A program made the position numbers and the translations under genes. The notes below the pieces were generated by a model. That model was not told where the DNA came from. It did not search any database and saw only the letters and a program-made list of their open reading frames with translations. DNA of 64,000 bases. Origin: a virus. The stretch spans positions 15,192 to 79,191 of IMG/VR virus record IMGVR_UViG_3300050821_002957, one strand, 5' to 3'. This document shows positions 1-64,000 of the stretch, one piece after another (positions within the stretch are counted from its first letter, which is position 1; the number at the start of each line of letters is the position of its first letter).

Positions 1-524
1 AAATCACTCTCGAAGAAGGATTCGATTTCATCAATTCCCTCGAAGCTACGGCAGAAATTGACGGCGTAGTATGTAGCATCAAATCTGGTGGTGTGCGCCT
101 GCCGACGTTTGTCAAACATGGCACTACGTGTGTGACGTGCAAGCTCCCGGCGTCGTTCTTTGCGGTCGAGCGCCGGGGTGGACAGACTACTCGTTATCAC
201 CTGAACCTGTACGGCGTGAACGACAAAGGAATGGACGTGCTCTTTACGCATGACCATATCCTAGCTCGCTCTGCTGGTGGTCTGGACACACTGGAGAACA
301 CACAGACCATGTGCAGTCCATGCAACTCACACAAGTCTACTTACGAGCCGAGAAACACAAAACGACAGGCGGCAAAAGAGATCGCCAAACTCACCCAGAA
401 GTTGTACGACGGAAATCATGCTGCTGCGATCACTGGAGAGATTTATCGTGAAATTCGTATCGGCGCATCCCACGAATCTTCCGAAGTTTTTGACTACTCC
501 GTAAAGGAACAACATGCCAGCTAA
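1..524 (+). CDS. HNH endonuclease, 5'-partial (frame stays open to the window start; the track's first start at 93 is GTG)
   Basis: HNH motif DHILARSAGGLDTLENTQTMCSPCNSHK. Frame 3 has no stop between position 3 and 93, so the gene most likely begins upstream of the window. Confidence 0.55.
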   Translation, partial: ITLEEGFDFINSLEATAEIDGVVCSIKSGGVRLPTFVKHGTTCVTCKLPASFFAVERRGGQTTRYHLNLYGVNDKGMDVLFTHDHILARSAGGLDTLENTQTMCSPCNSHKSTYEPRNTKRQAAKEIAKLTQKLYDGNHAAAITGEIYREIRIGASHESSEVFDYSVKEQHAS

Positions 525-750
525 GAAACTTGTGTTGACCGAGAATCTGGCGTATCGAGACATCCAAAAGGTTCCGAAGCGCCTCACTAAAGAACAGCGA
601 GGCATTGCTTTGATGCACATCAGTGCCAAGATCATGTTGAACATTTACGACATGCAAGATCAAGCCGGAATTACAGACCTCGAATTGCTTATGATCTTAT
701 CGGAAGAAGTCAGCCGAACCACTCGACGTTTAGTGAAAGGGAAGAAATGA
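514..750 (+). CDS. hypothetical early protein
   Basis: ORF with AAGGAACAAC Shine-Dalgarno-like sequence upstream of the ATG; packed tightly in the plus-strand early cluster. Confidence 0.4.
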   Translation: MPAKKLVLTENLAYRDIQKVPKRLTKEQRGIALMHISAKIMLNIYDMQDQAGITDLELLMILSEEVSRTTRRLVKGKK

Positions 751-983
751 TTATCTCAGCGACCGTCGTCAACTCGAATACATTTGTCGGCAATGGACTA
801 CAACCGAACGTACTCATCATTCAGCCGACATTCGAGGCGCAAACTGTCGGATATAACTACGAAAATCGAAATGCTCAGGAAGCCGCCGAAGTTTTCATGT
901 GGTTACAAGCTGCATTCTGCAACAAAACACTGGCGGAACTTGCCGAACGTCTGAGCGTCTACAATCAAAAGGAACCAAAATGA
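747..983 (+). CDS. hypothetical early protein
   Basis: ORF whose start overlaps the stop of the previous gene. Confidence 0.4.
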   Translation: MIISATVVNSNTFVGNGLQPNVLIIQPTFEAQTVGYNYENRNAQEAAEVFMWLQAAFCNKTLAELAERLSVYNQKEPK

Positions 984-1489
984 CCACAACTTTTCATGCC
1001 TATATTCCCGATTCCATGAGCGCACGCCCGGAATTTTACAGCGGACGTGGCGCAACGACTTCAGACTTGAATTCACAACATCTTGAAGACATTCACGCCA
1101 ACATTCTGAAGCTGCACGGACCTAAAGCCGCTGCTCAATTCGTCAAAATGGTGGCCGATATTCCGGTACTTTCGGCGACCGATTTTCTGATAGCCCTTCA
1201 AAACCTGGACCGGAGCGGATGGAAATGGACCAGTCGCAAGCGCCCGACCAATAAGGGCATTGAAGTGGTCAACAATGGCAATGCTGGAGACTACGTGTCG
1301 AATTTGGGCACGATTGCAAGTGTCTTAGGTGGCATGGGACGACACTCCGACCAAACTGAATCGATCCGGTATCCTTTCATCCGACAACACTTTAATGAAC
1401 TCCCAAAGGCAGTTCAAAAGAAGCTGAAGGAACCTCGTTGGGATCGAATGGATGTCTTCGGGTGCCGCTACTACCCTTCTCACTATTGA
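980..1489 (+). CDS. hypothetical protein (start taken at the MTTTFHAYIP ATG)
   Basis: ATG at 980 preceded by AGGAACCAAA; start overlaps the previous stop. Confidence 0.45.
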   Translation: MTTTFHAYIPDSMSARPEFYSGRGATTSDLNSQHLEDIHANILKLHGPKAAAQFVKMVADIPVLSATDFLIALQNLDRSGWKWTSRKRPTNKGIEVVNNGNAGDYVSNLGTIASVLGGMGRHSDQTESIRYPFIRQHFNELPKAVQKKLKEPRWDRMDVFGCRYYPSHY

Positions 1490-1514
1490 CAGTAGCCTTA
1501 GACCCCTGTAGACT
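1486..1514 (+). promoter_or_regulatory. sigma70-like promoter: cTATTGACA, 17-nt spacer, TAGACT; ATG at 1524
   Basis: TTGACA 1486-1491, 17-nt spacer, TAGACT 1509-1514. Same geometry as the other early promoters, giving a very short leader. Confidence 0.45.
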
Positions 1515-1523
1515 GGTCATGAA

Positions 1524-1826
1524 ATGAAATACAGAGAGATAGGACCAAAACACGCTTTCAGTGGCGACATTGATGAACCGATTCCTTCCGACATCAAGCA
1601 TGAGCGCATGTTTCATCCAGCAAATAACGAGTGGCCGTTGTACAGTATCGCTATCTGGACACCAACACCTAAAGCCAGCCGTCCTGCCGGGTTCTTTGTT
1701 TCTTTGAACGTCAAGACAAGCATCAAATCTGACTGGGTGGCTTGTGGTTTGATGACCGCACAATCCATTCCGTTCGAGCTTCTCCCTGAAGTCATAAAAT
1801 TACTTGAAGAGGCCGCATCAGCATGA
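1524..1826 (+). CDS. hypothetical protein
   Basis: ORF immediately downstream of the promoter-like element. Confidence 0.45.
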   Translation: MKYREIGPKHAFSGDIDEPIPSDIKHERMFHPANNEWPLYSIAIWTPTPKASRPAGFFVSLNVKTSIKSDWVACGLMTAQSIPFELLPEVIKLLEEAASA

Positions 1827-2368
1827 AATTCAATCTCAAAAATCTCGACAACATTCTAGGAAATTTGATTTTTTCTTCTCGATGGATTTTGTATCCGATG
1901 AATGTTGGTCTGGCCGTCGCCGGGATTTTGTATGGAACCAAGTTCATGATGGACCTGTGGACGCTCCTTCATCATGGTCTGGGGATGGAGACGGAGGGCG
2001 TGATGTTGGGTGTACTGGGCCTTGTCGATATGCTTATGGTGGCGAATCTGGTGGACATGATTTACATGGGTTCGCACCAAATTTTCATTCAACGCTTTGT
2101 CATCACCGACACCACAGCCCGTCCTCAGTGGCTTGATCACGTCGATTCGGGAATTTTGAAAGTGAAGATGGCATCGTCTGTCGGAGGCATCATGATCATT
2201 CGGATACTCAAAGATTTTGTGAACGTCGAACATACCGACTGGATTTTTATTCAACGTCGGTGCTATATTCTAGGAGTTGCCCTTGGTACGGTATTAATCA
2301 TGGCTGTCATTTGGCGACTGACTCATTCTCCAATCGAAGCACCACAGCACAAAGAGGAACAACACTAA
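1823..2368 (+). CDS. YqhA/UPF0114-family inner-membrane protein homologue
   Basis: N-terminus ...NLIFSSRWILYPMNVGLAVAGILYGTKFMMDLW... matches the bacterial YqhA pattern (ASRWLLAPVYFGL...); several hydrophobic helices. Confidence 0.55.
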   Translation: MKFNLKNLDNILGNLIFSSRWILYPMNVGLAVAGILYGTKFMMDLWTLLHHGLGMETEGVMLGVLGLVDMLMVANLVDMIYMGSHQIFIQRFVITDTTARPQWLDHVDSGILKVKMASSVGGIMIIRILKDFVNVEHTDWIFIQRRCYILGVALGTVLIMAVIWRLTHSPIEAPQHKEEQH

Positions 2369-2598
2369 TGTCTTTTCAACTAACCTGCTTGCTCTGCGAA
2401 GGCACCAAGCCACATACCAGTAAGTACCTCGTGCCCATGCAGGAACACGTCATGACCACGCATGGATACACTCAAACCGATCTCCAGAAGCAGACCAAAC
2501 GTGAGACCGATGCTGGGTACATCTATACCATGCCTGACGGTAAGGATTGGCTGGACGCTGCACGAGGCGGCAACTACATAGGCGGCGGCAATGTCTAG
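2368..2598 (+). CDS. hypothetical small protein (CxxC-containing)
   Basis: ATG at 2368 overlaps the previous stop; preceded by AGAGGAACAACAC. Confidence 0.4.
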   Translation: MSFQLTCLLCEGTKPHTSKYLVPMQEHVMTTHGYTQTDLQKQTKRETDAGYIYTMPDGKDWLDAARGGNYIGGGNV

Positions 2599-2959
2599 AA
2601 ATCCACACTATCTGTCCAAGGTGTTGAATGGTGTTTCTGTTGCCAAAGAAGAATTAGAAGAAGCCGAACGGAAGCGAGACCAGTTTTTAGAGCCTATCCT
2701 TACGATTCTAGGAGCAACCGGAGGCGGCATTGATTCTGTTTACCAGCACGATGAAATTCTCTTTGTAAACAGAACAGGAAGTTGTCGAGGATGTCGTTGG
2801 GACGATGACTACGAGTTTCCGATGTCCATCTTCACTGCTGATGATCCAATTGCGGCTGCACACAAATACGTCATTGAGAAAAAAGCAGCCGAAGCTGAAG
2901 CGGAGAAACAACGAAAACTAGCGGAAATTCAACGCTTACAAAAAGAACTAGGTGTCTGA
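2591..2959 (+). CDS. hypothetical protein
   Basis: ORF; start overlaps the previous gene. Confidence 0.45.
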   Translation: MSRNPHYLSKVLNGVSVAKEELEEAERKRDQFLEPILTILGATGGGIDSVYQHDEILFVNRTGSCRGCRWDDDYEFPMSIFTADDPIAAAHKYVIEKKAAEAEAEKQRKLAEIQRLQKELGV

Positions 2960-3120
2960 TGAAAAAGCTGTGTCCGAAATGTGAGGGGTTTGGTTTCACG
3001 TTTCCTAATCCTGCGTGTTGGGCCTTACGTGATGATTACTGGAACAGTCCTCATAGGATTCCTTGTGAATTTTGTAAGAGAACCGGAGAGATAGATGAAA
3101 GACCCCAAACCAAAGCCTGA
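2959..3120 (+). CDS. small zinc-ribbon protein (53 aa, two CxxC pairs)
   Basis: TGATG overlap with the upstream stop; sequence MKKLCPKCEG...CEFCKRTG. Below the 60-aa cutoff of the ORF track. Confidence 0.35.
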   Translation: MKKLCPKCEGFGFTFPNPACWALRDDYWNSPHRIPCEFCKRTGEIDERPQTKA

Positions 3121-3229
3121 GCCTTGCTATCACAAATTGAAACGAATTTCGGAGCCACCCTATCGTTACATCTGTGAAATCTGCGGAAAGAAATTGAAAA
3201 TTGCAAGCGGATGGGTAGGGCCAAAATGA
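3095..3229 (+). CDS. small zinc-ribbon protein (44 aa)
   Basis: MKDPKPKPEPCYHKL...YICEICGKKL; overlaps its neighbours in coupling-type fashion. Confidence 0.3.
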   Translation: MKDPKPKPEPCYHKLKRISEPPYRYICEICGKKLKIASGWVGPK

Positions 3230-3447
3230 AAGAATTTGATGCTTATGCTGTTGGCTTGATCTCTGCGAGTGTCTGTACCTCGATGTCGATTGAAGAAGCA
3301 ACTCGCCAACTTAACATCGAACATCCGACCGGCATTAACAGCAAGTGGGTGTTCAGTGACGATCCGACCTTCGCAACAGGTGAGACCAATCCGTGTCCGT
3401 GCGATCACAGCCCAACGACACACCAGCACATGCTTTTCAACTGTTAG
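3226..3447 (+). CDS. hypothetical protein
   Basis: ATGA overlap with the preceding small ORF. Confidence 0.35.
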   Translation: MKEFDAYAVGLISASVCTSMSIEEATRQLNIEHPTGINSKWVFSDDPTFATGETNPCPCDHSPTTHQHMLFNC

Positions 3448-3459
3448 GAAGGGATTGAA

Positions 3460-3672
3460 ATGATAGACCCCATAGCATTTACCGGACTGAAGATCGAAGA
3501 CGACAAGCTCATCGGCATCATGGCCTCTCAAATATTTGCGATGAATCCGAACATGCAAATATCAAGCGCCGTCCGATACTCATTGGCGATTTTAGAGGAG
3601 ATCAAACTTCAAAAGGACGAGATCGAACGTCAGAATAAAATTCGAGAAAAGAACAAACGTAAGAACAAATGA
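3460..3672 (+). CDS. hypothetical protein
   Basis: ORF with GGAAGGGATTGAA upstream of the ATG. Confidence 0.4.
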   Translation: MIDPIAFTGLKIEDDKLIGIMASQIFAMNPNMQISSAVRYSLAILEEIKLQKDEIERQNKIREKNKRKNK

Positions 3673-3676
3673 AAAC

Positions 3677-3714
3677 GGAGGCCACACACGGCAGATCATT
3701 TGTGTGCAGCCTCC
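3677..3714 (-). terminator. long hairpin followed on the minus strand by GTTTTCATTT: rho-independent terminator for gene 3743-4036
   Basis: GGAGGCCACACA ... TGTGTGCAGCCTCC, about 12 bp of stem with a 2-nt bulge; the U-rich tract is on the minus strand only. Confidence 0.5.
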
Positions 3715-3742
3715 AAGTGACCAGGGCTACCGAAAACTTCTT

Positions 3743-4036
3743 CTATGAACCTGTGTGCGACGACGTGTGGGTGCCTGGGGTGGATTGAATCGCCGCTTCG
3801 ACCAACGGCTGATTGGCTTCACACCACTCGACGTACTGACTCAGATCGTGAATGAACTGCGAAAGATTGAACGTGCTGTTGTGATGCAGCTTCTCCTTCA
3901 CAGTCTCGATCTTGATGTTAGTACTGGACTGCTGTTTTGGATTCGCCTCCAGAGATGTCTCAAGCGTGGTTGCGACGGCTTGAATCCTTCGGGCATCCTT
4001 AGAGTACTCGGCAGGTGACTGCTGTTCTTGTTTCAT
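3743..4036 (-). CDS. hypothetical early protein
   Basis: ORF with its own sigma70-like promoter (4043-4072, minus strand) and a downstream terminator. Confidence 0.45.
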   Translation of the reverse strand: MKQEQQSPAEYSKDARRIQAVATTLETSLEANPKQQSSTNIKIETVKEKLHHNSTFNLSQFIHDLSQYVEWCEANQPLVEAAIQSTPGTHTSSHTGS

Positions 4037-4042
4037 GACTCA

Positions 4043-4072
4043 AGTTCTAACATACTCGATTAAGGCTGTCAA
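4043..4072 (-). promoter_or_regulatory. sigma70-like promoter on the minus strand: TTGACA, 17-nt spacer, TAGAAC; ATG 7 nt downstream (leaderless geometry)
   Basis: The reverse complement of 4043-4072 reads TTGACAGCCTTAATCGAGTATGTTAGAAC, followed by TTGAGTC and then ATG. Confidence 0.4.
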
Positions 4073-4102
4073 GGCCATAGAACGAAGAATCGCTGAAATG
4101 TT

Positions 4103-5173
4103 TTATACCCAACGCTCGATATAAATTGCATTTCGGCGTAATTCGGCTATTTGATCCGGTTTCAAAATGTAAGTTGAGCCACTGGTTTCATCTTTTTTCA
4201 TTTTGTATCCACGACTGAACAGCGTCGAAGTGCTCAAGAAAATTTCAATATTACGGACTCCCGGCTCATAATAAGGTCTCCATTTATCTCTGAGCTTCAC
4301 CATCTTGGTCATATCTCTGGCGATGGTAGGCACCAGAAACACGGCATAGATTGTATTGCGCTGAAGATTCGTCTGAAGTACGACAAGAGCCTGCTTGGTC
4401 GGGAGCTTATTCATAGCTTCTTCGTCAGAGACACTATTTGGTAGGATCTTTCTAATAACTTGTCCCCGGCGCATGATGTCTTCTTCTTCTGATGGTGACA
4501 GGGGATGCCAAGTAACCTGTCGAACTGTTTTTGATAGACCGTATTTGATCGCTAGGTTGGTTTCAATTTTGATTACTAGCATTTCTTGACCGGGCTTTAG
4601 ACGATCTTCAGAACCCCAAAATGCTACTAGTTCGTCCATCTTTTTGGGTGTGTCGAATGCGGTTCCCGAGTAATAGTTCGCATACCATCCATCTCGACCA
4701 GTGAAGCCAGATTGACCTTTGTGATTGTACATGACGACAGTGGTCATCTTCTTTTCATCGTTAGTCAATTCGAGATCGTTAATGGTGTCACCAAGTGGAA
4801 TTTGGAATCCGACAATACTCGAACAACGATGCGCCTGAGACTGAAATCTCCAACCATGTCTTCCATCTCCGTCGCCAGTGGTCACAGCAAGAAATGCATG
4901 AACCAATTCGTGGATGACAAGTGCGTCTAGTCCTTGTTCAGTACGTTTAAACTTGGTATTCATTACGATTCGCAAAGAGCCAGGAAGTATTGTTCGACCA
5001 TTTGTGCTATAATATGTCGTTCCGCCAGCAGATTTTAGTTCGCCCCAGGTAATTGGACATCTTGGGATGCGACCATCGAACAACAGACGATTGTACGTGT
5101 CGAATTTGTGCTCTAGGCTATAGTCACCTTCGATCACAGGAGATTCAGCCAGCCATTGTTGGAATTTTAGCAT
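4103..5173 (-). CDS. SprT-like zinc metalloprotease domain protein with a ~230-aa C-terminal extension
   Basis: LVIHELVHAF...GHGWRF matches the SprT/Wss1 HExxH...GHG(K/W) signature; the N-terminal FDGRIP...W motif resembles SprT. Confidence 0.55.
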   Translation of the reverse strand: MLKFQQWLAESPVIEGDYSLEHKFDTYNRLLFDGRIPRCPITWGELKSAGGTTYYSTNGRTILPGSLRIVMNTKFKRTEQGLDALVIHELVHAFLAVTTGDGDGRHGWRFQSQAHRCSSIVGFQIPLGDTINDLELTNDEKKMTTVVMYNHKGQSGFTGRDGWYANYYSGTAFDTPKKMDELVAFWGSEDRLKPGQEMLVIKIETNLAIKYGLSKTVRQVTWHPLSPSEEEDIMRRGQVIRKILPNSVSDEEAMNKLPTKQALVVLQTNLQRNTIYAVFLVPTIARDMTKMVKLRDKWRPYYEPGVRNIEIFLSTSTLFSRGYKMKKDETSGSTYILKPDQIAELRRNAIYIERWV

Positions 5174-5664
5174 TATAAAACTCGAATTTGTTCAATAAAA
5201 CTTTGAATTTGCTCTTTGCTCGACTCAGTATTTCTAAGCAAATCTAGCAAATATTTTATCTGTGCTTTACCTTCACTGATGTCGATGATGATCCCGTACA
5301 TGATGTGGGTTCCAGGATACACTCGACCAGTCGCCCGGACCCACATCACCTTGTCTGAACCAATCGGTGTGACTCGATATTCGGCGACATACTCGGTGAC
5401 TTCTCCGGTTAAAATTTTGTCGATACGCTTGCGAATAATTACTACATCACCTGAGTCAACTTGATCAAGATAACGATCCAATGTGATTTCTTCTACGTCG
5501 TTGTAGCCCATTAAATGCCGTAAGACACTGTTCCAACGAGTTTCATTCTTGTCGATATCAAATGCGAACGTACCAATTTTTGAACTCTCACATGCCATCA
5601 ACAATTGGTCAGCGGTCATTTGTTCGATAAGTTTAGGCATAGAGGTATTTAGAGTTAGCACCAA
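5173..5664 (-). CDS. hypothetical late protein
   Basis: ATGA overlap with the downstream gene; a CTCTAAATACC late motif lies 5 nt upstream of the ATG. Confidence 0.5.
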   Translation of the reverse strand: MVLTLNTSMPKLIEQMTADQLLMACESSKIGTFAFDIDKNETRWNSVLRHLMGYNDVEEITLDRYLDQVDSGDVVIIRKRIDKILTGEVTEYVAEYRVTPIGSDKVMWVRATGRVYPGTHIMYGIIIDISEGKAQIKYLLDLLRNTESSKEQIQSFIEQIRVL

Positions 5665-5667
5665 ATG

Positions 5668-5700
5668 AAAAAGCCCACCAAGATTTCTCTCAGTGGGCCT
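5668..5700 (-). terminator. rho-independent terminator after the major capsid gene
   Basis: GCCCAC/GTGGGC 6-bp stem (5673-5678 and 5693-5698) followed on the minus strand by TTTTTCATTT. Confidence 0.5.
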
Positions 5701-5729
5701 TAATGCTGATCTCGAAAAGCAATTCCAGG

Positions 5730-7043
5730 TTACTGGAGGTTTGCAATCTTGACGAGGCGGTAGTACGGGTTGCTGGTTGCGGTGATTGCACCAGTGCTGT
5801 TTGTGTAGTAAGGATTTGCTACCAAGCCATAACGGGTTTTGAAACCAATCTTCGGCTGGAACGAATTCTCACCAACTGCACGGACCATCTGCAACGGAAT
5901 GTATGGGCAGTAGAAGAAACCTGCGTCATACGGCGAGCTACCCTTGTAACCGACCATCATAAGTTCGGTATTCAAGTCGCCAGTGTTGTTGAAGTACGGA
6001 TCGATGAAGACCTTTGTGTTGTTCTTGAGAACGCCAGCGAAAGTGTTTCCTGTGTCATCGACATTGAGGTTCGTTGCGAGAGCAGGTGCATAGCTCAAAA
6101 TACCTGTCATTGCGAGTGCCGAAGCTACGTCGCTGGAGCAGATAATGAAGTTACCCTTGCCTCTACGAGTCTCACGAGCGATCTGGTTAGCATCACGCTC
6201 GACTTGGAACAACATACCCTTGAACTTTTCTTCCAACCAACGGCCATTGGAATCTGTGTCAAGATCAAACGTGCCAGGGGTCGTTACCGACTTCTGAGCA
6301 CCCGGCTTTGCGATGTAATACAGAGTACGGATGATCTCACGATTGATTTCTGCAAGGATTTCAGTCGAGAGGATGTTTGCCAACTCTGTTTCAGCATCCA
6401 AGCCATGAATTGCCTTCAAGTCTTGTGCCAATTCCATCGTGTATTCTGCTTTCAATGCACGGCTGTTGGCAGTGACCGTAACTTTGTCAATGCTCAATGC
6501 CATTTCATTGAATGCGAAACCGACGCCATCACCCAAGGCTTCTGCCTGACCTGTGGTCATTGCAATACCTGTGGTGTATGGAGACAAGAACGGATCGCTG
6601 CCCTGCGCCTGAACGTATCCAGACATACCGGACTGACGACCTGCAAAGTCTGTGTCAGCTTCGTTGAAGAATGCTTCGTTGTTTGCTACGCCGTTTGTGA
6701 TCGAAGAAGAACTCATCGTGCTGTACTTCGAGCGCATTGCGAAGATCAATCCCGTAGGACCAGTCATCGGCTGTACGCCACAAACGTCATATGCAATCAA
6801 GTTAGGCATTGCACGACGAACGAGACTGATCAAAATCGGGTCCCATGCGCCAACGTTGCCAGAACTGATGTTGTTGGTCGGTGCCGCTTCCATCAATTGC
6901 TGCTTTTCTTCTTTGATTGCTCTCTGCTGGTTCTCAAGAATCTGGATAGTCACATCACGACGGTGACTGTCAGCAATCTTGGGAAGAGCTTCATGGTCGA
7001 TAACTACTGACCATTTCTGTCTTAGGTTTTCGGAAATATTCAT
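5730..7043 (-). CDS. 23: major capsid protein, T4 gp23 family
   Basis: LVRRAMPNLIAYDVCGVQPMTGPTGLIFAMR corresponds to T4 gp23 MVRRAIPNLIAFDICGVQPMNSPTGQVFALR; the C-terminal GFKTRYG is conserved. Start taken at MNISEN, preceded by GGAGAGAGACGGTAT. Confidence 0.9.
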   Translation of the reverse strand: MNISENLRQKWSVVIDHEALPKIADSHRRDVTIQILENQQRAIKEEKQQLMEAAPTNNISSGNVGAWDPILISLVRRAMPNLIAYDVCGVQPMTGPTGLIFAMRSKYSTMSSSSITNGVANNEAFFNEADTDFAGRQSGMSGYVQAQGSDPFLSPYTTGIAMTTGQAEALGDGVGFAFNEMALSIDKVTVTANSRALKAEYTMELAQDLKAIHGLDAETELANILSTEILAEINREIIRTLYYIAKPGAQKSVTTPGTFDLDTDSNGRWLEEKFKGMLFQVERDANQIARETRRGKGNFIICSSDVASALAMTGILSYAPALATNLNVDDTGNTFAGVLKNNTKVFIDPYFNNTGDLNTELMMVGYKGSSPYDAGFFYCPYIPLQMVRAVGENSFQPKIGFKTRYGLVANPYYTNSTGAITATSNPYYRLVKIANLQ

Positions 7044-7084
7044 ATACCGTCTCTCTCCAGTTTCTCTTTGAAACTTGCTGTATC

Positions 7085-7118
7085 TATTTAGAAGCCGCCG
7101 TATTTTCACACGGCGGCT
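7085..7118 (-). promoter_or_regulatory. late-promoter-like CTTCTAAATAG motif with an adjacent perfect 8-bp hairpin, upstream of the capsid gene
   Basis: tatttag at 7085-7091 on the plus strand (CTAAATA on the minus strand); hairpin AGCCGCCG-N10-CGGCGGCT at 7093-7118. Confidence 0.45.
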
Positions 7119-7130
7119 ATCTTGTACTTG

Positions 7131-8645
7131 TTAGTCCTTCTTACCCATTTTTGAGATGGTCTTTGTATACACATCCATCTCACCGGATACTGGTGCATTG
7201 GTCTTTGCTGATTCCATCAAAGGTTGCTCTTCTTCTTTCTTAGGAGCGCCCTTCTTTGGGAAATAGCTTTCTTTGAGAGTGTTGAGCTTCTCGGCAAATT
7301 CCTTGCGAGTGGTGTACTCGACGCCTTCTGCCAACTTCTTCAACTTCTCACGCTGCGTATCTGCCAAGCCGCTGGATACTGCACGGACAACTTCTTCCTT
7401 GCGGTATGCATTCAAACTTGCACGCATCTTTACGTTCGATTCGACCGACTCATTGAGCTTTGCTTCAAGAGTGCTGACCTTCTTTCCGAGGGTTGCAAGA
7501 ACATCAACTTTGGACTCAGGAACTTCGATGTAGTGTTCGACAAAGAGGTTCTTCAAGCCCTTGATAAAGTCTTCTGCAAGTTCGGCACGAATGCCACGCT
7601 CGACAGCCAAACGATTTTCCTTCATCCAGTTCTCGACGACGTAATTGAGGTAGTTGTCAACCTGTCCAGTCAACTTCTGCTCTGTGATTGCCAGCTTCTT
7701 TTCAGAACGTGCCTTCAATACAGCAAATGCTTCCTTCAACTTCTTCGTTGCGACCTTCTGGACACGCTGCTTCTCTTCGTTCACACGGCGAGTTACAGCA
7801 GCCTTGTAGATCGTGGTTGCCTTGGTCTTTGCAGCTTCGGACAACTTGGTGCCTGCGAAAATTGCGTTAATGTCTTCGGCGACCGATTTCTTGTCGTCGT
7901 TCTGATCAGCAGTACCAACCGAAGAGTCAGCCGAAAATTTCTGGTTCGGTGTCTTTGCGCCAACTGCTGGTCGGGTCAACTTGTCAGGGGTGTCAAGCAT
8001 CGAGTCAACATCAGGAAGAGTCTCATCCGGCGTACCGAAATCATCGTCCGAATCCTTCAAGCTGGTCTCGCCTTCTTCTTCCTCAGCGACCTTAATTCCA
8101 GGTGCCTTGCTGACGAGCTTGTCCGGGGACTCCAACTTTGAATCGACATCAGGAAGAGTTTCATCGGGAGTACCGAAGTCATCATCCTTGTCCTTCAAAC
8201 TTGTTTCGCCTTCTTCCTCTTCACCAAGACCGTCTTTGTGAGAATCAGGACCGTTGTCGCCTTCCTCTTCCCCGGCTGCGTCTTCGTCTTCACCTTCAGC
8301 TAACTTTGCAAGAAGAGATGCAAAGGTTTCGTCAAGGTCATCCTTCTCGTCCTTGTCGTCTTCCTTGTCCTTGCCATCGCCGTCTTCTTCGTCTTCGCTC
8401 ATGCCATCAAGACCGAAACCCTTGGTGATCGGCTCATCTTTTGCTGCATCATCGACACCGATTTCGCCGACGCCTGGAACCGGCCATGCCTGCGGTACGT
8501 GTGCTTTCTGTACATTCTTTGCGTAGTCCAGAGGGCCTTTCAGCGTAGCGCTGGGTGAAGGACCGCCCACGATTTCATAGGCCACTTCCTCATTCAAGTC
8601 AGACTTGTTGAGGATGTCCAAAATTTTGTCTTCAATTCTTCCCAT
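7131..8645 (-). CDS. 22: prohead core scaffold protein (gp22-like), highly acidic, with an internal ~40-aa duplication
   Basis: Position between the gp21 and gp23 homologues; D/E-rich; C-terminal coiled-coil-like region. Start taken at MGRIEDK, preceded by AGGAGA; the track's start at 8696 is probably too far upstream. Confidence 0.6.
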   Translation of the reverse strand: MGRIEDKILDILNKSDLNEEVAYEIVGGPSPSATLKGPLDYAKNVQKAHVPQAWPVPGVGEIGVDDAAKDEPITKGFGLDGMSEDEEDGDGKDKEDDKDEKDDLDETFASLLAKLAEGEDEDAAGEEEGDNGPDSHKDGLGEEEEGETSLKDKDDDFGTPDETLPDVDSKLESPDKLVSKAPGIKVAEEEEGETSLKDSDDDFGTPDETLPDVDSMLDTPDKLTRPAVGAKTPNQKFSADSSVGTADQNDDKKSVAEDINAIFAGTKLSEAAKTKATTIYKAAVTRRVNEEKQRVQKVATKKLKEAFAVLKARSEKKLAITEQKLTGQVDNYLNYVVENWMKENRLAVERGIRAELAEDFIKGLKNLFVEHYIEVPESKVDVLATLGKKVSTLEAKLNESVESNVKMRASLNAYRKEEVVRAVSSGLADTQREKLKKLAEGVEYTTRKEFAEKLNTLKESYFPKKGAPKKEEEQPLMESAKTNAPVSGEMDVYTKTISKMGKKD

Positions 8646-8724
8646 TTTTGTGTGTCTCCTGGTAAACCAGATATTTCTAGAGGTATTTAGAAGCAAATTG
8701 ATTTTGGTGGTGTAGATCGAAGTG

Positions 8725-9318
8725 ATGGATATCGTCTATATAGTGGTACGAATGATGACACTCGAAACACTTGAATCGGAATGGCATGAAGGAAACGAAA
8801 AAGCATTCTCTGCCTATGGAAGAACCAGTCACATCAAAGCTCTATGGCGCTGCTCTAAATGCGGTCATGAGTGGCAAGCTACAAAAAGTAATCGAGTAAG
8901 CAAGGGTAGTGGATGTCCTAAGTGTAGAAAACAAAATTTCAAAGGTTCCAGCAATCCAAAATGGACAGGTTACGGTGAAATCAGTGGAAAGCAATGGTCA
9001 GGAATTCGACGTAATTCTATTCAACCATTTGAAATTACTATCGAATATGCCTGGGAACTGTTTCTCATACAAAACAGAAAATGTGTTTTCACTGGTAGGG
9101 AATTAACAGTAAGCACAGCATCACTAGACTGCATAGACCTATCTAAAGGCTATGTCGAAGGTAATGTCCGATGGATCGATAAAAGATTGAATAACATCCT
9201 ACCAGACGAAACCTTTATTGCGTTATGTCAAGAAGTAGCTGCCTACCAGACCAAGAAAGAGTTGGAAGAGCGAGGCATTCCTTCGTTTACAGAATGGAAA
9301 TCGAAAGGTTCTTCATGA
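8725..9318 (+). CDS. free-standing HNH-family homing endonuclease (zinc-ribbon plus HNH)
   Basis: WRCSKCGHEW...CPKCRK zinc ribbon and SLDCIDLSKGYVEGNVRWI HNH-like motif; opposite strand to the flanking head genes, inserted between gp21 and gp22. Confidence 0.6.
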   Translation: MDIVYIVVRMMTLETLESEWHEGNEKAFSAYGRTSHIKALWRCSKCGHEWQATKSNRVSKGSGCPKCRKQNFKGSSNPKWTGYGEISGKQWSGIRRNSIQPFEITIEYAWELFLIQNRKCVFTGRELTVSTASLDCIDLSKGYVEGNVRWIDKRLNNILPDETFIALCQEVAAYQTKKELEERGIPSFTEWKSKGSS

Positions 9319-9979
9319 AAGCATCAAACGACTCCATCATCTCTCTTTCGGATGGAGCTTTCTTTTTGAACTGCTTCTGAATGGTTGCAACCTGAGCTTC
9401 GACTTTGGTGTTCTTCTGGATCTTTGCTTCGGTCAAAATGCCGCCGCTCCAGACCCACTCTTTGCCTTCCATGATTCCTTGGACAAATGCTGAGGGCGCA
9501 CTAGGATCAGCTACAATGTCAGCAGCGGTCGCAAGATAGAAATCGTCCTGGACTTCTTGGATGCCAGAATCGTTTTGTTTCAGGCTCCCCATGCCACGGC
9601 TAGAGACACCTAATTTGACGCCAGCATCCATTAAGTTCTGGACGATTTTGCCATTTGGTGTATTGAGAATTTTTGCCTTGCCGATGAAGTTGTTGCCGTC
9701 ACGATAAAGTTCGGTAATCAAGTGGCTGACCTTATCGAGATTTAAAGTCGGCCCGTCAGGATGTCCCAATTCTCCGAGAGCACGATTCTGAGATACGTAG
9801 GCTTGATGATAACGGGAAACTTCACGCTCTAAAATATCGATTGGATAAACACGACCATTACGATTTTGAAGATTGGCTTGAAGGAAGACACCTTGGATGT
9901 GATATGACTTATTAGGTCCGTTGCCTTCGGTGACTGCTTCGACAATGATGTTTTCGTTCTGCTCACAAATTAGCTTCAT
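9287..9979 (-). CDS. 21: prohead core protease, T4 gp21 family
   Basis: GELGHP and GVSSRGMGSL correspond to T4 gp21 GELNHP and GVSSRGLGSL. Start taken at MKLICEQ, preceded by AGAGGATAAT. Confidence 0.85.
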   Translation of the reverse strand: MKLICEQNENIIVEAVTEGNGPNKSYHIQGVFLQANLQNRNGRVYPIDILEREVSRYHQAYVSQNRALGELGHPDGPTLNLDKVSHLITELYRDGNNFIGKAKILNTPNGKIVQNLMDAGVKLGVSSRGMGSLKQNDSGIQEVQDDFYLATAADIVADPSAPSAFVQGIMEGKEWVWSGGILTEAKIQKNTKVEAQVATIQKQFKKKAPSEREMMESFDAFMKNLSISIL

Positions 9980-9980
9980 A

Positions 9981-10643
9981 TTATCCTCTCTTCTTAGCTG
10001 CTGGTGGGTGTCCAATGAAATTATCTACGACATGCTTTGCGATCATGTGCATGAATGGATTCTTTCCTGCAAACTTCTTAATCGACGTATGGATTGCTTT
10101 GTACCGTGCTCTCTGCTTCTTGTCGATCTTTTTCTTGGCGGTATTTTCTGCGCCACGTTTCGATTTCAATACTGCGGTGCCTGCGGCCAATTCGTTTGAG
10201 ATGGCTTTCAACTCAGGCGTCTTTTTGTCGCTTGCTGCTTTGCTCCACCGTTCCCGAGTGCTCTTCAGCATGGTTTCGATGTGAGATGCAGCCATTCCGT
10301 CAAAGTATTGTTGGAACTGTGCTCTGGAAGGAACTACAGGTTTACCATTGATGTCTTTTTCGACTCTTGGCTTGGGATCGGACTCAGCCAAAATTTGAAG
10401 GTCTCCCCAAAAATTTGCTGATTCTTGTAGACGAATGGATTCGATCATGTCGGCTGCTTTGGCATAGAGCACAGCCTCCAATCCTTCATCTACACGATTT
10501 GCTGCACCATTGGCCTGTCTAATTGCAGAGGCATCGTCGCCGGTTTTAGACAGCACACTATTAGCTACCGCCACCCATACTTTCTTTTGGTGGTCTGATA
10601 GTCCTTTGTGGTGTTTATCTACATCGGCAACGGTCCAAGGCAT
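9981..10643 (-). CDS. hypothetical head-module protein (possible ChaB-like N-terminus), basic C-terminus
   Basis: Located between the portal and the protease gene, where T4 has gp67/gp68; only a weak ChaB-like pattern. Confidence 0.4.
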   Translation of the reverse strand: MPWTVADVDKHHKGLSDHQKKVWVAVANSVLSKTGDDASAIRQANGAANRVDEGLEAVLYAKAADMIESIRLQESANFWGDLQILAESDPKPRVEKDINGKPVVPSRAQFQQYFDGMAASHIETMLKSTRERWSKAASDKKTPELKAISNELAAGTAVLKSKRGAENTAKKKIDKKQRARYKAIHTSIKKFAGKNPFMHMIAKHVVDNFIGHPPAAKKRG

Positions 10644-10645
10644 TG

Positions 10646-10909
10646 TTAGTTCATCTGTCCCAATTCAGCTTTCATCAAGGTTAACTTGTCTTTCATGACC
10701 GCTAGTGATTTGGTCATTTCAGGTGACTTATTGCCCTTTGACTGTGCTGCTTGAATTTTCTGTTGCATGACCGAAATTTGTTTGGATTTGCTCTGCTTTG
10801 CCATGCCGGGAGTGCTGGCCTCGACGATTAGTTCTGCCGCAATTCGACGCTTCTCTTCGGCGAGCTTCTCTTTCAATTTTGTACGAATCAATTCTTCGAC
10901 TGATGACAT
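10646..10909 (-). CDS. hypothetical small head-module protein
   Basis: 87-aa charged and helical protein in the head module. Confidence 0.4.
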   Translation of the reverse strand: MSSVEELIRTKLKEKLAEEKRRIAAELIVEASTPGMAKQSKSKQISVMQQKIQAAQSKGNKSPEMTKSLAVMKDKLTLMKAELGQMN

Positions 10910-10910
10910 G

Positions 10911-11408
10911 TTATTTGCCCTTCTTTTTTACTACTTTTTTCTTTGCAGCAAGTGCCTCTCTTTTGTTGTGTGCCAGTTGAGCATCGTGATACTTTTTGAT
11001 AGCTTCTGGTGAGGATTTTCCACACTGCCAGCAATTTTCATGTTGTCCAAAATGGGATTCTGCTTCATCCATTTCGCCATGAGATGCAGCAGCACGAGCG
11101 GCATTGCCCATTCTCGATGAAGATTCACCATTACCATGCTTCACATAATCTTTCGGCCACGGCATACGAACGTCGTTTTCCCAGTCCTTACGCTTCTGGC
11201 TCTTTGCCTTTGCAGATACCGGAGCTTTGTCACCTGCCCTGCGATGTTCCTGGTGTGGTGCTTCTGTAAGATCACCGAAAATTTCAACGGCGACTTGTTT
11301 GCGTGCTTCGTTAATCGCAGCCACAGTTTTCTGTCTCAATGCCTTTGTAAGAGCATTGGTTGCGCTCGTAGCATTCTTGTTTTGAATGTCTTCCAATAAT
11401 GTCTTCAT
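10911..11408 (-). CDS. prohead core protein, gp67-like N-terminus
   Basis: MKTLLEDIQNK...ALRQKTVAAINEARK resembles the T4 gp67 N-terminus MEGLIEAIKSND...; the position fits. Confidence 0.4.
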   Translation of the reverse strand: MKTLLEDIQNKNATSATNALTKALRQKTVAAINEARKQVAVEIFGDLTEAPHQEHRRAGDKAPVSAKAKSQKRKDWENDVRMPWPKDYVKHGNGESSSRMGNAARAAASHGEMDEAESHFGQHENCWQCGKSSPEAIKKYHDAQLAHNKREALAAKKKVVKKKGK

Positions 11409-11417
11409 ATGATCCTC

Positions 11418-13217
11418 TTAGAATTGTTCCTTATGCTTTTTGTGACTGTGACCACCAACTTTTCCGGTGTAGGCAGCTTTGGTTCTTCTCGCCATCTTAA
11501 TGTGGTGCTTCATATCTGCCTTTGCGGTAGCAGAAATATGTTGCTTGGTTGCCATCTTCTGTTCAGGCGAAAGAGACGGATCTTTGTTGATCATTGCAGC
11601 CTGTTTCTTGAAAGCTGAAAGGTTACGACGGCCATGAACTTTGAATTGACCGAGATGTTGTTTTGCCATCTGGTACTTCTTATTTTTTACAGGATCGGTC
11701 TTCGCTGTTTGCTTAATCAATGGGTTTAATACTTCGGTAATGAACTTTTGGTTGGCTTCTACTTCAGCTTTGAAACCAAAATCTTCATTACGGACGAACG
11801 ATTTCTTTTTAGCCGGTGGAGGAACAACTACTTCTTCGTCACCATCATCGTCTTCGTCGTCGTAAGGATCGTCATCATCATCCGAATCATCATCGACTAC
11901 TTCTTCGTCGTCATCACCATCGTCATCACCATCTTCGTCATCAGAGTCATCGTCATCAGAGTCATCGTCATCAGAGTCATCGTCATCAGAGTCATCATCT
12001 GTTGAGAAATCTCCGTCAGAATCCTCGTCGTCATCGTCCTGGTCGTCATCATCATCATCATCATCTTCATCGTCGGAATCGTTATCTGAATTGAAGTCGT
12101 CTGGTGATACACTGTACGGATCGCTTAACGGATCGTCGTCATCTTCATCGTCTTCGTCGTCGCCATCTTGGTCTTCGTCTTCATCGCCGTCTTCAGAATC
12201 ATCATCGTCGCCAATGCCTTGTGGATCGCCCTGGTCATCATTGCCGTCTTCAAGATCGTCTCCGGTGTCTACGGTCTGTTCACCATCAGGAACATCACCA
12301 TCGCCGCCGAAATCGCCTTGATCACCATTCTCGTCGCCAGCAATGCCAGTTTCGTCGCCATTGTCTGCGTCACCGAATCCACTGTTTTGTTCGTCATCTG
12401 GATTCTGGCCGAAATCACCGTTGTCATCGACTTGATCGGTATCTCCAATTTCGAGATCAGGATCAGAATTGTCATCGCCCATGTCTGCACCCGGCTGGAC
12501 TTGCTGACCAGGAGCAGGCTGACCTGGGAGACCGCCTTGATTGCCTGCGAGAACAGTCTGGCCGCACGCCTGACAAGTCTTTGGCTCTGGCATTGCTTGA
12601 CCGCATGACTGACAAGTGCCACCGCCCATTTGCTGAGACTGGCCCATTGCATTAAGGGTCGGATCGCTACCTTGAGGACTGGTAACTGCTGCGTCAGGAC
12701 CACCCGATGCAGACATGTCGCCAAGAGAAGGCTGACCACCGCCACCAGTTTGCATCGGTGAGGTAGTGTCAGAACCCGGCTGCATTGGCATCTGAGGCGC
12801 TTGGTTGAACGTGGCAGTCGGCGGTAATTGTGTGCCGGTGCCCTGGTCCATTGTTGCGCCAGGAGTTGCCTGAGACGCCATTCCTTGAACAGAGTCTTGT
12901 GCCTTCCAGTTATTGTCTACGTATTGAAAAAATTGCTTTTTGGTTGCTTCGTCTCTGAAATCTTCAGGACCATTGACACCAAACTTTTTTAGAGCATTTG
13001 CGAAGAATACCGCATATGTGTTATCGCTAGGATTCACGAACTCGGGCTGCTCATCGGCACCAAAACTTTCCTGGACGGTGCCGTAAGTCTTCCGTGCAAC
13101 CGATGTTGCTTGTTCGGAGATCGCCTTTAGGAGCTTTCTTCCAAGCGTTTTCTCTACTACTGAGACAGCTTTAGCAGATTGTTCGCTCGTGATTAGCTCG
13201 ATGATAGATTTGTTCAT
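11418..13217 (-). CDS. extremely acidic low-complexity protein (poly-D/E/S) with a CxxC...CxxC motif and a basic C-terminal tail; possible internal head protein
   Basis: 599 aa with about 250 aa of poly-Asp/Glu/Ser; CQSCGQAMPEPKTCQACGQ; 15-nt tandem DNA repeats at about 11926-11995. Confidence 0.6.
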   Translation of the reverse strand: MNKSIIELITSEQSAKAVSVVEKTLGRKLLKAISEQATSVARKTYGTVQESFGADEQPEFVNPSDNTYAVFFANALKKFGVNGPEDFRDEATKKQFFQYVDNNWKAQDSVQGMASQATPGATMDQGTGTQLPPTATFNQAPQMPMQPGSDTTSPMQTGGGGQPSLGDMSASGGPDAAVTSPQGSDPTLNAMGQSQQMGGGTCQSCGQAMPEPKTCQACGQTVLAGNQGGLPGQPAPGQQVQPGADMGDDNSDPDLEIGDTDQVDDNGDFGQNPDDEQNSGFGDADNGDETGIAGDENGDQGDFGGDGDVPDGEQTVDTGDDLEDGNDDQGDPQGIGDDDDSEDGDEDEDQDGDDEDDEDDDDPLSDPYSVSPDDFNSDNDSDDEDDDDDDDDQDDDDEDSDGDFSTDDDSDDDDSDDDDSDDDDSDDEDGDDDGDDDEEVVDDDSDDDDDPYDDEDDDGDEEVVVPPPAKKKSFVRNEDFGFKAEVEANQKFITEVLNPLIKQTAKTDPVKNKKYQMAKQHLGQFKVHGRRNLSAFKKQAAMINKDPSLSPEQKMATKQHISATAKADMKHHIKMARRTKAAYTGKVGGHSHKKHKEQF

Positions 13218-13253
13218 GAATATAGCTCCCCTAAAGATAGATATTTATGACAA

Positions 13254-13721
13254 TCAATGAGTTGCGGTGTTCGTGCTGACATATGCCACCAAACATCTGG
13301 CAAATTCAAGTACATCGGAATCAGCGTACTTATTTTTGCAAGTATTGTAGATCCAAACTACCAATTGACAATTATCCGGGGTATAGCCTTTGGTTCTGTC
13401 AATTCGATCAATACTAGGGGCACATTTCGATTCCGTGGTCTCTCGATCAAACAGCATTCCGGTTCTTTCACAATGACCTTTTTCTAATCTGTCAATACAC
13501 CACTGACGGTCGATAGTGACCTCCAACCCACTTCCTTTGGCTCGAAATTTAGCACCACTGATTAGTTTACTGGCTTGTCCCTTAACAGTTTTTCTGTATT
13601 TTTGTAGGGATTTTTTGTGGCTCTCTTTATAACGCTTATTAGTACGTTGATATTCCTTCATGTACTCTTTCATACGAGCGTTGACTTTGGCCTTTTTTGC
13701 TTCGGGACTCTTTTTCATCAT
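13254..13721 (-). CDS. HNH-family homing endonuclease (paralogue of 19615-20127)
   Basis: APSIDRIDRTKGYTPDNCQLVVWIYN motif; about 45 % identical over the C-terminal half to the protein encoded at 19615-20127. Confidence 0.55.
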   Translation of the reverse strand: MMKKSPEAKKAKVNARMKEYMKEYQRTNKRYKESHKKSLQKYRKTVKGQASKLISGAKFRAKGSGLEVTIDRQWCIDRLEKGHCERTGMLFDRETTESKCAPSIDRIDRTKGYTPDNCQLVVWIYNTCKNKYADSDVLEFARCLVAYVSTNTATH

Positions 13722-13751
13722 CGCAAGATATTTAGCGATGTATTGAAAGAC

Positions 13752-14087
13752 CTATTCTGATGTTTCTTCAGAGGTTGACTGTTGATCGCCTTGAAACTCA
13801 GAACTTGCTTTTTTCTTATTCTGTTTTGCCTTCCAAGCACCTTCAACTTTTGGCTGTTCAATGATGACTTCTTCTTGCTGTTGAACCTTTGGTTGATCGA
13901 TGTCAAACACAGGTTCCGGCATTACAATTTTTGGTTCTTCAATGACTTGGACCGGCTTTTTCTTTTCGATATACGGACAACCAACATTTGCGCCGTATCG
14001 TTTGGAGACAGGTTTATCTGTAGTGGCCTTTGGAGCAGGCTTTACTTTTGGTTTGTGTAGTGGTGTTCCAATCTTTGCTTTGTACAT
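13752..14087 (-). CDS. hypothetical Lys/Glu/Pro-rich protein
   Basis: ORF directly downstream of the portal gene. Confidence 0.4.
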   Translation of the reverse strand: MYKAKIGTPLHKPKVKPAPKATTDKPVSKRYGANVGCPYIEKKKPVQVIEEPKIVMPEPVFDIDQPKVQQQEEVIIEQPKVEGAWKAKQNKKKASSEFQGDQQSTSEETSE

Positions 14088-14088
14088 A

Positions 14089-15939
14089 TTATCTTCTCCA
14101 GAGTGCTTCTACGTTACGTGTTGCACGCTCTGTCGGTAGATCATCAACGTCTACGTGAGCGTCTTCATCTTCGTCTTCATCATCAGACACGCCTGCGGCT
14201 CCCGGCTGGGGCTGTAGACCGGCTGGCTGTGGTGGGCCTTGTTGCTGTTCGTCATCGTCCTCTTCTCCACCGCCTTCCTCTTCATCATCTGATTGCTGTT
14301 GTCCCGGAGGCATTCCACCACCTGGACCACCCATTCCTCCACCAGGACCGCCCATCATGGCATTAGGATCATTTGGATCGCCACCGCCCATTGCGTTTGG
14401 ATCTTGTCCCATCGAAGGGTCCATTCCACCCGGCATACCCATCATTCCACCGCTTGTCATTGCTTCAAGCGCCTGATAGCGAGGATCACTCTTTTCACGA
14501 AGCATCCGAGCATCTTCTGCTTTCATCTCTTGGTCGGTCTGCATTAGAACGCCACGACGAATCGATTCCCAAGAGAACAACTTGCCAGCATATTGAACCA
14601 TGTGATCTACGACAGCAAGACGATTCTGGATGATTTCGAGATTTTTCTGTTCCGAATAATATGTATCTTTTAGGAAGCTGTAGTAAATCTTCTGTCTGAT
14701 CGTCGTCCAATCTTCCTTGGTGATAATGCCTTTGAGCATCAATTGAGTCGATAGTAAATCATCGAACAATTGGGTGAAACGATTGCGAATACGATGGATG
14801 AACTTTCCAAATTTCACTTCTTCACGAGTGATTGAAGCTCCATCTCCAAAGCTCATGGTCGATTCTGATTTAAGACGACTGACCGGCACATTCAATGCCT
14901 GATAGAGTTTCTCTTTGAAGTATTCTACGTCGGCCATTTCGCCAAGATTTTCACCGCCCGGAAGCGTAGTGATTTCTGTACCTCGACCACCTTCACGACG
15001 AGGGAGCCAGTAGTCTTCCATGAACGAAAGAAACTTTTTGTCTTCACGAATTTCGCCGGTCGATGCATCATAGACCATCTTGTTCCGATACTTGGACATG
15101 ATGTCTTTCAAATACTGTTCTGCTTTCTGCTTCGGCAGGTTTCCTACGTCAATGTAAAACACACGACGCTCAGGCGCACGAGAAAGACGATAGATGACTG
15201 TTGCGTCCTCGACCATCGACAACATGTTAGAAGCCTTAAGTGCCTTGTGTAGGTAACCCAGGATCATCGTATTGTTGGTCTCACGAATGCCAGAGTGAAC
15301 ATAACAAATTGAATCCCAAGCGATCTTTACCCCTGTCGTAGTCGTCGTCGCATCCGATCCAAATTGGTTATAGACGTAGTAGCGCTGCTTTTCAATTTGC
15401 ATCGGCACGCCTTCTTGCGAAACATAAGATTCAGTTTCGATGACCGGCTTGATGCGGCGTGGATCGATAGGACGAAGCTCTTGAATACCATCACGAGGAT
15501 TCTGCGTGTCAATGATAATGTGATAGTAAAGACGGCCATCGACATACCATTGACGATAGATGTCTTGACCTTCATTGTTAAAATCGAGAAGGTTCAATAT
15601 GTTGTCGAACTCTTCTTGAATTTTTTGAATGATGTCGTCGGAGTAACTTAGTTTATCGGTTACAAGGGCGATTGGTGGTTTCTGTTCTTCGGTGACAATT
15701 GATTCATTGATAATCTCACTAACAGCACCTTCGACTTCAGGTCTGGTAGCCATTTCACGATACTTGGTGATAAGCTCGATTTCGTTTTTGACGATTCCAT
15801 CGAGGTCTACAACAGTTGTAAATGCGCCGCCTTGTTCGACAACCACTGCTCCGTCATCATTCTGTGGCGGGGCAAAAGATAGTGGATCTTTATCTTGTTT
15901 CTTGTCTTTGAACAGGAAACCAAAGAGATTATAGGCCAT
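14089..15939 (-). CDS. 20: portal vertex protein, T4 gp20 family, with a Gly/Pro-rich acidic C-terminal extension
   Basis: GQDIYRQWYVDGRLYYHIIIDTQNPRDGIQELRPIDPRRI corresponds to T4 gp20 [40 protein letters not shown], with further conserved blocks. Confidence 0.9.
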   Translation of the reverse strand: MAYNLFGFLFKDKKQDKDPLSFAPPQNDDGAVVVEQGGAFTTVVDLDGIVKNEIELITKYREMATRPEVEGAVSEIINESIVTEEQKPPIALVTDKLSYSDDIIQKIQEEFDNILNLLDFNNEGQDIYRQWYVDGRLYYHIIIDTQNPRDGIQELRPIDPRRIKPVIETESYVSQEGVPMQIEKQRYYVYNQFGSDATTTTTGVKIAWDSICYVHSGIRETNNTMILGYLHKALKASNMLSMVEDATVIYRLSRAPERRVFYIDVGNLPKQKAEQYLKDIMSKYRNKMVYDASTGEIREDKKFLSFMEDYWLPRREGGRGTEITTLPGGENLGEMADVEYFKEKLYQALNVPVSRLKSESTMSFGDGASITREEVKFGKFIHRIRNRFTQLFDDLLSTQLMLKGIITKEDWTTIRQKIYYSFLKDTYYSEQKNLEIIQNRLAVVDHMVQYAGKLFSWESIRRGVLMQTDQEMKAEDARMLREKSDPRYQALEAMTSGGMMGMPGGMDPSMGQDPNAMGGGDPNDPNAMMGGPGGGMGGPGGGMPPGQQQSDDEEEGGGEEDDDEQQQGPPQPAGLQPQPGAAGVSDDEDEDEDAHVDVDDLPTERATRNVEALWRR

Positions 15940-15983
15940 AATTACTTGTATTTAGCAAAGTAGATATGCAGGAAGAATCCAGC

Positions 15984-16580
15984 CTACTTCTTTGCAGCTT
16001 TGGCTTCTTGACTTTTTATGTATTCGGGAGTTTGCTGGTACTCAATAATGGTAGAAGCGATCTTTCTCCAGCGAATTTCATGGACATTTCTTGGTGCAGG
16101 TAGGATGGATCTTAGCTCGCCCATTTTCACAGTTCCGTCACCAATTGCTTTCAGACGTTCTTGTGTTCTAACTTCAATTGCGCCTTCTAGATCGGTGTTG
16201 GTGACGTGTTTTCTGCCCTGAACTTTTGAAATCAAAAATGCAAGATGGTAGACCGGACCAAGTTCAGCGACAGTTATTTCCTGATCGACGACAGCTTTGA
16301 CCATTGTGCGAATCATGGTAGGATCGACAAAGAAATCAGGACGGAAGAGTGATGCTGCTTTTTCGTCGCTAACCGGCCCTTCAATAGGCCGTATACGTGG
16401 AACAAACCCATTACGCTTTTTCTTGGCGAATGGGTTTGTTGTAGTTGACTGATCTCCGTTTGCTGTGGTGATCGTCACTGGACCTGTTGGCTTAGAAGGT
16501 GTCTTCTGTCTAATAGCTACAGATGCTTTTGTAGACCGTAACGGAGTAATGGTCTTCGGACGATGAAAACTATGTCTCAT
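15984..16580 (-). CDS. hypothetical protein between the tail tube and portal genes (no T4 counterpart at this position)
   Basis: 198-aa ORF co-oriented with its neighbours; its stop overlaps the tube gene start region. Confidence 0.5.
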   Translation of the reverse strand: MRHSFHRPKTITPLRSTKASVAIRQKTPSKPTGPVTITTANGDQSTTTNPFAKKKRNGFVPRIRPIEGPVSDEKAASLFRPDFFVDPTMIRTMVKAVVDQEITVAELGPVYHLAFLISKVQGRKHVTNTDLEGAIEVRTQERLKAIGDGTVKMGELRSILPAPRNVHEIRWRKIASTIIEYQQTPEYIKSQEAKAAKK

Positions 16581-17128
16581 TAAAGAGTGTTGGCGTTAGT
16601 CCAGTAGTCGTACTGCATTGTGACCTGGAATTCTTCGATCTGATCGTTTGCGTCCCATGCGAGATCCTGAGGAGAAACAGCAGACGGCCAAGAATTTTTC
16701 AAAACGTAAGTTGCGATTTGTGACGCACCCGTTTTGCTCCACTGAATGACAGTTGCATCGGCTGCATAACCTACGCTGGTTACAGAGTTGATTGCACGAA
16801 TGTTTTGCAAGTGAGCGTTGATGCCATTCGACCATGCCTCGAAAGCGCCACGGACATCGAATGTTTCATCGTTGATAACCGTGATGCTCCACTCTGGGAA
16901 TGTGCGATTTCCAGGAACTTTGATTTGACGACCAAAGTAAGGAACAGGAACAACACCGACTTCTTCCGGTGGCAACGAAGCCGCCTTACAGAAAAAGGTA
17001 AGATTCTGCTGGGCTGTACCTGCTGCACCAGCCGCCGCTGCCGGGAATACCAAGTCAACTTCAAAAAGATTTTGACGTGCGCCATCGCCAACTAGAGCGG
17101 AGCGGAATGTTGAGATATTAAATGCCAT
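16580..17128 (-). CDS. 19: tail tube protein, T4 gp19 family
   Basis: ARQNLFEVDL...FFCKAASLP...GNRTFPEWSITVINDETFDVRGAFEAW corresponds to T4 gp19 ARPNLFQVEI...FQCKATALP...GDRTFDDWTVTVMNDEAHDARQKFVDW. Confidence 0.8.
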   Translation of the reverse strand: MAFNISTFRSALVGDGARQNLFEVDLVFPAAAAGAAGTAQQNLTFFCKAASLPPEEVGVVPVPYFGRQIKVPGNRTFPEWSITVINDETFDVRGAFEAWSNGINAHLQNIRAINSVTSVGYAADATVIQWSKTGASQIATYVLKNSWPSAVSPQDLAWDANDQIEEFQVTMQYDYWTNANTL

Positions 17129-17150
17129 GTTGTTGTTTTCCTCTTGTACT

Positions 17151-17157
17151 TATTTAG
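17151..17157 (-). promoter_or_regulatory. late-promoter-like CTTCTAAATAAG motif upstream of the tail tube gene, with an adjacent small hairpin
   Basis: tatttag on the plus strand; AAGGGG...CCCTT hairpin abuts the motif; GAGGAAAACAAC Shine-Dalgarno sequence follows. Confidence 0.4.
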
Positions 17158-17177
17158 AAGGGAGTTGGAACCCCTTA

Positions 17178-19562
17178 TTAATCGAATGTTCCAACTACCT
17201 CTGAGAAGTCAACTCCCGTTCTGACAGCTACGAAATTAAGCTGAATGAAGTTGATCGAACGAGCAGGCTTGATATAGATGTCACCAACGAATTGGTTTGC
17301 ATCAATAACTGTCGGCGTGTTGTTTGTAGAGTCACAGACCACACGGAAGTCGTAGATACCACGCTGGCCTTCAACCTGACGAAGGTACGGCTCGACCATG
17401 CTGACGAATGATGCCTGAGTAAACTGATCGTTGAACTCAAACAACGTGAATTTCGCAGCAGTTGCAATTGCCTTTTCTAGCGTAATGAACAAGCGACGAA
17501 CGTTGATACGGTCGAATGCGCTTGGTTTCGCCAAGAATGTTTTGTCGCCGAAAAGAACAGTGCCAAGACCTGGGCTAGTGATAACCGGGTTGACCGACGA
17601 CTGATACAACAAGTCACGGTAGGCTTGACGAGGATTCCAAGCAAGGCGAACAACGTTCTGAATATTTCCACGGTTATAGCCAGCCGGGGACCACCAAGGA
17701 GCATTCGTCTTGTCTGTACGAGCACAAAGACCAGCGATGTCACCATTGAGCGGAACCCAACGGTAAATGTCATTGTACTGATCGTACTGATACTTCCAAC
17801 CGCTGTCCATGAATGCGTACGACGAATCAGGAAGCGTATTGGCGTAAGCAATAATGTCAGTTGCTTCGTTGCCAGCATTGTTCAAAACAGTCTCAAGCGG
17901 CGGCGACATGAAAGTCACACAGTCGAGACGGGATTCAGCAATGTCATTGATCAAGAATGTCGTGACCGTTGAATCATTGTCTGCGGCAAGAAGAAGCGTA
18001 ATGTCGATGTCTTCTGCGGACTGGAAGTAGGTGTAACCGTTAATGATGTCGCCATCAAGAATTGCTGCGTTACCATCTACACCACCAGAGAGCGGGATAG
18101 TCAGAGCGCCACCTGCCACAACACTGACAGTACCAGCAGCACTTGAAGATACGCCGGTTACAGAGTCAGTTGCTACGAAAGATCCAGAGACCGGAGCAAT
18201 TTCCAATTCAGGAGAAGCCCAAGAGATGACCTTACCAGAGATTGTCGAATAACCTGTACCAGCGGCAACGATAGTGTAAGAGACAACCTCAGTTGCCGTT
18301 CCACCAGTTCCAAGAACTGCTGTGATTGTTGCGCCAGAACCCGGTCCAGTGACATGAACAACAGGTGCAGCCGTGTATCCTGTACCAGCAGCCGTAGGTG
18401 TGACTGCGATAACTGCTCCACTGCCATTTACTGTGATCGATGCTGTTGCACCAGTGCCAGGAGATGTAATTGTGATTGTCGGTGCGGTTACAGTGTATGC
18501 GCCGGTGACCGTTACGTTGATGGCTGTTACTCCACCACCAGAAACAGTTGCGACTGCGCTCGAATAAGTTCCGTTTCCACCTACAACGGTGACGGTTGGA
18601 GCAGCAAGATAACCAGTACCAGGAGCAGTGACGGTTAAGGAAATAACTCCCGTTCCGCCGCCGACCAAAGCTGTACCAGTTGCGGTTGCGCCAGTGCCAG
18701 AAGGTGTGACGGTAACTGCTGCGGCGTCACGAACTGTTTCGCCAACTGTGAATGTTCCTGTGATGCCGGTCAAGGTCAACTTGGTGGACATCGTGTCATA
18801 ATCTACGGTTGCATCGCCGCCCCAATTTACTGCGGTCGAGATTCCCAAATCATCTTCAGACGGGAAATCCATCCACCAGATGTAATTGGATTGACGATTC
18901 AAAACTTCAGCATAGTAAATCGTGCTGCCATCTTCATATGTTGCAACTGCCGATTTTGACAAGAATGGAAAGCGCTCAAGAACCTGACCAGGAGTGCCGG
19001 TCCAATATCCGAGGCTGTCTACCGTTACGACGTGAATTTCGTCGTTCGATCCGCCGCCATTTGCAATGACTGTCGAAGTGTTTGGTGGTCCATCGAAGGA
19101 CGTTGCATATTGCCAATTTGCAAAGCTGTTAACGTCGGCCATCGAAACGGTGACGCTGTTTCCAGGTGTACCGGCGTACTTTGCTGCGAACTGTCCTACG
19201 TCACCTTGACCCATGCTATAGGTTGCAAGATAAGTGTCTTCGTTGTCGATCAGCAAACCAGTGCCATCGGCGGTCGCATTTTTATGTGCGCCCTCACCTG
19301 TTGCACGAATTACACGAACCGTTTGGAGTGCATTTGCATAAGCCAAGAAGTTGTAACAAGTGAACCAAGTGTTTGCCGTCTCATTGTCTGGATTACCGAA
19401 TTCGGAAATGAGCGTAATTGCGCTATCGATTAACTGAGGCTTGTTAGCGGGTCCCCATTGAAATTTTCCAGCGATTGCACCGATTGTCGTCGCAACAGCG
19501 GGTACAATAGTGGTCAGGTCGATTTCGGTTACGCTTACGCCTGGACTGAGTTGAAATCCCAT
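17178..19562 (-). CDS. 18: tail sheath protein, T4 gp18 family
   Basis: The N-terminus LSPGV...AGKFQWGPA and the C-terminus WVPL..DIAGLCARTD...WMSPAGYNRG...DRINVRRLF...YEFRVVCD.TNNTP.VID.N.FV....I.PARSINFI.LNFVA are near-identical in pattern to T4 gp18. Confidence 0.9.
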   Translation of the reverse strand: MGFQLSPGVSVTEIDLTTIVPAVATTIGAIAGKFQWGPANKPQLIDSAITLISEFGNPDNETANTWFTCYNFLAYANALQTVRVIRATGEGAHKNATADGTGLLIDNEDTYLATYSMGQGDVGQFAAKYAGTPGNSVTVSMADVNSFANWQYATSFDGPPNTSTVIANGGGSNDEIHVVTVDSLGYWTGTPGQVLERFPFLSKSAVATYEDGSTIYYAEVLNRQSNYIWWMDFPSEDDLGISTAVNWGGDATVDYDTMSTKLTLTGITGTFTVGETVRDAAAVTVTPSGTGATATGTALVGGGTGVISLTVTAPGTGYLAAPTVTVVGGNGTYSSAVATVSGGGVTAINVTVTGAYTVTAPTITITSPGTGATASITVNGSGAVIAVTPTAAGTGYTAAPVVHVTGPGSGATITAVLGTGGTATEVVSYTIVAAGTGYSTISGKVISWASPELEIAPVSGSFVATDSVTGVSSSAAGTVSVVAGGALTIPLSGGVDGNAAILDGDIINGYTYFQSAEDIDITLLLAADNDSTVTTFLINDIAESRLDCVTFMSPPLETVLNNAGNEATDIIAYANTLPDSSYAFMDSGWKYQYDQYNDIYRWVPLNGDIAGLCARTDKTNAPWWSPAGYNRGNIQNVVRLAWNPRQAYRDLLYQSSVNPVITSPGLGTVLFGDKTFLAKPSAFDRINVRRLFITLEKAIATAAKFTLFEFNDQFTQASFVSMVEPYLRQVEGQRGIYDFRVVCDSTNNTPTVIDANQFVGDIYIKPARSINFIQLNFVAVRTGVDFSEVVGTFD

Positions 19563-19614
19563 GTAATTTGTTCTCCTTCGATTGGTTCTTTATCCAAAAG
19601 GCTTCTCAACCTAT

Positions 19615-20127
19615 TTAGAGGTTTGAAGCATTTGCGGTGACAGCTATATTGGTGGAAACCAAAATTTGAGCGAACTCCAACAATTCGTTGTGAGTGTTCT
19701 CTCCTTTTGCTGAGTTATAAATCCAAACCACAAGTCTGACGTTTGTTTTTGTATATCCTTTTGCCGGATCTTCACGATCAAGCGATGGAGCATATTTATT
19801 CTTTGCTGTCGCCGCTGACTCAAAATCAAAAGCTATGCCAGTCACGTCACACTTACCAGCTTGAAGTTTGGGTAGAAGCCACTCGAATGTAAGATCAAAT
19901 GGAACTCCAATTTTCTTAGCTCGACTTTCTGCGTTATACAATAATCGTTTTGCCCTTCGGTCCAAAGATGTCAAATTTACTCTTTTCAATTTTTTATATG
20001 AAGGTTGACTTCTTTTTGACAAACGGAAGGCTTCCATTTCAACTTCTGTCACTGGTAAACCCTTCCGCAGCTTTACTCCGGTAGAATATTCAGATTTTCC
20101 TTTATAGGGTTTACATTTGCGTATCAT
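19615..20127 (-). CDS. HNH-family homing endonuclease (paralogue of 13254-13721) inserted between the terminase and sheath genes
   Basis: KYAPSLDREDPAKGYTKTNVRLVVWIYN motif. Confidence 0.55.
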   Translation of the reverse strand: MIRKCKPYKGKSEYSTGVKLRKGLPVTEVEMEAFRLSKRSQPSYKKLKRVNLTSLDRRAKRLLYNAESRAKKIGVPFDLTFEWLLPKLQAGKCDVTGIAFDFESAATAKNKYAPSLDREDPAKGYTKTNVRLVVWIYNSAKGENTHNELLEFAQILVSTNIAVTANASNL

Positions 20128-21803
20128 AACCTTGGACCCCAGTTAGTATCTGGCTCGTCAAATGCCGAAGAGATGAAGCCAAAAGGAACAATGTCTTCTT
20201 CGAGTGCAGCATTATAATCACGTTTTAATTGGCTATACACATCGGTATCAGTCAACTCTTTAAAGTACTTCTGATTGACCAACCATCCAAAATTCACTAG
20301 ACACATTGCCAAGTCATCATGCTTACCTTCTTCAGCAGCGTATGAATTCCGCACCGAAATAAACGATGTCAACTCTTGAATGATCTGGTAATCATAAACG
20401 AGCAGCTTGTCCGCTTCGATCAACGTCTTCAAGTTGCCGCAGCCAATTCGTTTGGTTCCCTTGTTCGAGCGAAGACCAAACTCTACATTCTTAGTGAAGC
20501 CGCCGCCGACCTGAGTACCTTTTCCCTTCGTCGTCGTCGTAATAATATTCTCGTACTCCTGTTCCATCTGGAGTGACTTCGCAACGTCATTGTCGTTTGT
20601 CTCAACCATCACGTATGCGCTATTGTATTTAGTCGCTGCCTGAGCTATTACATCCGGGAACAACATGGGGGTAATCTTGTCGGACTGATACTTCGCCACA
20701 ACCTGATAAGGCATAGTTGTGATGTCAAAAATGATGAAAGCCGAAGCGTCCAATTCCTTTCCGCCTGCCACGTCCGCTGTCAGAACGTACTGATGTCCAT
20801 TGGCTGGTGGAGTGTGAACATCCAGCTTTGCTTCTGAACCATCTATAAACTGCGAATAACGAAGTTGAATGGTGCCTAATGGTGACTTCCATGTCTTCAT
20901 CATCAATTCCAATTTGTTATGATCGATGAGAGTGTTGCTTGAACCAATAAATTCGCATTCAAACTCTTGGCGGAATTGAGAATCGCTGGTCAAAGAAATT
21001 GTTTTCTGTTTCCATTTTTGGTCACGCAGTCCAGTGCCGTCAGGTTTGGGAACCATACTCCAATGAATGGCGAACGGTTCATAACCATTCCATTTGATTT
21101 GTGGATCGGGTGAGTTTCGAGGATTATTTGCCTGCGTCCACATGGCGTGAAACATGTTCATACCATTTGGTGTCGAGACGATGATGACCTTTGTGGTTTC
21201 ACCAGACGAAATTGTCGGATAGACCGATTTGAAGAAGTCATCGGCAATGTGCGCCGGAACGAATGCGAACTCATCAAGGAAGATCAGGTTGAAAGCGTTA
21301 CCACGTATTGCATCGGATGCTGTGGACGATGCCATGATCTTGCATCCGTTCTCAAGTTCGATGTTTCCTTTGTTCCATTCAATGACGCCCTGCTGCATCC
21401 ACTTCGGAATTCCCATGTACGATTTCTTGAGATCGCTGAGGAGCTTCTGGGCTGTCTTGTATTTGTTTGCCAGGATTGCTATGTTCTGCTGCTCTTTGAA
21501 TAAGATGGTCCAGAGTAAGAACGCACAAGTAGTAATTGACTTTCCTACCTGACGAGGACACTTGACGATGTTGAATCGGTTATGGACAAACTTAAGAACC
21601 ATCTTCTCTTGAAAGTCGTACAACTCGAAAGGAATCTCGCCTCGATCTACGTTCACGATCTTGACGTAATGTTTGATGAAGTAAATTGGATCTTCCGAAC
21701 ACTTCTGATATTCTGTTAGCTGCTGTAATGTAAACTGCTGACTGACGCCTTCTGCCTTGAGCTTCGGATTTCCAAGGTAAGACGTTGAGGTACTTCTAGG
21801 CAT
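20124..21803 (-). CDS. 17: terminase large subunit, T4 gp17 family
   Basis: Walker A CPRQVGKSIT; GVIEWNKGNIELENGC corresponds to T4 gp17 GIVEWNKGSIELDNGS; the nuclease-domain motifs (DxxxGxGxDxxA, EEGxHDD) align. Confidence 0.9.
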   Translation of the reverse strand: MPRSTSTSYLGNPKLKAEGVSQQFTLQQLTEYQKCSEDPIYFIKHYVKIVNVDRGEIPFELYDFQEKMVLKFVHNRFNIVKCPRQVGKSITTCAFLLWTILFKEQQNIAILANKYKTAQKLLSDLKKSYMGIPKWMQQGVIEWNKGNIELENGCKIMASSTASDAIRGNAFNLIFLDEFAFVPAHIADDFFKSVYPTISSGETTKVIIVSTPNGMNMFHAMWTQANNPRNSPDPQIKWNGYEPFAIHWSMVPKPDGTGLRDQKWKQKTISLTSDSQFRQEFECEFIGSSNTLIDHNKLELMMKTWKSPLGTIQLRYSQFIDGSEAKLDVHTPPANGHQYVLTADVAGGKELDASAFIIFDITTMPYQVVAKYQSDKITPMLFPDVIAQAATKYNSAYVMVETNDNDVAKSLQMEQEYENIITTTTKGKGTQVGGGFTKNVEFGLRSNKGTKRIGCGNLKTLIEADKLLVYDYQIIQELTSFISVRNSYAAEEGKHDDLAMCLVNFGWLVNQKYFKELTDTDVYSQLKRDYNAALEEDIVPFGFISSAFDEPDTNWGPRL

Positions 21804-21808
21804 GTTTT

Positions 21809-21846
21809 CTCCACTTCGTAAACTGTTGATTATTTAGGAAGTGGAG
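21809..21846 (-). promoter_or_regulatory. 10-bp inverted repeat whose loop holds the late CTAAATA motif and whose 3' arm supplies the terminase gene's Shine-Dalgarno sequence
   Basis: TCTCCACTTC (21809-21818) and GAAGTGGAGA (21837-21846) are perfect complements; tatttag at 21831-21837; the minus-strand RNA would read ...CTAAATAATCAACAGTTTACGAAGTGGAGAAAACATG. Confidence 0.4.
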
Positions 21847-21887
21847 AATTTTGCCGTCTATATTTTGACCGTTTTGATATGCGGGAA

Positions 21888-22508
21888 CTACGGTTTTACA
21901 AGTTCGATGAGAGCGATCTGAACTTTAAAAGATGAGGTCGCCGCCGTTGTGAGTGCCGTCAACTCAACAAGATTACTTACAGTCGAATTGAACGCACTCG
22001 TGTTACATCTGTTGTTAAACACAAAATCACTACTGCAAAATCCTGTGGAAACCGGGCCGGATGACAAAGTTTGGAAACTTCCAATGCCATTAGCTGAACT
22101 GCCAATCGATGTTACTGTGACTACAGATTCAATTTTGAACGGCGCTCCCCCAGTAAAACTATTCAACGGCAAAATTCCTGAGTCAACAATCACAGATCCG
22201 GTCAGCGTGGTAGGTCCGATTCTAAGTTTGAATTGAAAGCTATCAGTGTTGACGATGGTAATAGCTTCACCATGTGCTGTGATGCGATAGGTTGTGCCTA
22301 CTTGAAACGTATTGGCCGGAACTGTTGTTGAGAGAACTGAAATCTCCGAATTGGTAACAGTTACAGGCGTCGTGAGTGTGGCTTGACCGGGAAATGATGA
22401 AGCTGGTGTCCATTGTGAAGTGGTAGAATTCCATACCAAAGACTGTTTATTGACCGGAGCAGTTGGTGCTACTGCATTTCCTTGAAGACCAGTAATTGTA
22501 ATATCCAT
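21888..22508 (-). CDS. Thr/Ser-rich fibre-like structural protein
   Basis: 206 aa, beta-rich composition, co-oriented in the fibre block; CTAAATA motif upstream. Confidence 0.45.
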   Translation of the reverse strand: MDITITGLQGNAVAPTAPVNKQSLVWNSTTSQWTPASSFPGQATLTTPVTVTNSEISVLSTTVPANTFQVGTTYRITAHGEAITIVNTDSFQFKLRIGPTTLTGSVIVDSGILPLNSFTGGAPFKIESVVTVTSIGSSANGIGSFQTLSSGPVSTGFCSSDFVFNNRCNTSAFNSTVSNLVELTALTTAATSSFKVQIALIELVKP

Positions 22509-22533
22509 GTTTCCTCCTAAATTGCCTTAATAT

Positions 22534-23862
22534 TTAGATGTCAGTCTGAATTTGCGTGAGGCGATAAAGGTTCGTGCCGTCACAATAAAAGGCTTGAATA
22601 TTATGTTTTGATGCAGCCACGCCGACGTTCGTTCCGCCGCCGAAAACATTTCCCGGCCACGTCAGTGCATAGTTGGTTGTCGTGCCATCATGGATGAAAT
22701 CGAACACGACCATTTGTCCTGTACCGAGACCCGATAATGCAATAGTCGTTGCCGATGTAATGGTCATCTGCTGAATCGATCCGAGAGTCAAATTGAAAGT
22801 TGGCGTAGCGCTCGAAGAAACTACGTTGATGTTATGGAATACTGCGCCGATTCCTGCGTTGCCTGCGCCATCACGAAGAACAATTTCTGATGCAACTGCT
22901 GAGGGAGTTGCATTATTTGCAAGTGTGACACCATCAGCAACAACGGAGGCTCCAAGGCCACCCACTGAAACAATTATAGGATTAGGATAATTAGAACCTA
23001 AATCGCCACCTGCTCCACCGCTAGGAGAAACACCAGAAATTGCGACTGCCGATGCTGCTGTAATTCGACCCTTTGCATCTACTGTAATATGAGCTACATG
23101 AGTGGCGTCACCGTAAGTATTTGCGGTCACACCTGATGCTGAAAGAGTAGTGACCATACCAGACGAAGTGACATCACCAGTCAAATTTCCAGTGATGGTT
23201 GCTGCTGATCCATTGCAATTTCCAGTTACGTTTCCGATGAACGATGCTGTAATGACGTTCGCCGAGAAGTTACCCGAAGAATCACGTTTGACAATGGTGC
23301 TGGCGGTTGCTGAGTTTGTCGCATTGTTTGTCAACGAAGTCGCATTGGCAATGTTCGATGCCGTCTGTCCACCTACTGTGACAACTGACGGACTAGGATA
23401 GTTTGATCCAAGATCGCCTGATGCTGCACCAGCCGGAACAACACCAGCAATAGTAACCGGCGAAATCGAAGTGATCAATCCTTGAGCATTGACAGCAATT
23501 ACAGCGGATTGAGTTGCTGAACCTACTGTGCCTGCGCCCGAGGTATTGTTATTTGCCAATGAGACCGTAGTTCTGTTGTTCGGTGTGTCGTTGGATGCCG
23601 TAAATAAATTTGAAAGGTTAAGGATTGGCTGGACGGTTTGCAGTGTACCAGCGATTTCTAAACTCTGATACCCAAGACCAGAGACATCGGTTTCTACGTG
23701 AGTATGACCAACTTTGGAAAGATAATGACCACCATTTGTAGAACCATCTTGGACAGAAATCGTATACTGCGTCGTATCAATTAATAATTCGCCGTTTTGT
23801 CCTGCGTATGTAGAAAGTTGGGTGGTTGTTCCACGCCGAAATTGGAGTACTGTTGATGACAT
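22534..23862 (-). CDS. tail fibre protein (family A: FRRGTT...DT...DG.T.GG N-terminus)
   Basis: N-terminal motif shared with the proteins encoded at 23897-25558 and 42621-43043; GDLGSNYPxP and GVTANTYGDATHVAHITVDAKGRITAA fibre motifs. Confidence 0.6.
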   Translation of the reverse strand: MSSTVLQFRRGTTTQLSTYAGQNGELLIDTTQYTISVQDGSTNGGHYLSKVGHTHVETDVSGLGYQSLEIAGTLQTVQPILNLSNLFTASNDTPNNRTTVSLANNNTSGAGTVGSATQSAVIAVNAQGLITSISPVTIAGVVPAGAASGDLGSNYPSPSVVTVGGQTASNIANATSLTNNATNSATASTIVKRDSSGNFSANVITASFIGNVTGNCNGSAATITGNLTGDVTSSGMVTTLSASGVTANTYGDATHVAHITVDAKGRITAASAVAISGVSPSGGAGGDLGSNYPNPIIVSVGGLGASVVADGVTLANNATPSAVASEIVLRDGAGNAGIGAVFHNINVVSSSATPTFNLTLGSIQQMTITSATTIALSGLGTGQMVVFDFIHDGTTTNYALTWPGNVFGGGTNVGVAASKHNIQAFYCDGTNLYRLTQIQTDI

Positions 23863-23896
23863 TGTTCCTCTTCGTCAAATATATAGGCCATTCGTT

Positions 23897-25558
23897 TTAA
23901 GGAACAGTGCCCAAATCCGTGACGAATGCAAGAGTGACGTTATTCCCTGCGCCGCCATCTGTCAACGTAAGTCCAGACCCAACTGCAAGAACACGTTCGC
24001 CGGTCAAAGAACCATTCGTTGCCAAAGTCACATACTGTGCTGTTGTAGGTGCGCCACCGCCTCCACCAGATGCCGACAGAGTGATGTCTACTCGATTTGC
24101 TCCAGAATTATCAGTGATAGTTTGTGTGATTCCGCTTCCAGCGATGAAATTCAAATATGAGCGAGTGCCGACTGCCGAGCCAGCGTTCAAAATGTTTACT
24201 TGTTCATAGGTCGAATCTGGCGTCATTCCAATGGTAACGTTTCCTGCAACACCATCTCCGTTTGTGATTGAGATGCCTGTGCCGGGATTGAGAACTCTGG
24301 AAATGTACGATCCTGATCCGGTACGAACTGCAAAGCCATTTGTCACGATAGACGCAATGGACGACAAATTAGGATTTGAAACTTGGTAGACCGTATTTGT
24401 AGTGGCCGTAATGCGTCCATAAGCGTCCACAGTGAAGTTTCCATACGTTCCTGGGGTCAAACCACCGATGGTCGCTAAATCAACGCCACTGCTGCCTACA
24501 GCGATGCGGCTAGAACTTACCGTCTGGACGCTTACTGTGCTGCCAGAGACAGTAATACCATTTCCAGCGGTAACCGATCCGCCGCCACTAGAAAATGCGA
24601 CGAAGCTCAAATTCGTTGTTCCGAGAGTGATTGTTCCTGTTGTTGCCAAGACAAAACCGACATCCGCATTAACTGTACCTGAAGTAACTAGGACAAATAA
24701 TCCTGGCGAAACTTCAGCGGAACTGTTTGCATCCAACGAACGAGTCATTGGGGTGGACGCTCCGTTGAAAATGTAAATTCCGTTCGTTGTCTGATCTGTC
24801 TGATTTTTGACAAGTACTCGGTCGCCATTGTTTAGACTGACCGAATCGATTGTCGTACCAGGAGCCGTCAAATTAACATTGGCTGTCGTTGCTACTCGAC
24901 AAGCATCTTTAAACGTCAAGCCGGTTGCTGTAGCATCGACATACTCTTTTGTTGCTGCATCTGTTGCTGAAACTGGATCAGCCAAATTAATGATTTTGTG
25001 CCCATTCAAACTTACGTCTGCACTTGGTGCTGTAAGTTGATCCAATCGAGTTGACTGAACCGCAGCAGCAAATCCTGTTACCTGGGATGTTGTGATGTTT
25101 GGAATATCGCCAGCACTCAACAAAGTTGCCGATGTGACACGCCCGACCGAATTTACTGTAAGTTTGGTGTACGTGCCGCCTGTTACACCAGAAGGAGACA
25201 AGTCAATAGAAGTTCTGTTTCCTGCACCATCATCAGTGACAGAGAAATTTGCTGAGACGTTCAAAATTCCACGTTGAGTCTGTGGGGTGCCGTTAGCCTG
25301 AACCGTTTGATACTCTACCGTTCCACCAGTGATTCCGTCCAATTTTGTCTTATCTGCTGCCGACAAAAAACCTGCGGTACTGTCAGTTGCATTTGGGTGA
25401 GTATGATCAAAACGAGACATTGCCCAACCACCGGCAGTCGTTCCGTCATGGACCCGAACTACTTGGGCTGTCGTATCAACTGTGACTTCACCGACTTTTC
25501 CTGTGAAGGATGTGTGTTGAGAAGTAGTTCCTCTACGAAATTGTATTCCGATTCCCAT
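23897..25558 (-). CDS. tail fibre protein (family A)
   Basis: MGIGIQFRRGTTSQHTSFTG..GEVTVDTT...HDGTTAGG; FLSAADKTKLDGI; TPGTYGNFTVDAYGRITATT. Confidence 0.6.
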   Translation of the reverse strand: MGIGIQFRRGTTSQHTSFTGKVGEVTVDTTAQVVRVHDGTTAGGWAMSRFDHTHPNATDSTAGFLSAADKTKLDGITGGTVEYQTVQANGTPQTQRGILNVSANFSVTDDGAGNRTSIDLSPSGVTGGTYTKLTVNSVGRVTSATLLSAGDIPNITTSQVTGFAAAVQSTRLDQLTAPSADVSLNGHKIINLADPVSATDAATKEYVDATATGLTFKDACRVATTANVNLTAPGTTIDSVSLNNGDRVLVKNQTDQTTNGIYIFNGASTPMTRSLDANSSAEVSPGLFVLVTSGTVNADVGFVLATTGTITLGTTNLSFVAFSSGGGSVTAGNGITVSGSTVSVQTVSSSRIAVGSSGVDLATIGGLTPGTYGNFTVDAYGRITATTNTVYQVSNPNLSSIASIVTNGFAVRTGSGSYISRVLNPGTGISITNGDGVAGNVTIGMTPDSTYEQVNILNAGSAVGTRSYLNFIAGSGITQTITDNSGANRVDITLSASGGGGGAPTTAQYVTLATNGSLTGERVLAVGSGLTLTDGGAGNNVTLAFVTDLGTVP

Positions 25559-26535
25559 TAGCTTAAATCTCCATAATCAAGGATCAAATCAGCGCTTCCT
25601 GTAAAGCTGAATGATGTTCCATTTGTCACGAGGTAAGACAAGAAACCATCAAAACCGCCCGAGCGAACCGATGCCCCACTGATATAGTTGTAATTGGTTG
25701 CTGTTCCGAGGTACGTATTGCTGCCATTTATGGTCGCCAAGGCAATATCAAAATTTTTGTCCGTCGCAGAAGTACACGCTGTAGTTACCAAAAGACGATA
25801 CCAACCGCCACTCACCGGAACGATAGAAGCATTTGCCAAAGCACCTATTGTGCCAAGCAAACCATTTTCAATATCAAACCACGCCCAACGATGTTCTGAA
25901 CCTGCAAGATTCTGCCCGATCAACATATATTGGACAGAATTGTACTTGGCATAGACTGAGAACGTATAGGTGTTGCCGATGACCAAATTATCAGGTGTAG
26001 CAGAAACCATGTTGATTCCGCTCGAAGTTCCTTCAAGCATCTTTGTTCCTGGAGACCCATTCGGAAGAGAACCAGAAGTAGTCGGTACAGTAACACCGCT
26101 TGCCTTACTCCAATAGCTTTGAGTGAAATCCTCGCTCCATTCCAACAAATTTTCATTCGTCGCAAATCCAGTGAAATTCGCCTGTGTCAAAAATGAGCCG
26201 ACACTTTCAATTTCCGCCGATACTTGGTTGTGTTGATATGAAAGAATATAGCCGAAGACATTGGTTGCGCTAGTATGAGACGCTGCGGTCGATCCAGCGA
26301 ATCCACGGACACAACTAGTGAAGTTATTGCTGGACGTGCTTTGTGCCAGAATGATTTCACTGTCGATCACAATAAGACAAGGTGTGTTGAAACTAGCCAC
26401 CGATGTTACACCAATGGTCGTGTCACCTGTTCCGATATTTGCAGTAAGCGTTGTTTCGGCATTGTCGCTGGCAACGCTCAGAATGGTGTCATTCGGGACC
26501 ACGTAAGGGAATGCAGGAGTATTTGGATTAGACAT
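25558..26535 (-). CDS. tail fibre protein (family E N-terminal domain shared with 39267-40328)
   Basis: PCLIVIDSEIILAQS...CVRGFAGSTAASH...GYILSYQHNQV parallels CLVQIDTEIILVGS...CTRGYNLTSPTSH...GYVLAYHHNQI. Confidence 0.55.
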   Translation of the reverse strand: MSNPNTPAFPYVVPNDTILSVASDNAETTLTANIGTGDTTIGVTSVASFNTPCLIVIDSEIILAQSTSSNNFTSCVRGFAGSTAASHTSATNVFGYILSYQHNQVSAEIESVGSFLTQANFTGFATNENLLEWSEDFTQSYWSKASGVTVPTTSGSLPNGSPGTKMLEGTSSGINMVSATPDNLVIGNTYTFSVYAKYNSVQYMLIGQNLAGSEHRWAWFDIENGLLGTIGALANASIVPVSGGWYRLLVTTACTSATDKNFDIALATINGSNTYLGTATNYNYISGASVRSGGFDGFLSYLVTNGTSFSFTGSADLILDYGDLS

Positions 26536-26557
26536 ATGCGTTTGTATTTAGTACACT

Positions 26558-29362
26558 CTACAGGAAGTAATGCGGGTTGTTAATCATGCTTCCAACTGTT
26601 CCGTCAAATCCAGGTTTCACTAGCATTTCTATCGCAATTTGGTTGACACCAGCCGGGGTGATAGCGGCATTATTCAGTGTCGCAAGAGCAACTTCTTGAA
26701 TTGCAGCGTCAGAATTACCATTTCCTAGACCTTCAATGGCGACTGATTCTAATCTTGAGTTTCCGCCGTTCGTGTACAATTCTTCGATTGCTACCTGGGC
26801 AACCACTGCGTTCGGATGTCCAGAACAAACTGAAGCGATAGCAACTTGTTGAATATATGCAGAAGAAAATTCGACTAATTGGTTCAGAGTCAAAACTTCC
26901 ATTGTGATTTGGGTTGTCAGACCACTCGGATCGCCTGGACCTTGTAACATTTCCAAGGTTGCCTGAGTCATTAAGACGAACGCTTTGATCGAATAAATTG
27001 CTTCAATAGCAACTTGATCAAGCAAAGCCTCTCCTCCATCGCCACCACCTAGACCTTCGATTGCGGCCTGTTGAATTGCAGCCAGATTTGCCAGATATAA
27101 TACTTCTTCTACAACTTGAGTGTTTCGACAGTGTGAAGTGGGAATCCACAACATTTCATAGTTGATTGCCGTAACTCTGACATTTGGATTTCCGGTCGCC
27201 AACACTTCCATCACTTCTTGTGTCAACAAAGCGTGTGTAAGGATCGAGAAAGTGACATAATCGTTGATCTCTTCTCCGAGAACACCATCTCCACCGATAG
27301 CCGCAATTCCACTGTTAGTAAACCCAACACTATTGCTGATCTGAGTGTTGTTAAGCGCTTCTCCAACGAACAATGGTAGCAAATCCCATTCTGCTCTTGT
27401 ATTGTCTTCGAGTGGTTGGTTGAGAGCCGTTTCCATACTTCGATTAAATCCGAAGACATATTCGACATCGATACAACCAAGATAATTTGGACCACCTGCA
27501 CTGCTAGATGTTGTACCAGACATTGTAAAACTGCCACTGAAGATCGAAGCAAAATCAGGAGATCCAAAGAGTGTCTGATTAGCAATGATACCGAACAAAT
27601 AATCTGGACCGAGCAAGAAATTTGTGTTGGCAAGAGATACGTCAGATGCAGCCGGGAAAGTAACGCCATCTGCAAAGATAAACGAGCCAACACAATTTAA
27701 TTCCGAATCTGGTAAGAAAATTACAGTTCCAAATTGATCTGTCGAGGTCGAAATAAAGACGGACGTGTTGCCATTGCAAGTAAACGTAGCATTGACTTGT
27801 CGAAACGGCGTGATAGCAACTGTGGTTTCTCCATTGCAAGTGATGAATCCACTTTGATTGAGATTCACTTTGCCTGTAAGAGTGCTGACGCCGATCAAAT
27901 TTGCTGTAACGAAGTGAACACCTGTAATGCTTGACTGACCATTGATCGATTGGGTCGTCGAATTTTGAATGACACCAATTCCCAAGATGGTTTGGATAGT
28001 AAGCAGTCCAACACTTGTCTGACCGGAAATGGTTTGTATGGTAGAATTTTGAATATCACCAGCACCAGTGATCGTCTTAGTCGTATCATTTTGAAGATCA
28101 GATTGGCCGGTGATCGTCTGGACTGTAAGTGTACCGATGTCAGATTGACCAGTGATCGTCTTGGTCGTATTATTTTCAAGATCAGCCGCACCAGGAATGG
28201 TCTGTATCGTATTTTTTGCAACACACGACTCACCATTGATCGTTTGTGTGGTGAGATTACCTACGTTTGCCTGACCAGTGATCGTATGTGTCGTTGTGGT
28301 TATGATGTCGCCAGCACCCAGAATAGTCTGTAGAGTATTGGCTTTGATATCCGATGTACCTTGAATGGTCGATACAAAGATGCCACCGATGTCCGAATAA
28401 CCTTGAATGGTTTGCGTGGTCGTCTTTTGAATATCCGACTGACCAGTAAGCGTCTTAGTCGTCGTTACGGCAATGACGCTCTGACCAGTAAGTGTCTTGG
28501 TTGTGAGACTTCCAATGCTTGTTTGACCAGTGAGCGTCTTAGTCGTCGTGATCTGAATGCTACCCTGACCAGTGATAGTCTGGGTGCGAGTGGACTGAAT
28601 GTCACCTTGTCCAGTAATTGTCTTGGTTGTGAGGCTTCCGATGCTTGATTGACCAAGAATGGTTTTGGTTGTCGAAAGTTGAATGTCCGACTGACCAGTA
28701 ATAGTCTGAGTTGTGGTTATACCGCCCGTCGAAGGCTGATAAAAGAATAATGTTTTCTTAAGAACCAGACCATCACTGGCGTTGCCGATGATGGTATGAC
28801 GAAAAAGATCAGCAAAGTGACCATACCCTCCTCTTGAAGTTGCCGAGGAAATGGTAAAAACAACTGATGCATCAACGGGGGTCCAGGTATCAGTTAGAAC
28901 TGGACTATTCGGAGTCGGAGTTTGTCCGCTATATTGAGTCTCACTTGCTATCGTTACTTTACTGTACGTGTCGGTATTGAGATTAACGACTTCTTTGCGA
29001 GGAAGAGGAGCAGTTTCGGTTACGTCATATTGAATCGGATGACGAAAAAGATCAGCAAAGTGACCATATCCTCCTCTCGATTCTGCTGAAGAAATGGTAA
29101 AGATGACAGATGAACTGACAGGAGGCCAAGTGTCATCTAAAAAAGTTGGATTGAGAGTTCCGTGAAGGATTGAACCAGCACCAGAAAGTGTCTGGACAGT
29201 ATTTGCAGCGATATCGGACTGACCCGTAATCGTCGATGTAAATGTGCCAAGAAGATACGACTGGCCATTGATGCTCTTAGAAGTGAGTGTGCTTCCGCCG
29301 CTCGTACTTCCTAGTTGAGCACCACCTAACTGTAAATTTCCTAATTGCGATTGTTGGGGCAT
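26558..29362 (-). CDS. large repeat-containing fibre protein (934 aa) with three distinct internal repeat types
   Basis: About 20 copies of a 13-aa repeat (T.TITGQSDI...); a duplicated ~50-aa segment (...SRGGYGHFADLFRH...); about seven C-terminal (Q/S)VAIE.L repeats. Confidence 0.6.
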   Translation of the reverse strand: MPQQSQLGNLQLGGAQLGSTSGGSTLTSKSINGQSYLLGTFTSTITGQSDIAANTVQTLSGAGSILHGTLNPTFLDDTWPPVSSSVIFTISSAESRGGYGHFADLFRHPIQYDVTETAPLPRKEVVNLNTDTYSKVTIASETQYSGQTPTPNSPVLTDTWTPVDASVVFTISSATSRGGYGHFADLFRHTIIGNASDGLVLKKTLFFYQPSTGGITTTQTITGQSDIQLSTTKTILGQSSIGSLTTKTITGQGDIQSTRTQTITGQGSIQITTTKTLTGQTSIGSLTTKTLTGQSVIAVTTTKTLTGQSDIQKTTTQTIQGYSDIGGIFVSTIQGTSDIKANTLQTILGAGDIITTTTHTITGQANVGNLTTQTINGESCVAKNTIQTIPGAADLENNTTKTITGQSDIGTLTVQTITGQSDLQNDTTKTITGAGDIQNSTIQTISGQTSVGLLTIQTILGIGVIQNSTTQSINGQSSITGVHFVTANLIGVSTLTGKVNLNQSGFITCNGETTVAITPFRQVNATFTCNGNTSVFISTSTDQFGTVIFLPDSELNCVGSFIFADGVTFPAASDVSLANTNFLLGPDYLFGIIANQTLFGSPDFASIFSGSFTMSGTTSSSAGGPNYLGCIDVEYVFGFNRSMETALNQPLEDNTRAEWDLLPLFVGEALNNTQISNSVGFTNSGIAAIGGDGVLGEEINDYVTFSILTHALLTQEVMEVLATGNPNVRVTAINYEMLWIPTSHCRNTQVVEEVLYLANLAAIQQAAIEGLGGGDGGEALLDQVAIEAIYSIKAFVLMTQATLEMLQGPGDPSGLTTQITMEVLTLNQLVEFSSAYIQQVAIASVCSGHPNAVVAQVAIEELYTNGGNSRLESVAIEGLGNGNSDAAIQEVALATLNNAAITPAGVNQIAIEMLVKPGFDGTVGSMINNPHYFL
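27900..28720. repeat. tandem coding repeats of ~39 nt period inside the 934-aa fibre gene
   Basis: Recurring gaccagtgatcgtct(t/g)g... units visible in the DNA; they generate the spurious overlapping ORFs 27950-28333 and 28361-28648. Confidence 0.55.
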
Positions 29363-29460
29363 ATTTTTAGCCCCGTTACATCAAAGACCGAATTGAGGCA
29401 ATGTAGGACACGTTGAATATTTATCCTGCACTGGGTTACCTGCAAACTTTCTCAAAACGG

Positions 29461-30723
29461 TTAGGTGATAGTGACAAAAAGCGTTCCTCTAGCTCCTAAA
29501 CTGTTATTGCCGCCAGCACCAAAATTGTTGTGTGTGATTGCAACCCAGTTGTGACTGTCCAAAGAATTGATCGTTGTTTCACAAGGGTATCCGTCATTGG
29601 AGACAAAGGCATTCCACAACTGTCCACGGAAATAACTTGTATCACCTACCCCAGTGAGTCCCCAGCCAATTAATGGATCACTCATAACAGCACTCATGTC
29701 ATGCCATAGAGAACTACCGGGACTTTCTGCTGCCATCATATATGTTGCAGTCTGAGTTGATGCTAGAGATTGATAGCCTGGGCCGTCGCTATTATCACTT
29801 GTTTGGTCTACTAAGTTTCCATTACAAAGATGTTGAAAACTTGGACTTGGTTCTGTTCCATTCCAAATCGAACAAGCTAATCGTGTCCGAAATGAAATCC
29901 TAGGCTGCGATGGAACGTCTGAATCTGAAGCAGCATTTCCTTGCAGCCACATGGCTTCCCAAATTGCACCTTGAAGTGAAGTTGGAATAAATGGCACACC
30001 AAAGGCAGCATAATCCCGAGACTGAACAGATCCAGGAACAACAATAAATGCTTGGTATTTGTTGCCATACATTTTGAAACCTTTTCCTGCGGCAGGGAGA
30101 AGCATTGTTCCGTTGCTATTTCCATTGGCTCCCACCTTTGAACCTGAAACATTTTGAAGGCTGATGCCAACTGTATTTGAGTTTGTTGTGGTGATTGTCA
30201 CCTGCATCCGTAAATTTTGTGAAGCTGGTGAGCATGAAGACATACAGACAATCGAACTTGAATGATGGCCCGATACTGTAATCCACCCAGAAGCAACTAA
30301 ATTATCCTCAATACCGGATGCCAAATCCTGTTTTGTATCGCCGATGAAAGAATTGGCTACAACCGAACCACCTGTATAGGTTTGATAAGAATTTCCACCC
30401 GAAACGAACCCCAAAATTGTATTGGAATTGTTAGATGGAGAATTGAACAAAATGGTTGAAGACAGTCCGAGAGACGATCCATCACGAATGCGAACGTAGT
30501 TGATTCCGTTGATCGTACAAACTGATGCTGTGGCTCCAGCCAAACCAGAAAGATCAGTAACGATTTGTGCGGCAGTTCGAGCAGAACCGTTCGTAAGCGT
30601 AAAGACTTGAGCCGATCCACCATCAATACTTACGGAGAATTGATTGTTAGACGAAGTTATGTTGTAAGGCTCTGGGAGCGTATTTACAGCATCAGCGACA
30701 GAATCAGCAAATTGAATAGACAT
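29461..30723 (-). CDS. fibre-like protein (family D; paralogue of 30732-31940)
   Basis: MSIQFADSVADAV...SVSIDGGSAQVFTLTNGS parallels MSIQFMDLNADAV...SVTIDGGSAQVFTLTHGS; C-terminal GQLWNAFVSN domain. Confidence 0.55.
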   Translation of the reverse strand: MSIQFADSVADAVNTLPEPYNITSSNNQFSVSIDGGSAQVFTLTNGSARTAAQIVTDLSGLAGATASVCTINGINYVRIRDGSSLGLSSTILFNSPSNNSNTILGFVSGGNSYQTYTGGSVVANSFIGDTKQDLASGIEDNLVASGWITVSGHHSSSIVCMSSCSPASQNLRMQVTITTTNSNTVGISLQNVSGSKVGANGNSNGTMLLPAAGKGFKMYGNKYQAFIVVPGSVQSRDYAAFGVPFIPTSLQGAIWEAMWLQGNAASDSDVPSQPRISFRTRLACSIWNGTEPSPSFQHLCNGNLVDQTSDNSDGPGYQSLASTQTATYMMAAESPGSSLWHDMSAVMSDPLIGWGLTGVGDTSYFRGQLWNAFVSNDGYPCETTINSLDSHNWVAITHNNFGAGGNNSLGARGTLFVTIT

Positions 30724-30731
30724 AATTTTAT

Positions 30732-31940
30732 TTAGGTGACAACGAAGAAAGATCCCCGACCTGTAGTTGATGTGCCAGTATTACTAGATGTGAGATTTTG
30801 CCAATTGGCTCCATCAATCGAAGTCAAAGTAGAATCGATAGTATATGATTCATTTGAGACGAAAGCATCCCAAAGCTGTCCACGACCCATTGCTTCGTCG
30901 GTAGCGGCTGTCAAACCGTACATAATGATGGGGTCTCCTAACATTGCACTTGCATCGTGCCATCTGTACCAACTAGCTGTTGTGCCGGGAAAAATATTTC
31001 CAAACTGGTTCAACAGACACATCATACCTGCGCCGCCGCCTGTAGGATTATTTGCAATTTCCCAAAGATTGTTATTCGTGATGAAGGTACAATTTCCAAT
31101 TCCCGGACTACCGCCCCAACCTAAAGCAGTCCTAAATGAACCTCGTACCGATGTATCTGAATCTGATGCCGCATTCCCATTAAGCCAGATTGCTTCGTAA
31201 ATGACCGTTTGCAAAAATGAAGGAAGACAAGGTACACCGAAACCAACATAACCTCGTGCCGTACTAGAACCAGGAACAAAAGCAAACGCCTGATACTTGT
31301 CAGCGATTACCTGATATGAACCATTTGATGGCAGCAAAAATCCACCATTGCTTGTGCCCTGTGTGCCTGCTTTTGTTCCCGTCACATTGGAGATTGTCAC
31401 ACCAAGACAATTCGTACTTGCGTATAAGCTGACCCTCATTCTCAAATTTGAAGGATAGGGCGTCATGGACGATTGCAGAACGGTAGGTATCGAATGATGT
31501 CCCGAAATTGTAATCCATCCGGCACTGTTAAGAGCATCCTCAATACCAGAGGCTACAGTCTGCTTGGTCGAAGTCGAAAATGTAGAACTGACATTCGCAC
31601 CACCAGTATATGTGGTCGCCACGAATCCTAAAGTTGAATTAGCATTGCTAGATGGAGCATTTATCAAAATTGTCGAACTTGATCCAAGTGCCGAAGTATC
31701 ACGAATACGGACGTAATTTGCACCGTTGACTGTTGCTACTGATGCTGTTGCTCCAGTCAAAGCGGAAAGGTTTGACACAACCGTAGCAGCAGAAACCGTA
31801 GAACCATGTGTAAGAGTAAAGACCTGGGCTGAACCACCATCAATGGTCACCGACAATTGATCATTTGACGACGAGATATTATATGTGTCGTTCACCGTGC
31901 CTACTGCATCGGCATTGAGGTCCATAAATTGAATTGACAT
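30732..31940 (-). CDS. fibre-like protein (family D)
   Basis: Tandem paralogue of the preceding gene; the C-terminal domain is also shared with the protein encoded at 35201-36106. Confidence 0.55.
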   Translation of the reverse strand: MSIQFMDLNADAVGTVNDTYNISSSNDQLSVTIDGGSAQVFTLTHGSTVSAATVVSNLSALTGATASVATVNGANYVRIRDTSALGSSSTILINAPSSNANSTLGFVATTYTGGANVSSTFSTSTKQTVASGIEDALNSAGWITISGHHSIPTVLQSSMTPYPSNLRMRVSLYASTNCLGVTISNVTGTKAGTQGTSNGGFLLPSNGSYQVIADKYQAFAFVPGSSTARGYVGFGVPCLPSFLQTVIYEAIWLNGNAASDSDTSVRGSFRTALGWGGSPGIGNCTFITNNNLWEIANNPTGGGAGMMCLLNQFGNIFPGTTASWYRWHDASAMLGDPIIMYGLTAATDEAMGRGQLWDAFVSNESYTIDSTLTSIDGANWQNLTSSNTGTSTTGRGSFFVVT

Positions 31941-32335
31941 TAACTCACCATTGCGACATGCTGAAATTCCTTATCATCAATGATCGCTTTCCATCCAGCA
32001 ATAAATCCAGAGCATTGTGGAACTGTACTTTGATTACTCATCGACATCATACGCCAATAGACGATTTCTTTTTTGGTATCTGGTGGAACGATTTGATTGA
32101 TCGGTTGAAGTACGCCATCTACGACAATATCTCCGGTCTTCAAATTTACAATAACCTTGTTTGCTTCGGTTGGTGAAGCCAAAACAAAGGTCTCCAGATC
32201 AGAACGATTCAAGACATCATAGAATGCACTTGGACCATTGCCTTGTTCATCAGGAGGAATCAATGTTGACGTGTCTTCATGTGTCTGTGCAACCACATGA
32301 CCATCTGAAAAAGTGGCTGTAAAAAGGTACTTCAT
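31940..32335 (-). CDS. hypothetical structural-block protein
   Basis: ATGA overlap with the upstream gene. Confidence 0.45.
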   Translation of the reverse strand: MKYLFTATFSDGHVVAQTHEDTSTLIPPDEQGNGPSAFYDVLNRSDLETFVLASPTEANKVIVNLKTGDIVVDGVLQPINQIVPPDTKKEIVYWRMMSMSNQSTVPQCSGFIAGWKAIIDDKEFQHVAMVS

Positions 32336-32336
32336 T

Positions 32337-32867
32337 TTAATTCTCCAAGTATTGAAGGCTCATCGTCGCTGTTGCCGTCAAGCCTGCGGCCACGCTACCT
32401 GTCGTCTGAAGCTGGGACGCCAAATATTGAGTATATGCTGGATTTGCCGTTGTCGATGAAGAAGGACTTGCACCTTGTGGACCCACTGAACTAAACAATA
32501 CCGTCTGACCTGAACCAATTGAAATCGTCGAAGTCATGTTCACTGTGAGACTGGCATTTGTTGTGGTTGAAGGAGTCGCATACGTGCTCGTTACAACACC
32601 ATCCAAAGTGATGCCTGTTCCAAATGTTCCTGAAGTATGTGCCCATAGTCCATTTTGGATTTGAGTGTAGGTGCCCGAGAACTTACCGAACATGTAGATC
32701 GTGTAACTGTTGTTTCCAGCCGAAATTGGTGCAGCGGTATTAGCTGTCGTTGCGTCGTCGGCGTTCTTCCAATTTGTTTCAGTGCGGCCTGTGGCTCTTG
32801 TGGTTCCTTGTGCAGGCGATCCGGTCGCTACGCCGTGGTCGGATTCCCAATCAAATGTTGCTGGCAT
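32337..32867 (-). CDS. hypothetical Thr/Ser-rich fibre-associated protein
   Basis: ORF with a CTAAATAGCC motif upstream. Confidence 0.45.
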   Translation of the reverse strand: MPATFDWESDHGVATGSPAQGTTRATGRTETNWKNADDATTANTAAPISAGNNSYTIYMFGKFSGTYTQIQNGLWAHTSGTFGTGITLDGVVTSTYATPSTTTNASLTVNMTSTISIGSGQTVLFSSVGPQGASPSSSTTANPAYTQYLASQLQTTGSVAAGLTATATMSLQYLEN

Positions 32868-32909
32868 GTTTTTGTAAACTCCTATGTAAAATACACTCTC
32901 TGCGGCTAT

Positions 32910-33971
32910 TTAGGAAAACGGTTCCCAATAGTTGGTCGGTGTGGTTCCGGTTTCGACTTCAAGCGAAAGAAGTTCGGCGAACATCGTTAAGCTGCTCCAT
33001 TCACCCAAATAGACTCCCATGTGAGTAGGGCGATTCGGGAGAAAGTCCGTCTGTGAGTAAGCGTTATCGGCTGGCCACATGGAACCATCGCCTGAGATTG
33101 CAAGGTAAATGTCGCTATTGTGATACCCAAGCGCAAGATAATGAGGTACGCCGTTGTTGAACCCTTGGATACTAGCACCTCGACCCGTCGAATACTTCGT
33201 AGTGCTGAGATTTTGTGTGGTGATATCGTTCCAGTAGTAGTAATTCACGGTGCCGTTTGTGTCGGTGTTCCAGCAGACCGCCTTGCCCGATGCGGCGTCA
33301 TAGAGGTAGATACCAAATCTAGAGGTGCCCGCCGCTGAGTGAGACGACCGACGAAGGTACAATCTTGCTCTGAAGTCGCCGCTGCCTGGAAGATTGCTTG
33401 ATGGCGGGTGGAAGAAGGCATCGCCGTTATTAGTTCCGCCGTTGCCAAGACGGGTCACACCGCCTAGACTTGTGTACACATGGAAGTCACTACCGCTTGT
33501 CTTGTACAGCGTGTAAGTCGAACCATTAACAGGCGTACACAGGTGACCGAATGCGTAAGCGTCCCAAGACGTACCGTTGAAATAGTACTCGTAGGGGCTG
33601 GCATCGGTCGCTTTGTAGCGGTCACCTGTGTACGCAACCGTCGTAGAAGGCAGGTTGGCGTAGGTGCCTGTCTGGTTCTGATTCGCACGAATTGTTGTAA
33701 TGGCACCAGCCGTCAAAACAGCACCTACGGCTGTACCACTAGTATGAGTTGCTGCGGTGGTAGATTCGTAACCACGAGTGACCGTCCAAGTTGTTCCTGA
33801 AACTGCCGTTACTAACATGATCTCGTTATCGATTTTGATTCGGAAATTTCCTGTTGTAGGATAGCCAGTCGATGTGTTTACACTGATACTCGTGGACGAT
33901 GTTGAGGTAATCGCCGAGGCAAGGTAATTACTGATATTGAAATCGTTGCAATATTGTTCTGAAAGTGCCAT
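32910..33971 (-). CDS. fibre-like protein
   Basis: 353-aa beta-rich ORF in the fibre block. Confidence 0.5.
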   Translation of the reverse strand: MALSEQYCNDFNISNYLASAITSTSSTSISVNTSTGYPTTGNFRIKIDNEIMLVTAVSGTTWTVTRGYESTTAATHTSGTAVGAVLTAGAITTIRANQNQTGTYANLPSTTVAYTGDRYKATDASPYEYYFNGTSWDAYAFGHLCTPVNGSTYTLYKTSGSDFHVYTSLGGVTRLGNGGTNNGDAFFHPPSSNLPGSGDFRARLYLRRSSHSAAGTSRFGIYLYDAASGKAVCWNTDTNGTVNYYYWNDITTQNLSTTKYSTGRGASIQGFNNGVPHYLALGYHNSDIYLAISGDGSMWPADNAYSQTDFLPNRPTHMGVYLGEWSSLTMFAELLSLEVETGTTPTNYWEPFS

Positions 33972-33975
33972 TTGC

Positions 33976-34374
33976 TTATGTCAATTGAACTGTGAGATTA
34001 CCAGACAAAATTTTAACTTCTTCTGTAGCGTTAACTGTGATGCTTGAATTCAGCGCTCCATAATACAGAAGATTGCCAGTGGTCAAAGCATCCCATATGC
34101 TTATATAGGCAACAGTTCCCCAACCTGCTGGTGTTGCTCCACCCCAAACAATTAAAGCATTTGTGCTGATCGAACCACCAGAGACAGAAGCCCATGAGAT
34201 GGCTTGCCGAGCGTATGCGTTACCACTGATCTCGTTTGCAAGAGCCGTAGACGTAGACGCAGTTGGATTCGTCGCATGAAGTCCAGCGTAGACTGTTGTC
34301 GGTGGAGTGTACGCTGAATTGTTGAGCGTCCCATTCAACAGGGCGTTCTGTAAGTAAGTGCTGAATGCTCCCAT
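33976..34374 (-). CDS. small fibre-associated protein (family C, copy 1 of 3 tandem paralogues)
   Basis: Shared pattern L.AtnPtas....E.sg..Y.RQ.I.....G.....n.....G.....WG.V...I.DA.T.GNLL.YG.L. Confidence 0.5.
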   Translation of the reverse strand: MGAFSTYLQNALLNGTLNNSAYTPPTTVYAGLHATNPTASTSTALANEISGNAYARQAISWASVSGGSISTNALIVWGGATPAGWGTVAYISIWDALTTGNLLYYGALNSSITVNATEEVKILSGNLTVQLT

Positions 34375-34800
34375 TTAACTCTCTGTCAGCACTAAACCAG
34401 CATTTGGGATTCGGAATCCATCACCTGTATTAATAGTCTTTGCTACCGTAAGTGTGCCGAAATACAAAATGTATCCTCCGGTCGAAGCTGACATGATGGC
34501 TCCTGCTACTACCGTTCCCCAATTTCCCGTTGCCGTTCCAAAATCAATGAGATTCTGATTTGATTTGACCCCGGCTGTTGTGACAGTCCAATTTTGTGTA
34601 TAAGGTGTTCCCAAGTCGTTGGAAATTGCTTGACGAGTATACCCGGTTCCTGACGTGCTTACCTCTGTTCCACCGCCTGTCCAAGTTGGTGCTGCGGTGT
34701 ACAGTGCCACGTAGACGGTTGTGAGCCGAGTATAACTTGGACCACCGAGTACATGATCCAAAATGTCGTCTGCGAGTGTCTGTCCTTTACCTGATGCCAT
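34375..34800 (-). CDS. small fibre-associated protein (family C, copy 2)
   Basis: Tandem paralogue. Confidence 0.5.
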   Translation of the reverse strand: MASGKGQTLADDILDHVLGGPSYTRLTTVYVALYTAAPTWTGGGTEVSTSGTGYTRQAISNDLGTPYTQNWTVTTAGVKSNQNLIDFGTATGNWGTVVAGAIMSASTGGYILYFGTLTVAKTINTGDGFRIPNAGLVLTES

Positions 34801-34814
34801 CTTATGGTATATAG

Positions 34815-35201
34815 CTACGAAACTGTAGCCGTGACGTTTCCGGTCAAAAATTTCAATACGTCACCAGCACCCACGTATTGAGGCGAAACCAAAGGTCCAA
34901 AGAACAACAAATTACCGCCTGTCGATGCATCTAGAATTGCTGCATAAACCACGTTGCCCCAGACACTCCCAGCGTAAGGGAAGGCAATATCCGTAGTGTT
35001 TGAGACGCTGCCGCCTGAGGGCGTACCAAATATGATTGGCTGGCGTACATAACTGACACCACTGATTTCTGTTCCGGTATCTGAAGCCGTAGGATTGGTC
35101 AAATAAAGAGCGAGAAACCAACTTGTAGGTAATGTAAACGAAGCATCGGTCAACAATGCGCCAATGACCTTGTTCGCTGTGGTCGTTCCAAGTGCTGCCA
35201 T
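34815..35201 (-). CDS. small fibre-associated protein (family C, copy 3)
   Basis: Tandem paralogue. Confidence 0.5.
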   Translation of the reverse strand: MAALGTTTANKVIGALLTDASFTLPTSWFLALYLTNPTASDTGTEISGVSYVRQPIIFGTPSGGSVSNTTDIAFPYAGSVWGNVVYAAILDASTGGNLLFFGPLVSPQYVGAGDVLKFLTGNVTATVS

Positions 35202-36106
35202 TATGCGCTCACATGGAAAAGCGTTCCTCTCATTGATGCTGGGAGAGTAACGTTTCCGTTATTGTTATTTGTTAAACTATAGTAAGTATGCGAATCGACC
35301 AAAGAAGTTGTGTCTGCTGGATACGATTCAGTTGCAATGAACGAATCCCAAAGTTGTCCAGTGAGTTTTCCTTCATTATCGATAGTCGGAGCACCCCATG
35401 CAATTAGCGGTTCGACTATCAACGCTGAATCGTCAACCCAACGGTATCCTGTAATCACATGAGTAGCCGTCGATTGAAAACAAACCAATGATGGAAGACC
35501 GGGGTGAGTTGAACTGTCTGCTGCGATTGCATTATACTCTACCGCTGTGCTATTGATGATCGACCATCCTTGTGAAGGTGCATACCCAACCAAACCTCGT
35601 GCATTTAATGATGTTCTAAAACTTCCTACCGTGTTACTTGTATCCGTATCAGACTGACCATCGCCCATAATGAATGCAGCGGTTGTCACTCCAAAGGTCA
35701 CCAAGTTTGGCGGAAGATAGACGGCGCTCGCCATACAAAAATTTCGACTTGAAACCGATCCCGGAACAAAAATCACAAATTGATACTTGTCTGCGATGAT
35801 ACGATAATTCGCACTCGATGATGGATACAAAAAACAACCAACCGATTGGCTGAGTGTTTGTGTTGTATTCATCATACGAAGGCAAATACTCTGTGTACTG
35901 CCACCTGGATCAAAAACTCGTACCTTGATCTGATTGCTCTGAGGCGTAAGAGCACTTTGATAGATTTTGTCTACGGAACTGTTGGTCGTCGTGATGCTCC
36001 AACCGGCTCCTGTAATTGCCGAATCAATCGCTGCGAATAATGATGCCTTATCCACAACGGTAGTAAGTGTGTTGACGAGTGTGCCGCCTGCGTATTGAAT
36101 TGCCAT
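35201..36106 (-). CDS. fibre-like protein sharing the family D C-terminal domain
   Basis: GQLWDSFIATESYPADTT...SMRGTLFHVSA parallels GQLWNAFVSNDGYPCETT...GARGTLFVTIT. Confidence 0.5.
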   Translation of the reverse strand: MAIQYAGGTLVNTLTTVVDKASLFAAIDSAITGAGWSITTTNSSVDKIYQSALTPQSNQIKVRVFDPGGSTQSICLRMMNTTQTLSQSVGCFLYPSSSANYRIIADKYQFVIFVPGSVSSRNFCMASAVYLPPNLVTFGVTTAAFIMGDGQSDTDTSNTVGSFRTSLNARGLVGYAPSQGWSIINSTAVEYNAIAADSSTHPGLPSLVCFQSTATHVITGYRWVDDSALIVEPLIAWGAPTIDNEGKLTGQLWDSFIATESYPADTTSLVDSHTYYSLTNNNNGNVTLPASMRGTLFHVSA

Positions 36107-36107
36107 G

Positions 36108-37187
36108 TTAGCTTGTAATCTCTATTCCAAATTCTGCGTCGTTCAAATCCACCAATGCCCACGGAGCCGATGTCGCAGGATTGTACTCCCAGATGTCTCC
36201 CATGTACGTGTATGAAGAGTAACAAACAAAATCTGGACCTTGATAATTGGTAGATCCTAATCTTAGCAAGGGACAGACGCTTCGGCTTCCCGTATTGTCC
36301 CGTCTCACTGACATGTGTTCTTGAACTGCAAAAATATTGCCAGTGATAGCAAAAGGAGTGATCGAATAAAGATCGATTGCACCCACGTTTCCATTGTAAT
36401 TATATAGTCCAGTCTCTACGTAGTTCGTCACACCATCGACGTTCAAAGCATTGACAGAGCCAGTAGAACGTAAGAAATCATTTTCGTATCCATCTGCATC
36501 AGGATAGTTCGTCTGGACTCTGACCTCTCCTAAGAAAGTCGTGTGTCTTAGACCATCGTTAGGGTCGATCATGTAAAAATCATCGACAATCACGGATGGT
36601 CCAAGTCCACCCATTTGAGACAAGTGAAAAATATTCCAAGTTGGATTGCTACTCTGTTGTGTTGTGATGCCGCCGACATTGCATAAAGTTGCTCCATCGA
36701 CACGAATTTCTACGCTGCCAGGACTACCGACTGTAATTGCAATTTCGATATAAAACCACAATGTCAAAGGAGGGACAAATGTGGTTGTTGCTAGAATCGT
36801 ATCTGTAATTTGATCGCCATAGCCGGTCCTAACTTCGATCACATAAGTTGTAGGGTTAACCCACACCGAACACTGAATTGTTTCTACTGATGACTGAAAG
36901 TCACCCAAAAACATAAATGGCTCAGTGATGCCGCTATTGAAACCCTGAAAAGAATTAATCAAAACCGCAAATCCTACGATCACACCGGCACGGCTTGACG
37001 TAAATTGTTTATGAAGTCCATTCTGGATACCTTCGGTCGTACCAGTGCTTGAACCAAGAGACACACAACCACCGCCCCATCTTCCCACACCACCGTTTAT
37101 GGCATTCGTCGCTTGATCCCATAGACGACCACCAGGACCATAGACGTTTTGTGTGAAATCGAACCCATCAAAGAAAATTATGCTCAT
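36108..37187 (-). CDS. fibre/receptor-binding-like protein (family B, copy 1 of 3)
   Basis: MSIIFFDGFDF... N-terminus and a conserved C-terminus ...W.LVDLN.A.FGI.ITS shared by the three copies. Confidence 0.5.
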   Translation of the reverse strand: MSIIFFDGFDFTQNVYGPGGRLWDQATNAINGGVGRWGGGCVSLGSSTGTTEGIQNGLHKQFTSSRAGVIVGFAVLINSFQGFNSGITEPFMFLGDFQSSVETIQCSVWVNPTTYVIEVRTGYGDQITDTILATTTFVPPLTLWFYIEIAITVGSPGSVEIRVDGATLCNVGGITTQQSSNPTWNIFHLSQMGGLGPSVIVDDFYMIDPNDGLRHTTFLGEVRVQTNYPDADGYENDFLRSTGSVNALNVDGVTNYVETGLYNYNGNVGAIDLYSITPFAITGNIFAVQEHMSVRRDNTGSRSVCPLLRLGSTNYQGPDFVCYSSYTYMGDIWEYNPATSAPWALVDLNDAEFGIEITS

Positions 37188-37189
37188 AC

Positions 37190-38236
37190 TTAACTGGTGA
37201 TATCAATTCCAAATTGTGCTATGTTCAAATCCACCAAGTCCCACGGTACGTTGCCATTTGGATTGTTCTCCCAAATTTTTCCCGCCCAAGTATAAGTCGA
37301 ATAACATGGCACCGATGTACCTTGGTAGTTGGTCGAGGCAGTTCTGAGCAACGGAGCAATTTGTCGATTACCTACGTCGTCTTTTCGGAATGACAAATTC
37401 TCTTGAACCGCAAAAATGGTTCCTGAAATCGTAAAATTTCCAATTGAATAGAGATCAACTGCGCCAACCGTGCCGCTATAGTTGTAGACACCGTGCTCTG
37501 CATAATCAGTCGGAGTTGTGTTGACATTGGCCGAATTGTTAGTGCCAACCGAAGGAAAGAAATCATTTTCAAAACCATCGGCATCTGGGTATTGCGTCTG
37601 TACTCTGACTTCTCCCAAAAAATCTACATTATTCGTTGCGTCTGTTGTATCGATGATGTAAAGATCGTCAATCGAAATATTAGTGCTAAAGGATTGAAGC
37701 GAACTGAGGGCAATCTTGTTTGTAGAGGCATTGGTGCTTTTTTGGGTTTGTACGCCGGTCACCGTAATCTGTGGCGTTCCAGCTACGTTAATTTGAAAGC
37801 TGCCGGGATTTCCAATTTGCATCTTTACTTCGATATAAAACCATAGAGTAAGAGGCGGAACGAAACCTGAATCACCAAGTGTCGAATCACCGAGATTTTG
37901 TCCTAACTCCTGACGTACTGTGATTGTGTTCGTTGTGGGATCAACCCAAAGCGAACACTGTGGAGTTGTACCATCAAAGAAAGCAAGAAATGGCTTGTTA
38001 ATTCCACTGAAATTTGCTACATTCATTGCGAAACCAACAATCACTTCACTTGAGCTAGTAAAAGTTTTGGTTGTCGGAGAATAACCGCCAGTTACACCAC
38101 CACTAGGCAACAAGCCTTGACCTCCAAAACGCCCACCTGTGACAAGACCGCCCGAACCTTGATCCCACTTGCGGCCACCAGGACCAAAACCAGCACTATT
38201 GTAAAAATCGAAACCATCAAAAAAGATAATTGACAT
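37190..38236 (-). CDS. fibre/receptor-binding-like protein (family B, copy 2)
   Basis: Tandem paralogue. Confidence 0.5.
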   Translation of the reverse strand: MSIIFFDGFDFYNSAGFGPGGRKWDQGSGGLVTGGRFGGQGLLPSGGVTGGYSPTTKTFTSSSEVIVGFAMNVANFSGINKPFLAFFDGTTPQCSLWVDPTTNTITVRQELGQNLGDSTLGDSGFVPPLTLWFYIEVKMQIGNPGSFQINVAGTPQITVTGVQTQKSTNASTNKIALSSLQSFSTNISIDDLYIIDTTDATNNVDFLGEVRVQTQYPDADGFENDFFPSVGTNNSANVNTTPTDYAEHGVYNYSGTVGAVDLYSIGNFTISGTIFAVQENLSFRKDDVGNRQIAPLLRTASTNYQGTSVPCYSTYTWAGKIWENNPNGNVPWDLVDLNIAQFGIDITS

Positions 38237-38239
38237 TGA

Positions 38240-39265
38240 TCACCCCACGATCTTAATTCCGGCGAAGCTGGCGTTCAACTCAGTGTTGGTCCATGTTCCC
38301 GCTGTGTTGGGATTTTGCTGCCATAATGTTTGTGCAACGCTATATTGACTTAAACAGGTCACTGAGCTACCCAAATATGTCGTGCTACCTGTATTAATAA
38401 GCGGAGCGATGACACGAGAACCTACGTCATCCTTTCTTTGTGTACAGTTTACCTGGACACCATAAATTGTTCCTGTTAGTGCCAGGGTTCCCATCGTATA
38501 GTTGTCGATGTTACCAACTACTGCCGAACGGATATAAGTTGCATCGTCATCGGCTACTGGACTATCATCGACAGCTTGATAGTTGCTCCCTGCTCCAAAG
38601 GCAGTAAAATCATTCTCATTACCGTTTGCTGTAGGATACTGCGTCTGGATTCGACATTCACCCAAGAAATCTGTATTGAACGATCCTGTGTCATTTAGAA
38701 CGTACAGATCATCGATCATGAATTCAAAAGCGCCACTACTACCGAACGGTTGAAGGCGAATCGAATTGACATAATTGTTGCCAGTGTATTTTGTGTTGAG
38801 ACCTGTGGCGTTTAAATAAGTTGAACCATTGAGGCGAATCTGAACGTAGCCACTGGAATTATTAATGAACACTTTGATTTCCATATAGTTCCAGAAACCA
38901 AACGTAAATAGACCAGGAAGGCTCGTCGCAATGGTTGTACCGTTTCTTGTGACCTGAAAACCGGCATCACTAGTCACTCGAACATCTACTTGCGTAATCG
39001 GACTACTTGGACTGCCTGTTCCATCACCAAAAACGATAATAGGATTCGTCGGATCACCATATGCCAACGAAAAAGCTACACCCAAAACCACAGTCGATGA
39101 ATTAGCGATTGGTGTGGCAAGATACCCAGGTTGATTGTTCCAACCATATCCCATTCCACCAAAACGTCCAGGCACAATGCTAAGACCATTTTGGTAATAA
39201 GGCCAGACACGCTGGACTTGTGATTGATTATAGTAATCGAATCCTGTCATGAATAGAAGAGACAT
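38240..39265 (-). CDS. fibre/receptor-binding-like protein (family B, copy 3, most divergent)
   Basis: Tandem paralogue. Confidence 0.5.
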   Translation of the reverse strand: MSLLFMTGFDYYNQSQVQRVWPYYQNGLSIVPGRFGGMGYGWNNQPGYLATPIANSSTVVLGVAFSLAYGDPTNPIIVFGDGTGSPSSPITQVDVRVTSDAGFQVTRNGTTIATSLPGLFTFGFWNYMEIKVFINNSSGYVQIRLNGSTYLNATGLNTKYTGNNYVNSIRLQPFGSSGAFEFMIDDLYVLNDTGSFNTDFLGECRIQTQYPTANGNENDFTAFGAGSNYQAVDDSPVADDDATYIRSAVVGNIDNYTMGTLALTGTIYGVQVNCTQRKDDVGSRVIAPLINTGSTTYLGSSVTCLSQYSVAQTLWQQNPNTAGTWTNTELNASFAGIKIVG

Positions 39266-39266
39266 G

Positions 39267-40328
39267 TTAGCTCCCTAATGCAAAGTCACGATGAATGTTA
39301 AATTTGATCGAAATCATCTCTGCATCGGCGGCAGCAGTATCGCCTGCACTTCTTGCAAATTTGAAGAAAAATTCATCACCCGGCTGCAAACTACCCAAGA
39401 ACAACGGAGTGATACGACTCTTTACAATTGTGTCTGCTACACCAGGGACCGTAGTCGTAATTGAGGCGATGCTACCAAATGTAAAATCGTCAGTGCTTCC
39501 CGGCGAAATATATCCAGTCTGGCATTGCCATGTGACTGTTCCTGTCGTTGCTGCTGTGCGCCAATAAATGTCGAGTGATACTGTATCTCCTACCCAGTCA
39601 TCCGGCCAATAAAAGTGATCTTGAACCCAATAGTTGTTTCCAGCCGTGAAAGCAGCGACCGCATAAATTTCACCGTTCGTGCCTGTATAAGGAACAGCGT
39701 TCGGGGCATTTGTCAGACCAAAAGAGAAACCTAGAACTGCATTGGACCCCTGAAAGATTGCACCCTTGTAAAAGACCGGATAGTTAATGTTGCCAGTCGC
39801 AGGCTCAATGCTAGTGATTCGACCAGTGGCATCTACGGTGATTGTATCGAATCGATTGAATCCACCATAGGTTCCGGCTGTGACTCCGTTCGGCTTCAGA
39901 TACAAATTGGAAAACAATCCGCCGATGGTCGATCCACCTGCCTGATCGTTCTGCATGACAACGTTTCCAAAGTTCGCACCAAGACCAGCTTCAATCGCTT
40001 TGATTTCTGCGGCGATTTGATTGTGATGATAGGCCAACACGTAGCCCTTTACCGGAGCGTTTTGACCGTGGCTTGTGGGAGAAGTAAGATTATAACCACG
40101 AGTGCAACTCATCATGACGTTGCCAGAAATAGATCCTACAAGAATAATTTCGGTGTCAATCTGGACAAGACATGGAGCATTGTACTTCGTGCCATCGACA
40201 ACAGTAAACTGTGTCTGGGAGCCATCAATCGAGAACGTCAGATAACTAAGCGCACGATTAGCTGCGACAGTCAAGTTAATATCAGCGGCAACACCAGCAG
40301 GGAAAATTGGATTTTGTGGATTTGGCAT
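39267..40328 (-). CDS. tail fibre protein (family E N-terminus), immediately downstream of the small terminase gene
   Basis: N-terminal domain shared with the protein encoded at 25558-26535; GVTAGTYGGFNRFDTITVDATGRITSIE fibre motif. Confidence 0.55.
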   Translation of the reverse strand: MPNPQNPIFPAGVAADINLTVAANRALSYLTFSIDGSQTQFTVVDGTKYNAPCLVQIDTEIILVGSISGNVMMSCTRGYNLTSPTSHGQNAPVKGYVLAYHHNQIAAEIKAIEAGLGANFGNVVMQNDQAGGSTIGGLFSNLYLKPNGVTAGTYGGFNRFDTITVDATGRITSIEPATGNINYPVFYKGAIFQGSNAVLGFSFGLTNAPNAVPYTGTNGEIYAVAAFTAGNNYWVQDHFYWPDDWVGDTVSLDIYWRTAATTGTVTWQCQTGYISPGSTDDFTFGSIASITTTVPGVADTIVKSRITPLFLGSLQPGDEFFFKFARSAGDTAAADAEMISIKFNIHRDFALGS

Positions 40329-40330
40329 TT

Positions 40331-40828
40331 TTATTCTTCATCCGTATTTAGGGTCTCTGAAGTAACGTCAATGACCCGAAGAGCATCTTTCAAAGCTCCG
40401 TTAGCATTCAGTTCTTTCATCTGCTTCAATAATTCTCCGGTCGAACCGATAAATACAGCATTATTCTGCGTAATAGTATCTCCACCCGACTTCCCAGATT
40501 CACGTTCAATCTCTTTCTTGGTTTTCCGTAGACCAATCAGAGCCAAAGCAGTATCTCGGGCTTCTTTTTGTGCCATTGCTGCTGCTTCGACAGACCTAGA
40601 GTCCTGTTTTTCTTTGGCAAAAAAATTGGCATTATCTACCAATTCATTTCCCTTTTCTACTAGATTGTGAAGTGTGCGACGAGCGACATCAAAATCGTAT
40701 TCCATGTCCTTGTCGTCATTGCCGGTAGAGACAACTTCAGCAGGTTGGACGGTTACAATCTCTTGTGAGGCTGGCGAAGGTTCCAAATTAAAAGTGGCAT
40801 CAAGTTTTTCATTCACTGTTGGTTTCAT
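40331..40828 (-). CDS. 16: terminase small subunit, T4 gp16-like
   Basis: DDKDMEYDFDVARRTLHNLVEKGNELVD and NAVFIGSTGELLKQMKE parallel T4 gp16 [24 protein letters not shown] and NATVFMGSPTELMDEIGD. Similar size (165 aa) and an acidic C-terminus. Confidence 0.55.
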   Translation of the reverse strand: MKPTVNEKLDATFNLEPSPASQEIVTVQPAEVVSTGNDDKDMEYDFDVARRTLHNLVEKGNELVDNANFFAKEKQDSRSVEAAAMAQKEARDTALALIGLRKTKKEIERESGKSGGDTITQNNAVFIGSTGELLKQMKELNANGALKDALRVIDVTSETLNTDEE

Positions 40829-40830
40829 AA

Positions 40831-41304
40831 TTACATTGGTCTGATCTGGACCGTAACTTCTAAAACTCCTGCTGAGAGCGTGCTTAACAAAGCTCCTGTG
40901 CTCGTGAAGTATGCAGCCAAATCATGTGCTCCGTTAAAATATAATCCTGTCACCGGGGCGAATGATTCACTTTCTCCCAGACTCAAATTATTTGCGGGAG
41001 GGCCGGATTGTGAAAATGCTGTCGGTGTGACAAACTGAGTTAGTTCCATCGACAAGCCATAATAATTCAAATTTGAAAGAATCGTGTTAGGAACGAATGC
41101 TGCCAAAGTGACCGTTAGACTAGAAAGTCCAGCGGCAGCGAACGAGGTAAGCAGGCGCATATTTGTTCCACAGACCACGTAGTTAATGGGTAGACCAACG
41201 ATCAGAAATGAAAAAGTATTTTGAGGCGTCGAAAGGGCTGTGTACGGAATATTCGTCTTGTATTCGATGATCTCGTTAGGAGGTACTGTAGGAAGAGTTA
41301 TCAT
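40831..41304 (-). CDS. small protein, family F copy 3 (start taken at MITLPT so that it overlaps the upstream gene by ATGA)
   Basis: FLIVGLPINYVVCGTNMRLLTSFAAAGLSS parallels the two genes immediately upstream of it. Confidence 0.45.
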   Translation of the reverse strand: MITLPTVPPNEIIEYKTNIPYTALSTPQNTFSFLIVGLPINYVVCGTNMRLLTSFAAAGLSSLTVTLAAFVPNTILSNLNYYGLSMELTQFVTPTAFSQSGPPANNLSLGESESFAPVTGLYFNGAHDLAAYFTSTGALLSTLSAGVLEVTVQIRPM

Positions 41305-41813
41305 AATGCTGTATATTGAGTCGTAATCTCGACCACCCCACCAGAGACTTGAGAAATATTTGGGCCACCTGCTACCATGACTCTTGCAATTACGTCGTGT
41401 GCATCCAATCTTTGTGGAAGGCACAATGCACTATTGATGGTAGTATTCGATCCCGGAGTAGCGAGACTAAACCAACGAAAAGACCCATATTCATAGCTAT
41501 CGCCTGAACCACTAGGAACCGTAAGCAGACCGCTGCCATACAAATTATTGACATTGGTTACATAAGGTGATCCTGAAAGCGGAAGGTTATTCGACTCTCC
41601 CACATAAATCGTCACATTATTGGTTGTGCCTGCATCGAAATTTTCCAAAGTTACAATTTTTACGCCTAAGACAATATGATTTGCTGGGATACCAAACAAC
41701 AAAAAATCCTGAAACAAATTTGTCGATGTAAAGTTTGTTCCCTGTGAAAGAACAACTTTGTGCGTATAGACTGTCGAGTGACCTAGTACAGGTAAGTTCA
41801 TACTGATCTCCAT
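41301..41813 (-). CDS. small protein, family F copy 2
   Basis: FLLFGIPANHIVLGVKIVTLENFDAGTTNNVTI; C-terminal ...GGVVEITTQY. Confidence 0.45.
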   Translation of the reverse strand: MEISMNLPVLGHSTVYTHKVVLSQGTNFTSTNLFQDFLLFGIPANHIVLGVKIVTLENFDAGTTNNVTIYVGESNNLPLSGSPYVTNVNNLYGSGLLTVPSGSGDSYEYGSFRWFSLATPGSNTTINSALCLPQRLDAHDVIARVMVAGGPNISQVSGGVVEITTQYTAL

Positions 41814-42247
41814 AGAACGGTGATCAATATCTCACCGGCTGTCAATGACGCTAACTGAGCACCAAAGGTATTTACGGTCGCTGTGACATCATGTGGATTT
41901 TCTGTATAAGAAGAAAATGGCGTCCAATACATGAAAGTTTTAGGACTCACCGTCTGAACGAGACCAAAAGCTGGTGCATAATAGTTTGCAACTGACGTAG
42001 AAGCGATATTGTCGGTCGCTCCGATAGTCACGTTAGCAGAACTTAGACCGGACCCTGCAAATTCAGTGACAAGTTTAACCATCACACCGACGACAACAGA
42101 TTGAGCAGGAAGTCCAAAAATCGTATACGACTGTGTAGTGGCTGTGGCCGTGAAACTTACAGGCGCAGGCGGATTTTGGCGCAGAACATAATCAAACCTC
42201 TGCGTATTGCCCGGAATTCTCGAAATAGTTTGTGTTGTCGTAGGCAT
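41798..42247 (-). CDS. small protein, family F copy 1
   Basis: TIFGLPAQSVVVGVMVKLVTEFAGSGLSSANVTI; C-terminal LTAGEILITVLWR. Confidence 0.45.
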   Translation of the reverse strand: MPTTTQTISRIPGNTQRFDYVLRQNPPAPVSFTATATTQSYTIFGLPAQSVVVGVMVKLVTEFAGSGLSSANVTIGATDNIASTSVANYYAPAFGLVQTVSPKTFMYWTPFSSYTENPHDVTATVNTFGAQLASLTAGEILITVLWRSV

Positions 42248-42253
42248 GAAATC

Positions 42254-42598
42254 TTAGCTTGTCTCCAGAGTTGCCAGAACGAGTTCAAGAGCTTGATACG
42301 TTCCGCACTGTGCTCTGATTTTGTCACCTGGAGAAAGAACAATTTTTCCAGTTAAGACGCCGATGGAACTTTGCGCCGGGACAGGAACTTGATAGGCAAG
42401 CCTCGTCACTGCGTTTCCATTACTAGAATCTGTCCATAAAACTGTGATTACGTCTGCACGGCTGGTTACGTTTGCGACTTGAATCGTCATGACAACCGAA
42501 GCTGTTACGTTACCGGCTGTGTTTGTAGACGGGCATGTATAGACATCGGTAAGTGAAACATTGCAGATTTGGCCTGCATTTACAAAGGTATTTGGCAT
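42254..42598 (-). CDS. hypothetical small structural protein
   Basis: 114-aa beta-rich ORF. Confidence 0.4.
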   Translation of the reverse strand: MPNTFVNAGQICNVSLTDVYTCPSTNTAGNVTASVVMTIQVANVTSRADVITVLWTDSSNGNAVTRLAYQVPVPAQSSIGVLTGKIVLSPGDKIRAQCGTYQALELVLATLETS

Positions 42599-42620
42599 GT
42601 GTTTTGAGTCCTCTTTCTTT

Positions 42621-43043
42621 TTACGATAGTGCCGTGATTAAAGCGACAGTATCACTTAGCATCTCATTGATGAATGTCGATGAGATCGCAAATTCTGTTC
42701 TTGATGCTCCTGGGTTGTCAGTCAAAGTAAAATCTGTGCTGAAGTTAATAGTGTTTTCAGCCGGAAGGGGAACAGTATTTGATTCAATCGTCTGAATTCC
42801 ACCAGACTCAGACAAAGCATTAAGTTTAGTTTTGTCGCTAGTAGACATGAATCCCGGAGTCATCGTGGTTGCATTGGGGTGCGTATGAACTTTTAGAGCC
42901 AACGGTACGCCACCAGCCGTTACGCCATCACCAATTACCGCTGTGGTTGCTACAGTGTCAACAACAAGTTCTCCTAGTTCGAGTACGAGCGTTGAGAGTT
43001 GGGTTGTCGTGAACCTTCTTTTTCTTACAACTTGATTGGACAT
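42621..43043 (-). CDS. short fibre-like protein with the family A N-terminal motif
   Basis: RKRRFTTTQLSTLVLELGELVVDT...GDGVTAGG...HTHPNATTMTPGFMSTSDKTKLN. Confidence 0.5.
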   Translation of the reverse strand: MSNQVVRKRRFTTTQLSTLVLELGELVVDTVATTAVIGDGVTAGGVPLALKVHTHPNATTMTPGFMSTSDKTKLNALSESGGIQTIESNTVPLPAENTINFSTDFTLTDNPGASRTEFAISSTFINEMLSDTVALITALS

Positions 43044-43059
43044 ATTTTTCCTTTCCTAT

Positions 43060-44112
43060 TTAGGGATTGAGCACGAGAGTAACTGAATTATTTTGTCGTG
43101 GATCTTGAACCGAAACAAACGTGATCGTAATAGTCTCCTGGGTGGCTCTAATACCCGTTCCAGCGGTGTACCTGAACGTGTTATGAACCGAATCTATGGA
43201 GTATGTATCGTTGCCAGATTGGGTCGTTGTTGGAACATCTGCCGTAAAAGCGATATTCGTTGCATTGACGATAGTGATCTGAAAAACCTGCGACTGACCG
43301 CCCGACAAAGTAACTGTCGAAGGTGTGACCAAAACAAGAACAGTAGTTTCTGTGATCGATGTCGTTCCATCTATAACAGCTATTGCATCTGAATTTGGTG
43401 GGTAAGCGATAATTGTCTGTGAAGGAAGCGATGCACCTTGAGTTGCTGTACCACCATCCACATTGAAACGAATCTGAGTCTCAAGGTTTACCATTGTCAT
43501 CTTGACTGGAGGGTAGAGATACGCCTTCGCCGTAAAATTTAGAGTCCATGTAATCATTCGACGATCAAACTGCCCTTCATAGTTGTCTTCCTGAACAATG
43601 TTGCCGCCAAAAAGAAGAACGATGTCTTTTTCTAGATTTAACGCTGGCATATCGTTCACATGGATCGTATAGTCTGGTGTGAAAAATGGAACGATCTGCT
43701 CGACAATCTGAAGACCATCTTCAAACGTCTTTGTCATGATATGGAGATCAATTCCGATGTTGTACGGAACTGGGTTGTACTGAGCGTTCAAGACACCACG
43801 ATTCCCCATGATGGCCTGAACGGTTCGACCAGTACTCGTGATTTTGCGGGAGGGATCGTACTGATAGCTTGTGATTTCATAACTCATGCGTGGCAAAATC
43901 ATTTCAGGCTGGTCATTTACTCCAGGCATTGGGTTCTGCGTATTACGAATGAACCATTTTTCCTTCGGCCCGTATTCACACGGAACCTCAATAGTCTGGT
44001 AGACCGTTCCATCAGCATTCATTCTGGCAATATGAAGATCAGAAAAGACCACACCGAAAGACTCGACAATCTTTCGGATACTTCCCCAATAAAATGGTGC
44101 ATTCTGTAGCAT
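43060..44112 (-). CDS. 15: tail sheath stabiliser / tail completion protein, T4 gp15 family, with a ~100-aa Ig-like C-terminal extension
   Basis: FEDGLQIVEQIVPFFTPDYT...RRMITWTLNFTAKAYLYPPV corresponds to T4 gp15 DDMFQIVEQILPYFQPHFN...RRRIEWSLTFEVNGWMYPPV. Confidence 0.75.
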   Translation of the reverse strand: MLQNAPFYWGSIRKIVESFGVVFSDLHIARMNADGTVYQTIEVPCEYGPKEKWFIRNTQNPMPGVNDQPEMILPRMSYEITSYQYDPSRKITSTGRTVQAIMGNRGVLNAQYNPVPYNIGIDLHIMTKTFEDGLQIVEQIVPFFTPDYTIHVNDMPALNLEKDIVLLFGGNIVQEDNYEGQFDRRMITWTLNFTAKAYLYPPVKMTMVNLETQIRFNVDGGTATQGASLPSQTIIAYPPNSDAIAVIDGTTSITETTVLVLVTPSTVTLSGGQSQVFQITIVNATNIAFTADVPTTTQSGNDTYSIDSVHNTFRYTAGTGIRATQETITITFVSVQDPRQNNSVTLVLNP

Positions 44113-44846
44113 TAGATCGGGTCTCCAAAAATATTCTTCTCAGTCGTACTGGTCTGCGGTGTGGAACCTGACGGAGGATTAAGATTTACCGTCGATTTGT
44201 CAGTAAGGTTTGTCGTCGCTCTAGTCTTGAGTGTGTTATTGTCGGCCAGCGGATCGTTCGCCACACTATCAATATTTTCAAAGACTGACTGGACGGCATC
44301 GATTGCAGGCACGCCCGTCGAAAACTTTTCGCTAGAGTAGTCAAACTTCTGGACATCGACACGCCAAATGTAACGATAGCCAACCTGATAGAACACGCTT
44401 TCATGTTCCGTAAAATTGATTTGGAAGAGATCGTTAGTCAGTGGCAAATAAATCAAGCTGCCTTCCATCGGTCTCTGTTCTGGTAAAGTGTAATTCGTGA
44501 TCGGGACGTTGTTGAAGCCGTCTGATTTCGTCGCTTGATTAAATCTACGTCTCGACACGATGAAATTTGCTGTCTCACGCATTTCAAGACCAAACTTACT
44601 GATCATGTAACGGTCGCCGCCAAAACCTTCAGACGGATTGTCAAAGTACATCTCGATTGGGAAAGAAGTTTTGAACGTGACGAGAGGATCTTCACCGAAC
44701 ACTGGATCAAGTTTCCCTGGAGTGCGAGGAATGTAATAGACCTTCATTCCGTTGATTCGGATCGCTTCGACAATCAAATCTTCGACTAGACGTTGTTCGC
44801 CCTTGCCGCCGAGCGTATTGAAGTAGTGGTTGACATTTCTCGCCAT
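44112..44846 (-). CDS. 14: neck protein, T4 gp14 family
   Basis: GEDPLVTFKTSF and GSLIYLPLTNDLFQINFTEHESVFYQVG correspond to T4 gp14 GEDLKNKFTKAW and [28 protein letters not shown]. Confidence 0.8.
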   Translation of the reverse strand: MARNVNHYFNTLGGKGEQRLVEDLIVEAIRINGMKVYYIPRTPGKLDPVFGEDPLVTFKTSFPIEMYFDNPSEGFGGDRYMISKFGLEMRETANFIVSRRRFNQATKSDGFNNVPITNYTLPEQRPMEGSLIYLPLTNDLFQINFTEHESVFYQVGYRYIWRVDVQKFDYSSEKFSTGVPAIDAVQSVFENIDSVANDPLADNNTLKTRATTNLTDKSTVNLNPPSGSTPQTSTTEKNIFGDPI

Positions 44847-44859
44847 ATCTGCTATTTAG
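44830..44859 (+). promoter_or_regulatory. sigma70-like promoter for Tpt1 (TTGACA, 17 nt, TATTTA; ATG 6 nt downstream) overlapping the divergent minus-strand late CTAAATA motif for gp14
   Basis: TTGACA 44830-44835; TATTTA 44853-44858; the plus-strand TATTTAG at 44853-44859 is the reverse complement of CTAAATA, 6 nt from the gp14 ATG. Confidence 0.45.
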
Positions 44860-44863
44860 AGAT

Positions 44864-45406
44864 ATGAACAAAATTCAAATGAGCAAATTTTTGTCGTATG
44901 TGTTACGGCATAAACCAGATTCCATCGGCATCGTCCTGGACAAAGCCGGATGGATCGATATTGATGAATTGATTGAAAAAAGTATTGCAGATGGCAAAGC
45001 CTTGGACCGCCTGTTACTTTACGATATCGTGGCTGAAGACAACAAACAGCGCTACGCCATCAGCGAGGACGGAAAACGGATTCGAGCAAACCAGGGGCAC
45101 TCTGTAGAAGTCGATCTGGAATTAAAAGCTGCGATTCCTCCTGTCAAATTGTTCCACGGCACCTATGTGGAAGCGGTCGATACGATCCTAAAACAGGGAT
45201 TGAAAAAAATGAAGCGCCACCACGTTCATTTGTCTGCCGATCCTGAAACAGCGGGAAAAGTGGGAAGTCGGCGAGGAAAAGCCGTTGTACTTGAAATCAA
45301 CACCAAAGATATGGTGAAACGAGGCATCAAGTTCTTCATTACGGCAAACGGGGTATGGCTCACAGATTTTGTCGATCCTGAATTCATTTCAGTTCCAACA
45401 ACTTAG
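44864..45406 (+). CDS. kptA: RNA 2'-phosphotransferase, Tpt1/KptA family
   Basis: LSKFLSYVLRHKPDSIGIVLDKAGWIDIDEL...HGT...GLKKMKRHHVHLSAD...NGVWLTDFVDPEFI matches the KptA/Tpt1 signature throughout. Confidence 0.8.
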   Translation: MNKIQMSKFLSYVLRHKPDSIGIVLDKAGWIDIDELIEKSIADGKALDRLLLYDIVAEDNKQRYAISEDGKRIRANQGHSVEVDLELKAAIPPVKLFHGTYVEAVDTILKQGLKKMKRHHVHLSADPETAGKVGSRRGKAVVLEINTKDMVKRGIKFFITANGVWLTDFVDPEFISVPTT

Positions 45407-45438
45407 AGCCTTCCCCGAAAAAATTTTTACAAAAAGTG

Positions 45439-45467
45439 TTGACTTGATACATCAATCTTGCTAGGAT
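45439..45467 (+). promoter_or_regulatory. sigma70-like promoter (TTGACT, 17 nt, TAGGAT); the Ku ATG is 7 nt after the -10 (leaderless)
   Basis: TTGACT 45439-45444; TAGGAT 45462-45467; ATG at 45474; GATACATC motif inside the spacer. Confidence 0.55.
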
Positions 45468-45473
45468 GGGTTC

Positions 45474-46394
45474 ATGGCAACGCATACTAAACCATCCACT
45501 CCCGATACGAACGCTGCTTCTTACCGAGCGTTCAAAACTGTAACCCTTAGCCTGAACGGTATCACCACTTTCCCGGCCAAACTGATTTCTGCGACGAGCG
45601 AAGAAAAGTCTCCCTTCCGACTCTGCGTAGTAAAGGACGGCAAGGCGCTTCCGGTCAGCCAGTTTTACACCGCAGACAACAAGGAATATTTTCCCATCGG
45701 CCAACTTGGTCGTGCAATTGAAATGGGGGAATCTCTAATTCCTCTGACTGCTGAGGAAATCTCCAGCACGAAAAAAATCGACGAAGAAGATGTGGATCAC
45801 GCCAAGAAATCTTTGATCGAACTGACGAGCTTCGTACCGTTGGCGCAGGTTGATCCGGTGTTTTTCCTCAATGGTTACGTAATTCTGCCGAATTTGGACA
45901 CAAAGGGCAAAGGCAATCCTCAGGCGGCGAATCTGTATCACATTCTGCTGCGTGCCCTGCTCAAGTCTGGGCGTGTCGGTGTCGCCAAGATGTACGACCG
46001 TGATCGTGAGTACAACATCATCGTTCGTCCAAGCACCGATGGCAAACGGTTGATGCTCCATACGATCTACACCAGCAATGAAGTGCGTGTGATTGATGTT
46101 CCTTCTCCCACCGTCATTGTGGATGAAATGCTAGTTGACCAGGGTGTCGAACTAATTTCCCTGAATTTTTCCAACTTCGATGCCACGTCGGTGTTTTCTC
46201 AGACGGACAACGCTGTTGCTTCTCTCGTCGCTCGCAAGAAAGCCGAAGCGAATGGCGAGACGGTTCCCGATACCCCTCACAAGACTTCGACTACCAACGT
46301 CGGCAGTTCTTTGCTGGATTCGTTGACGGCTTCCGTGAACATGGCGAAGGCGAAGAAAGCCACGCCTGCCACCACCACTACAGCGTCGGCGTAG
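45474..46394 (+). CDS. ku: Ku-domain DNA end-binding protein homologue
   Basis: YRAFKTVTLSLNGITTFPAKLISATSE, ...FVPLAQVDPVFFLNGYVILP..., ...LYHILLRALLKSGRVGVAKMYDRDREYNIIVRP...RLMLHTIYTSNEVR align with the bacterial Ku core (e.g. Mt-Ku RAIWTGSIAFGLVNVPVKVYSATAD, ...VDPMMFDRSYFLEP..., ...VLLAKTLAETDRMAIVHFTLRNKTRLAALR...VMMVHTLLWPDEIR). Confidence 0.75.
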   Translation: MATHTKPSTPDTNAASYRAFKTVTLSLNGITTFPAKLISATSEEKSPFRLCVVKDGKALPVSQFYTADNKEYFPIGQLGRAIEMGESLIPLTAEEISSTKKIDEEDVDHAKKSLIELTSFVPLAQVDPVFFLNGYVILPNLDTKGKGNPQAANLYHILLRALLKSGRVGVAKMYDRDREYNIIVRPSTDGKRLMLHTIYTSNEVRVIDVPSPTVIVDEMLVDQGVELISLNFSNFDATSVFSQTDNAVASLVARKKAEANGETVPDTPHKTSTTNVGSSLLDSLTASVNMAKAKKATPATTTTASA

Positions 46395-46420
46395 TTTTTT
46401 CTCTCTCCTGTTTTGAAAAG

Positions 46421-46449
46421 AAGCGGCCCCTAAAAAAGGCCGCTTTTTT
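46421..46449 (+). terminator. rho-independent terminator after the Ku gene
   Basis: AAGCGGCC-cctaaaaaa-GGCCGCTT 8-bp stem followed by TTTTTT. Confidence 0.7.
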
Positions 46450-46460
46450 AGATGTATCTA

Positions 46461-46489
46461 TTGACATTGGTGACTGGGTTTGGTAAGAT
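46461..46489 (+). promoter_or_regulatory. sigma70-like promoter (cTATTGACA, 17 nt, TAAGAT); ATG 7 nt downstream (leaderless); AGATGTATCTA motif immediately upstream of the -35
   Basis: TTGACA 46461-46466; TAAGAT 46484-46489; ATG at 46496. Confidence 0.6.
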
Positions 46490-46495
46490 TGGATT

Positions 46496-46954
46496 ATGCA
46501 AACGACACATTTCCCCGCTCCTCCGAAATCGATCCCGGCTCATCTCCTCCCCAAAACAAAAATGACCAAACGAGACCGAGAGTTTCAAGTCATCTACAAT
46601 GAGGCTCGAATCGCTGGCCTAGAGGCCGGTCGTACTTGCGGTGTCGTGCCAATGGTTGTCGAGCAGCACGCCAACCCCGCAAATGATGCATCACCAGTTA
46701 CACAGTCATGGTTCGTCGAGGGCGGCGTCTGCGGTTTCGCCTGGATCAAAATCAAACCGGCAAATTCTCCCTTTGCAAATTGGCTGAAGAAAAACGGCCA
46801 TGTTCGACCGGGCGCAGCGTATGACGGTGGCGTCAATGTGTGGGTGAAAGATTTCGGCCAGTCCATGCAGCGCAAAGAGGCATTTGCTTATGCCTTCGCC
46901 GACGTGTTGAACAAAGCTGGAATCAAGGCTTACGCCCAAAGTCGGATGGACTAA
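46496..46954 (+). CDS. hypothetical early protein
   Basis: Leaderless ATG set by the promoter geometry. No confident family assignment; conserved-looking C-terminus GVCGFAWIKIKP...WLKKNG. Confidence 0.45.
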   Translation: MQTTHFPAPPKSIPAHLLPKTKMTKRDREFQVIYNEARIAGLEAGRTCGVVPMVVEQHANPANDASPVTQSWFVEGGVCGFAWIKIKPANSPFANWLKKNGHVRPGAAYDGGVNVWVKDFGQSMQRKEAFAYAFADVLNKAGIKAYAQSRMD

Positions 46955-46955
46955 T

Positions 46956-47489
46956 ATGGACCTCGAAAAAGCATTCTTTGCCATTCAAGATCAACTTCGT
47001 ATCGCCGAGATGGAATACACCAAAACTCAACTTGGTCTCCGTCAAGAGGTTGAACGAAACATCAATCGCTTCATGGCTACTCTTGACATCACGAAAACTG
47101 TCGCCGATCTACGTGAGGCCCATGTCAAAGCGGGAAAACTCATGATTGAAGAGAAGGAACGCAAAGCACAGGCCGGGGAAAATGCACCGTACCCAATCGG
47201 CACCAAAATGAAATGCACGAAACTAGTTCGTCGTCATGGTCGTTATCGTGGCGACGAAACTACGATCTACGGCGTCGTCGAAGGCGTGACTCGTGATACA
47301 GTTTTGCCTATGACAATGGGATGCCGGTCGTGGCGTAAACCAGCCATCGGCAGCTACATCGTTCGTATTCTGAAAGCTGATGGGACACCTGGGAAAAATT
47401 TTGAAGAACTTTATGATCGCTGGACTCCGATGGACGAAACCATCCAGCGCAACGTGCCGGTTCTTCAAGTCACAGAGGAAATGCTTTAA
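46956..47489 (+). CDS. hypothetical protein
   Basis: TAATATG coupling to the previous gene. Confidence 0.45.
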   Translation: MDLEKAFFAIQDQLRIAEMEYTKTQLGLRQEVERNINRFMATLDITKTVADLREAHVKAGKLMIEEKERKAQAGENAPYPIGTKMKCTKLVRRHGRYRGDETTIYGVVEGVTRDTVLPMTMGCRSWRKPAIGSYIVRILKADGTPGKNFEELYDRWTPMDETIQRNVPVLQVTEEML

Positions 47490-47491
47490 CT

Positions 47492-47698
47492 ATGACACCA
47501 GCACTTACCGAATACCTTAAGACCGATTATCTGACCATTCTCGATCATCCGGCGCTTTCTCTCGACATGAAAGTCGGCTACCTGATGGCCGTCGTCAACA
47601 TCGATCCGGCTGCACACGGAGCGTCTCATCTACCTTTACGGGAACTTGCAAAGGCTATGAGAACGTTCGTCAGTGCATACACGACAGGAAGCTGGTAA
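47492..47698 (+). CDS. hypothetical small protein
   Basis: Start abuts the previous stop (TAACTATG coupling). Confidence 0.35.
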   Translation: MTPALTEYLKTDYLTILDHPALSLDMKVGYLMAVVNIDPAAHGASHLPLRELAKAMRTFVSAYTTGSW

Positions 47699-47699
47699 A

Positions 47700-47936
47700 A
47701 TGCTACTTCATTCCGAATTACAAGGCACACACGACGCCTACGGCCCAGCCATGACGATTCAGGAAATGCTTGACCTCCTGAGATCAATTCCACGGCAGGC
47801 TCGTCAAAATTACTTGTCGATGGTGGACAAAGATGGTAACATTGTCGATGTCACCGGGCTGCATTTTGCCCAGAGCGACCAAGCAGAGAAGTGGGAATTC
47901 AAAGTTTACGTCGTGACATCAAACAGCAAGGAATGA
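47700..47936 (+). CDS. hypothetical small protein (start at MLLHSELQG)
   Basis: ATG immediately after the previous stop. Confidence 0.35.
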   Translation: MLLHSELQGTHDAYGPAMTIQEMLDLLRSIPRQARQNYLSMVDKDGNIVDVTGLHFAQSDQAEKWEFKVYVVTSNSKE

Positions 47937-47937
47937 C

Positions 47938-48411
47938 ATGAAAAAATTATCCAAAGTCCATCTGAACAATCGAGACATCGTTACGGCAGCATTGCGTGAA
48001 ACCTTACAGACGTTCACTGAGGCGGTCGGTGAATACAATACAGAAGAGCAAGAGGCATTTGAGGTTCTTCAGACTGCCATCACTGCCTACAATGAACGCA
48101 TGGTCGAAGCCTGGGAAAAGGTCGAAACAGCACAGACGGCGCACAACGAATCGATAGACGCCGCCAATGAGTGGATGGGCCAGATTGTTTCAGACATCGA
48201 CGAATACATGTCGGGCAAGTCTGAAAAATGGCAAGACGGTGACGCAGCACAGGCGTACTCTGAATGGAAAGCTGCGTTTGAAGAAGACCTCGAACAAGAA
48301 GACATGGAACAACCGGAACAAATCGAAATCGAACAACCGGATGAACTCTCTCTTAACAGCGACGAAGATCCGGCTGATAAACTGGAACAACTACCCGAAG
48401 AATTGGGATGA
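47938..48411 (+). CDS. very acidic helical protein (candidate DNA mimic / anti-restriction type protein)
   Basis: 157 aa with an Asp/Glu-rich C-terminal half (EEDLEQEDMEQPEQIEIEQPDE); AAGGAATGAC Shine-Dalgarno-like sequence. Confidence 0.4.
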   Translation: MKKLSKVHLNNRDIVTAALRETLQTFTEAVGEYNTEEQEAFEVLQTAITAYNERMVEAWEKVETAQTAHNESIDAANEWMGQIVSDIDEYMSGKSEKWQDGDAAQAYSEWKAAFEEDLEQEDMEQPEQIEIEQPDELSLNSDEDPADKLEQLPEELG

Positions 48412-48584
48412 TCTTTCAGAAGAGAAAAGACGGTCTGATTGAAGCCATCATTGCCTGGAAGAGCTATATTGTCGTTGGATATGGCTCTTCGGAAGAAAAG
48501 GCAGCGCTTAATGCATACCGAGCGATTTGCAACTCCATACTTGATTGACAAAAATCCAATCAATGCGACACTAAATACGCATTG

Positions 48585-49082
48585 GTGGATGATCGCATAC
48601 GTCAAAAACTCGCTAATCTAGTTCGTCTGGCGAAGCGACCCGGTAACCCTCATGAGGGCGAAGCCGCTCGACTTGCTGCTATTCGACTGTCTCTGAAATA
48701 TGGGATAGCGTGTGAATTTACTGCAAGCGGTACAAATCATACCAGTACTCGACCCACAGCGAGTGCGCCGCCGCAAAGTTCGACACAGGAGACCCCTGTT
48801 TCTGACGATGTGATCTTCTACCAATGGATCAAAGCTCTAGCCAAACTTGGTTGGGGAATCCACGACTGCATCGACACCAAAATTGGACGCCAGATAAAAT
48901 TCCGCAAAGCTGGTTACAATTCTGAATTACGAGTCACACAGAGGGCCAAGGGCAACGGTCAAGACTTTGAGGCCGAGCACATTAAACGTCCTGATTCAAT
49001 CAATGGCGAGGATGTTTCCTTTTGCATTTTTATGACGATCCATCTTGGCGAACTCATCCGGCATATTTCATACACTAAATAG
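48585..49082 (+). CDS. DUF2786-like protein (N-terminal RIRKLLALAE-type motif); GTG/TTG start
   Basis: VDDRIRQKLANLVRLAKRPGNPHEGEAARLAAIRL; the plus-strand late-type CACTAAATACGC motif at 48569-48580 lies 8 nt upstream. Confidence 0.4.
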   Translation: MDDRIRQKLANLVRLAKRPGNPHEGEAARLAAIRLSLKYGIACEFTASGTNHTSTRPTASAPPQSSTQETPVSDDVIFYQWIKALAKLGWGIHDCIDTKIGRQIKFRKAGYNSELRVTQRAKGNGQDFEAEHIKRPDSINGEDVSFCIFMTIHLGELIRHISYTK

Positions 49083-49086
49083 CATC

Positions 49087-49347
49087 ATGAAATCCAAGTC
49101 TCTAATCCTTTGGGCAGCGATCCTTTTCGCATTGGGGCGCATATTCATTACGCCTCGCCTGACGAACATTCCCACGGTGACGGGAACTTACGAATCACTG
49201 GCGCATTTGTTTGTTGGCTTTTTGATCCTCGTGCCCTTCTATGATCGTAAAGAAGAGCTTGGACCTTCCAAATTGTACGGTTGGATCGGCTGGGGACTAG
49301 CGAGCGGGGAAGCCGTCTGGTTTGCGGTACAAAAAATCCACGGATAA
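49087..49347 (+). CDS. small membrane protein (two predicted transmembrane helices)
   Basis: MKSKSLILWAAILFALGRIFITP...; ACTAAATAG motif 5 nt upstream of the ATG. Confidence 0.4.
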   Translation: MKSKSLILWAAILFALGRIFITPRLTNIPTVTGTYESLAHLFVGFLILVPFYDRKEELGPSKLYGWIGWGLASGEAVWFAVQKIHG

Positions 49348-49354
49348 ATAGGGC

Positions 49355-49867
49355 ATGAAACTGAGAGCCGTATTACCATTCTTGCTTTTACCCCTCCTTC
49401 TCGTATCATCATCCCTATCTGTTGCTGATTCCGAAGCTGCCTCACCACAAGTCATTATGATGATGTATCATCGTGCGTATCCAAAGTACGTACCAGAACA
49501 CATCACACCAGAATTTCTGAAAGAAAAACATGAATTAGAACAGGTCTACAAAAAGTGGGCTGTAATCTTTCATATGGAAGATTGGAATACAGAAGTGACG
49601 CCGGTCCCGCTTTCCTTCCTTAAAGAATTTTGTCCGTCTGAATGTTTTGCCGGAAGCAACTGGAACATCTATGACGAAAGCGGTGTAATGTTCATTCTCC
49701 AACGATCAGAATACACTAACGAAATGAAAAAGAGTTTGCGTCAGCGACATGTAAGTATCTGGTCTGATCAACGAAACAGCGTTCTTCATGAAATTCTTCA
49801 CAATGTAATTGAACATGGATACGAAGAAGCCGTAGTCAGCACACTTGCAAATTTGTTGAATCCCTGA
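49355..49867 (+). CDS. secreted protein with a Sec signal peptide
   Basis: MKLRAVLPFLLLPLLLVSSSLSVADS; GGATAAATAGGGC motif 4 nt upstream of the ATG. Confidence 0.45.
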   Translation: MKLRAVLPFLLLPLLLVSSSLSVADSEAASPQVIMMMYHRAYPKYVPEHITPEFLKEKHELEQVYKKWAVIFHMEDWNTEVTPVPLSFLKEFCPSECFAGSNWNIYDESGVMFILQRSEYTNEMKKSLRQRHVSIWSDQRNSVLHEILHNVIEHGYEEAVVSTLANLLNP

Positions 49868-49879
49868 TAAGCTCGCTAA

Positions 49880-50704
49880 ATGGGCGTAGACGCACGTATT
49901 CTCCTTAAAATCACCGATTCTGCCGCATGGCTCGATGCAGCACAACTTAGGAACATCTCAGCTAGGCTTACTGAGGCCATCGGCTACGACCACTTCTTCA
50001 TCGATACAGATGAAGATCGTCATGCAATTTCATTTGTAATCGACGAGAACAAAAAGTATCCCGCCGACTATGAACAGGAACCCGGCAAACCTTTCGATCC
50101 GACTGGTCCTGCGGTCTACGGACAAGATTCCAATGAAGAACCATATTTGATCGCCAAACCGAACGAACAATTTCTTGAAGTGCATCTATTCTCTCGATAC
50201 TACGGTGAAGACTATGCTCGTGGGGATTGGCCGATGATCTACTTCACGCTGATGTGGTGCTTTCACAATATTCCTCATTGTGAAGTCTGGTACGGTGGTG
50301 ATTCCAGCGGTTGTCTCATGGAACACATGACAGTGGAACGTATGGTCGAAGTGACAAAATTCTTTTTGACAACAGGCTACAAGACATATCGCACTTACGC
50401 CCGAGACCATGAATACATCTGTGAATTTTGTAAGGTCATAGCTATTAGGTCTGGTGGCGGTGGTGGGACAGATTTTTATTCATGCGATTCCTGCGGCCAA
50501 CATTGGAACATCGAACATGTAGGTGCATTCAAACGTTTGGTGACCCGGTTTGGAGATGAGCCGACCGACGACAAACACGACAACAAAATCCCGTCGTTTA
50601 CGATGTCCCAACAAATGCGAGAAGGAAAACGCACACTCTATCCATTCGATGGCATTTTCCGCAAAAGATACGCTCCAAAGGTTGAAAAACAGACCGTTCA
50701 ATAG
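49880..50704 (+). CDS. hypothetical protein with a C-terminal Cys cluster
   Basis: CEFCKV...SCDSCGQHW. Confidence 0.45.
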   Translation: MGVDARILLKITDSAAWLDAAQLRNISARLTEAIGYDHFFIDTDEDRHAISFVIDENKKYPADYEQEPGKPFDPTGPAVYGQDSNEEPYLIAKPNEQFLEVHLFSRYYGEDYARGDWPMIYFTLMWCFHNIPHCEVWYGGDSSGCLMEHMTVERMVEVTKFFLTTGYKTYRTYARDHEYICEFCKVIAIRSGGGGGTDFYSCDSCGQHWNIEHVGAFKRLVTRFGDEPTDDKHDNKIPSFTMSQQMREGKRTLYPFDGIFRKRYAPKVEKQTVQ

Positions 50705-50724
50705 CTCCTATCTGATAGTGCCAC

Positions 50725-50753
50725 TTGACTTTAGCAGCAAAGTGTGGTAAGAT
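50725..50753 (+). promoter_or_regulatory. sigma70-like promoter (TTGACT, 17 nt, TAAGAT) with an AGATGTATCTA motif overlapping the -10; the downstream gene has a conventional AAGGAG leader
   Basis: TTGACT 50725-50730; TAAGAT 50748-50753; ATG at 50786. Confidence 0.55.
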
Positions 50754-50785
50754 GTATCTAGTGGCGCATCTCAGAAAGGAGCAAT

Positions 50786-51286
50786 ATGCTGCTAAAAAAT
50801 ACATCCCAGTACAGTGATCAGATAGTACGGTTCATCGTCAAGCACGCCGCCAGCACTATCGATATAAGCAACGTTGCAATCAACGTCAAGAATTCTACTC
50901 ATCGGTACGCTGGTCGAGCATTTCCGTACATTCCTTCTGAATCACCTTGGCGGGGAACTCCGAAGGCTCGATACCTGATCGTCTGTCGTGTCGGTGGGCC
51001 AAAATTATTCCCCTATCAATGCAAAGGATACCCCGGACGCAAAATTGAAAATGGTCGCTGGCCGACGCCTTTGCTCGCCGATTGGATGGAATGCATGGTC
51101 ATGTTGGTTGCTCATGAACTTTTTCACATTCAGCAATTCCGTGTGAAAGCTCGATGCACCGAACTCGAAACTGAAGCCTTCGGAATGCGCCGCCTGGAAG
51201 CGTGGAGAGAGCTTGTCGCTGCTGGGAAGGTGCCGAGCCTGCCTCTTCAAACGAACGGCTGTAGCGTCTCAGAAGCGCAAGAATGA
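50786..51286 (+). CDS. hypothetical protein with an HExxH motif (possible zinc metallopeptidase)
   Basis: MLVAHELFHIQQF, followed by Glu residues about 20 aa downstream. Confidence 0.4.
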   Translation: MLLKNTSQYSDQIVRFIVKHAASTIDISNVAINVKNSTHRYAGRAFPYIPSESPWRGTPKARYLIVCRVGGPKLFPYQCKGYPGRKIENGRWPTPLLADWMECMVMLVAHELFHIQQFRVKARCTELETEAFGMRRLEAWRELVAAGKVPSLPLQTNGCSVSEAQE

Positions 51287-51420
51287 GGTATTGGCTGCGA
51301 AGCTCGAACATTGCCAAGCCATGCTCCAAAAGAACACGACCAAAATGAAACGTGCCGAGACCATCGTCAAAAAGTGGCGCACCAAAGTCCGATACTACGA
51401 AAAAAAGATTGATACATCTA

Positions 51421-51449
51421 TTGACATCTCGGTCTGAAGTTGCTATCAT
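51421..51449 (+). promoter_or_regulatory. sigma70-like promoter (TGATACATCTATTGACA, 17 nt, TATCAT); ATG 8 nt downstream (leaderless)
   Basis: TTGACA 51421-51426; TATCAT 51444-51449; ATG at 51457. Confidence 0.55.
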
Positions 51450-51456
51450 AGGTTTA

Positions 51457-51576
51457 ATGAAACGCAACGGACACCAAATCAAAAAGATCGGTTACACTCG
51501 CAAGGGCTGGAGCAAAAACTATGCTATCCGTGCCGACCGCCGCAACGGGAAAGCCGCTGCCAAGGACACCAACTAA
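51457..51576 (+). CDS. small basic protein (39 aa)
   Basis: MKRNGHQIKKIGYTRKGWSKNYAIRADRRNGKAAAKDTN; the only ATG at leaderless distance from the promoter. Confidence 0.3.
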   Translation: MKRNGHQIKKIGYTRKGWSKNYAIRADRRNGKAAAKDTN

Positions 51577-51577
51577 C

Positions 51578-51766
51578 ATGAACAACTTCACCAAACCCTT
51601 CATTGTTTGGTCGATTGGTGATTTTGAAGGATGGATTCCGCAAGAATTCGAGTCCCAGGAAGCCATCGTCGAAGCGATCAAGAAGGGCGAAATCCGTGGT
51701 GAATACGCCGTAACTCGATTAATGCCGGTCAAGGTCACCGTCGATTTGCAAGACTGTGTACGATAA
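51578..51766 (+). CDS. hypothetical small protein (start MNNFTKP)
   Basis: TAACATG coupling. Confidence 0.35.
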   Translation: MNNFTKPFIVWSIGDFEGWIPQEFESQEAIVEAIKKGEIRGEYAVTRLMPVKVTVDLQDCVR

Positions 51767-51776
51767 AGGAAAAACC

Positions 51777-51941
51777 ATGCAACCAACCATTCGTGAATCT
51801 CTTAAAAACGCTTTGGAAGCCCTGAAATCCTCAGGCTTCCCTCCGGGCGGCGCAGTGTACGACGATCTGAACCAAGTTCTTCTCGATTTGGGCAACGAAG
51901 ATATGTATGGGACGCTGCTTGAAGATCAGTTGACGGCATAA
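51777..51941 (+). CDS. hypothetical small protein (start MQPTIRE)
   Basis: AAAGGAAAAACC Shine-Dalgarno-like sequence. Confidence 0.35.
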   Translation: MQPTIRESLKNALEALKSSGFPPGGAVYDDLNQVLLDLGNEDMYGTLLEDQLTA

Positions 51942-51957
51942 AAGATACATCTACCCA

Positions 51958-51986
51958 TTGACACCAAACAGAGAAATTGGTACACT
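51958..51986 (+). promoter_or_regulatory. sigma70-like promoter (AGATACATCTAcccaTTGACA, 17 nt, TACACT); ATG 7 nt downstream (leaderless)
   Basis: TTGACA 51958-51963; TACACT 51981-51986; ATG at 51993. Confidence 0.55.
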
Positions 51987-51992
51987 TTACTC

Positions 51993-52238
51993 ATGGGACT
52001 TGGAAACAACAGAGATTATGTCAAGAGCGAACGGAAGATCAAATGCCGTCTCGCTGTCCTCGCACAAAGAACAAAGGAATTGACGGACACTGGCATGGGC
52101 TATGGCACTGCGTTCCGGCAAGCATCCGCAGGACTCAATGCTGGTGAACTGGGAGACCGACTCAAAGCCTGGGTCGATCCGGTCCTAAAGCACAAACGTG
52201 AAATCCGTGCGGCACGAAAGGCGGCAGAAAATGACTAA
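51993..52238 (+). CDS. hypothetical small protein
   Basis: Leaderless geometry. Confidence 0.4.
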   Translation: MGLGNNRDYVKSERKIKCRLAVLAQRTKELTDTGMGYGTAFRQASAGLNAGELGDRLKAWVDPVLKHKREIRAARKAAEND

Positions 52239-52401
52239 GCTCCAACACGTTTCAATTTTGAAGAATGGTCTAAAACAATCCGTGATGACCGCCATCGAAG
52301 AAGCGGTTTTCAGCGGTCTCACACCAGAACAAGTCAGTGACGTTTTGACGGAACTGGGCTACGCTCCCAAACTGAATACGAACGAACTCCCGGCATACTA
52401 A
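52231..52401 (+). CDS. hypothetical small protein (start MTKLQHV)
   Basis: ATGA overlap. Confidence 0.35.
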   Translation: MTKLQHVSILKNGLKQSVMTAIEEAVFSGLTPEQVSDVLTELGYAPKLNTNELPAY

Positions 52402-52402
52402 C

Positions 52403-52594
52403 ATGAAACAATTTCTCCATCTTTCTCTTTCCGGCGACGAAGTTGCTGCGCTCATCATGATCACGCATCAAGCCAGCCAGACAACCTTCATGGATGCTAA
52501 GACCCGAGCCGCCGTCCAACAACTAGGCCAAAAAATCTACAACAAGGCTGGAGTGGACGTAGACAGCACCGACTTACCACTGGGAGATTTTTAA
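52403..52594 (+). CDS. hypothetical small protein
   Basis: TAACATG coupling. Confidence 0.35.
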   Translation: MKQFLHLSLSGDEVAALIMITHQASQTTFMDAKTRAAVQQLGQKIYNKAGVDVDSTDLPLGDF

Positions 52595-52920
52595 TGAAAA
52601 AGTGTCTGACCTGTGATCGCAAGCTGACGCCGCCGACAAGTGTGCCTCGATGGAACAGAGAAACACTGGCGGAATCAAGCCGCAAATTTTACGACGAACA
52701 AGTTGCCACACGCCAAACTGAAATCGCCGACGAAAAACTTGGTCTGTACGGCGAGAGTCAATTCTGCAACAAAGAATGTGCCGCTTTCTTCGGTCGCACT
52801 GCCGTCGCAATTTTCGCTCACATGGACTTCATGCCGCCGACCTTTGCCGAGCGCATCACCATGATTCAGAAACTTGCGGAGCGCATGTTCACCTGGGTTC
52901 GAGAACGGAAGACCAAATGA
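52594..52920 (+). CDS. zinc-ribbon-containing small protein
   Basis: CLTCDRK...CNKEC. Confidence 0.4.
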   Translation: MKKCLTCDRKLTPPTSVPRWNRETLAESSRKFYDEQVATRQTEIADEKLGLYGESQFCNKECAAFFGRTAVAIFAHMDFMPPTFAERITMIQKLAERMFTWVRERKTK

Positions 52921-53183
52921 CCCTCGCCGAAATAATGCCCTACGAATTCATTCGTGGTGAATACAACGATACACCTGCGTACTTGCTGAAAGACTGCCCG
53001 GTGAAGTCTGTTCACTGCATGGTCAAGGATGGTGAGCACTATAAGCGCTGGCCGGGACCGCACAAGAACGTTGTCACCTGGGTAGTGCTCGACAACGGCA
53101 AACTGGTAGGATGGAACGAAAACGTCGCTCGTGGCTGGAGCTTCCCGGTCCTTCCAGCACGACCGTGGTTGATCGAGGAATAA
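52917..53183 (+). CDS. hypothetical protein (start MTLAEIMPYEF)
   Basis: ATGA overlap. Confidence 0.4.
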   Translation: MTLAEIMPYEFIRGEYNDTPAYLLKDCPVKSVHCMVKDGEHYKRWPGPHKNVVTWVVLDNGKLVGWNENVARGWSFPVLPARPWLIEE

Positions 53184-53184
53184 A

Positions 53185-53412
53185 ATGGAACCAATCATCA
53201 TCACTGGCACTGTAGGAGACATCAGCACCGAAGATAGTGGCGCTGCGAAGATTGCCGATCTGGACGACGAAGAATCGACCGGCAGTCCTGAATTTTTCGT
53301 GCGCCTGCAAAGTTATAACGACAATTTTGATAGCACCGACAAGCAAATGCACCCGACGATGGATGCGCTGGCCGGAAAGAAAGTTCGCATCACCGTGGAG
53401 GTAATCGAATGA
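53185..53412 (+). CDS. hypothetical small acidic protein
   Basis: GAGGAATAAA Shine-Dalgarno-like sequence. Confidence 0.35.
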   Translation: MEPIIITGTVGDISTEDSGAAKIADLDDEESTGSPEFFVRLQSYNDNFDSTDKQMHPTMDALAGKKVRITVEVIE

Positions 53413-53586
53413 CCAAATTTTTTGTTATGTGGACCGGAGTGGTCGAAGTCGAAGCAGAGACACATAAAGACGCAGTTGCTTTGGTCAAGAATGATCCAGA
53501 GCGTGTGCTTCATGAAAGTCAATATGGTGCTTCAGATGGAATTACTAGTTACTCTGAGAAACCGGGGCCAATGGCATTCTCATGAA
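53409..53586 (+). CDS. hypothetical small protein (58 aa)
   Basis: ATGA overlap with its neighbours; below the track cutoff. Confidence 0.3.
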
Positions 53587-53803
53587 ACTCGTCCAAAAAA
53601 TGCACAAAGGCGAAATTTGCTGGTTCGCCATATTCGACAACTATCCTAGATGCAATTCTTGGCTTATCGGACGAGTCTGGAAGATGCCAACTGTAGCCGA
53701 TGCTATGCGAATTGTGAACGCTTGGAAAATTCTGGTGATCGATGGACGCCCGTATTACTTCGACAAATGGCGTACAAACACCCGGAAAGCATACGGCACA
53801 TAA
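53582..53803 (+). CDS. hypothetical small protein
   Basis: Last gene of the plus-strand block; ATGA overlap with the previous gene. Confidence 0.35.
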   Translation: MKLVQKMHKGEICWFAIFDNYPRCNSWLIGRVWKMPTVADAMRIVNAWKILVIDGRPYYFDKWRTNTRKAYGT

Positions 53804-53833
53804 AACGCTCCCAGGACATTTCGACATAGAAAA

Positions 53834-53859
53834 GGCCCATCGGTGTCATCCGGTGGGCC
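53834..53859. terminator. 10-bp hairpin between convergent gene blocks; a U-tract on the minus strand (terminator for 53897-56347), weaker on the plus strand
   Basis: GGCCCATCGG-tgtcat-CCGGTGGGCC; the minus-strand RNA continues TTTTCTATG. Confidence 0.55.
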
Positions 53860-53896
53860 AAAATCGTTTATAGAGCGTTTCTGAGCGAAGAAAAGG

Positions 53897-56347
53897 CTAC
53901 TTGGTGAAGTCTGAGAGCTTCATGTTGTCGCCCTGATCCTTCACAAATGGCTTCTTTGCTGCCCCACCATGCTTTGGACAGTTGCCGCCACCCGTTCTGT
54001 AAAGACATTTCTTGTCGCCGCAATACAAATGTGGATTCTTTTCTTTGTTGAGTCGAACTTTCATTGCTGTCGAGTCCCGACCGGCTTCAGCCAAGACAGC
54101 TTTGAGCAGATTCATGTTCACTTCTTCGTAGTATGTTCCGCCCTGTGCGCCTCTGACTCGCTTCAATCCAAGGCTCGTCAGCGCATTATGTCTTGCTTTT
54201 GCATTTCCGGCACTCTTTTTACGAGATGCAATTTTGTTTAAGTGTTGATCAAGAGACTTAGCCGAGCTTCCTTCGTTCGGCGTCAAGCTCTTATTCGGAC
54301 CACGATGTTTCCAGCTTCCTTCTGGTGAAAGATGAACTGACGATGTGTCCTTATGACGATATGTCGAATAGTGTTCTGGATCGCTACTGACGTGACTGTA
54401 ACCATGCTTCTTCAAAACCTCATGATGTTGAGCATTGTACATCGCATGGTGTTCCATTTCCGATTCGTCAAACCGTTCTTTGTACTTCGCTGGTTTATCC
54501 TTTTTCGACCGGATGACTTTCTTTGCAGGTGGCATTCCGACCGCAGCTTTTGATCTACGCTTCATGTCTTCCGGCGTATCTTTGATCGTCATCGTATTGC
54601 TTTTGAACTTGGCGAACTTATTCTTGCCTTCAGACACGTCACCTTTCCAGAAACCAGGATGATGTGTACCAACTTTCTTTTCGTACTTCTCTTGATCATC
54701 TGCATCGGTTGGATGAATTGCTGTTCCGAAAGATCCGTGCTTGACGTGGAGCTTCGATCCATCATGATGACGATATTCTGGTGTCTTATTTTCGTTCGAT
54801 CCCATGTACATGTAATGCTTATCGTCCGAATCCTTTCTGATTAATGGATGCAAAATCGGCTTATCGACACTATGATCATAGTATCTGGTCTCATCGACTT
54901 TTTTGATCGACCCCCAAGCAGCAGAGTCTTTCATCTTGGCTTTGTCGTTGTCGGCGAGGAGCTTCTTATCCGGGCACGGCATATCAACAGCGTGCATTCT
55001 TCCACAGGCTTCACACTTCTCTAGCTTGTTTGCTCTTTGGATGTCCTTCGAGTCAGCTTCTTTTAATTTTTCCCAACCAGTCTTCGCTTTTTTTCGTGCT
55101 TCCTGTCTACGTTCGTTAGCTTTTTCAACATCATCGTCGGACCACATTTCTGGTGTGCTCTTACGATAAGAATCATACGGCGGATAACCAGTTTTGAGAT
55201 GCCGTGTGCGCTCTTGCGTCTTGACATCCGGGTAACCTTCAGTGACAAGCTCATGATGCCATTCATGCCCACCATTTCCCTTTTGTGCAGCGGCTTGACG
55301 ATTCAAATGATCGACATAATCTTGTGGCTTCGGATACTTGTGCTGTACGTTTCCACCAAATTTTTTTGGGAGTTCATGGAAACGATCTTGGTGAGCAATG
55401 CTGTGCAAGTGATCGTTGGTAATGTCAGCAGTACGGCTCTTTCCAGTCGGAACGTGAGTAACTTTCATTTTACCAAGAACAGCCTTGTCATTACTTGTTG
55501 ACTCCTTCAATTCTGCCTTATGCATTTTTGCTTGCTTGTCGTGATGATTCCAACGATTTACGTTAGGTTGGAAATTGGAGCCTTTAGGTGGTTGCGGAGC
55601 AAATTCACTACCTCTCGCTTTCAAATGAGCATTCATTGCCGAACGATGATCTTCTGGCTTGTTAGTTTTGTACGCCAGTCGAGTTGCTTTAGCTGCTAAA
55701 AGAGAATGTCCAGGATTTGCATCTGATCCAATCTCAATAGAGCCATTGCTAAATCCGCCACTTTCATTAACATTGTTCTCTGGGCCGAGCGCACGAGCAG
55801 TGTGAATCGACTGAGGATGATCAGTAGTAGGATGACGGTCGCCGCAGACTGCACAGTGAGTGCTCTGATCTGCTTCTTCAACCTTTTTGACTCGACCACC
55901 ACCATGACAAGTATGACAATCCGTAGCGTCATTCTTGCCTCTGAGTGAACCAACACCATGACACGTCGGACAAGGAGTGTATCCAGGTGCAGCCGTCCAT
56001 GAATTGGTGTGCTTGCTGGCATCTTTCACCCATGCGGTAGCTTCTGACAAAACATTTTTTAACAGAACTTCGGTCTCTTCTCTAACAGTGTGAAAGCGAG
56101 TGTCATGACCGGCTTTTTTCATAGCTGTCTTTGCTGCCTTTTCGGTCGCAGCATGAACGGTATCTACGTGTCTGTTGCTGGTCATGTCAATAACTCTCCA
56201 CGGCTTCTTTGGCGTATTCTCTTTTTCATGCACATGAGTCACATCGCCATAGTCACCAGTAGCGTAGGCTGTATCGTTTTTGAAGCGATGAGCCATACTG
56301 GTCATTTGGGTGTCCGCTTGATTCTTGCGCTTTGAAGTATAGTTCAT
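53897..56347 (-). CDS. giant His/Lys/Asp-rich low-complexity late protein (816 aa) with DnaJ-type CxxCxGxG zinc-finger motifs and further Cys pairs
   Basis: CPTCHGVGS...CHTCHGGGR...CAVCGDRH; CEACGRMH...PCP; C-terminal CGDKKC...CPKHGG. TAAATG junction with the upstream gene. Confidence 0.6.
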   Translation of the reverse strand: MNYTSKRKNQADTQMTSMAHRFKNDTAYATGDYGDVTHVHEKENTPKKPWRVIDMTSNRHVDTVHAATEKAAKTAMKKAGHDTRFHTVREETEVLLKNVLSEATAWVKDASKHTNSWTAAPGYTPCPTCHGVGSLRGKNDATDCHTCHGGGRVKKVEEADQSTHCAVCGDRHPTTDHPQSIHTARALGPENNVNESGGFSNGSIEIGSDANPGHSLLAAKATRLAYKTNKPEDHRSAMNAHLKARGSEFAPQPPKGSNFQPNVNRWNHHDKQAKMHKAELKESTSNDKAVLGKMKVTHVPTGKSRTADITNDHLHSIAHQDRFHELPKKFGGNVQHKYPKPQDYVDHLNRQAAAQKGNGGHEWHHELVTEGYPDVKTQERTRHLKTGYPPYDSYRKSTPEMWSDDDVEKANERRQEARKKAKTGWEKLKEADSKDIQRANKLEKCEACGRMHAVDMPCPDKKLLADNDKAKMKDSAAWGSIKKVDETRYYDHSVDKPILHPLIRKDSDDKHYMYMGSNENKTPEYRHHDGSKLHVKHGSFGTAIHPTDADDQEKYEKKVGTHHPGFWKGDVSEGKNKFAKFKSNTMTIKDTPEDMKRRSKAAVGMPPAKKVIRSKKDKPAKYKERFDESEMEHHAMYNAQHHEVLKKHGYSHVSSDPEHYSTYRHKDTSSVHLSPEGSWKHRGPNKSLTPNEGSSAKSLDQHLNKIASRKKSAGNAKARHNALTSLGLKRVRGAQGGTYYEEVNMNLLKAVLAEAGRDSTAMKVRLNKEKNPHLYCGDKKCLYRTGGGNCPKHGGAAKKPFVKDQGDNMKLSDFTK

Positions 56348-58099
56348 TTACTTCTTCTTGCCCACCATGCCCACGTTCCACTTAACGTGTTGTTTGCATT
56401 TTTCATTCGGATGTTCAGCAGCAACCTTTCCACAATTGTTGCAAATTGGATCTTTGAGCTTCTTCTTTTGATCGGCTGTCAAACCTTCCGCCATCAACTT
56501 GGCGTACTCTTGTGAAATAGTTACCGACTCAGTTTTGACTCCACCCGGTTTGTCGCCCGGAAAGCCAGTTTTCTTTTTTGCTGCGGTATGCTTTACGTAA
56601 TTCTTCTCGTCAACCAAACCAGGAGTGCCATGTTTGCCGCCCATATTGAGAACCCACCCGCCATGACTAGAACGCATGACAGCTTTGCCTCTTTGTGTTT
56701 GACCTTGAGGAGTTTTGATGTGAACTGTGTCACCGTGACCAATTTCATTAAAGGCTTCGACGATTTCTTCTTCGGCCATATCATTGTGCGAGTCTGGTCC
56801 ACTGTAATGCTGACACATTGGGCTGTGCTTCTCATTATCATGGCAAGAGCTTACGCAATCTTTGGTTGGTTTGAATTTTCCAACAGCAAGTCCTTGAGAA
56901 CGAGACGACCGCATAAGTGCTGCTTTGTCGTCAGAAACGTCTTCTACGATTGCACTAACTTTTTTTTTAGGATCTACAGATTCCATAAGACCGGCCACTT
57001 CAGCACGGTGTTTGATGTAACCAGCAGCCGCAGCAATGATCGGATCGACTTCTTCATTCTGAGAAGCAGTATCGTTCATTCCCTTCATGCGATTATTGGC
57101 TTTTTGAATTGCCTTTGGTCCCTTGTCTTCCGGGTCGGCCTGCATGTTTGAAAATGCATTCGCCGGATTGTACATAATTGCTGATGCATGTGAGATCACG
57201 TCCGCATCGCCACCAGGAGTCTGTGGATAAGCAGTAGGAATGTGAGCCTGTTGTGTCACACCGAAATCATCAGCTTCATTCTTTGATGTTGGGCACATGC
57301 ACATCGAGCCATTGCAAGATTTCGGCATATTACCACTGGAGCCACCACATGTCGGGCAATAGCTGCATGGACAATTTTTTGTGGTACAAGTATTTTTTGC
57401 TTTCTCATCTTCAGTCATACCGACCATTGCATCATTGGCATCTTGAAAATTTGCAGCTTCACCCTCGTAGGTTGCGCCTTCTGGGTTATTTGCATAATCA
57501 GCTTGAGGATTGTTGAATCCAATCTCACCTTCGCCCATAACACGCTTTATTTGTGCTTGTGCTCTACGACGCTTCGGGACAACTTTGTTTGCAACTTTGT
57601 TTACGACGCCCTTCATCTTATTCAAAATTTCGCCTTCATAAGTTGCGCCCTTTGGATTTTTTGCATAATCGGCTTCCGGGTCTTTGAATTCAATGTCGGT
57701 CTCACCCATCATGTCAGGAGAGGAAGACTCTTCATCTTCACCAAGAGAATGATGATTCTTGGCTGCGCTCTTCATAGCCTTTGCGCCGTACTTTTCTACA
57801 CCGACCTTGTGAGCGATGGCACCTGCGTAAGCAGCACTCTTTCCACCAGCTTCGAGCTTACCTACGAGCTTCTTGAAACCAATATGCTTCTCAGCTACGA
57901 AGACTTCTACTAACTGTTTTGCCGTTTCAAACGCAATGCCCTGTGCAATACGAATGCCCATACGTTGCTGATTGTTATTGTACACCGATTCATAGATGTC
58001 GTTGACTTCCTTACGAACATCTTCAGGCAAAGAAGCGTAAGCCGGATATTTTGCAATGTCATTGGTCTCGACATCGTTCATGTTTCTAAAAAAGCTCAT
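56348..58099 (-). CDS. giant charged low-complexity late protein (583 aa) with Cys clusters and a C-terminal zinc-knuckle-like CNNCG...H...C..H
   Basis: CPCSYCPTCGGSSGNMPKSCNGSMCMCP; duplicated segment ADYA(K/N)NP(K/E)GATYEGE; late CTCTAAATACGAC motif about 30 nt upstream. Confidence 0.6.
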   Translation of the reverse strand: MSFFRNMNDVETNDIAKYPAYASLPEDVRKEVNDIYESVYNNNQQRMGIRIAQGIAFETAKQLVEVFVAEKHIGFKKLVGKLEAGGKSAAYAGAIAHKVGVEKYGAKAMKSAAKNHHSLGEDEESSSPDMMGETDIEFKDPEADYAKNPKGATYEGEILNKMKGVVNKVANKVVPKRRRAQAQIKRVMGEGEIGFNNPQADYANNPEGATYEGEAANFQDANDAMVGMTEDEKAKNTCTTKNCPCSYCPTCGGSSGNMPKSCNGSMCMCPTSKNEADDFGVTQQAHIPTAYPQTPGGDADVISHASAIMYNPANAFSNMQADPEDKGPKAIQKANNRMKGMNDTASQNEEVDPIIAAAAGYIKHRAEVAGLMESVDPKKKVSAIVEDVSDDKAALMRSSRSQGLAVGKFKPTKDCVSSCHDNEKHSPMCQHYSGPDSHNDMAEEEIVEAFNEIGHGDTVHIKTPQGQTQRGKAVMRSSHGGWVLNMGGKHGTPGLVDEKNYVKHTAAKKKTGFPGDKPGGVKTESVTISQEYAKLMAEGLTADQKKKLKDPICNNCGKVAAEHPNEKCKQHVKWNVGMVGKKK

Positions 58100-58132
58100 T
58101 GTATAGGTCTCCCACGTAGGTGCTAGTCGTAT

Positions 58133-58723
58133 TTAGAGTTTTGACAACCTACAATGTCTGCTATTAAACATTTTTTCTTTTGTAGTTTCTGACAAAATTT
58201 TCCCTTTATGAGCACGACCGATAGCTGCTTTGGCTTCATCTGAGTGCGAATAGGTCATTCCAACTGCGTACTGATTTCCTCTCATCTGTTCCCGTTTTCG
58301 TGCCCGACCTTCTTCAGTGAGCTTTGCTTGCTTTGCCCATTCAGCGGCCTGGAGTCTGGCCTCAGGATGTTTTTGAAAGTAAACCACCCTGCACTCTCGA
58401 AGTTTTTGTTTAGTCGCTTCAGAATGTTTGTGACCGTAACCTTCACCACCCGGCTTCATGTTATAGCCTGTTTCTATTGTGTTGAGTTTAACGATCCAAT
58501 CTCGTTCTTTCTGATTGAGTGATTCTTTATCAGTAGCGACATCTATTGTTTCGATCAGAAAGACTTCAGAACCATATTTTCGGATCGCACGATGAATGGT
58601 AGTTTGAGAGCCTTTTCGTACTTCTGATTTATGTTGCTGAAATCGCTTCATTGCAGTAACCATCGTTTTGCCAACGTACTGCTTTCCATTGATTGTGTTT
58701 GTAAGAGTGTAAATAATCATCAC
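58133..58723 (-). CDS. GIY-YIG homing endonuclease (Seg/I-TevI-like) with NUMOD3-type repeats
   Basis: IYTLTNTINGKQYVGKT...R...H...N GIY-YIG core; HSEATKQKLRE and HSDEAKAAIGRAHKGK NUMOD3-like modules. Confidence 0.7.
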   Translation of the reverse strand: MMIIYTLTNTINGKQYVGKTMVTAMKRFQQHKSEVRKGSQTTIHRAIRKYGSEVFLIETIDVATDKESLNQKERDWIVKLNTIETGYNMKPGGEGYGHKHSEATKQKLRECRVVYFQKHPEARLQAAEWAKQAKLTEEGRARKREQMRGNQYAVGMTYSHSDEAKAAIGRAHKGKILSETTKEKMFNSRHCRLSKL

Positions 58724-58750
58724 TCTTATATAGGCTCAATGAAGAATTGA

Positions 58751-59494
58751 CTACCCCATGATAAAATCTATAGGCAATTGGAATTCGTCGTGAACTTGCT
58801 GTTCTAACTTTTCGATATTGTCGAGTGCTTTTTGGTAAATGTCGGCACCGTTTAAAGTTACACCACCGAGCAGGGCAACTCCTTGATATTTAATCAGGTT
58901 CTCACCCCACTGACGCCGTAGCAATTCAGTCGTATAGGCCATCAGCCAACGATCTCGATAGACATCTGGGTAAACATCCGGGTCCAAAATTCTATAACAT
59001 TCAATAATGTAGTAATCGCCGACAGAGACCGACGACCAATCCAACAGAATGCGAAGTTGCATCTGGTGACGAACAAACAAGATACCAGGGTCCGCATTGA
59101 ACTCAAATTCCAAGAGTGCAAGATGCTTCTGCATGATGTCGTAGTGAATGATCGATGTACTCGTAAAAGTATACAAGTCATTCAAGCGCATCTGATATTG
59201 AACGTCGAACAACCCGATGTTGCTGGCATTTGAATTTGCAGTCGGCAAAACACGAGTAACAGAGATGATCGGGGCCGGAATCGGAATGTACTCATTTGTA
59301 ATATCCTGAGCCGTCATTTGATGGGCAAGATACACTCTTTCTACGCCGTCGAAGTGATAGTCTTGAAAGTAGAGAAAGGCATCATCTACACGGTCTTCAA
59401 TTTGCCCTGGATCGAGGTTAATTTCGATTACAGGAGCACCAAGTCTACGTAAGCAATAGTCGATCAGTTCTTGTCGGTTTGTTGGTAACGCCAT
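58751..59494 (-). CDS. 13: neck protein, T4 gp13 family
   Basis: CLRRLGAPVIEINLDPGQIEDRVDDAFLYFQDYHFDG corresponds to T4 gp13 [37 protein letters not shown]; C-terminal LLGGVTLNGADIYQKALDNIEKLEQQ corresponds to [26 protein letters not shown]. Confidence 0.8.
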   Translation of the reverse strand: MALPTNRQELIDYCLRRLGAPVIEINLDPGQIEDRVDDAFLYFQDYHFDGVERVYLAHQMTAQDITNEYIPIPAPIISVTRVLPTANSNASNIGLFDVQYQMRLNDLYTFTSTSIIHYDIMQKHLALLEFEFNADPGILFVRHQMQLRILLDWSSVSVGDYYIIECYRILDPDVYPDVYRDRWLMAYTTELLRRQWGENLIKYQGVALLGGVTLNGADIYQKALDNIEKLEQQVHDEFQLPIDFIMG

Positions 59495-59502
59495 ATCACT
59501 AT

Positions 59503-60588
59503 TTATTGCCAGCTTACTAAGGTAACAGAAGTAGACAAACCAGTTCCAGTATCAGGGCCAACAAAAAATCCTAACGTTGCAGGCATTCCAGTGTATGTGG
59601 TCCTAGCCAGTGTTCTGAAAGGTAGAAAAACCAAGCCATCCATTGAATAGGTGTATGTGATGTTTACACCATCGTCGGAAACTCTGAACCACATTATTGG
59701 CCCTACATAGTTACCGTTCGGAGCAGTTGCATCTAAACCACCCCAACTATTTGGACCACTCCAATGTTCTGTTGCTAACATATAATTGGTGGTTCCTTGA
59801 TTCACCAATCCCATGCTGAAAAATGCTCCCGTTGAATCTGAGACCATAATACCTAAATTAGACCAGGCTCCGTTCGATTGAGCTAACATGAAACCGGCTG
59901 TTCTTGTATATGGTGTAGACGGCAAAGGAATTGTAGCACCTACAATCATGTTACAAGATGATGCTGTTCCAGTCAGAGTCATAACTCCATTCGTCACCAA
60001 AGTTCCAGCACCACCACAATTACCTGCCAAATTCAAAGGAGTCCACGAAAGGTTGCTAGGAAGAGTTACCGGAAAACCCAACACCCAATCTGCCCAAGTA
60101 AAACCATCGCATTCACTTACATCTGGTATATCAGTTGAATAATACAGAGCACCTGCGGAAGCACATGTAGGACGAGCAGAAAATGTTCCTCTAGTAGCAC
60201 TGGAGCCTCCTCCACCACCACCGGAAGCATTGATCGTAATGCTCGCTAGACCACCGCTAAAAGATGGTGTAAGGGAAATACCAGAACCAGGAACTAAATT
60301 AAAAGTCGTAGCCGTACCCACAGCGGAACCATTACTCTGAATCGGCAAAGAACCAGGAGGCGTAGCAGTGATAATGGTCTGATTGTTTACAGAATCGTCG
60401 GTGCAAGTCGTGCCAGTGCTACAGTTCAACACAGGTCTTGGTGTTAACATGCTACCTGCATTCTTGATGATATAATATGCAGCCTGTGTGATCCCACTTC
60501 CTTTGACTTCAAGATTGACTGCCGCAATCAATACCATAATGCTAACGATGAATGCGATTGTATGTTTGATGTTGAACCGATTTTTCAT
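59503..60588 (-). CDS. structural-region protein with an N-terminal transmembrane / signal-anchor segment
   Basis: MKNRFNIKHTIAFIVSIMVLIAAVNLEV; Gly/Thr-rich beta-type composition. Confidence 0.5.
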   Translation of the reverse strand: MKNRFNIKHTIAFIVSIMVLIAAVNLEVKGSGITQAAYYIIKNAGSMLTPRPVLNCSTGTTCTDDSVNNQTIITATPPGSLPIQSNGSAVGTATTFNLVPGSGISLTPSFSGGLASITINASGGGGGGSSATRGTFSARPTCASAGALYYSTDIPDVSECDGFTWADWVLGFPVTLPSNLSWTPLNLAGNCGGAGTLVTNGVMTLTGTASSCNMIVGATIPLPSTPYTRTAGFMLAQSNGAWSNLGIMVSDSTGAFFSMGLVNQGTTNYMLATEHWSGPNSWGGLDATAPNGNYVGPIMWFRVSDDGVNITYTYSMDGLVFLPFRTLARTTYTGMPATLGFFVGPDTGTGLSTSVTLVSWQ

Positions 60589-60590
60589 AT

Positions 60591-62189
60591 TTAATGTGCT
60601 CCCATTCCGTACACTGCAACATATCCGCTGTTGGTGGTTACGAATATTTTACCATCGGCCACTAAAGGTGATACATATTTAGCCATGCTTCCTAACGCAT
60701 CACCAACTACATTAGTGCTGTTCCAATATTCCGACAACGTTACGGGATTATAAGCGTATAATACTCCCGACCGTATTGAACCGAATGCTCCTCCAGCGGT
60801 CGTGGCTACAAACCACAATATTCCATTGAAGGCACCCATTGAAGAAATCGTCATAGCACTCGCACCAGGGAAAGAAAAATTCGTTCCTGAAATTGTAGGT
60901 GTGGTGTTAAATGTTGTTCCACTATACGTAAAAGCGTAGATTGGACCACCAGTGATTGGAAGGTACAAAGTATTCAAACCAAAAGCGCCGCCATAAGAGC
61001 CGGAAGAACCTCCGTAAATATTATTACCTGTAGTCGTAAAATTCTGTAGCGGACACCCCGAAGAACCTTGCAAATGTCCCATACACGAAGTACTGACATT
61101 ATACACACTAAAATCTTTACCAGCGATCTCTAATTGACCTCCAGGTAACAGCATAACTCGCCCTGAACTAAGGTCTGCATCCGAGCCATTTAAAGCTGCA
61201 TAGTTAGCTGGAGTAAACCAATCCACAACAGCAAGTGTCGGACTCAACTTGACCACCGACTCACCATAATTGGTAGTACCATCATAGGTTCCGTTGCCAG
61301 TTGCTACGTACAAATTCCCTGAGGCATCTACAGCAGGACCACCGCCAGCCATCCAAACCCCGCCGCCATAGCCATTAGGTGTAGAGCACCAAATACCAAT
61401 TTGCGATAAACTGGTAGTCGAATAACCCACTACCCATCCGTGATAAACACCATTGTCTTCTGGCATCCCAGCAAATGCTACATAAACATTTCCGTTAGCC
61501 AAAGTAATGGATGATCTACCGTTTGCAAGAAAGCTGTTTAACACTACATTAGATCCGCTTAGATCATCCCCGCCTCCGGGATTACCACCGCCTACTACCG
61601 TTCCTGACACCACGATTGTATTTAAGAGTGTTCCAGTGGTCAAACTTAAAATTCTGATTTGCCACGAAGGTGAAGTAGCGTCTCCACATAACAAGTAAAG
61701 TTTTTGAGCTACAACATCTACTGCCGGGGTCGCAATACAACCTAAATGTCCTTGATAATAACCTTCAGATCCAGACGAACCTGGATATGAGGCAATAGAG
61801 TTTCCTATCACATTGGTCCAAACAGATGTGAAACGATTGGCATCATAAGCATAGACCCGATTTTCAGCGGTAGCCACGATGATCAAATCTTGTTGACCAG
61901 AAGATGTAACGACACCAGGGACAAACAAAGGCTGAGTCCATGCATCTCCAATTATTGGTAATGTAGTGAGTAGCCCAAAATGTCCTCCAGTGACATTCGC
62001 TGGAGTTAACACAAATTCTAGATTATTCCAACTTCTTCTATTGGTGTCCCAATGCCCTGTAAGCATTGATATGGGGGCTTGAGGTACAGCCACCGGACTA
62101 AAGACATTTGATTGTGCCCCGAGAGGCAAACTATTTGAGTTGGAAAAAATAAGAAGAAAAACGATCCATTTAATAAGAGTACGTGACAA
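60591..62189 (-). CDS. predicted secreted beta-propeller-like protein (Sec signal peptide)
   Basis: [27 protein letters not shown] signal peptide; recurring ...LY.A...G...A.D motifs typical of PQQ/BamB-like propellers. Confidence 0.5.
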
Positions 62190-63450
62190 TGCCGCCTCCT
62201 ACTACTGCACTTCCCAAGTTTACACACACAGCTTGACTAACTGGTGTCGGTTGTAATTGAAATGTGCTATCAATGGTGATACCGCCGAGGGGAGGCATTA
62301 CACCTGTGATGGATGTAGTGCCAGTACCACAATTAGACCCGGTTCCATATACAAGTTGGAAAGAAACTGCACTGGCAAAATTGATCATAATACCACAAAT
62401 CGTAACTGGGTTACCTGTTGACACCGCAATAATCTGAGTCAAACCTGAAGCAGAAAGTGTAATCGGCGCACTGCTTGTACAAGTTACTCCACCGCCGCCA
62501 GCCCCTAAGCCAGCGATTACATCTTGAACATAGTGAGTCGTTGCAAAATTTGTCGAGTCATCGGAGTCCGAAGGATTTGGTCCAGAAACAGTCCCACTAA
62601 ACTGACAGTTGTCATTCAGCGGACAAAGATTGCTACCTGTAGCGCCGACACCTTGAGTTGCTGCTGCTCCTAAACCTAGATTCGTTCTCGCTGTTGCAGC
62701 ATTTGCCAAATCCGAAAGATTGTTTGCTGCGGCTGCAAAATCGGTTGTAGGATGAGTTGCAATGGAACCAAGTCCCAGATTAGTTCTTGCCGTCGATGCT
62801 GATCCCAAATCCGAAAGATTGTTGCTTGCCAAAAGACGAAGACCAAGAGCAGTTTGAAGATCAGTCTGTGAACCAATTGTTCCACCAATCGAACCCCAAT
62901 TTGCACCACCACCACCCCCGGCTGCACCCACCTGAGTAGCCGCTGTAACTCGACCGTCTAGACCAATCGTGATCTGTGGAATATGTGTAGAATCGCCATA
63001 CGTGCCATTGGTGACACCACTGTTGGCAATCGTGGGATTAGGGTAGTTACCCGCCAACGATCCGCCTGCACTCGCTGTAGCACCGAGGAAGGCACTGGTG
63101 TTCTGAACTGCTGCCGATCCCAAACCTAAATTTGTTCTTGCCGTCGATGCTGATCCCAAATCCGAAAGATTATTACCTGCTACCAAGAAATAAGAAGCTG
63201 GATGAATCGCTGCTGTCCCGATTCCCAAATTAGCCAGAGTTGTAGAGACACTTGCTACGTCAGACAAATTGTTCGCAGGGTTCAACGGAGTGTATCCTAG
63301 GAGATTCTGTTTTAGGGCAATAGCATTGAAAGCCGCAGTGATGTTGCTGTTGACAGCCGAAGGAATATTCTTGATTGCAATGTTATTTGGAAGTGGTGTT
63401 TGTGCTGAAAGGGTAGCCACACAAAAAGCTAAGAGTAAGAGTTTTTTCAT
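62170..63450 (-). CDS. fibre-like protein with a classic Sec signal peptide and NLSD(L/V).S..TAR.NLGLG repeats
   Basis: Start taken at [17 protein letters not shown] (TAATG coupling to the upstream gene); at least three copies of the phage tail-fibre repeat; GNYPNPT and [27 protein letters not shown] motifs shared with the other fibres. Confidence 0.55.
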
Positions 63451-63740
63451 TAGAATTGATCCGCCGTCGCTGCTACTATGTTTGCAGCCAATTGTGCTTC
63501 GTCTGCCGTCATATTTAGTGACCGATACAGATACCATGTACCGTTGTAAAAATATCCAACCGATTGCGATCCTGACAAACTTACTGTGTCAGCAGGTGTT
63601 ACGGTTTTCCATGCATTGTTATAAGCTGTTCCCGGATTTGAGTCGTTCCCATTGTAAGGATCGACGTAAAAATTATACGTCGTATTTACGGTGGCCTGTC
63701 CTGAGAACACAGCCTTGACAGCATACAACGGTATAAACAT
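63450..63740 (-). CDS. hypothetical small structural-region protein
   Basis: ORF coupled to the downstream gene. Confidence 0.4.
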
Positions 63741-63742
63741 GA

Positions 63743-63979
63743 TTACAGTGATCCGTAAATCGGAATGACTTGTGTCAAAGAACCTTGATCAACCGGAGAA
63801 CCAGAAAGTCCCGATACCAACTTCAACCATCTCAGCTTGCCTACCGTGGCAATCATATTCGGCGGCAACATAGAAACCATGTACTGTGTATACGACGGAA
63901 TCGTGATGTTAAGCTCATCTCCAGTGTCATCATAAACAGGGCCAAAATTTATACCATCGGTCGATGATTGGAACGCCAA
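63743..63979 (-). CDS. hypothetical protein (may extend beyond the window)
   Basis: ORF at the window edge. Confidence 0.3.
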   Translation of the reverse strand: MAFQSSTDGINFGPVYDDTGDELNITIPSYTQYMVSMLPPNMIATVGKLRWLKLVSGLSGSPVDQGSLTQVIPIYGSL

Positions 63980-64000
63980 GGTTGCCGATGTCCATCCTGT

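Follow-up and report, generated by a model that had tools for sequence, protein, structure and literature searches.

A putative CTAAATA-type late promoter box, often adjacent to the start codon, in a T4-like phage

Distribution of the box

The window analysed here is a stretch of phage DNA of 64 kb, in which PHROGs and Pfam matches confirm the genes of the major capsid protein, scaffold, portal, tail tube, sheath, large terminase (TerL), gp13, gp14 and gp15. The heptamer CTAAATA occurs 21 times, with 19 copies on the minus strand and two on the plus strand; dinucleotide-preserving shuffles predict 4.72 +/- 2.34 copies, and the observed number was reached in 0 of 100 shuffles. Eighteen of the 21 copies are located at -60 to -1 of gene starts, a zone comprising 3.4% of the strand-specific positions (hypergeometric p=4.7e-24), and an unbiased k-mer test identified CTAAATA as the most enriched 7-mer of this zone. 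With the variant ATAAATA included, [A/C]TAAATA is found at most 100 nt upstream of 21 of the 51 minus-strand genes between 4103 and 63740, and of three plus-strand genes. This is considerably fewer than the "nearly all" minus-strand structural genes proposed in the earlier note; the remaining minus-strand genes belong to operons, in which the stop codon of one gene often overlaps the start of the next. The genes downstream of the boxes include those of the capsid, scaffold, portal, tube, sheath, terminase, gp13 and gp14, and the strand of the box is always that of the downstream gene. The 24 sites define the 7-bp box [C/A]TAAATA, in which TAAATA is invariant and the base assigned to -12 is C in 20 sites and A in four, and no conserved element was found in the -35 region. 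The TAA of the box doubles as the stop codon of the upstream gene at 8 of the 24 sites, and a hairpin or terminator-like structure immediately precedes some boxes.

Most of the minus-strand boxes are followed by a predicted leader. The capsid box (7085-7091), immediately preceded by a GCCGCCGT...ACGGCGGC hairpin, is separated from ATG 7043 by a 41-nt leader with GGAG, and it is also kept in the metagenomic relatives L253, L255, L256 and L258. The scaffold box (8684-8690) has a 38-nt leader with AGGAG before ATG 8645, and an ATAAATA box at 13242-13248 has a 24-nt leader with GGAG before ATG 13217 of a 599-aa gene; L001, L002 and L004 keep both ATAAATA and GGGAGAGCTATA at the latter site. The tail tube box (17151-17157; 22-nt leader with AGAGGA, ATG 17128) is kept in L001-L005. 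The sheath box (19612-19618; 49-nt leader with AGGAG, ATG 19562) provides with its TAA the stop of an HNH gene (19615-20127), and the same dual use can be observed at 22531-22537 (22-nt leader with AGGAGG, ATG 22508; stop of gene 22534-23862), at 32907-32913 (39-nt leader with AGGAG, ATG 32867; stop of gene 32910-33971), at 43057-43063 (13-nt leader ggaaaggaaaaat, ATG 43043; stop of the gp15 gene, 43060-44112; box kept in relatives) and at 58130-58136 (30-nt leader with GGGAG, ATG 58099 of a 583-aa gene; stop of a GIY-YIG gene, 58133-58720). The large terminase box (21831-21837) has a 27-nt leader with GGAG before ATG 21803. The box at 40345-40351, kept in L083 and L085-L088, precedes ATG 40328 by a purine-rich leader of 16 nt and lies within the small terminase gene (40331-40828), at its 3' end. 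Two further CTAAATA sequences are candidate boxes: that at 60676-60682, within the 3' end of gene 60591-62189, has an 87-nt leader with GGGAG before ATG 60588, and that at 63512-63518 lies 61 nt before ATG 63450 of a tail-fibre-like gene, 63450 being the likely true start; the product begins with the hydrophobic N-terminus MKKLLLLAF. An ATAAATA at 29418-29424, 55 nt before ATG 29362 of a 934-aa gene and with no clear Shine-Dalgarno (SD) sequence, is a weaker candidate.

At seven minus-strand sites the start codon follows the box almost directly, and none of them has an SD sequence. These are 5646-5652 (5 nt to ATG 5640), 13729-13735 (7 nt to ATG 13721 of an HNH/EndoVII-like endonuclease gene), 15949-15955 (9 nt to ATG 15939 of the portal gene), 26545-26551 (9 nt to ATG 26535 of the gene of a 325-aa structural protein), 30729-30735 (5 nt to ATG 30723 of a 420-aa gene), 44853-44859 (6 nt to ATG 44846 of the gp14 gene) and the ATAAATA at 59500-59506 (5 nt to ATG 59494 of the gp13 gene). 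The gene at 5640 encodes 155 aa and lies just downstream of the capsid gene, and a 14-bp terminator hairpin (5670-5701) precedes its box; a start at 5664 had been assumed before, with respect to which the box would lie downstream on the minus strand. The TAA of the box at 30729-30735 is the stop of gene 30732-31940, and that of the gp13 box is the stop of gene 59503-60588. A possible weak variant, CTATATA, is located at 58727-58733, 6 nt from ATG 58720 of the GIY-YIG endonuclease gene, with similar sites at 34808-34814 (7 nt to 34800) and 23880-23886 (17 nt to 23862). The CTAAATA at 20626-20632 lies inside the TerL reading frame, where it encodes part of ..ATKYN.., and it is probably kept by protein coding and not as a promoter.

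The three plus-strand boxes are likewise close to their genes: CTAAATA at 48571-48577 (7 nt to GTG 48585 of a DUF2786-like gene, a match below the Pfam cutoff), CTAAATA at 49075-49081 (5 nt to ATG 49087, encoding an 86-aa protein with a hydrophobic N-terminus) and ATAAATA at 49344-49350 (4 nt to ATG 49355, encoding a 170-aa protein with a signal-peptide-like N-terminus). The homologues of the 48585 gene in L087 and L088 have CTAAATA, 7 nt and then ATG. The second of these boxes overlaps the preceding gene at its TAG stop, and the TAA of the third is the stop of gene 49087-49347.

All the sites given in the earlier note exist, including those before 48585 and 49087, although the sheath box and the 32867 box had each been placed one nucleotide too high (19613-19619 and 32908-32914) and the box before 49355 is ATAAATA, not CTAAATA. 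Sites absent from that note are the CTAAATA copies at 60676-60682, 63512-63518 and 20626-20632, and the ATAAATA copies at 13242-13248 and 29418-29424.

Spacing of boxes and early promoters relative to start codons

The distance between box and start codon is bimodal in the window: 10 sites fall at 4-9 nt (4, 5, 5, 5, 5, 6, 7, 7, 9 and 9 nt), in good agreement with the previously proposed 5-9 nt, and all of them lack an SD sequence, whereas 14 sites fall at 13-87 nt, of which 12 have one, mostly GGAG. Across the close relatives of the lineage the spacing histogram has a sharp peak, with 17 sites at 5 nt versus one at 4 nt and four at 6 nt (p=6e-8), and control motifs gave no peak. The short-spacing boxes of the lineage span 23 independent gene families, whose starts are ATG or GTG only. 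Moreover, the spacing is constant within families (7,7,7; 5,5,5; 5,5,6; 9,9) despite differing spacer sequences. The box of the L004 homologue of the 26535 gene is likewise 9 nt from the start, the gp14 box in L083, L087 and L088 lies 5 nt from ATG or GTG, and seven relatives have the portal box at 8-12 nt with no SD sequence. For the portal, gp13 and gp14 genes, homology at the N-terminus settles which codon is the start.

Boxes are kept at orthologous sites in the metagenomic relatives L001-L005, L083-L088 and L253-L263, and relatives with 62-85% protein identity keep the box while the flanking sequence has diverged. In more distant, cyanophage-like relatives ATAAATA is found at the same places with a strand bias of 313:22. 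The spacing in the distant relatives sampled is mostly 15-40 nt, and in 68 of them the gp13 box lies 10-35 nt upstream, often with AGGAG; short spacing is 4-fold commoner in the lineage than in these distant relatives (Fisher p=2e-10).

A comparable geometry can be observed at the predicted early promoters of the lineage, which have the sigma-70-type form TTGACA-17/18-TAnnnT. ATG begins exactly 6 nt after the -10 hexamer in 15 of 54 cases and 7 nt after it in two of 54 (p=3e-12), and only one other start codon, at 9 nt, was found between 4 and 20 nt. In the window, this arrangement is represented on the plus strand by TTGACT-17-TAGGAT with an extended -10 (45439-45467; 6 nt to ATG 45474 of a Ku-like gene), TTGACA-17-TAAGAT (46461-46489; 6 nt to ATG 46496) and TTGACA-17-TACACT (51958-51986; 6 nt to ATG 51993). 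A fourth predicted early promoter, TTGACA-17(TGc)-TATTTA (44830-44858), ends 5 nt before ATG 44864 of an RNA 2'-phosphotransferase gene; it is divergent from the gp14 gene and shares its -10 hexamer with the gp14 late box on the opposite strand, the TAAATA of the latter being the reverse complement of TATTTA.

The early promoters lie one nucleotide farther from the start codon than the boxes do (6 nt versus 5 nt), which matches the known positions of the two elements, -12 to -7 for a -10 hexamer and -13 to -6 for the T4 late box. With either distance, +1 would coincide with the first base (A or G) of the start codon, and leaderless mRNAs are therefore likely to arise from both late boxes and early promoters. 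The peak at 5 nt in the lineage, the conservation within families and the matching early-promoter peak at 6 nt all strengthen the leaderless reading suggested before. Sites with a spacing of 7-12 nt, such as that of the portal gene, would produce leaders of 1-6 nt and would not be strictly leaderless. Box-adjacent genes could also be translated from read-through polycistronic transcripts.

Comparison with known late promoters and alternative explanations

The T4 late promoter TATAAATA, at -13 to -6, is recognised by gp55 together with gp33 and the gp45 clamp. The box described here resembles it in being a single A/T-rich, -10-like element with a TAAATA core and no -35 element, present in many copies upstream of virion genes, with a 3' end that we place at -6. 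It differs in that 20 of the 24 sites have C at -12, where T4 has adenine, so that the substitution affects the second position of the T4 box and not, as had been stated, the first; in addition, the T of T4 at -13 is not conserved, and 10 of the 24 boxes abut a start codon, whereas T4 late mRNAs, as far as they have been characterised, have leaders with SD sequences. In Aeromonas phage Aeh1 (Nolan et al. 2006, PMC1524935), the late consensus is the identical 7-mer, CTAAATA at -12 to -6, located before genes orthologous to T4 late genes, and the C at -12 is the strong determinant; the passages of that study consulted make no mention of a fusion of late boxes to start codons. By capsid protein, the nearest isolates of the present phage are not Aeromonas phages but Methylophilales, Pelagibacter, cyanobacterial and Stenotrophomonas phages (59-63% identity), and the C variant therefore probably arose independently of Aeh1. 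Judged by their capsid and portal proteins, cyanomyoviruses, whose late promoter is NATAAATA (S-PM2, Syn9; PMC2984593), fall into the same wider group of phages; they carry the box upstream of the same structural genes, and some metagenomic members of their group also use CTAAATA. In that group, however, A predominates at -12, the spacing is typically 15-40 nt with AGGAG, and the 5-nt peak is smaller (47 of 1397 boxes, mostly before gp3).

Taken together, we consider it probable that [C/A]TAAATA serves an uncultured T4-like phage as its -10-like late promoter element, read by a gp55-type factor and giving leaderless mRNAs at the short-spacing sites. The strand-specific box without a -35 element, its position before virion genes, its conservation at orthologous sites and the Aeh1 precedent are all in line with the late-promoter reading of the earlier note. 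By analogy with T4, host RNA polymerase would carry a phage gp55-type specificity factor late in infection, which would read the box without a -35 element and start RNA at the sixth nucleotide after it, the box occupying -12 to -6. About 24 such promoters would drive the minus-strand virion genes and three plus-strand genes. At 14 of them the transcript would have a leader of 13-87 nt, usually with a GGAG-type ribosome-binding site; at the other 10, where the start codon lies 4-9 nt (mostly 5 nt) past the box, the mRNA would begin at the AUG or GUG or no more than a few nucleotides from it and be translated without a leader. The early genes of the lineage would share this design, with TTGACA-17/18-TAnnnT exactly 6 nt before ATG.

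One alternative explanation concerns the nature of the factor. Homologues of gp55, gp33 and gp45, for which a search had been suggested, were found neither in the 64-kb window nor in about 200 kb of lineage loci: tblastn with DLP6 gp55 found nothing in the window, a gp55 HMM built from nine sequences, run against all the six-frame ORFs of the window, reached no better E than 1.3, and no sigma-like Pfam or PHROG match was obtained among the window proteins scanned. In DLP6 the capsid gene is followed by a uvsY-uvsW-gp55-gp47-gp46 block, which is absent at that position here, and cyanophage-like relatives have gp55 4-5 kb downstream of the capsid gene. The box might be a promoter read by another phage sigma or specificity factor, or by a phage-remodelled host sigma-70 holoenzyme in a "-10-only" mode, as in Thermus phages. 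The T4-superfamily phage PhiM9, which lacks gp33 and has an RpoE-like sigma (PMC4621102), offers a precedent. Additionally, T4 gp55 holds the flipped -12 adenine in a deep pocket (PMC7892883), and since the -12 base here is C, the cognate factor must either differ from gp55 at this pocket or be a different protein. Nevertheless, a reader unrelated to gp55 seems unlikely to us. The search covered 64 kb of a genome found on contigs of more than 200 kb; gp55 is present in many related contigs, and every cyanomyovirus sequenced is reported to have it (PMC2984593). In its invariant TAAATA core and its predicted -12 to -6 position the box agrees with gp55-type boxes, and Aeh1, with the same CTAAATA, encodes a diverged gp55 (PMC1524935).

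Two further explanations question the promoter role at some or all of the sites. At the 10 short-spacing sites the box takes the place of the missing SD sequence, and it might act there on the mRNA as an A/U-rich, non-Shine-Dalgarno element for ribosome recruitment, instead of or in addition to being a promoter. We regard this as very improbable, because 14 other genes, most of them with their own SD sequence, have the same box at a distance of 13-87 nt, and the 5-nt peak is one nucleotide wide, which is sharper than the tolerance of SD-type spacing. Moreover, the early promoters have the same geometry with variable -10 hexamers (TAGGAT, TAAGAT, TACACT and others) and TTGACA 17-18 bp upstream, which is a signature of transcription, and a -10 motif 6-7 bp before ORFs in Deinococcus was experimentally identified as a promoter and not a ribosome-binding site (PMC12340547). 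Even less weight can be given to the idea that the motif marks a site of RNA processing or cleavage, or that it results from base composition or coding, for instance from the context of TAA stops. The eight boxes that supply a stop codon and the TerL copy conserved through coding would be expected on this account; yet no stop codon is involved at 16 sites, the C before and the ATA after the TAA vary no more than the TAA itself, the shuffled sequences never reached the observed count, boxes occur in intergenic DNA after terminator hairpins, and a stop-codon context does not explain a fixed 5-nt register across 23 gene families.

Returning to the promoter reading, the geometry has counterparts among bacteria. 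Leaderless genes of Deinococcus-Thermus and mycobacteria have a -10 element 6-7 bp before the ORF, no SD sequence and AUG or GUG starts only (PMC12340547; PMC4633059), and the early promoters described here show the same 6-nt geometry. Unlike in those bacteria, the ORF-adjacent design is joined here to a late box of the T4 type; it occurs in a T4-like myovirus with a GC content of about 46% and coexists with leadered genes that have a strong GGAG. Among phages, leaderless expression of the middle and late genes of Thermus phage phiYS40 was reportedly described by Sevostyanova and co-workers in 2007. CTAAATA as such is already known as the late consensus of Aeh1 (PMC1524935). What appears to be new is that about 40% of the boxes, together with early promoters of the lineage, are positioned at the distance from the start codon that would be expected for leader-free mRNA.

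Probable late boxes of the window and the genes that they precede

The heptamer CTAAATA occurs 21 times in the window, 19 of them on the minus strand, whereas 4.72 +/- 2.34 copies are expected from shuffled sequences and none of 100 shuffles reached 21, so that chance or base composition was rejected as its source. Every 7-mer was then counted, strand-specifically, in the 60 nt upstream of the starts of the 81 called genes, and CTAAATA was by far the most enriched word, with 18 of its 21 copies located in 3.4% of the positions (p = 4.7e-24). It was followed by overlapping versions of itself, by the ribosome-binding word AAGAGGA and by TTGACA. The motif that the earlier note had described upstream of genes is thus real.

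The window (64 kb) derives from an uncultured T4-like myovirus of about 46% GC, whose gene identities were obtained from PHROGs and Pfam. The minus strand encodes the major capsid protein (5730-7043), scaffold (7131-8645), prohead protease (9287-9979), portal (14089-15939), tail tube (16580-17128), sheath (17178-19562), large terminase (20124-21803), small terminase (40331-40828), gp15 (43060-44112), gp14 (44112-44846) and gp13 (58751-59494). A plus-strand block with sigma-70-type promoters (44864-53412) is opened by the gene of an RNA 2'-phosphotransferase (44864-45406) and contains that of a Ku-like protein (45474-46394). The genes downstream of the boxes are those of the capsid, scaffold, portal, tube, sheath, large terminase, gp13, gp14 and tail proteins, i.e. 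the boxes lie on the same strand as, and upstream of, virion (late) genes, as expected of a T4-type late promoter.

The box positions listed previously were correct overall apart from two one-base slips (the true sites are 19612-19618 and 32907-32913), and five sites can be added to them: CTAAATA at 60676, 63512 and 20626, and ATAAATA at 13242 and 29418. Because its box sits downstream of 5664 on the minus strand, the gene previously placed at 5664 must begin elsewhere, and its true start is the ATG at 5640. Three plus-strand genes do have a late box, as had been proposed; the one before 49355 is, however, ATAAATA and not CTAAATA. The claim that nearly all minus-strand structural genes carry the motif was too strong, because [A/C]TAAATA is found at most 100 nt upstream of 21 of the 51 late-strand genes, in addition to the three plus-strand genes; the late-strand genes without a box of their own sit in operons. 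The plus-strand genes with late boxes (48585-49867) code for a DUF2786-like protein, whose match is below the Pfam cutoff, and for two small proteins whose N-termini are hydrophobic or resemble signal peptides; they may represent a late lysis or envelope cassette within the early block.

The sequence TAAATA is invariant at 24 sites, and the preceding base, at the presumed position -12, is C in 20 of them and A in four. This A/T-rich, -10-like box matches the core of the T4 late promoter TATAAATA, which spans -13 to -6 (PMC1524935). There is no -35 element, as the base counts from -24 to -13 contain no conserved position save a weak pyrimidine bias at -14. Some boxes are directly preceded by a hairpin: a 14-bp terminator is located after the capsid gene (5670-5701), and the hairpin GCCGCCGT/ACGGCGGC directly precedes the box of the capsid promoter. 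At eight sites (19612, 22531, 30729, 32907, 43057, 58130 and 59500 on the minus strand, and 49344 on the plus strand) the preceding gene ends with the TAA of the box. This overlap seems to reflect a compact genome and not another origin of the motif, as no stop codon is formed at the other 16 sites. Of the words that differ from CTAAATA by one base, ATAAATA and CTATATA alone are enriched in front of genes; the latter is found there in three of its seven copies (23880-23886, 34808-34814 and 58727-58733, all on the minus strand), at 17, 7 and 6 nt from the ATG, respectively, and these copies may be weaker late boxes. The CTAAATA at 20626-20632 (minus strand), inside the large terminase gene, was rejected as a promoter; its conservation in two relatives (L002, position 1087; L004, position 5871) follows the peptide ATKYN, and this copy probably arose by coincidence of coding. 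L004 has an in-frame ATG 4 nt behind it, and an internal start for a C-terminal terminase fragment is possible.

Several other features of the gene map were observed. The gene order is unusual, the small terminase gene being about 18 kb from that of the large terminase, and gp13 and gp14 being about 14 kb apart, with two large minus-strand genes and the plus-strand early block between them (44864-58099). In the window, the region after the capsid gene lacks the uvsY-uvsW-gp55-gp47-gp46 block that relatives have there. Five successive minus-strand genes of about 300-360 aa each occupy 35201-40328; the genes preceding 36106 and 37187 resemble each other at their 3' ends, a hint of tandem paralogues that may encode tail-fibre or baseplate proteins. 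The minus-strand gene called at 62170-63537 from its longest ORF probably does not start at 63537; TAATG closes a 96-aa gene (63450-63740), and the next gene, which starts at 63450 with a hydrophobic, signal-peptide-like N-terminus, matches tail-fibre families. The structural module is interspersed with four homing-endonuclease-like genes, one of the GIY-YIG type and three of the HNH/EndoVII type (8725-9318 on the plus strand; 13254-13721, 19615-20127 and 58133-58720 on the minus strand), and two of them have a start-codon-adjacent box of their own (CTAAATA + 7 nt and CTATATA + 6 nt). Neither tRNA genes nor Rfam families were found in the window.

Distance from promoters to start codons

The box-to-start distance in the window is bimodal. 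The short class comprises ten sites, with spacings of 4, 5, 5, 5, 5, 6, 7, 7, 9 and 9 nt, in agreement with the previous observation that the box often lies 5-9 nt from the ATG. Their spacers (cctct, aaatt, gcatc, gtgat, gcagat, caagtaatt and others) have no room for a ribosome-binding site and contain no GGAG-like core, i.e. no Shine-Dalgarno sequence separates promoter and start, as expected of leaderless mRNAs, whose +1 falls at or near the start codon. The long class comprises 14 sites with spacings of 13-87 nt, and a GGAG-type core is present at 12 of them.

For the lineage, the window and 20 close loci were pooled, duplicates were removed, and the distance from the box to the first RTG (ATG or GTG) was recorded. 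The resulting peak is one nucleotide wide and lies at 5 nt (17 sites, versus one at 4 nt and four at 6 nt; p = 6e-8), and three control motifs gave no spacing peak. The 42 short-spacing sites of the lineage belong to 23 unrelated protein families; all 42 have ATG or GTG, by the search criterion, in keeping with initiation at AUG or GUG only, and orthologous sites swap the two codons. The spacing is kept within families while the spacer sequence changes: 6, 5 and 5 nt in the gp14 family, 5 nt in all three members of the GIY-YIG endonuclease ahead of gp14 (relatives L084-L086), 7 nt in all three of the 48585 gene family, 9 and 9 nt in the 26535 family, and 8-12 nt in the portal family. N-terminal homology fixes the start codons of portal, gp13 and gp14. 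For the 155-aa gene at 5173-5640 and the 420-aa gene at 29461-30723, both with a 5-nt spacing, no IMG/VR relatives were found. In L084-L086 the GIY-YIG gene is inserted between the gp14 late box and gp14 and is now in the 5-nt, putatively leaderless position; the gp14 behind it has acquired a GGGAGG site.

Short spacing is far rarer in distant relatives (69 of 718 boxes, versus 32 of 85 in the lineage; Fisher p = 2e-10), and the gp13 box, which is 5 nt from the start in the window, lies 10-35 nt upstream in 68 distant contigs, often with AGGAG. The distant set has a smaller 5-nt peak (47 of 1397 boxes), and 28 of its 65 sites with spacings of 4-7 nt precede gp3, the gene after the capsid gene. 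The arrangement [A/C]TAAATA + 4-5 nt + ATG was observed before gp3 (tail completion) in many cyanophage- or pelagiphage-like contigs (e.g. L012 at 12604, L190 at 306 and L191 at 6273), and the spacing in P-SSM2 gp3 (L333) is 15 nt. Judging from these sequences, leaderless expression of a late gene may occur more widely in this phage group.

The promoters of the plus-strand block are canonical (TTGACA-17-TAnnnT with an extended -10 TG), and for three plus-strand genes (45474, 46496 and 51993) the distance from promoter to ATG is exactly 6 nt. Early sigma-70-type promoter regions were located at 45439-45473, 46461-46495, 51958-51992, 44830-44863, 51421-51456 and, on the minus strand, 4037-4072. 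Overall, the early promoters (TTGACA-17/18-TAnnnT, often with an extended -10 TG) end 6 nt, occasionally 5 or 7 nt, before the ATG, and the same register is observed in the relatives L083-L088 and L255-L258. Among the 54 promoter matches of the lineage, an ORF-opening ATG follows the -10 hexamer at exactly 6 nt in 15 (p = 3e-12) and at 7 nt in two, and the rest of the 4-20 nt range contains none except one at 9 nt; in distant relatives the start is usually 21-40 nt from the early promoter. The genes of gp14 (ATG at 44846, minus strand) and RNA 2'-phosphotransferase (ATG at 44864, plus strand) are divergent and only 17 bp apart, and the hexamer TATTTA/TAAATA at 44853-44858 is at once the early plus-strand -10 element and the core of the late minus-strand box. 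A comparable back-to-back arrangement appears to be present in L087.

Relatives and the factor that would read the box

The nearest isolates of the window are Methylophilales phage Melnitz, Pelagibacter phages, cyanomyoviruses and Stenotrophomonas phage DLP6, with only 59-63% identity in the capsid protein. Proteins of the window recur on contigs 0.2-1 Mb long and on Logan contigs of SRR7093796. Exact 40-mers taken from the two window ends had no match in genome_contigs or metagenome_contigs, and exact-protein look-ups yielded, apart from the 9.7 kb past the window end (L251), just short Logan or ENA contigs of SRR7093796 and ERZ27253736. The close IMG/VR relatives (L001-L005, L008, L083-L088 and L253-L259) have 62-85% protein identity, and a more distant group (L260-L263 and L265) has about 70% capsid identity and 51-55% GC. 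These relatives have diverged in the surrounding sequence but keep the box before their orthologous portal, tube, sheath, capsid, scaffold and gp14 genes, among others. In L260-L263 it is almost only CTAAATA (20 copies versus one ATAAATA, in L260), and in about 300 more distant cyanophage- or pelagiphage-like contigs it is mostly ATAAATA and strongly strand-specific, with 313 occurrences on the late strand and 22 on the other strand around the portal gene. Taken together, the TAAATA core, the lack of a -35 element, the virion genes downstream and the conservation in relatives give good support to the late-promoter reading.

The adenine at -12 of T4 late promoters is replaced by C in most boxes of the window. 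In T4 this adenine is inserted in a deep pocket of gp55, where it stacks on Y97 (PMC7892883), and C at this position therefore predicts either an altered gp55 pocket or a different factor. Aeromonas phage Aeh1 departs from T4 likewise: its late consensus is CTAAATA, beginning at -12 with C as in the window, and its gp55 is diverged (Nolan et al. 2006, PMC1524935). The CTAAATA variant is consequently already known. In cyanomyoviruses the late promoter is NATAAATA, and g55, g33 and g45 are encoded by all of them (PMC2984593).

No gp55, gp33 or gp45 was found in the lineage loci examined or in the window, whose 64 kb are part of a genome represented by contigs 0.2-1 Mb long. A tblastn search of the window with DLP6 gp55 gave no match, the best hit of a gp55 HMM built from nine sequences against all six-frame window ORFs had an E-value of 1.3, and the window proteins scanned contain no sigma-like domain. 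Cyanophage-like relatives have gp55 4-5 kb downstream of the capsid gene; it was found neither within 10 kb of the capsid gene in the lineage contigs nor in the 9.7 kb past the window end (L251), and DLP6 gp3, uvsY, uvsW, gp55, gp47 and gp46 had no match in the lineage loci examined. A gp55 alignment scan of IMG/VR and GTDB genomes yielded 148 loci, none of this lineage, since their capsid-protein segments are about 50-68% identical to that of the window, versus 82-85% for lineage members. Dependence on gp55 is thus proposed by analogy, from family membership and the shape of the box.

Probable leaderless transcription and its meaning

Six nucleotides separate +1 from a -10 hexamer, which spans -12 to -7, and five separate it from the T4 late box, whose last base is at -6. 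The 5-nt late peak and the 6-nt early peak would therefore both make +1 coincide with the start codon's first base. Although indirect, this geometry is good evidence for leaderless mRNAs among the early as well as the late genes of the lineage, and for a late box that ends at -6 as in T4. The pattern shares the signature of leaderless genes in Deinococcus-Thermus, in which a -10 motif, a promoter and not a ribosome-binding site, is fixed 6-7 bp before the ORF (PMC12340547), and it matches the rule in mycobacteria, where AUG or GUG is required at +1 and nothing more is needed (PMC4633059).

The absence of gp55 from the loci searched and the C at -12 would also suit a promoter read by a factor other than gp55, which we consider unlikely given the family and the box shape. 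That the box acts as a ribosome-binding site where it adjoins the start codon, a position in which no other such site is present, is less probable still: other genes, provided with a GGAG of their own, have the same box far upstream, the spacing peak is only one nucleotide wide, and early promoters behave alike although their -10 sequences are variable and depend on a -35 element. This role was rejected. A processing site, stop-codon context or chance is the least credible origin and was rejected; the eight overlaps with TAA bring stop codons to mind, but context alone fails at the other 16 sites, and the shuffles speak against chance.

For the lineage, taken as the window and IMG/VR contigs of 62-85% protein identity, we hold it somewhat better than an even guess that most early and about 40% of late transcription units moved to leaderless mRNAs.

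The motif itself adds little, as T4-type late boxes with C at -12 were already described; the part that would matter is the promoter-to-start architecture, and the new element is likely to be a systematic fusion of late and early promoters to start codons in this lineage. We know of no report of leaderless late or early mRNAs in T4-like phages, and a full-text literature search found none. If the reading is true, a gp55-type promoter can fuse directly to coding sequence, and the 5-nt (late) and 6-nt (early) registers would provide a nucleotide-precise transcription-start map for uncultured phages from sequence only, with better start-codon calls in such genomes (e.g. 5640 versus 5664). The lineage would be expected to encode a gp55 with a re-specified pocket for -12, the position that T4 gp55 reads by base-flipping, and once this gp55 is found the residues that set -12 specificity could be identified. 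The architecture would also be a clue to the host, a bacterium whose ribosomes translate 5'-terminal AUG or GUG efficiently.

What the first reader, a model, noticed from the sequence alone, without database searches (positions are those of the whole stretch)
21888..40328. ~18.5 kb cassette of about 20 fibre-like genes inserted between the small and large terminase genes
In T4 and its relatives gp16 and gp17 are adjacent and translationally coupled. Here the gp16-like gene (40331-40828) is followed by a dense, co-oriented run of tail-fibre-like genes before gp17 (20124-21803). The run carries shared fibre motifs (FRRGTT..DT..DG.T.GG N-termini, HTHP...GF(L/M)S..DKTKL, GVT.GTYG....ITVD..GRIT). 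This is an unusual place for the presumptive host-range arsenal and implies a large, mosaic repertoire of receptor-binding proteins.
Basis: partly seen in the sequence, partly recalled or inferred. Interest (0 to 1): 0.8.

Follow-up and report, generated by a model that had tools for sequence, protein, structure and literature searches.

The report
Fibre-gene island splitting the terminase genes
In this very large, uncultivated T4-like phage the two DNA-packaging genes lie 18.5 kb apart, separated by 18 tightly packed late genes that mostly look like host-binding fibre and sugar-binding proteins; the layout is shared by a whole clade of related phages and extends a variable site already known in T4-like cyanophages.

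Summary
ORF 40331-40828 is a gp16-type small terminase and ORF 20124-21803 is a T4-type large terminase. Between them lie 18 co-oriented ORFs (not about 20), 98.6% coding.

The three quoted motifs occur in only three cassette genes, plus one gene outside the cassette. Other evidence still points to adhesin or fibre functions for most of the rest:
- three GP4 fiber-I/whisker (Gp80) paralogues;
- three paralogues with the fold of the phage JBD30 fibre-arm proteins;
- three ConA-like lectin/lyase-fold paralogues;
- three proteins sharing one N-terminal anchor module;
- a 934-aa repeat protein.

A CTAAATA motif, probably the late promoter, precedes five cassette genes and TerL.

"Inserted" is true only relative to T4. 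The order TerS, then cassette, is conserved in at least 15 uncultivated relatives, some with TerS only 29% identical. The one relative with adjacent TerS and TerL is nested among cassette bearers in a TerL tree, which suggests secondary loss.

The gp16-gp17 junction is already a published hyperplastic site in cyanomyoviruses. Here it is about four times larger than any gap I measured and holds structural rather than metabolic genes.

Verdict: a real feature and a new variant of a known kind, of moderate interest. No virion data exist. The source contig is 405,631 bp.

The parts
20124..21803 (-). gp17-type large terminase (TerL)
   Evidence: Pfam Terminase_6N 7.2e-27 and Terminase_6C 1.1e-8; phrog_2 1.7e-63. 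About 50% identical to cyanomyovirus gp17.
21831..21837 (-). CTAAATA late-promoter-like motif 27 nt upstream of TerL
   Evidence: The motif has 21 hits against 4.7 expected, 19 of them on the minus strand.
21888..22508 (-). 206-aa ORF of unknown function, not found in the relatives examined
   Evidence: No PHROG or Pfam hit. No tblastn hit in any related locus. It has its own CTAAATA motif at 22531-22537.
22534..23862 (-). Mtd_N fibre protein (442 aa)
   Evidence: Pfam Mtd_N 3.7e-10. Paralogue of 23897-25558. Conserved just upstream of TerL in L008, L009 and L093.
23897..25558 (-). Mtd_N fibre protein (553 aa)
   Evidence: Pfam Mtd_N 9.2e-15. Residues 2-133 match Bordetella phage Mtd in the PDB at 2.3e-10. 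The central domain matches phrog_2647 and tail-fibre PHROGs.
25558..26535 (-). 325-aa protein with the shared N-terminal anchor module and a possible carbohydrate-binding domain
   Evidence: N-terminal 120 aa are 42% identical to 39267-40328. Weak CBM_4_9 hit at 0.0057. CTAAATA motif at 26545-26551.
26558..29362 (-). 934-aa repeat protein with about 10-19 copies of a 14-aa (42-nt) unit; the C-terminal third is conserved in relatives
   Evidence: Repeat families D3 and D4 and the TRF 42-nt period. Relatives share residues about 590-934 but have different N-terminal parts, including Laminin_G_3. No hit in GenBank phages.
29461..30723 (-). family C paralogue (420 aa), JBD30 fibre-arm fold
   Evidence: 50% identical to 30732-31940 and 30% to 35201-36106. 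CTAAATA motif at 30729-30735.
30732..31940 (-). family C paralogue (402 aa)
   Evidence: Paralogy. Orthologues in L102-L105.
31940..32335 (-). 131-aa ORF of unknown function
   Evidence: No family hit. No homologue in the related loci.
32337..32867 (-). 176-aa S/T-rich ORF of unknown function
   Evidence: No family hit. CTAAATA motif at 32907-32913.
32910..33971 (-). 353-aa protein with the shared N-terminal anchor module
   Evidence: PHROG tail and tail-fibre families hit residues 10-124. Similar to 25558-26535.
33976..35201 (-). three tandem Gp80 (GP4 fiber-I / whisker) paralogues: 33976-34374, 34375-34800, 34815-35201
   Evidence: PF23140 at 1.7e-35, 1.4e-34 and 2.3e-34, against a cut-off of 27 bits. 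PDB 8jou_a at 4.4e-6.
35201..36106 (-). family C protein (301 aa)
36108..39265 (-). three tandem phrog_2448 paralogues (36108-37187, 37190-38236, 38240-39265), ConA-like lectin/lyase fold
39267..40328 (-). 353-aa modular fibre protein (N-terminal anchor, shaft repeat, C-terminal tip); the best conserved cassette gene
   Evidence: Mean column identity is 67% over 10 orthologues. In 1,887 protein clusters the three modules recur independently: at N-termini, as up to 35 matched stretches per protein, and at C-termini. No GenBank phage hit.
40345..40351 (-). CTAAATA late-promoter-like motif inside the 3' end of TerS, 16 nt upstream of 39267-40328
   Evidence: The same position is occupied in L093, L095, L096 and L074.
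40331..40828 (-). gp16-type small terminase (TerS)
   Evidence: phrog_445 6.6e-25; PDB 9oox_A 1.6e-4; 39-40% identical to cyanophage gp16.
40831..43043 (-). five small late ORFs between gp15 and TerS: 42621-43043 (Mtd_N, 140 aa), 42254-42598, 41798-42247, 41301-41813, 40831-41304
   Evidence: Mtd_N 1.1e-5. Paralogy among three of them. Conserved in all close relatives. CTAAATA motif at 43057-43063. The start of the last ORF was corrected to 41304 from the alignments to relatives.
43060..44846 (-). gp15 (43060-44112) and gp14 (44112-44846), the neck genes that bound the island
   Evidence: phrog_227 1.2e-63 and phrog_460 2.8e-57.

Best explanation
The region is a late-expressed island of accessory adhesin and fibre genes. 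It occupies the gp15-gp17 interval of a clade of very large T4-like phages, and the small-terminase gene sits inside it.

Shown:
- TerS and TerL are genuine and lie 18.5 kb apart.
- The 18 intervening genes form five paralogue families plus single genes.
- Many match, by sequence or predicted fold, proteins that form fibres, whiskers or glycan-binding modules on other phages.
- The gene order is conserved across many relatives, while the middle of the cassette varies.
- A CTAAATA motif stands 5-50 nt upstream of most late genes. It precedes five cassette genes (39267, 32337, 29461, 25558, 21888) and TerL.

Inferred mechanism:
- The motif is this clade's version of the T4 late promoter TATAAATA.
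- TerS would be transcribed with the five small ORFs from the motif at 43057. The cassette would be transcribed as five late units. TerL would use its own motif at 21831, so the two terminase subunits need not be adjacent.
- The products would assemble on the virion as several kinds of appendage. Mtd-type trimeric fibres are one kind. Arms polymerised from family C paralogues, as in JBD30 gp47/gp48, are a second. Gp80 dimers, as in GP4 fiber I or the Bas63 neck whiskers, are a third.
- Lectin-fold proteins, and three proteins sharing one N-terminal anchor (39267, 25558, 32910), would dock alternative tips to a common site.
- Duplication and module exchange in the cassette would then diversify host recognition.
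For: - TerS and TerL identity.
- Dense co-oriented packing at 98.6% coding.
- Paralogue families.
- Mtd_N domains and a PDB Mtd match.
- PF23140 Gp80 in three copies and PDB 8jou. The role of GP4 Fiber-1 and the Bas63 whiskers is described in PMC12609058.
- phrog_2448 family: ConA-like lectin/lyase fold and a position in the tail-fibre region of Chi-like phages and phage Lucius.
- 39267 has the anchor, shaft-repeat and tip module architecture.
- Composition typical of fibres: S+T+G+N is 41% against 27% in core genes, and K+E is 3.6% against 11.8%.
- CTAAATA: 21 hits against 4.7 expected, 19 on the coding strand, most 5-50 nt from a start codon. It is conserved at equivalent sites in relatives.
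- Conserved order in L003-L006, L072, L074, L077, L093, L095-L098 and L102-L105. Cassette content varies among these loci.
Against: - There are no virion proteomics, transcription data or images for this phage or any relative.
- PHROG labels for two families read 'head protein' and 'head decoration'.
- Family C resembles the JBD30 proteins only in fold (10-11% identity). My assignment of chains 8rk3_c and 8rk3_S to gp47 and gp48 is inferred from their lengths and mutual similarity.
- Three small ORFs and the five ORFs upstream of TerS have no functional evidence.
- The promoter role of CTAAATA is inferred from enrichment and position alone.
- Where on the virion any of these proteins sits is unknown.
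Confidence: 0.7

Rival explanations
1. The cassette mainly encodes capsid decoration or head fibres rather than tail or neck adhesins.
For: phrog_240, which matches the three Gp80 paralogues, is labelled 'head protein', and phrog_2647, which matches 23897-25558, is labelled 'head decoration'. The central domain of 23897-25558 matches a cyanophage PSS2 protein annotated as capsid decoration protein. GP4 Fiber-1 fibres point up towards the capsid (PMC12609058).
Against: The solved reference for PF23140 is a tail- or neck-mounted fibre in GP4 and a neck whisker in Bas63. Mtd is a tail-fibre tip. The family C fold matches baseplate arms. phrog_2448 homologues follow tail genes in siphophages. PHROG labels are transferred annotations, not tested functions.
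Confidence: 0.12
2. The cassette is a recent horizontally acquired insertion, specific to this genome, that happened to land between gp16 and gp17, for example through homing-endonuclease activity.
For: A relative, L007, with TerL 74% identical has gp14-gp15-TerS-TerL contiguous, with a 74-nt gap. Endonuclease genes are present nearby: 19615-20127 in the window, and Endonuclease_7, GIY-YIG and HNH genes in L095. The cassette families have homologues scattered over unrelated podo-, sipho- and myophages. GC3 is somewhat lower in the cassette, 0.39 against 0.48.
Against: The order TerS, 39267-like, phrog_2448, family C, Gp80 ... 26558-like, 25558-like, 23897-like recurs in at least 15 loci, down to 29% TerS identity. 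L007 is sister to cassette-bearing L008 and lies inside a cassette-bearing clade in a TerL tree. G+C is 0.44-0.48 inside and outside the cassette. Synonymous codon fractions correlate at r=0.85 with core genes. The same late-promoter-like motif is used inside and outside the cassette.
Confidence: 0.1
3. The genes are not virion components. They would be late non-structural proteins such as secreted lectins or depolymerases, assembly chaperones or exclusion factors.
For: There is no direct evidence of incorporation into the virion. The lectin/lyase fold also occurs in free enzymes. Several ORFs have no homologues at all.
Against: The closest solved or annotated relatives of four families are virion proteins. 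The genes sit inside the late structural block. The anchor, shaft and tip modularity is typical of fibres.
Confidence: 0.06

Closest known systems
Hyperplastic gp16-gp17 region of T4-like cyanomyoviruses (Millard et al. 2009, as cited in Sullivan et al. 2010, PMC3037559)
   Same: It is the same junction in the same conserved late module, gp13-14-15-16 | 17-18-19-20. It is likewise variable between relatives. ACG-2014d has 10 genes (4.5 kb) there, and L049 has 8.2 kb between gp15 and gp17.
   Different: Here the TerS-TerL interval is 18.5 kb, and 21.2 kb from gp15 to gp17. It holds structural adhesin or fibre paralogues instead of small host-like or metabolic genes (petE, denV, endonucleases). 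Its gene order is conserved over deep divergence.
Phage JBD30 tail-fibre-forming proteins gp47/gp48 (PDB 8rk3; PMC11445458)
   Different: Identity is only 10-11%. The host virion is a T4-like myophage, not a siphophage. Heterodimer formation, arm polymerisation and pilus binding are untested. Two paralogues carry an extra N-terminal extension of about 110 aa.
Podophage GP4 fiber I protein gp80 and the Bas63 neck whisker (Pfam PF23140; PDB 8jou; PMC12609058)
   Same: Three tandem genes are full-length PF23140 members scoring well above the cut-off.
   Different: No rope or collar partner was identified here. There are three diverged paralogues (35-40% identity) rather than a single gene.
Bordetella phage BPP-1 major tropism determinant Mtd
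   Same: The N-terminal roughly 130 residues of 23897-25558, and the Mtd_N domain of 22534-23862 and 42621-43043, match Mtd.
   Different: No match to the C-terminal (variable) part of Mtd was found. No template/variable repeat pair was found in the window, so there is no evidence of a diversity-generating retroelement.
phrog_2448 proteins in the tail-fibre region of Chi-like siphophages
   Same: Same family (E down to 2.5e-42 against the PHROG profile). They also occur as tandem genes of about 330-340 aa, just after the tail protein and a DUF2793 fibre gene in phage Siskin.
   Different: About 25% identity. The genomic setting differs: terminase interval against distal tail module.

Membership tests
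T4 gp16-type small terminase | Sequence match to small-terminase family models | tested here: met
   phrog_445 6.6e-25 and phrog_735 2.3e-12; PDB 9oox_A 'Small terminase protein' 1.6e-4; 39-40% identity to annotated cyanophage gp16.
T4 gp16-type small terminase | Match to Pfam PF11053 (DNA_Packaging) | tested here: inconclusive
   The window protein has no hit at E<=0.1. The small-terminase genes at the same position in L097 and L098 do carry PF11053.
T4 gp16-type small terminase | Position in the late module between gp15 and gp17, and a size of about 165 aa | tested here: met
   165 aa. Order gp14, gp15, five ORFs, TerS, cassette, TerL, gp18.
T4 gp16-type small terminase | Ring oligomer that stimulates the TerL ATPase | not testable with these tools
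   This needs biochemistry.
T4-type large terminase | Terminase_6N ATPase domain plus Terminase_6C nuclease domain | tested here: met
   7.2e-27 and 1.1e-8, both above the curated cut-offs.
Cyanomyovirus gp16-gp17 hyperplastic region | Variable gene content at the gp16-gp17 junction of a T4-like late module | tested here: met
   Content differs between the window, L093, L095, L096 and L102-L105. The hot spot is described in PMC3037559.
Cyanomyovirus gp16-gp17 hyperplastic region | Content dominated by small host-like or metabolic genes | tested here: not met
   No metabolic gene is present. Most of the cassette matches fibre, adhesin or lectin families.
Mtd / DGR-diversified receptor-binding protein | Mtd_N domain | tested here: met
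   22534-23862, 23897-25558 and 42621-43043.
Mtd / DGR-diversified receptor-binding protein | Template and variable repeat pair | tested here: not met
   No near-identical repeat pair of that kind was found in the 64-kb window. A reverse transcriptase was not specifically searched for, and the rest of the 405-kb genome was not seen.
Pfam PF23140 Gp80 (GP4 fiber I) | Full-length match above the gathering score | tested here: met
   122.6, 119.7 and 118.9 bits against a cut-off of 27.
Pfam PF23140 Gp80 (GP4 fiber I) | Partner rope and collar proteins that mount the dimers on the neck | not tested
JBD30 gp47/gp48 fibre-forming proteins | Shared fold | tested here: met
JBD30 gp47/gp48 fibre-forming proteins | Detectable sequence homology | tested here: not met
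JBD30 gp47/gp48 fibre-forming proteins | Two paralogues forming heterodimers that stack into an arm | tested here: inconclusive
   Three paralogues exist and two are adjacent. No complex was modelled.
ConA-like lectin/glucanase superfamily | Beta-jelly-roll fold | tested here: met
ConA-like lectin/glucanase superfamily | Catalytic or sugar-binding residues | not tested
   No residue-level comparison was done.

The most novel reading that the evidence does not exclude
TerS and the cassette form an old co-inherited block that persists down to 29% TerS identity. The block would encode a complete second adhesion apparatus of non-T4 type, built from parts otherwise known from siphophages and podophages: JBD30-type arms, GP4-type fiber I or whiskers, lectin tips and Mtd fibres. 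It may be mounted at the neck, next to gp13-gp15. This would give a clade of roughly 370-405 kb T4-like phages a multivalent host-recognition system, with its genes kept next to a packaging gene for a functional reason.
Probability: 0.2. Interest if true: 0.7.

Novelty: new variant of a known kind. Interest (0 to 1): 0.5.

Why it matters
The result shows that the conserved T4 late module can hold, and keep for a long time, a large structural gene island at a junction so far known only for small accessory genes. It also shows that the two terminase genes need not be neighbours.

It points to a set of candidate receptor-binding proteins in an uncultivated clade of unusually large T4-like phages. 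These include the first JBD30-arm-like and GP4-fiber-I-like genes I could find in a T4-like genome.

For host prediction and phage engineering, the variable part of the cassette is the obvious place to look for host-range determinants.

Tried and rejected
- **Near-identical DNA in GenBank phages:** none for the whole cassette. tblastn of 39267, 26558 and family C found nothing, so no cultured reference exists.
- **Diversity-generating retroelement, suggested by Mtd_N:** no template/variable repeat pair in the window. Rejected for this window.
- **T4 late promoter TATAAATA:** absent. The related CTAAATA is enriched instead.
- **Sigma-70 promoter and terminator scans:** at or below the shuffled expectation, so uninformative.
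- **Assembly artefact:** rejected. The same order occurs on an independent Logan contig and in many relatives.
- **Does the cassette sit elsewhere in the 166-kb contig of L007?** Pattern scans with the phrog_2448 and 39267 alignments did not return that contig. This suggests absence but does not prove it.
- **PDB sequence searches for phrog_2448, family C and 39267:** nothing useful.
- **Literature search on Chi-phage structures:** not pursued.
- **tRNA scan:** no tRNA genes.

Full report
**1. What is in the sequence**

The window carries a T4-like late module on the minus strand. The genes, in transcription order:

| Gene | Coordinates | Evidence |
|---|---|---|
| gp13 | 58751-59494 | |
| gp14 | 44112-44846 | |
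| gp15 | 43060-44112 | |
| five small ORFs | 40831-43043 | |
| TerS | 40331-40828 | |
| 18 cassette ORFs | 21888-40328 | |
| TerL | 20124-21803 | |
| endonuclease VII/HNH-like gene | 19615-20127 | |
| gp18 sheath | 17178-19562 | |
| gp19 tube | 16580-17128 | |
| gp20 portal | 14089-15939 | |
| prohead protease | 9287-10015 | |
| gp22 scaffold | 7131-8696 | |
| gp23 major head protein | 5730-7109 | |

TerS is supported by phrog_445 at E=6.6e-25, by a PDB small terminase (9oox_A, E=1.6e-4), and by 39-40% identity to annotated cyanophage gp16. It does not reach Pfam PF11053, although the small-terminase genes at the same position in two relatives do.

TerL has Terminase_6N and Terminase_6C. It is about 50% identical to the nearest GenBank phages, which are cyanomyoviruses.

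The cassette has 18 ORFs, is 98.6% coding, and has gaps of -1 to 98 nt.

**2. Is the separation unusual?**

In 19 other T4-like loci where both genes could be located, the TerS-TerL gap was 7-4491 bp, and under 100 bp in 13 of them. The largest gp15-gp17 interval I saw elsewhere was 8.2 kb, in L049. One caveat: flanks were capped at 10 kb, so larger gaps in those loci could not have been seen.

The junction is nevertheless a published hot spot. Sullivan et al. [quoted passage not shown] Synechococcus phage ACG-2014d has ten genes there, including petE, denV and an endonuclease.

So the site is known to be plastic. What differs here is the size, about four times larger, and the content.

**3. 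What the cassette encodes**

All-against-all BLASTP gives five paralogue families.

- **(a) Mtd_N fibres.** These are 22534-23862 and 23897-25558, plus the 140-aa 42621-43043 outside the cassette. Residues 2-133 of 23897-25558 match the Bordetella phage tropism determinant in the PDB at 2.3e-10.
- **(b) A shared N-terminal module of about 120 aa.** It occurs in 39267-40328, 25558-26535 and 32910-33971, and hits tail, tail-fibre and baseplate PHROGs. An exhaustive HMMER search with 39267 found 1,887 protein clusters, and its three parts recur independently in them. Residues 1 to about 125 recur at the N-termini of proteins of 119 to over 1,200 aa. The roughly 40-aa GVTxGTYG...ITVDxxGRIT unit gives up to 35 matched stretches in one 2,474-aa protein. 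Residues about 175-348 recur at C-termini. That is the anchor, shaft and tip layout of phage fibres.
- **(d) Three tandem Gp80 genes, 33976-35201.** They match PF23140 at about 120 bits and PDB 8jou. This is the GP4 'Fiber-1' protein, whose closest structural relatives include the neck whiskers of Bas63 (PMC12609058).

The remaining genes are as follows.
- A 934-aa protein (26558-29362) contains about 10-19 copies of a 14-aa repeat.
- Three small ORFs (21888, 31940, 32337) have no homologues at all.

The cassette proteins have 41% S+T+G+N and 3.6% K+E. Core structural genes have 27% and 11.8%. This composition is typical of fibres.

The label 'fibre-like' is therefore reasonable for most of the run.

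**4. Expression signal**

The T4 late promoter TATAAATA is absent. CTAAATA occurs 21 times against 4.7 expected, with none of 100 shuffles reaching 21. Nineteen copies are on the minus strand.

About 16 of those lie 5-50 nt upstream of a probable start codon. The genes preceded this way are gp14, 42621, 39267, 32337, 29461, 25558, 21888, TerL, gp18, gp19, portal, 13254, 56348 and, with corrected starts, gp22, gp23 and the next gene downstream.

The motif is conserved at equivalent sites in relatives, including upstream of TerS, gp18, gp19 and portal in L007.

I infer that it is the clade's late promoter. On that reading:
- TerS is transcribed with the five small ORFs from the motif at 43057.
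- The cassette forms five late units.
- TerL has its own promoter, so the two terminase genes need not be adjacent.

**5. Relatives**

- **Order at the TerS end is conserved.** The order gp14, gp15, Mtd_N ORF, small ORFs, TerS, 39267-like, phrog_2448 (two or three copies), family C, Gp80 recurs in IMG/VR loci L003-L006, L072, L074 and L077. It also recurs on ENA and JGI contigs of 370, 400 and 375 kb: L093, L095 and L096.
- **The TerL end is conserved too.** The order 26558-like, 25558-like, 23897-like, 22534-like, TerL is seen in L008, L009 and L093.
- **The order persists in deeper relatives.** L097, L098 and L102-L105 have TerS only 29-40% identical and keep the same order through 25558-like or 23897-like.
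- **The middle of the cassette varies.** L093 lacks recognisable Gp80 genes and has a Laminin_G_3 protein. L095 has PA14 and extra family C and phrog_2448 copies. L096 has three 32910-like genes and a DUF2341/Laminin_G_3 giant.
- **TerS can sit at a different place in the island.** In L106 and L107 some cassette genes lie upstream of TerS, which is then about 1.2 kb from TerL.
- **One relative lacks the island.** L007, on a 166.6-kb contig, has gp14-gp15-TerS-TerL contiguous. Scans with two cassette families did not return that contig.
- **That absence looks secondary.** In a neighbour-joining TerL tree, L007 is sister to cassette-bearing L008, inside a clade with the window and L009. Loss is the more parsimonious reading, with the caveat that this is a single-gene tree.
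- **No sign of recent acquisition.** G+C does not differ across the boundaries, and synonymous codon fractions correlate with core genes at r=0.85.

The cassette is therefore an old, lineage-defining feature and not a recent insertion.

**6. Wider context**

The window's TerL, TerS, 39267 and 35201 proteins all sit on a contig of 405,631 bp. Relatives sit on contigs of 370-400 kb.

The late module is expanded in several places:
- gp13 lies 14 kb from gp14, with a plus-strand block in between.
- About 4 kb separates portal from protease.

The terminase split is the largest of several such expansions in what appears to be a very large T4-like genome.

**7. Verdict**

- **Observation:** confirmed.
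- **Interpretation:** partly supported. The genes are structural and fibre-like, and the repertoire is mosaic. The junction, however, is a known plastic site, the arrangement is ancestral to a clade, and TerS is embedded in a 21-kb gp15-gp17 island.
- **Mechanism (inferred):** late-expressed accessory appendages of several architectures that diversify by duplication and module exchange.
- **Novelty:** a new variant of a known kind.
- **Interest:** moderate.
- **Main gap:** the complete absence of virion or expression data.

Noticed in passing
whole window (source contig): The window's own TerL, TerS and two cassette proteins are recorded on a contig of 405,631 bp. Close relatives sit on contigs of 370,131, 374,748 and 399,930 bp. 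This suggests a clade of T4-like phages far larger than the roughly 250-kb maximum I recall for cultured T4-like phages.
   Followed up: partly
window, 21 sites, e.g. 44853-44859, 43057-43063, 21831-21837, 19612-19618, 17151-17157, 15949-15955: CTAAATA is about 4.5-fold enriched, almost exclusively on the late-gene strand, and lies 5-50 nt upstream of start codons. It is conserved in relatives. It is probably the clade's late promoter, replacing T4's TATAAATA, which is absent.
   Followed up: partly
L093 18464-20793; L106 6881-10200; L107 9163-12252; L068: In several relatives the TerL reading frame is split into two to four tblastn pieces separated by 0.4-1.4 kb. In L093 the intervening stretch holds a 308-aa ORF. 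This suggests introns, inteins or homing-endonuclease insertions in TerL. The window's TerL is uninterrupted.
   Followed up: no
window 11418-13217 (-): A 599-aa protein between the portal and prohead-protease genes has a stretch of about 200 residues that is almost pure Asp/Glu, a Gln/Gly/Pro-rich region and a basic C-terminus. It has no family hit, and its N-terminus is conserved in L007 and L008. It may be an internal or scaffold-like protein.
   Followed up: no
window 44864-53183 (+) and 53897-58099 (-): gp13 (58751-59494) is separated from gp14 by about 14 kb. The interval holds a plus-strand block with an RNA 2'-phosphotransferase and a Ku-like protein, two large unknown genes of 816 and 583 aa, and a GIY-YIG homing endonuclease at 58133-58723.
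   Followed up: no
window 19615-20127 (-) and 13254-13721 (-): Two paralogous endonuclease VII/HNH-like genes (phrog_3322). The first overlaps the 3' end of TerL by 4 nt, the position where Sullivan et al. 2010 describe an endonuclease insertion at the 3' end of gp17 in cyanophages.
   Followed up: no
window 17178-19562 (-): The tail sheath is 794 aa. It has a central insertion rich in T/G/A/V repeats (residues about 290-480) that matches Ig-like regions of virion structural protein PHROGs.
   Followed up: no
window 40831-41424 (-): The mechanical ORF starts at a GTG and overlaps the upstream gene by 124 nt. Alignments to relatives begin near residue 40, so the real start is probably the ATG at 41304, giving a 4-nt ATGA overlap with 41301-41813.
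   Followed up: yes

What the first reader, a model, noticed from the sequence alone, without database searches (positions are those of the whole stretch)
33976..39265. Two tandem triplications of fibre-associated genes (family C about 130 aa x3; family B about 350 aa x3)
33976-34374, 34375-34800 and 34815-35201 encode mutually alignable ~130-aa proteins. 36108-37187, 37190-38236 and 38240-39265 encode ~350-aa proteins with an identical N-terminus (MSIIFFDGFDF) and a conserved C-terminus (W.LVDLN.A.FGI.ITS). Tandem paralogue arrays within a fibre locus suggest recent duplication and divergence for receptor specificity, or a heterotrimeric assembly.
Basis: seen in the sequence. Interest (0 to 1): 0.6.

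Follow-up and report, generated by a model that had tools for sequence, protein, structure and literature searches.

The report
Diverged gene triplets, jumbo-phage fibre locus
Two runs of three related genes in an uncultured ~400-kb T4-like phage are real but ancient paralogues: small globular building blocks (a GP4 'chain-fibre' bead protein and a lectin-fold protein) of a variable host-attachment gene cassette. This is an ordinary kind of phage feature in an unusual combination.

Summary
All six ORFs exist at the stated coordinates, on the minus strand. They fall into two families: B with 34-53% aa identity (BLASTP 1e-42 to 1e-115) and C with 35-41% (1e-12 to 1e-24).

The duplications are not recent. 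Synonymous sites are saturated, and every copy has its own orthologue (61-84% identity) in related metagenomic phages.

Family C is Pfam PF23140, podophage GP4 fibre-I protein gp80 (PDB 8jou), whose dimers are strung on a rope protein to make a chain-like fibre. Family B is phrog_2448, a very large uncharacterised family. Its AF2 model shows an N-terminal ConA-like lectin/glucanase jelly roll plus a C-terminal beta domain.

The gene between the two arrays (35201-36106) belongs to a third triplet, family A, whose fold matches the JBD30 fibre-forming proteins gp47/gp48.

The arrays sit in a roughly 20-kb cassette between terS and terL of a ~405-kb T4-like phage. Relatives share the order F-B-B-(B)-A-C-C-(C)-A, with 2-3 B and 0-3 C copies. 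Independent B triplets occur in Chi-like phages.

My best reading is that these are sub-functionalised subunits of non-canonical, bead-like adhesion fibres. Their location in the virion and their stoichiometry are inferred, not shown. I rate this a new variant of a known kind, of moderate interest.

The parts
38240..39265 (-). B3 (341 aa). First B gene in transcription order. Lectin-fold two-domain protein, phrog_2448.
   Evidence: ORF. phrog_2448 E 1e-33. Orthologue in L029 at 84% aa identity. Position-1 clade across all relatives.
37190..38236 (-). B2 (348 aa).
36108..37187 (-). B1 (359 aa). Fastest-evolving B copy.
   Evidence: phrog_2448 E 2e-31. 53% identical to B2. Orthologue in L029 only 61% identical.
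35201..36106 (-). A3 (301 aa). Member of a third paralogue family, lying between the two arrays.
   Evidence: BLASTP to A1/A2 3e-33 and 3e-36. AF2 pLDDT 90.2. Only one significant PDB fold match, JBD30 baseplate chain 8rk3_G (E 9e-8, TM 0.58).
34815..35201 (-). C3 (128 aa). Gp80-family bead protein.
   Evidence: PF23140 E 2e-34. Orthologues at 75% in L029/L030 and 63-65% in L002.
34375..34800 (-). C2 (141 aa). Gp80-family bead protein.
   Evidence: PF23140 E 1.4e-34. Orthologues at 70-75% in L002, L128, L029 and L038.
33976..34374 (-). C1 (132 aa). Gp80-family bead protein of a separate lineage.
   Evidence: PF23140 E 1.7e-35. Orthologue at 73% in L030, located there after an extra A gene. 48-51% identical to single-copy C genes of small phages, against 37-41% to C2/C3.
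39267..40328 (-). F1 (353 aa). Fibre-like protein with a shared ~120-aa N-terminal 'anchor'. Always precedes the B array in relatives.
   Evidence: N-terminus 42% identical to 25558-26535 (E 2e-24). Weak tail-fibre PHROG hits. F-B adjacency holds in all jumbo-clade loci.
32910..33971 (-). F2 (353 aa). Second anchor-type fibre-like protein, immediately after the C array.
   Evidence: PHROG tail / tail-fibre hits, 1e-9 to 1e-5, over residues 10-124. N-terminal similarity to 25558-26535.
30732..31940 (-). A2 (402 aa). A family with an added ~110-aa N-terminal domain.
   Evidence: 50% identical to A1, E 5e-120.
29461..30723 (-). A1 (420 aa). A family with an added ~110-aa N-terminal domain.
   Evidence: Orthologue-like 405-411-aa A genes occur in triplicate in L130-L133.
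40331..40828 (-). Small terminase (gp16-like). Upstream boundary of the cassette.
   Evidence: phrog_445 E 7e-25.
20124..21803 (-). Large terminase (gp17-like). Downstream boundary of the cassette.
   Evidence: phrog_2 E 2e-63. 50% identical to cyanomyovirus gp17.

Best explanation
The two arrays are old, individually conserved paralogues. They encode small globular structural subunits of an accessory host-adhesion apparatus.

Context. They are part of a co-directional, tightly packed cassette of about 20 kb. It lies between the small and large terminase genes of an uncultured ~405-kb T4-like jumbo phage.

Family C. These are GP4-gp80-type 'beads'. In the solved homologue they dimerise and are threaded on an extended rope protein to give a chain-like fibre or whisker.

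Family B. These are two-domain proteins whose N-terminal half is a ConA-like lectin/glucanase jelly roll. Most likely they bind, or possibly cleave, surface glycans.

Family A. The gene between the arrays has the fold of the JBD30 gp47/gp48 proteins, which stack as heterodimers into arm-like fibres.

Proposed mechanism. Each paralogue has taken a distinct, non-redundant place or specificity in such bead-built fibres. The core set (F, B3-type, B1/2-type, A) is always kept. Extra B, C and A copies are gained and lost between phage lineages to retune host recognition.

What is shown: paralogy, age, family membership of C, folds of B and A, synteny, and copy-number variation.

What is inferred: virion location, heteromeric stoichiometry, and glycan binding.
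For: Paralogy is far beyond chance.

Family C:
- PF23140 at 1e-34 to 1e-35 against a gathering score of 27 bits.
- Full-length match to 8jou_a, E 5e-22.
- GP4 fibre I is built from gp80 dimers on a rope protein, and myophage Bas63 has structurally related whiskers (PMC12609058).

Family B:
- High-confidence AF2 model, pLDDT 92.8.

Family A: single specific fold match to a JBD30 fibre-forming protein. Its heterodimer architecture is described in PMC11445458.

Context: gp14, gp15, terS, terL, sheath and portal are all present. Intergenic gaps within the arrays run from -1 to 14 nt.

Conservation:
- The order F-B-B-(B)-A-C-C-(C)-A recurs in at least 12 related loci, with B 2-3 and C 0-3.
- Orthologues are closer than paralogues, and orthologue dN/dS is roughly 0.05-0.18.
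- The B tree groups copies by gene position.

B, A and C also co-occur pairwise in unrelated contigs: B-C in L011/L014, A-C in L138/L144/L147/L148.

Independent conserved B triplets exist in Chi-like phages and in L044/L046.
Against: - There is no direct evidence that any of these proteins is in the virion.
- No homologue of the GP4 rope or fibre-tail-adaptor proteins was found by sequence in the window.
- The A-JBD30 link is fold-only; hhalign is not significant.
- ConA-like folds are also found in enzymes and other non-adhesin proteins. The top B matches include polysaccharide lyases.
- Most phages carry a single B and a single C, so the families can work without paralogous partners.
- The B homologues of Chi-like phages are absent from PDB sequences, although Chi/YSD1 virion structures are published.
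- Homo- versus hetero-oligomer predictions could not be run.
Confidence: 0.6

Rival explanations
1. Alternative receptor-binding modules. Each paralogue forms its own homomeric unit with a different ligand specificity. The arrays broaden or switch host range rather than building one heteromeric structure.
For: - Copy number of B (2-3) and C (0-3) varies among close relatives.
- B1 evolves much faster than B3 (61% against 84% orthologue identity).
- Single-copy B and C suffice in most phages.
- GP4 gp80 works as a homodimer.
Against: - At least two B subtypes (the position-1 type plus a position-2/3 type) are always kept together, in fixed order, across the clade.
- C3 and C2 orthologues are kept as an ordered pair in most relatives.
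- Very tight gene spacing suggests coupled expression.
Confidence: 0.25
2. The B proteins are not structural adhesins. They are either polysaccharide-degrading enzymes (beta-jelly-roll lyase or glycanase) or fibre-assembly accessory proteins encoded downstream of the fibre gene F.
For: - Top fold matches include glucuronan lyase PL20, alginate lyases PL36/PL14, Cip1 and GH131.
- B arrays always follow a fibre-like gene.
- Chi-like B homologues are missing from solved structures.
Against: - Fold matches have only 8-16% identity, and no catalytic residues were checked.
- Equally good matches are non-catalytic lectin/CBM domains, including phage baseplate and RBP domains.
- The extra conserved C-terminal beta domain and the invariant ~340-aa size across more than 12,000 clusters fit a structural module better than a chaperone.
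Confidence: 0.12
3. The similarity among the copies is chance or low-complexity resemblance, and there are no gene families. This is the refutation condition the first reader gave.
For: None found.
Against: - BLASTP E-values run from 1e-12 down to 1e-115 over full length.
- All copies hit the same Pfam/PHROG models.
- Thousands of homologues exist.
Confidence: 0.01

Closest known systems
Ralstonia podophage GP4 fibre I protein gp80 (Pfam PF23140; PDB 8jou)
   Same: All three C proteins match the family model full-length (E about 1e-35) and the solved chain (E 5e-22). They are the same size (128-141 aa against 140 aa) and are likewise encoded among fibre genes.
   Different: - GP4 has one gene, whose product forms homodimers (five per fibre) on a rope protein attached to a 15-fold adaptor.
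- Here there are three diverged paralogues (35-41% identity) in a T4-like jumbo myovirus.
- No rope or adaptor homologue is detectable by sequence.
- C is single-copy in 86 isolate records and in 79 of 80 IMG/VR loci.
Felixounavirus Bas63 collar-whisker complex (gp5 whisker dimers on the collar's rope domain)
   Same: It is a contractile-tailed phage that uses GP4-fibre-I-like bead dimers near the neck. The C genes here lie in a cassette that starts right after the neck genes gp14/gp15.
   Different: Bas63 gp5 is related to gp80 only structurally. The C profile found no Bas63 chain in PDB sequences. Bas63 has a single whisker gene, and its neck location is shown, whereas location is not shown here.
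Pseudomonas siphophage JBD30 tail-fibre-forming proteins gp47/gp48 (PDB 8rk3)
   Same: - Family A (the gene between the arrays plus two more copies) has this fold (Foldseek E 9e-8, TM 0.58, the only significant PDB match).
- JBD30 sets the precedent that two diverged paralogues heterodimerise and stack into a non-trimeric fibre.
   Different: There is no detectable sequence or profile similarity. JBD30 has two paralogues next to the tape-measure gene of a siphophage. Here there are three, two of them with an extra N-terminal domain.
Chi-like Salmonella phages (for example Siskin gp32-gp35), phrog_2448
   Same: They carry tandem arrays of three to four B-family genes of about 320-340 aa, directly downstream of tail-tip and fibre genes.
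   Different: - The Chi arrays arose independently; they cluster by lineage in the tree.
- Identity to the window copies is only about 25%.
- They are annotated hypothetical, with no functional data found.
- They are in a siphophage with no A or C genes.
Phage lectin-fold receptor-binding or baseplate modules (Douge gp23 upper baseplate protein, TM4 gp23 C-terminal RBD, phage J-1 Dit CBM2)
   Different: These are domains inside larger baseplate or RBP proteins, with 8-11% identity. B is a free-standing ~340-aa protein with its own C-terminal beta domain.

Membership tests
Pfam PF23140 Gp80 (podophage GP4 fibre I protein), for family C | Full-length match to the family HMM above the curated gathering score | tested here: met
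   118.9-122.6 bits against a cutoff of 27, covering model positions 1-128, for all three copies.
Pfam PF23140 Gp80 (podophage GP4 fibre I protein), for family C | Sequence homology to the solved gp80 chain | tested here: met
   Profile of the three copies against 8jou_a: E 5.4e-22, end to end. phmmer of GP4 gp80 against each copy: 1e-15 to 3e-9.
Pfam PF23140 Gp80 (podophage GP4 fibre I protein), for family C | Partner rope protein and fibre-tail adaptor on which the dimers are strung | tested here: inconclusive
   No window ORF in 21.9-44.8 kb matches any other GP4 fibre-region protein (phmmer E<=1).
Pfam PF23140 Gp80 (podophage GP4 fibre I protein), for family C | Dimerisation and presence in the virion as a chain-like fibre | not testable with these tools
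   Needs multimer prediction, proteomics or cryo-EM.
JBD30 gp47/gp48 tail-fibre-forming proteins, for family A (35201-36106 and paralogues) | Shared fold | tested here: met
   Foldseek against PDB: 8rk3_G E 9.1e-8, TM 0.58/0.58. The next hit has E 0.19. The chain length of 305 fits gp48 (307 aa) or gp47 (318 aa).
JBD30 gp47/gp48 tail-fibre-forming proteins, for family A (35201-36106 and paralogues) | Detectable sequence or profile homology | tested here: not met
   hhalign of the 53-sequence A profile against gp48 and gp47: probability 0.4% and 0.1%. Family A is therefore filed as 'fold like', not as a family member.
Concanavalin A-like lectin/glucanase fold, for the N-terminal half of family B | Beta-jelly-roll fold match | tested here: met
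Concanavalin A-like lectin/glucanase fold, for the N-terminal half of family B | Sugar-binding or catalytic residues | not tested
   Conserved columns are listed (E136, D190/D191, Y193, R36, Q93) but were not mapped onto any ligand site.
PHROG phrog_2448 (unknown function), for family B | Full-length HMM match | tested here: met
   E 2e-31 to 2.5e-42 over profile positions 2-333 of 335.
   B and A model as compact globular monomers with pTM 0.91, and C's homologue is a dimer. No oligomer prediction was possible.
T4-like myovirus structural module (context) | Presence of gp14, gp15, gp16, gp17, gp18 and gp20 homologues in T4 order | tested here: met
   PHROG hits from 1e-25 to 1e-197. gp15 is 39% identical to Pelagibacter phage Mosig. 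TerL is 50% identical to cyanomyoviruses.

The most novel reading that the evidence does not exclude
In this group of ~400-kb T4-like phages, adhesion fibres are not homotrimers. They are pseudo-symmetric chains of globular beads in which duplicated genes have become obligate heteromeric partners. Examples would be a C3:C2 heterodimer replacing the gp80 homodimer, and a B3:B1/2 pair, in analogy to JBD30 gp47:gp48. Recurrent, independently evolved B triplets (Chi-like phages, L044/L046, L039) would then mark a general, so far undescribed, heteromeric adhesin built from the very large phrog_2448 family.
Probability: 0.25. Interest if true: 0.6.

Novelty: new variant of a known kind. Interest (0 to 1): 0.4.

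Why it matters
Phage host range is set by cassettes such as this one. This cassette combines three poorly known kinds of non-trimeric fibre building block in one operon of a jumbo T4-like phage: GP4 gp80 beads, JBD30 gp47/48-like subunits, and the uncharacterised lectin-fold family phrog_2448.

The paralogue sets are conserved by position. That makes them a good test case for how gene duplication turns homomeric fibre subunits into heteromeric ones.

The work also flags phrog_2448 as a worthwhile target for structural and functional study. The family has 28,435 50%-identity clusters, no Pfam model and no solved structure, and it forms tandem arrays repeatedly, including in well-studied Chi-like Salmonella phages.

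Tried and rejected
- Megablast of 33000-40400 against 50,697 phage records found no match, so there is no close cultured relative.
- Pfam and NCBIfam gave nothing for B, A, F or D.
- PDB sequence searches gave nothing for B, A, F1, F2 or D.
- hhalign of the A profile against JBD30 gp47/gp48 was not significant.
- A phmmer search for GP4 rope or adaptor homologues in the window found only gp80 matching C.
dS is above 1.8 or not computable. Only orthologue comparisons gave rough values.
- The metagenome-contig scan returned only 11 confirmed loci, too few for copy-number statistics. I relied instead on IMG/VR loci and contig look-ups.
- Sigma-70 promoter and terminator scans showed no enrichment. 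The T4 late-promoter motif TATAAATA is absent from the window. No operon boundaries could be defined.
- Literature on Chi/YSD1/PIN phages held nothing on the B homologues. The GP4 JMB paper is not held.
- No tRNAs were found that could hint at the host.
- I considered and rejected recent duplication, chance similarity, and a canonical heterotrimeric fibre.


Full report
**1. Observation**

The region 29-45 kb is read entirely on the minus strand. The six ORFs named in the finding exist at exactly the stated coordinates.

Family B comprises B1 (36108-37187, 359 aa), B2 (37190-38236, 348 aa) and B3 (38240-39265, 341 aa). They align end to end. B2 and B3 are 53% and 33% identical to B1. BLASTP E-values are 2e-115, 2e-42 and 1e-52.

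Family C comprises C1 (33976-34374), C2 (34375-34800) and C3 (34815-35201). Identities are 36-41%, with E-values of 9e-24, 2e-12 and 6e-17.

The quoted N- and C-terminal motifs are shared only by B1 and B2.

The gene between the arrays, A3 (35201-36106), belongs to a third family together with A2 (30732-31940) and A1 (29461-30723). Within the arrays, gaps between genes run from a 1-nt overlap to 14 nt.

**2. Context**

Flanking genes are T4-type:
- neck protein gp14 (44112-44846)
- sheath stabiliser gp15 (43060-44112)
- small terminase (40331-40828)
- large terminase (20124-21803)
- sheath (17178-19562)
- portal (14089-15939)

gp15 is at most 39% identical to any isolate, the best being Pelagibacter phage Mosig and cyanomyoviruses. 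TerL is about 50% identical to cyanomyovirus gp17. No isolate matches at the DNA level.

The exact proteins occur on a 405,631-bp contig. Relatives lie on contigs of 280-400 kb. The window therefore comes from an uncultured T4-like jumbo phage.

The arrays lie in a cassette of about 20 kb inserted between terS and terL. The cassette also holds:
- three proteins with an Mtd_N N-terminus
- three with another shared N-terminal 'anchor', here called F
- a 934-aa repeat protein

Upstream of terS there is a further tandem triplet, family D.

**3. What the families are**

Family C. All three copies match Pfam PF23140, 'Podophage GP4 fiber I protein gp80', at 1e-34 to 1e-35. Their profile matches PDB 8jou chain a end to end (E 5e-22). 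According to PMC12609058, GP4 fibre I consists of five gp80 dimers attached to a separate 'rope' protein that interlocks with an Ig-like collar. The same paper reports that myophage Bas63 has structurally related whisker dimers on a rope domain of its collar.

- lectin domains of sialidases
- Cip1
- PL20, PL36 and PL14 lyases
- phage lectin modules such as Douge gp23, the TM4 gp23 receptor-binding domain and the J-1 Dit CBM2

A second beta domain follows. The family is very large. A profile search found 28,435 50%-identity clusters at E<=1e-3 and 12,001 at E<=1e-30. The 150 best hits listed are nearly all full-length proteins of 325-375 aa.

Family A. A confident model (pLDDT 90.2) has one significant PDB match, JBD30 baseplate chain 8rk3_G (E 9e-8, TM 0.58). 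By length, this chain is one of the fibre-forming proteins gp47/gp48. In JBD30 three gp47:gp48 heterodimers stack into each arm-like fibre. Profile comparison shows no sequence-level homology, so this is a resemblance of fold only.

**4. Age and evolution of the copies**

Between paralogues, dS is saturated or not computable, and nucleotide identity is 44-56%.

Each copy has its own orthologue in relatives. Against L029 the aa identities are B3 84%, B2 79%, B1 61%, A3 81%, C3 75% and C2 73%. Rough orthologue dN/dS values are 0.05-0.18.

In a neighbour-joining tree of 65 B proteins, the position-1 gene (B3 type) forms one clade across all jumbo relatives. The B2/B1 split predates the divergence of the window phage from L029.

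C1's orthologue (73%) in L030 lies after an additional A gene. C1 is closer to single-copy C genes of ~30-kb phages (48-51%) than to C2 or C3. The 'triplications' are therefore old and were assembled stepwise. They are not recent local events.

**5. Comparative syntax**

HMM scans of all fetched loci, together with gene tables, give one order for the jumbo clade: F-B-B-(B)-A-C-C-(C)-A-(A-A).
- B has 2 copies in L002, L003, L032, L037/38, L128 and L130-133, and 3 in the window, L029 and L039.
- C ranges from 0 (L032) to 3.

Outside the clade:
- C is single-copy in isolates (87 places in 86 records) and in 79 of 80 IMG/VR loci.
- B is usually single.
- Independent, position-conserved B triplets occur in Chi-like Salmonella phages (Siskin gp32-34, with a distant gp35, directly after the tail-tip and fibre genes) and in L044/L046.
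- B-C and A-C adjacency recurs in unrelated contigs.

**6. Interpretation**

The best-supported reading is a late-operon adhesion cassette built from small globular subunits rather than classical trimeric fibres. C would provide gp80-type beads. A would provide JBD30-like stacking subunits. B would provide lectin-fold, probably glycan-binding, units.

A core set (F, two B subtypes, A) is conserved by position. Peripheral copies vary. B1 evolves faster than the other B copies. Together these fit sub-functionalised, non-redundant roles, either as partners in a heteromer or as distinct positions along a fibre. Turnover of accessory copies would then retune host recognition.

Virion location, stoichiometry and ligand are inferences. 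I found no rope or adaptor homologue and could run no multimer predictions.

The rivals are independent homomeric modules, an enzymatic or chaperone role for B, and chance similarity. The first two remain open; chance similarity is refuted.

**7. Verdict**

I classify this as a new variant of a known kind, of moderate interest. The most useful by-product is the recognition of phrog_2448 as a large, uncharacterised family that repeatedly forms tandem arrays.

Noticed in passing
window 40831-42247 (minus strand): 41798-42247, 41301-41813, 40831-~41301: A fourth tandem triplet, family D (149, 170 and ~156 aa; 26-37% identity), lies between gp15 and the small terminase. It is kept as three genes in relatives L002, L029 and L032. 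It has no Pfam, PHROG or PDB match. It may be a neck or collar component.
   Followed up: partly
window 22534-43043 (minus strand): Six families each occur in exactly three copies in this phage: A, B, C, D, the Mtd_N-headed proteins (42621-43043, 23897-25558, 22534-23862) and the 'anchor'-headed F proteins (39267-40328, 32910-33971, 25558-26535). Relatives have other numbers for B, C and A, so this may be coincidence.
   Followed up: partly
family B in general (window 36108-39265; proteins P0001-P0355): phrog_2448 is very large: 28,435 50%-identity clusters at E<=1e-3, almost all full-length ~340 aa. It has no Pfam or NCBIfam model and no solved structure.
   Followed up: yes
L033 (Salmonella phage Siskin NC_048727.1) 5998-10252: Chi-like phages carry an independent tandem array of B-family genes (gp32, gp33, gp34, with a distant gp35), annotated hypothetical, directly after the tail-tip protein and a DUF2793 fibre gene. 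This is a tractable system for testing the family's function.
   Followed up: partly
window 26558-29362 (minus strand): A 934-aa protein with many degenerate ~14-aa repeats (TTKTITGQSDIQ-like; 42-nt period in TRF). It has no Pfam hit and is probably a long beta-structured fibre shaft.
   Followed up: no
window 44864-45406 (+) and 45474-46394 (+): A Tpt1/KptA RNA 2'-phosphotransferase (PF01885, 5.5e-51) and a Ku protein (PF02735, 1e-18) are encoded divergently next to the neck gene gp14. The same pair, plus a faint precomputed Macro-domain hit on a neighbouring gene, is found in relative L029.
   Followed up: no
window 19615-20127 (minus strand): An HNH/endonuclease-VII-like gene lies immediately downstream of the large terminase. 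Relative L032 has additional GIY-YIG and HNH homing-endonuclease-like genes inside the gp15-terS interval.
   Followed up: no
L034 (LR756511.1, 595-kb uncultured phage) 12001-14389: An unrelated huge phage also has two adjacent B-family genes (340 and 363 aa) and three B matches in the whole record.
   Followed up: no
window 11418-13217 (minus strand): A 599-aa ORF inside the head-gene block, between the portal and the scaffold/capsid genes, has no PHROG or Pfam match.
   Followed up: no
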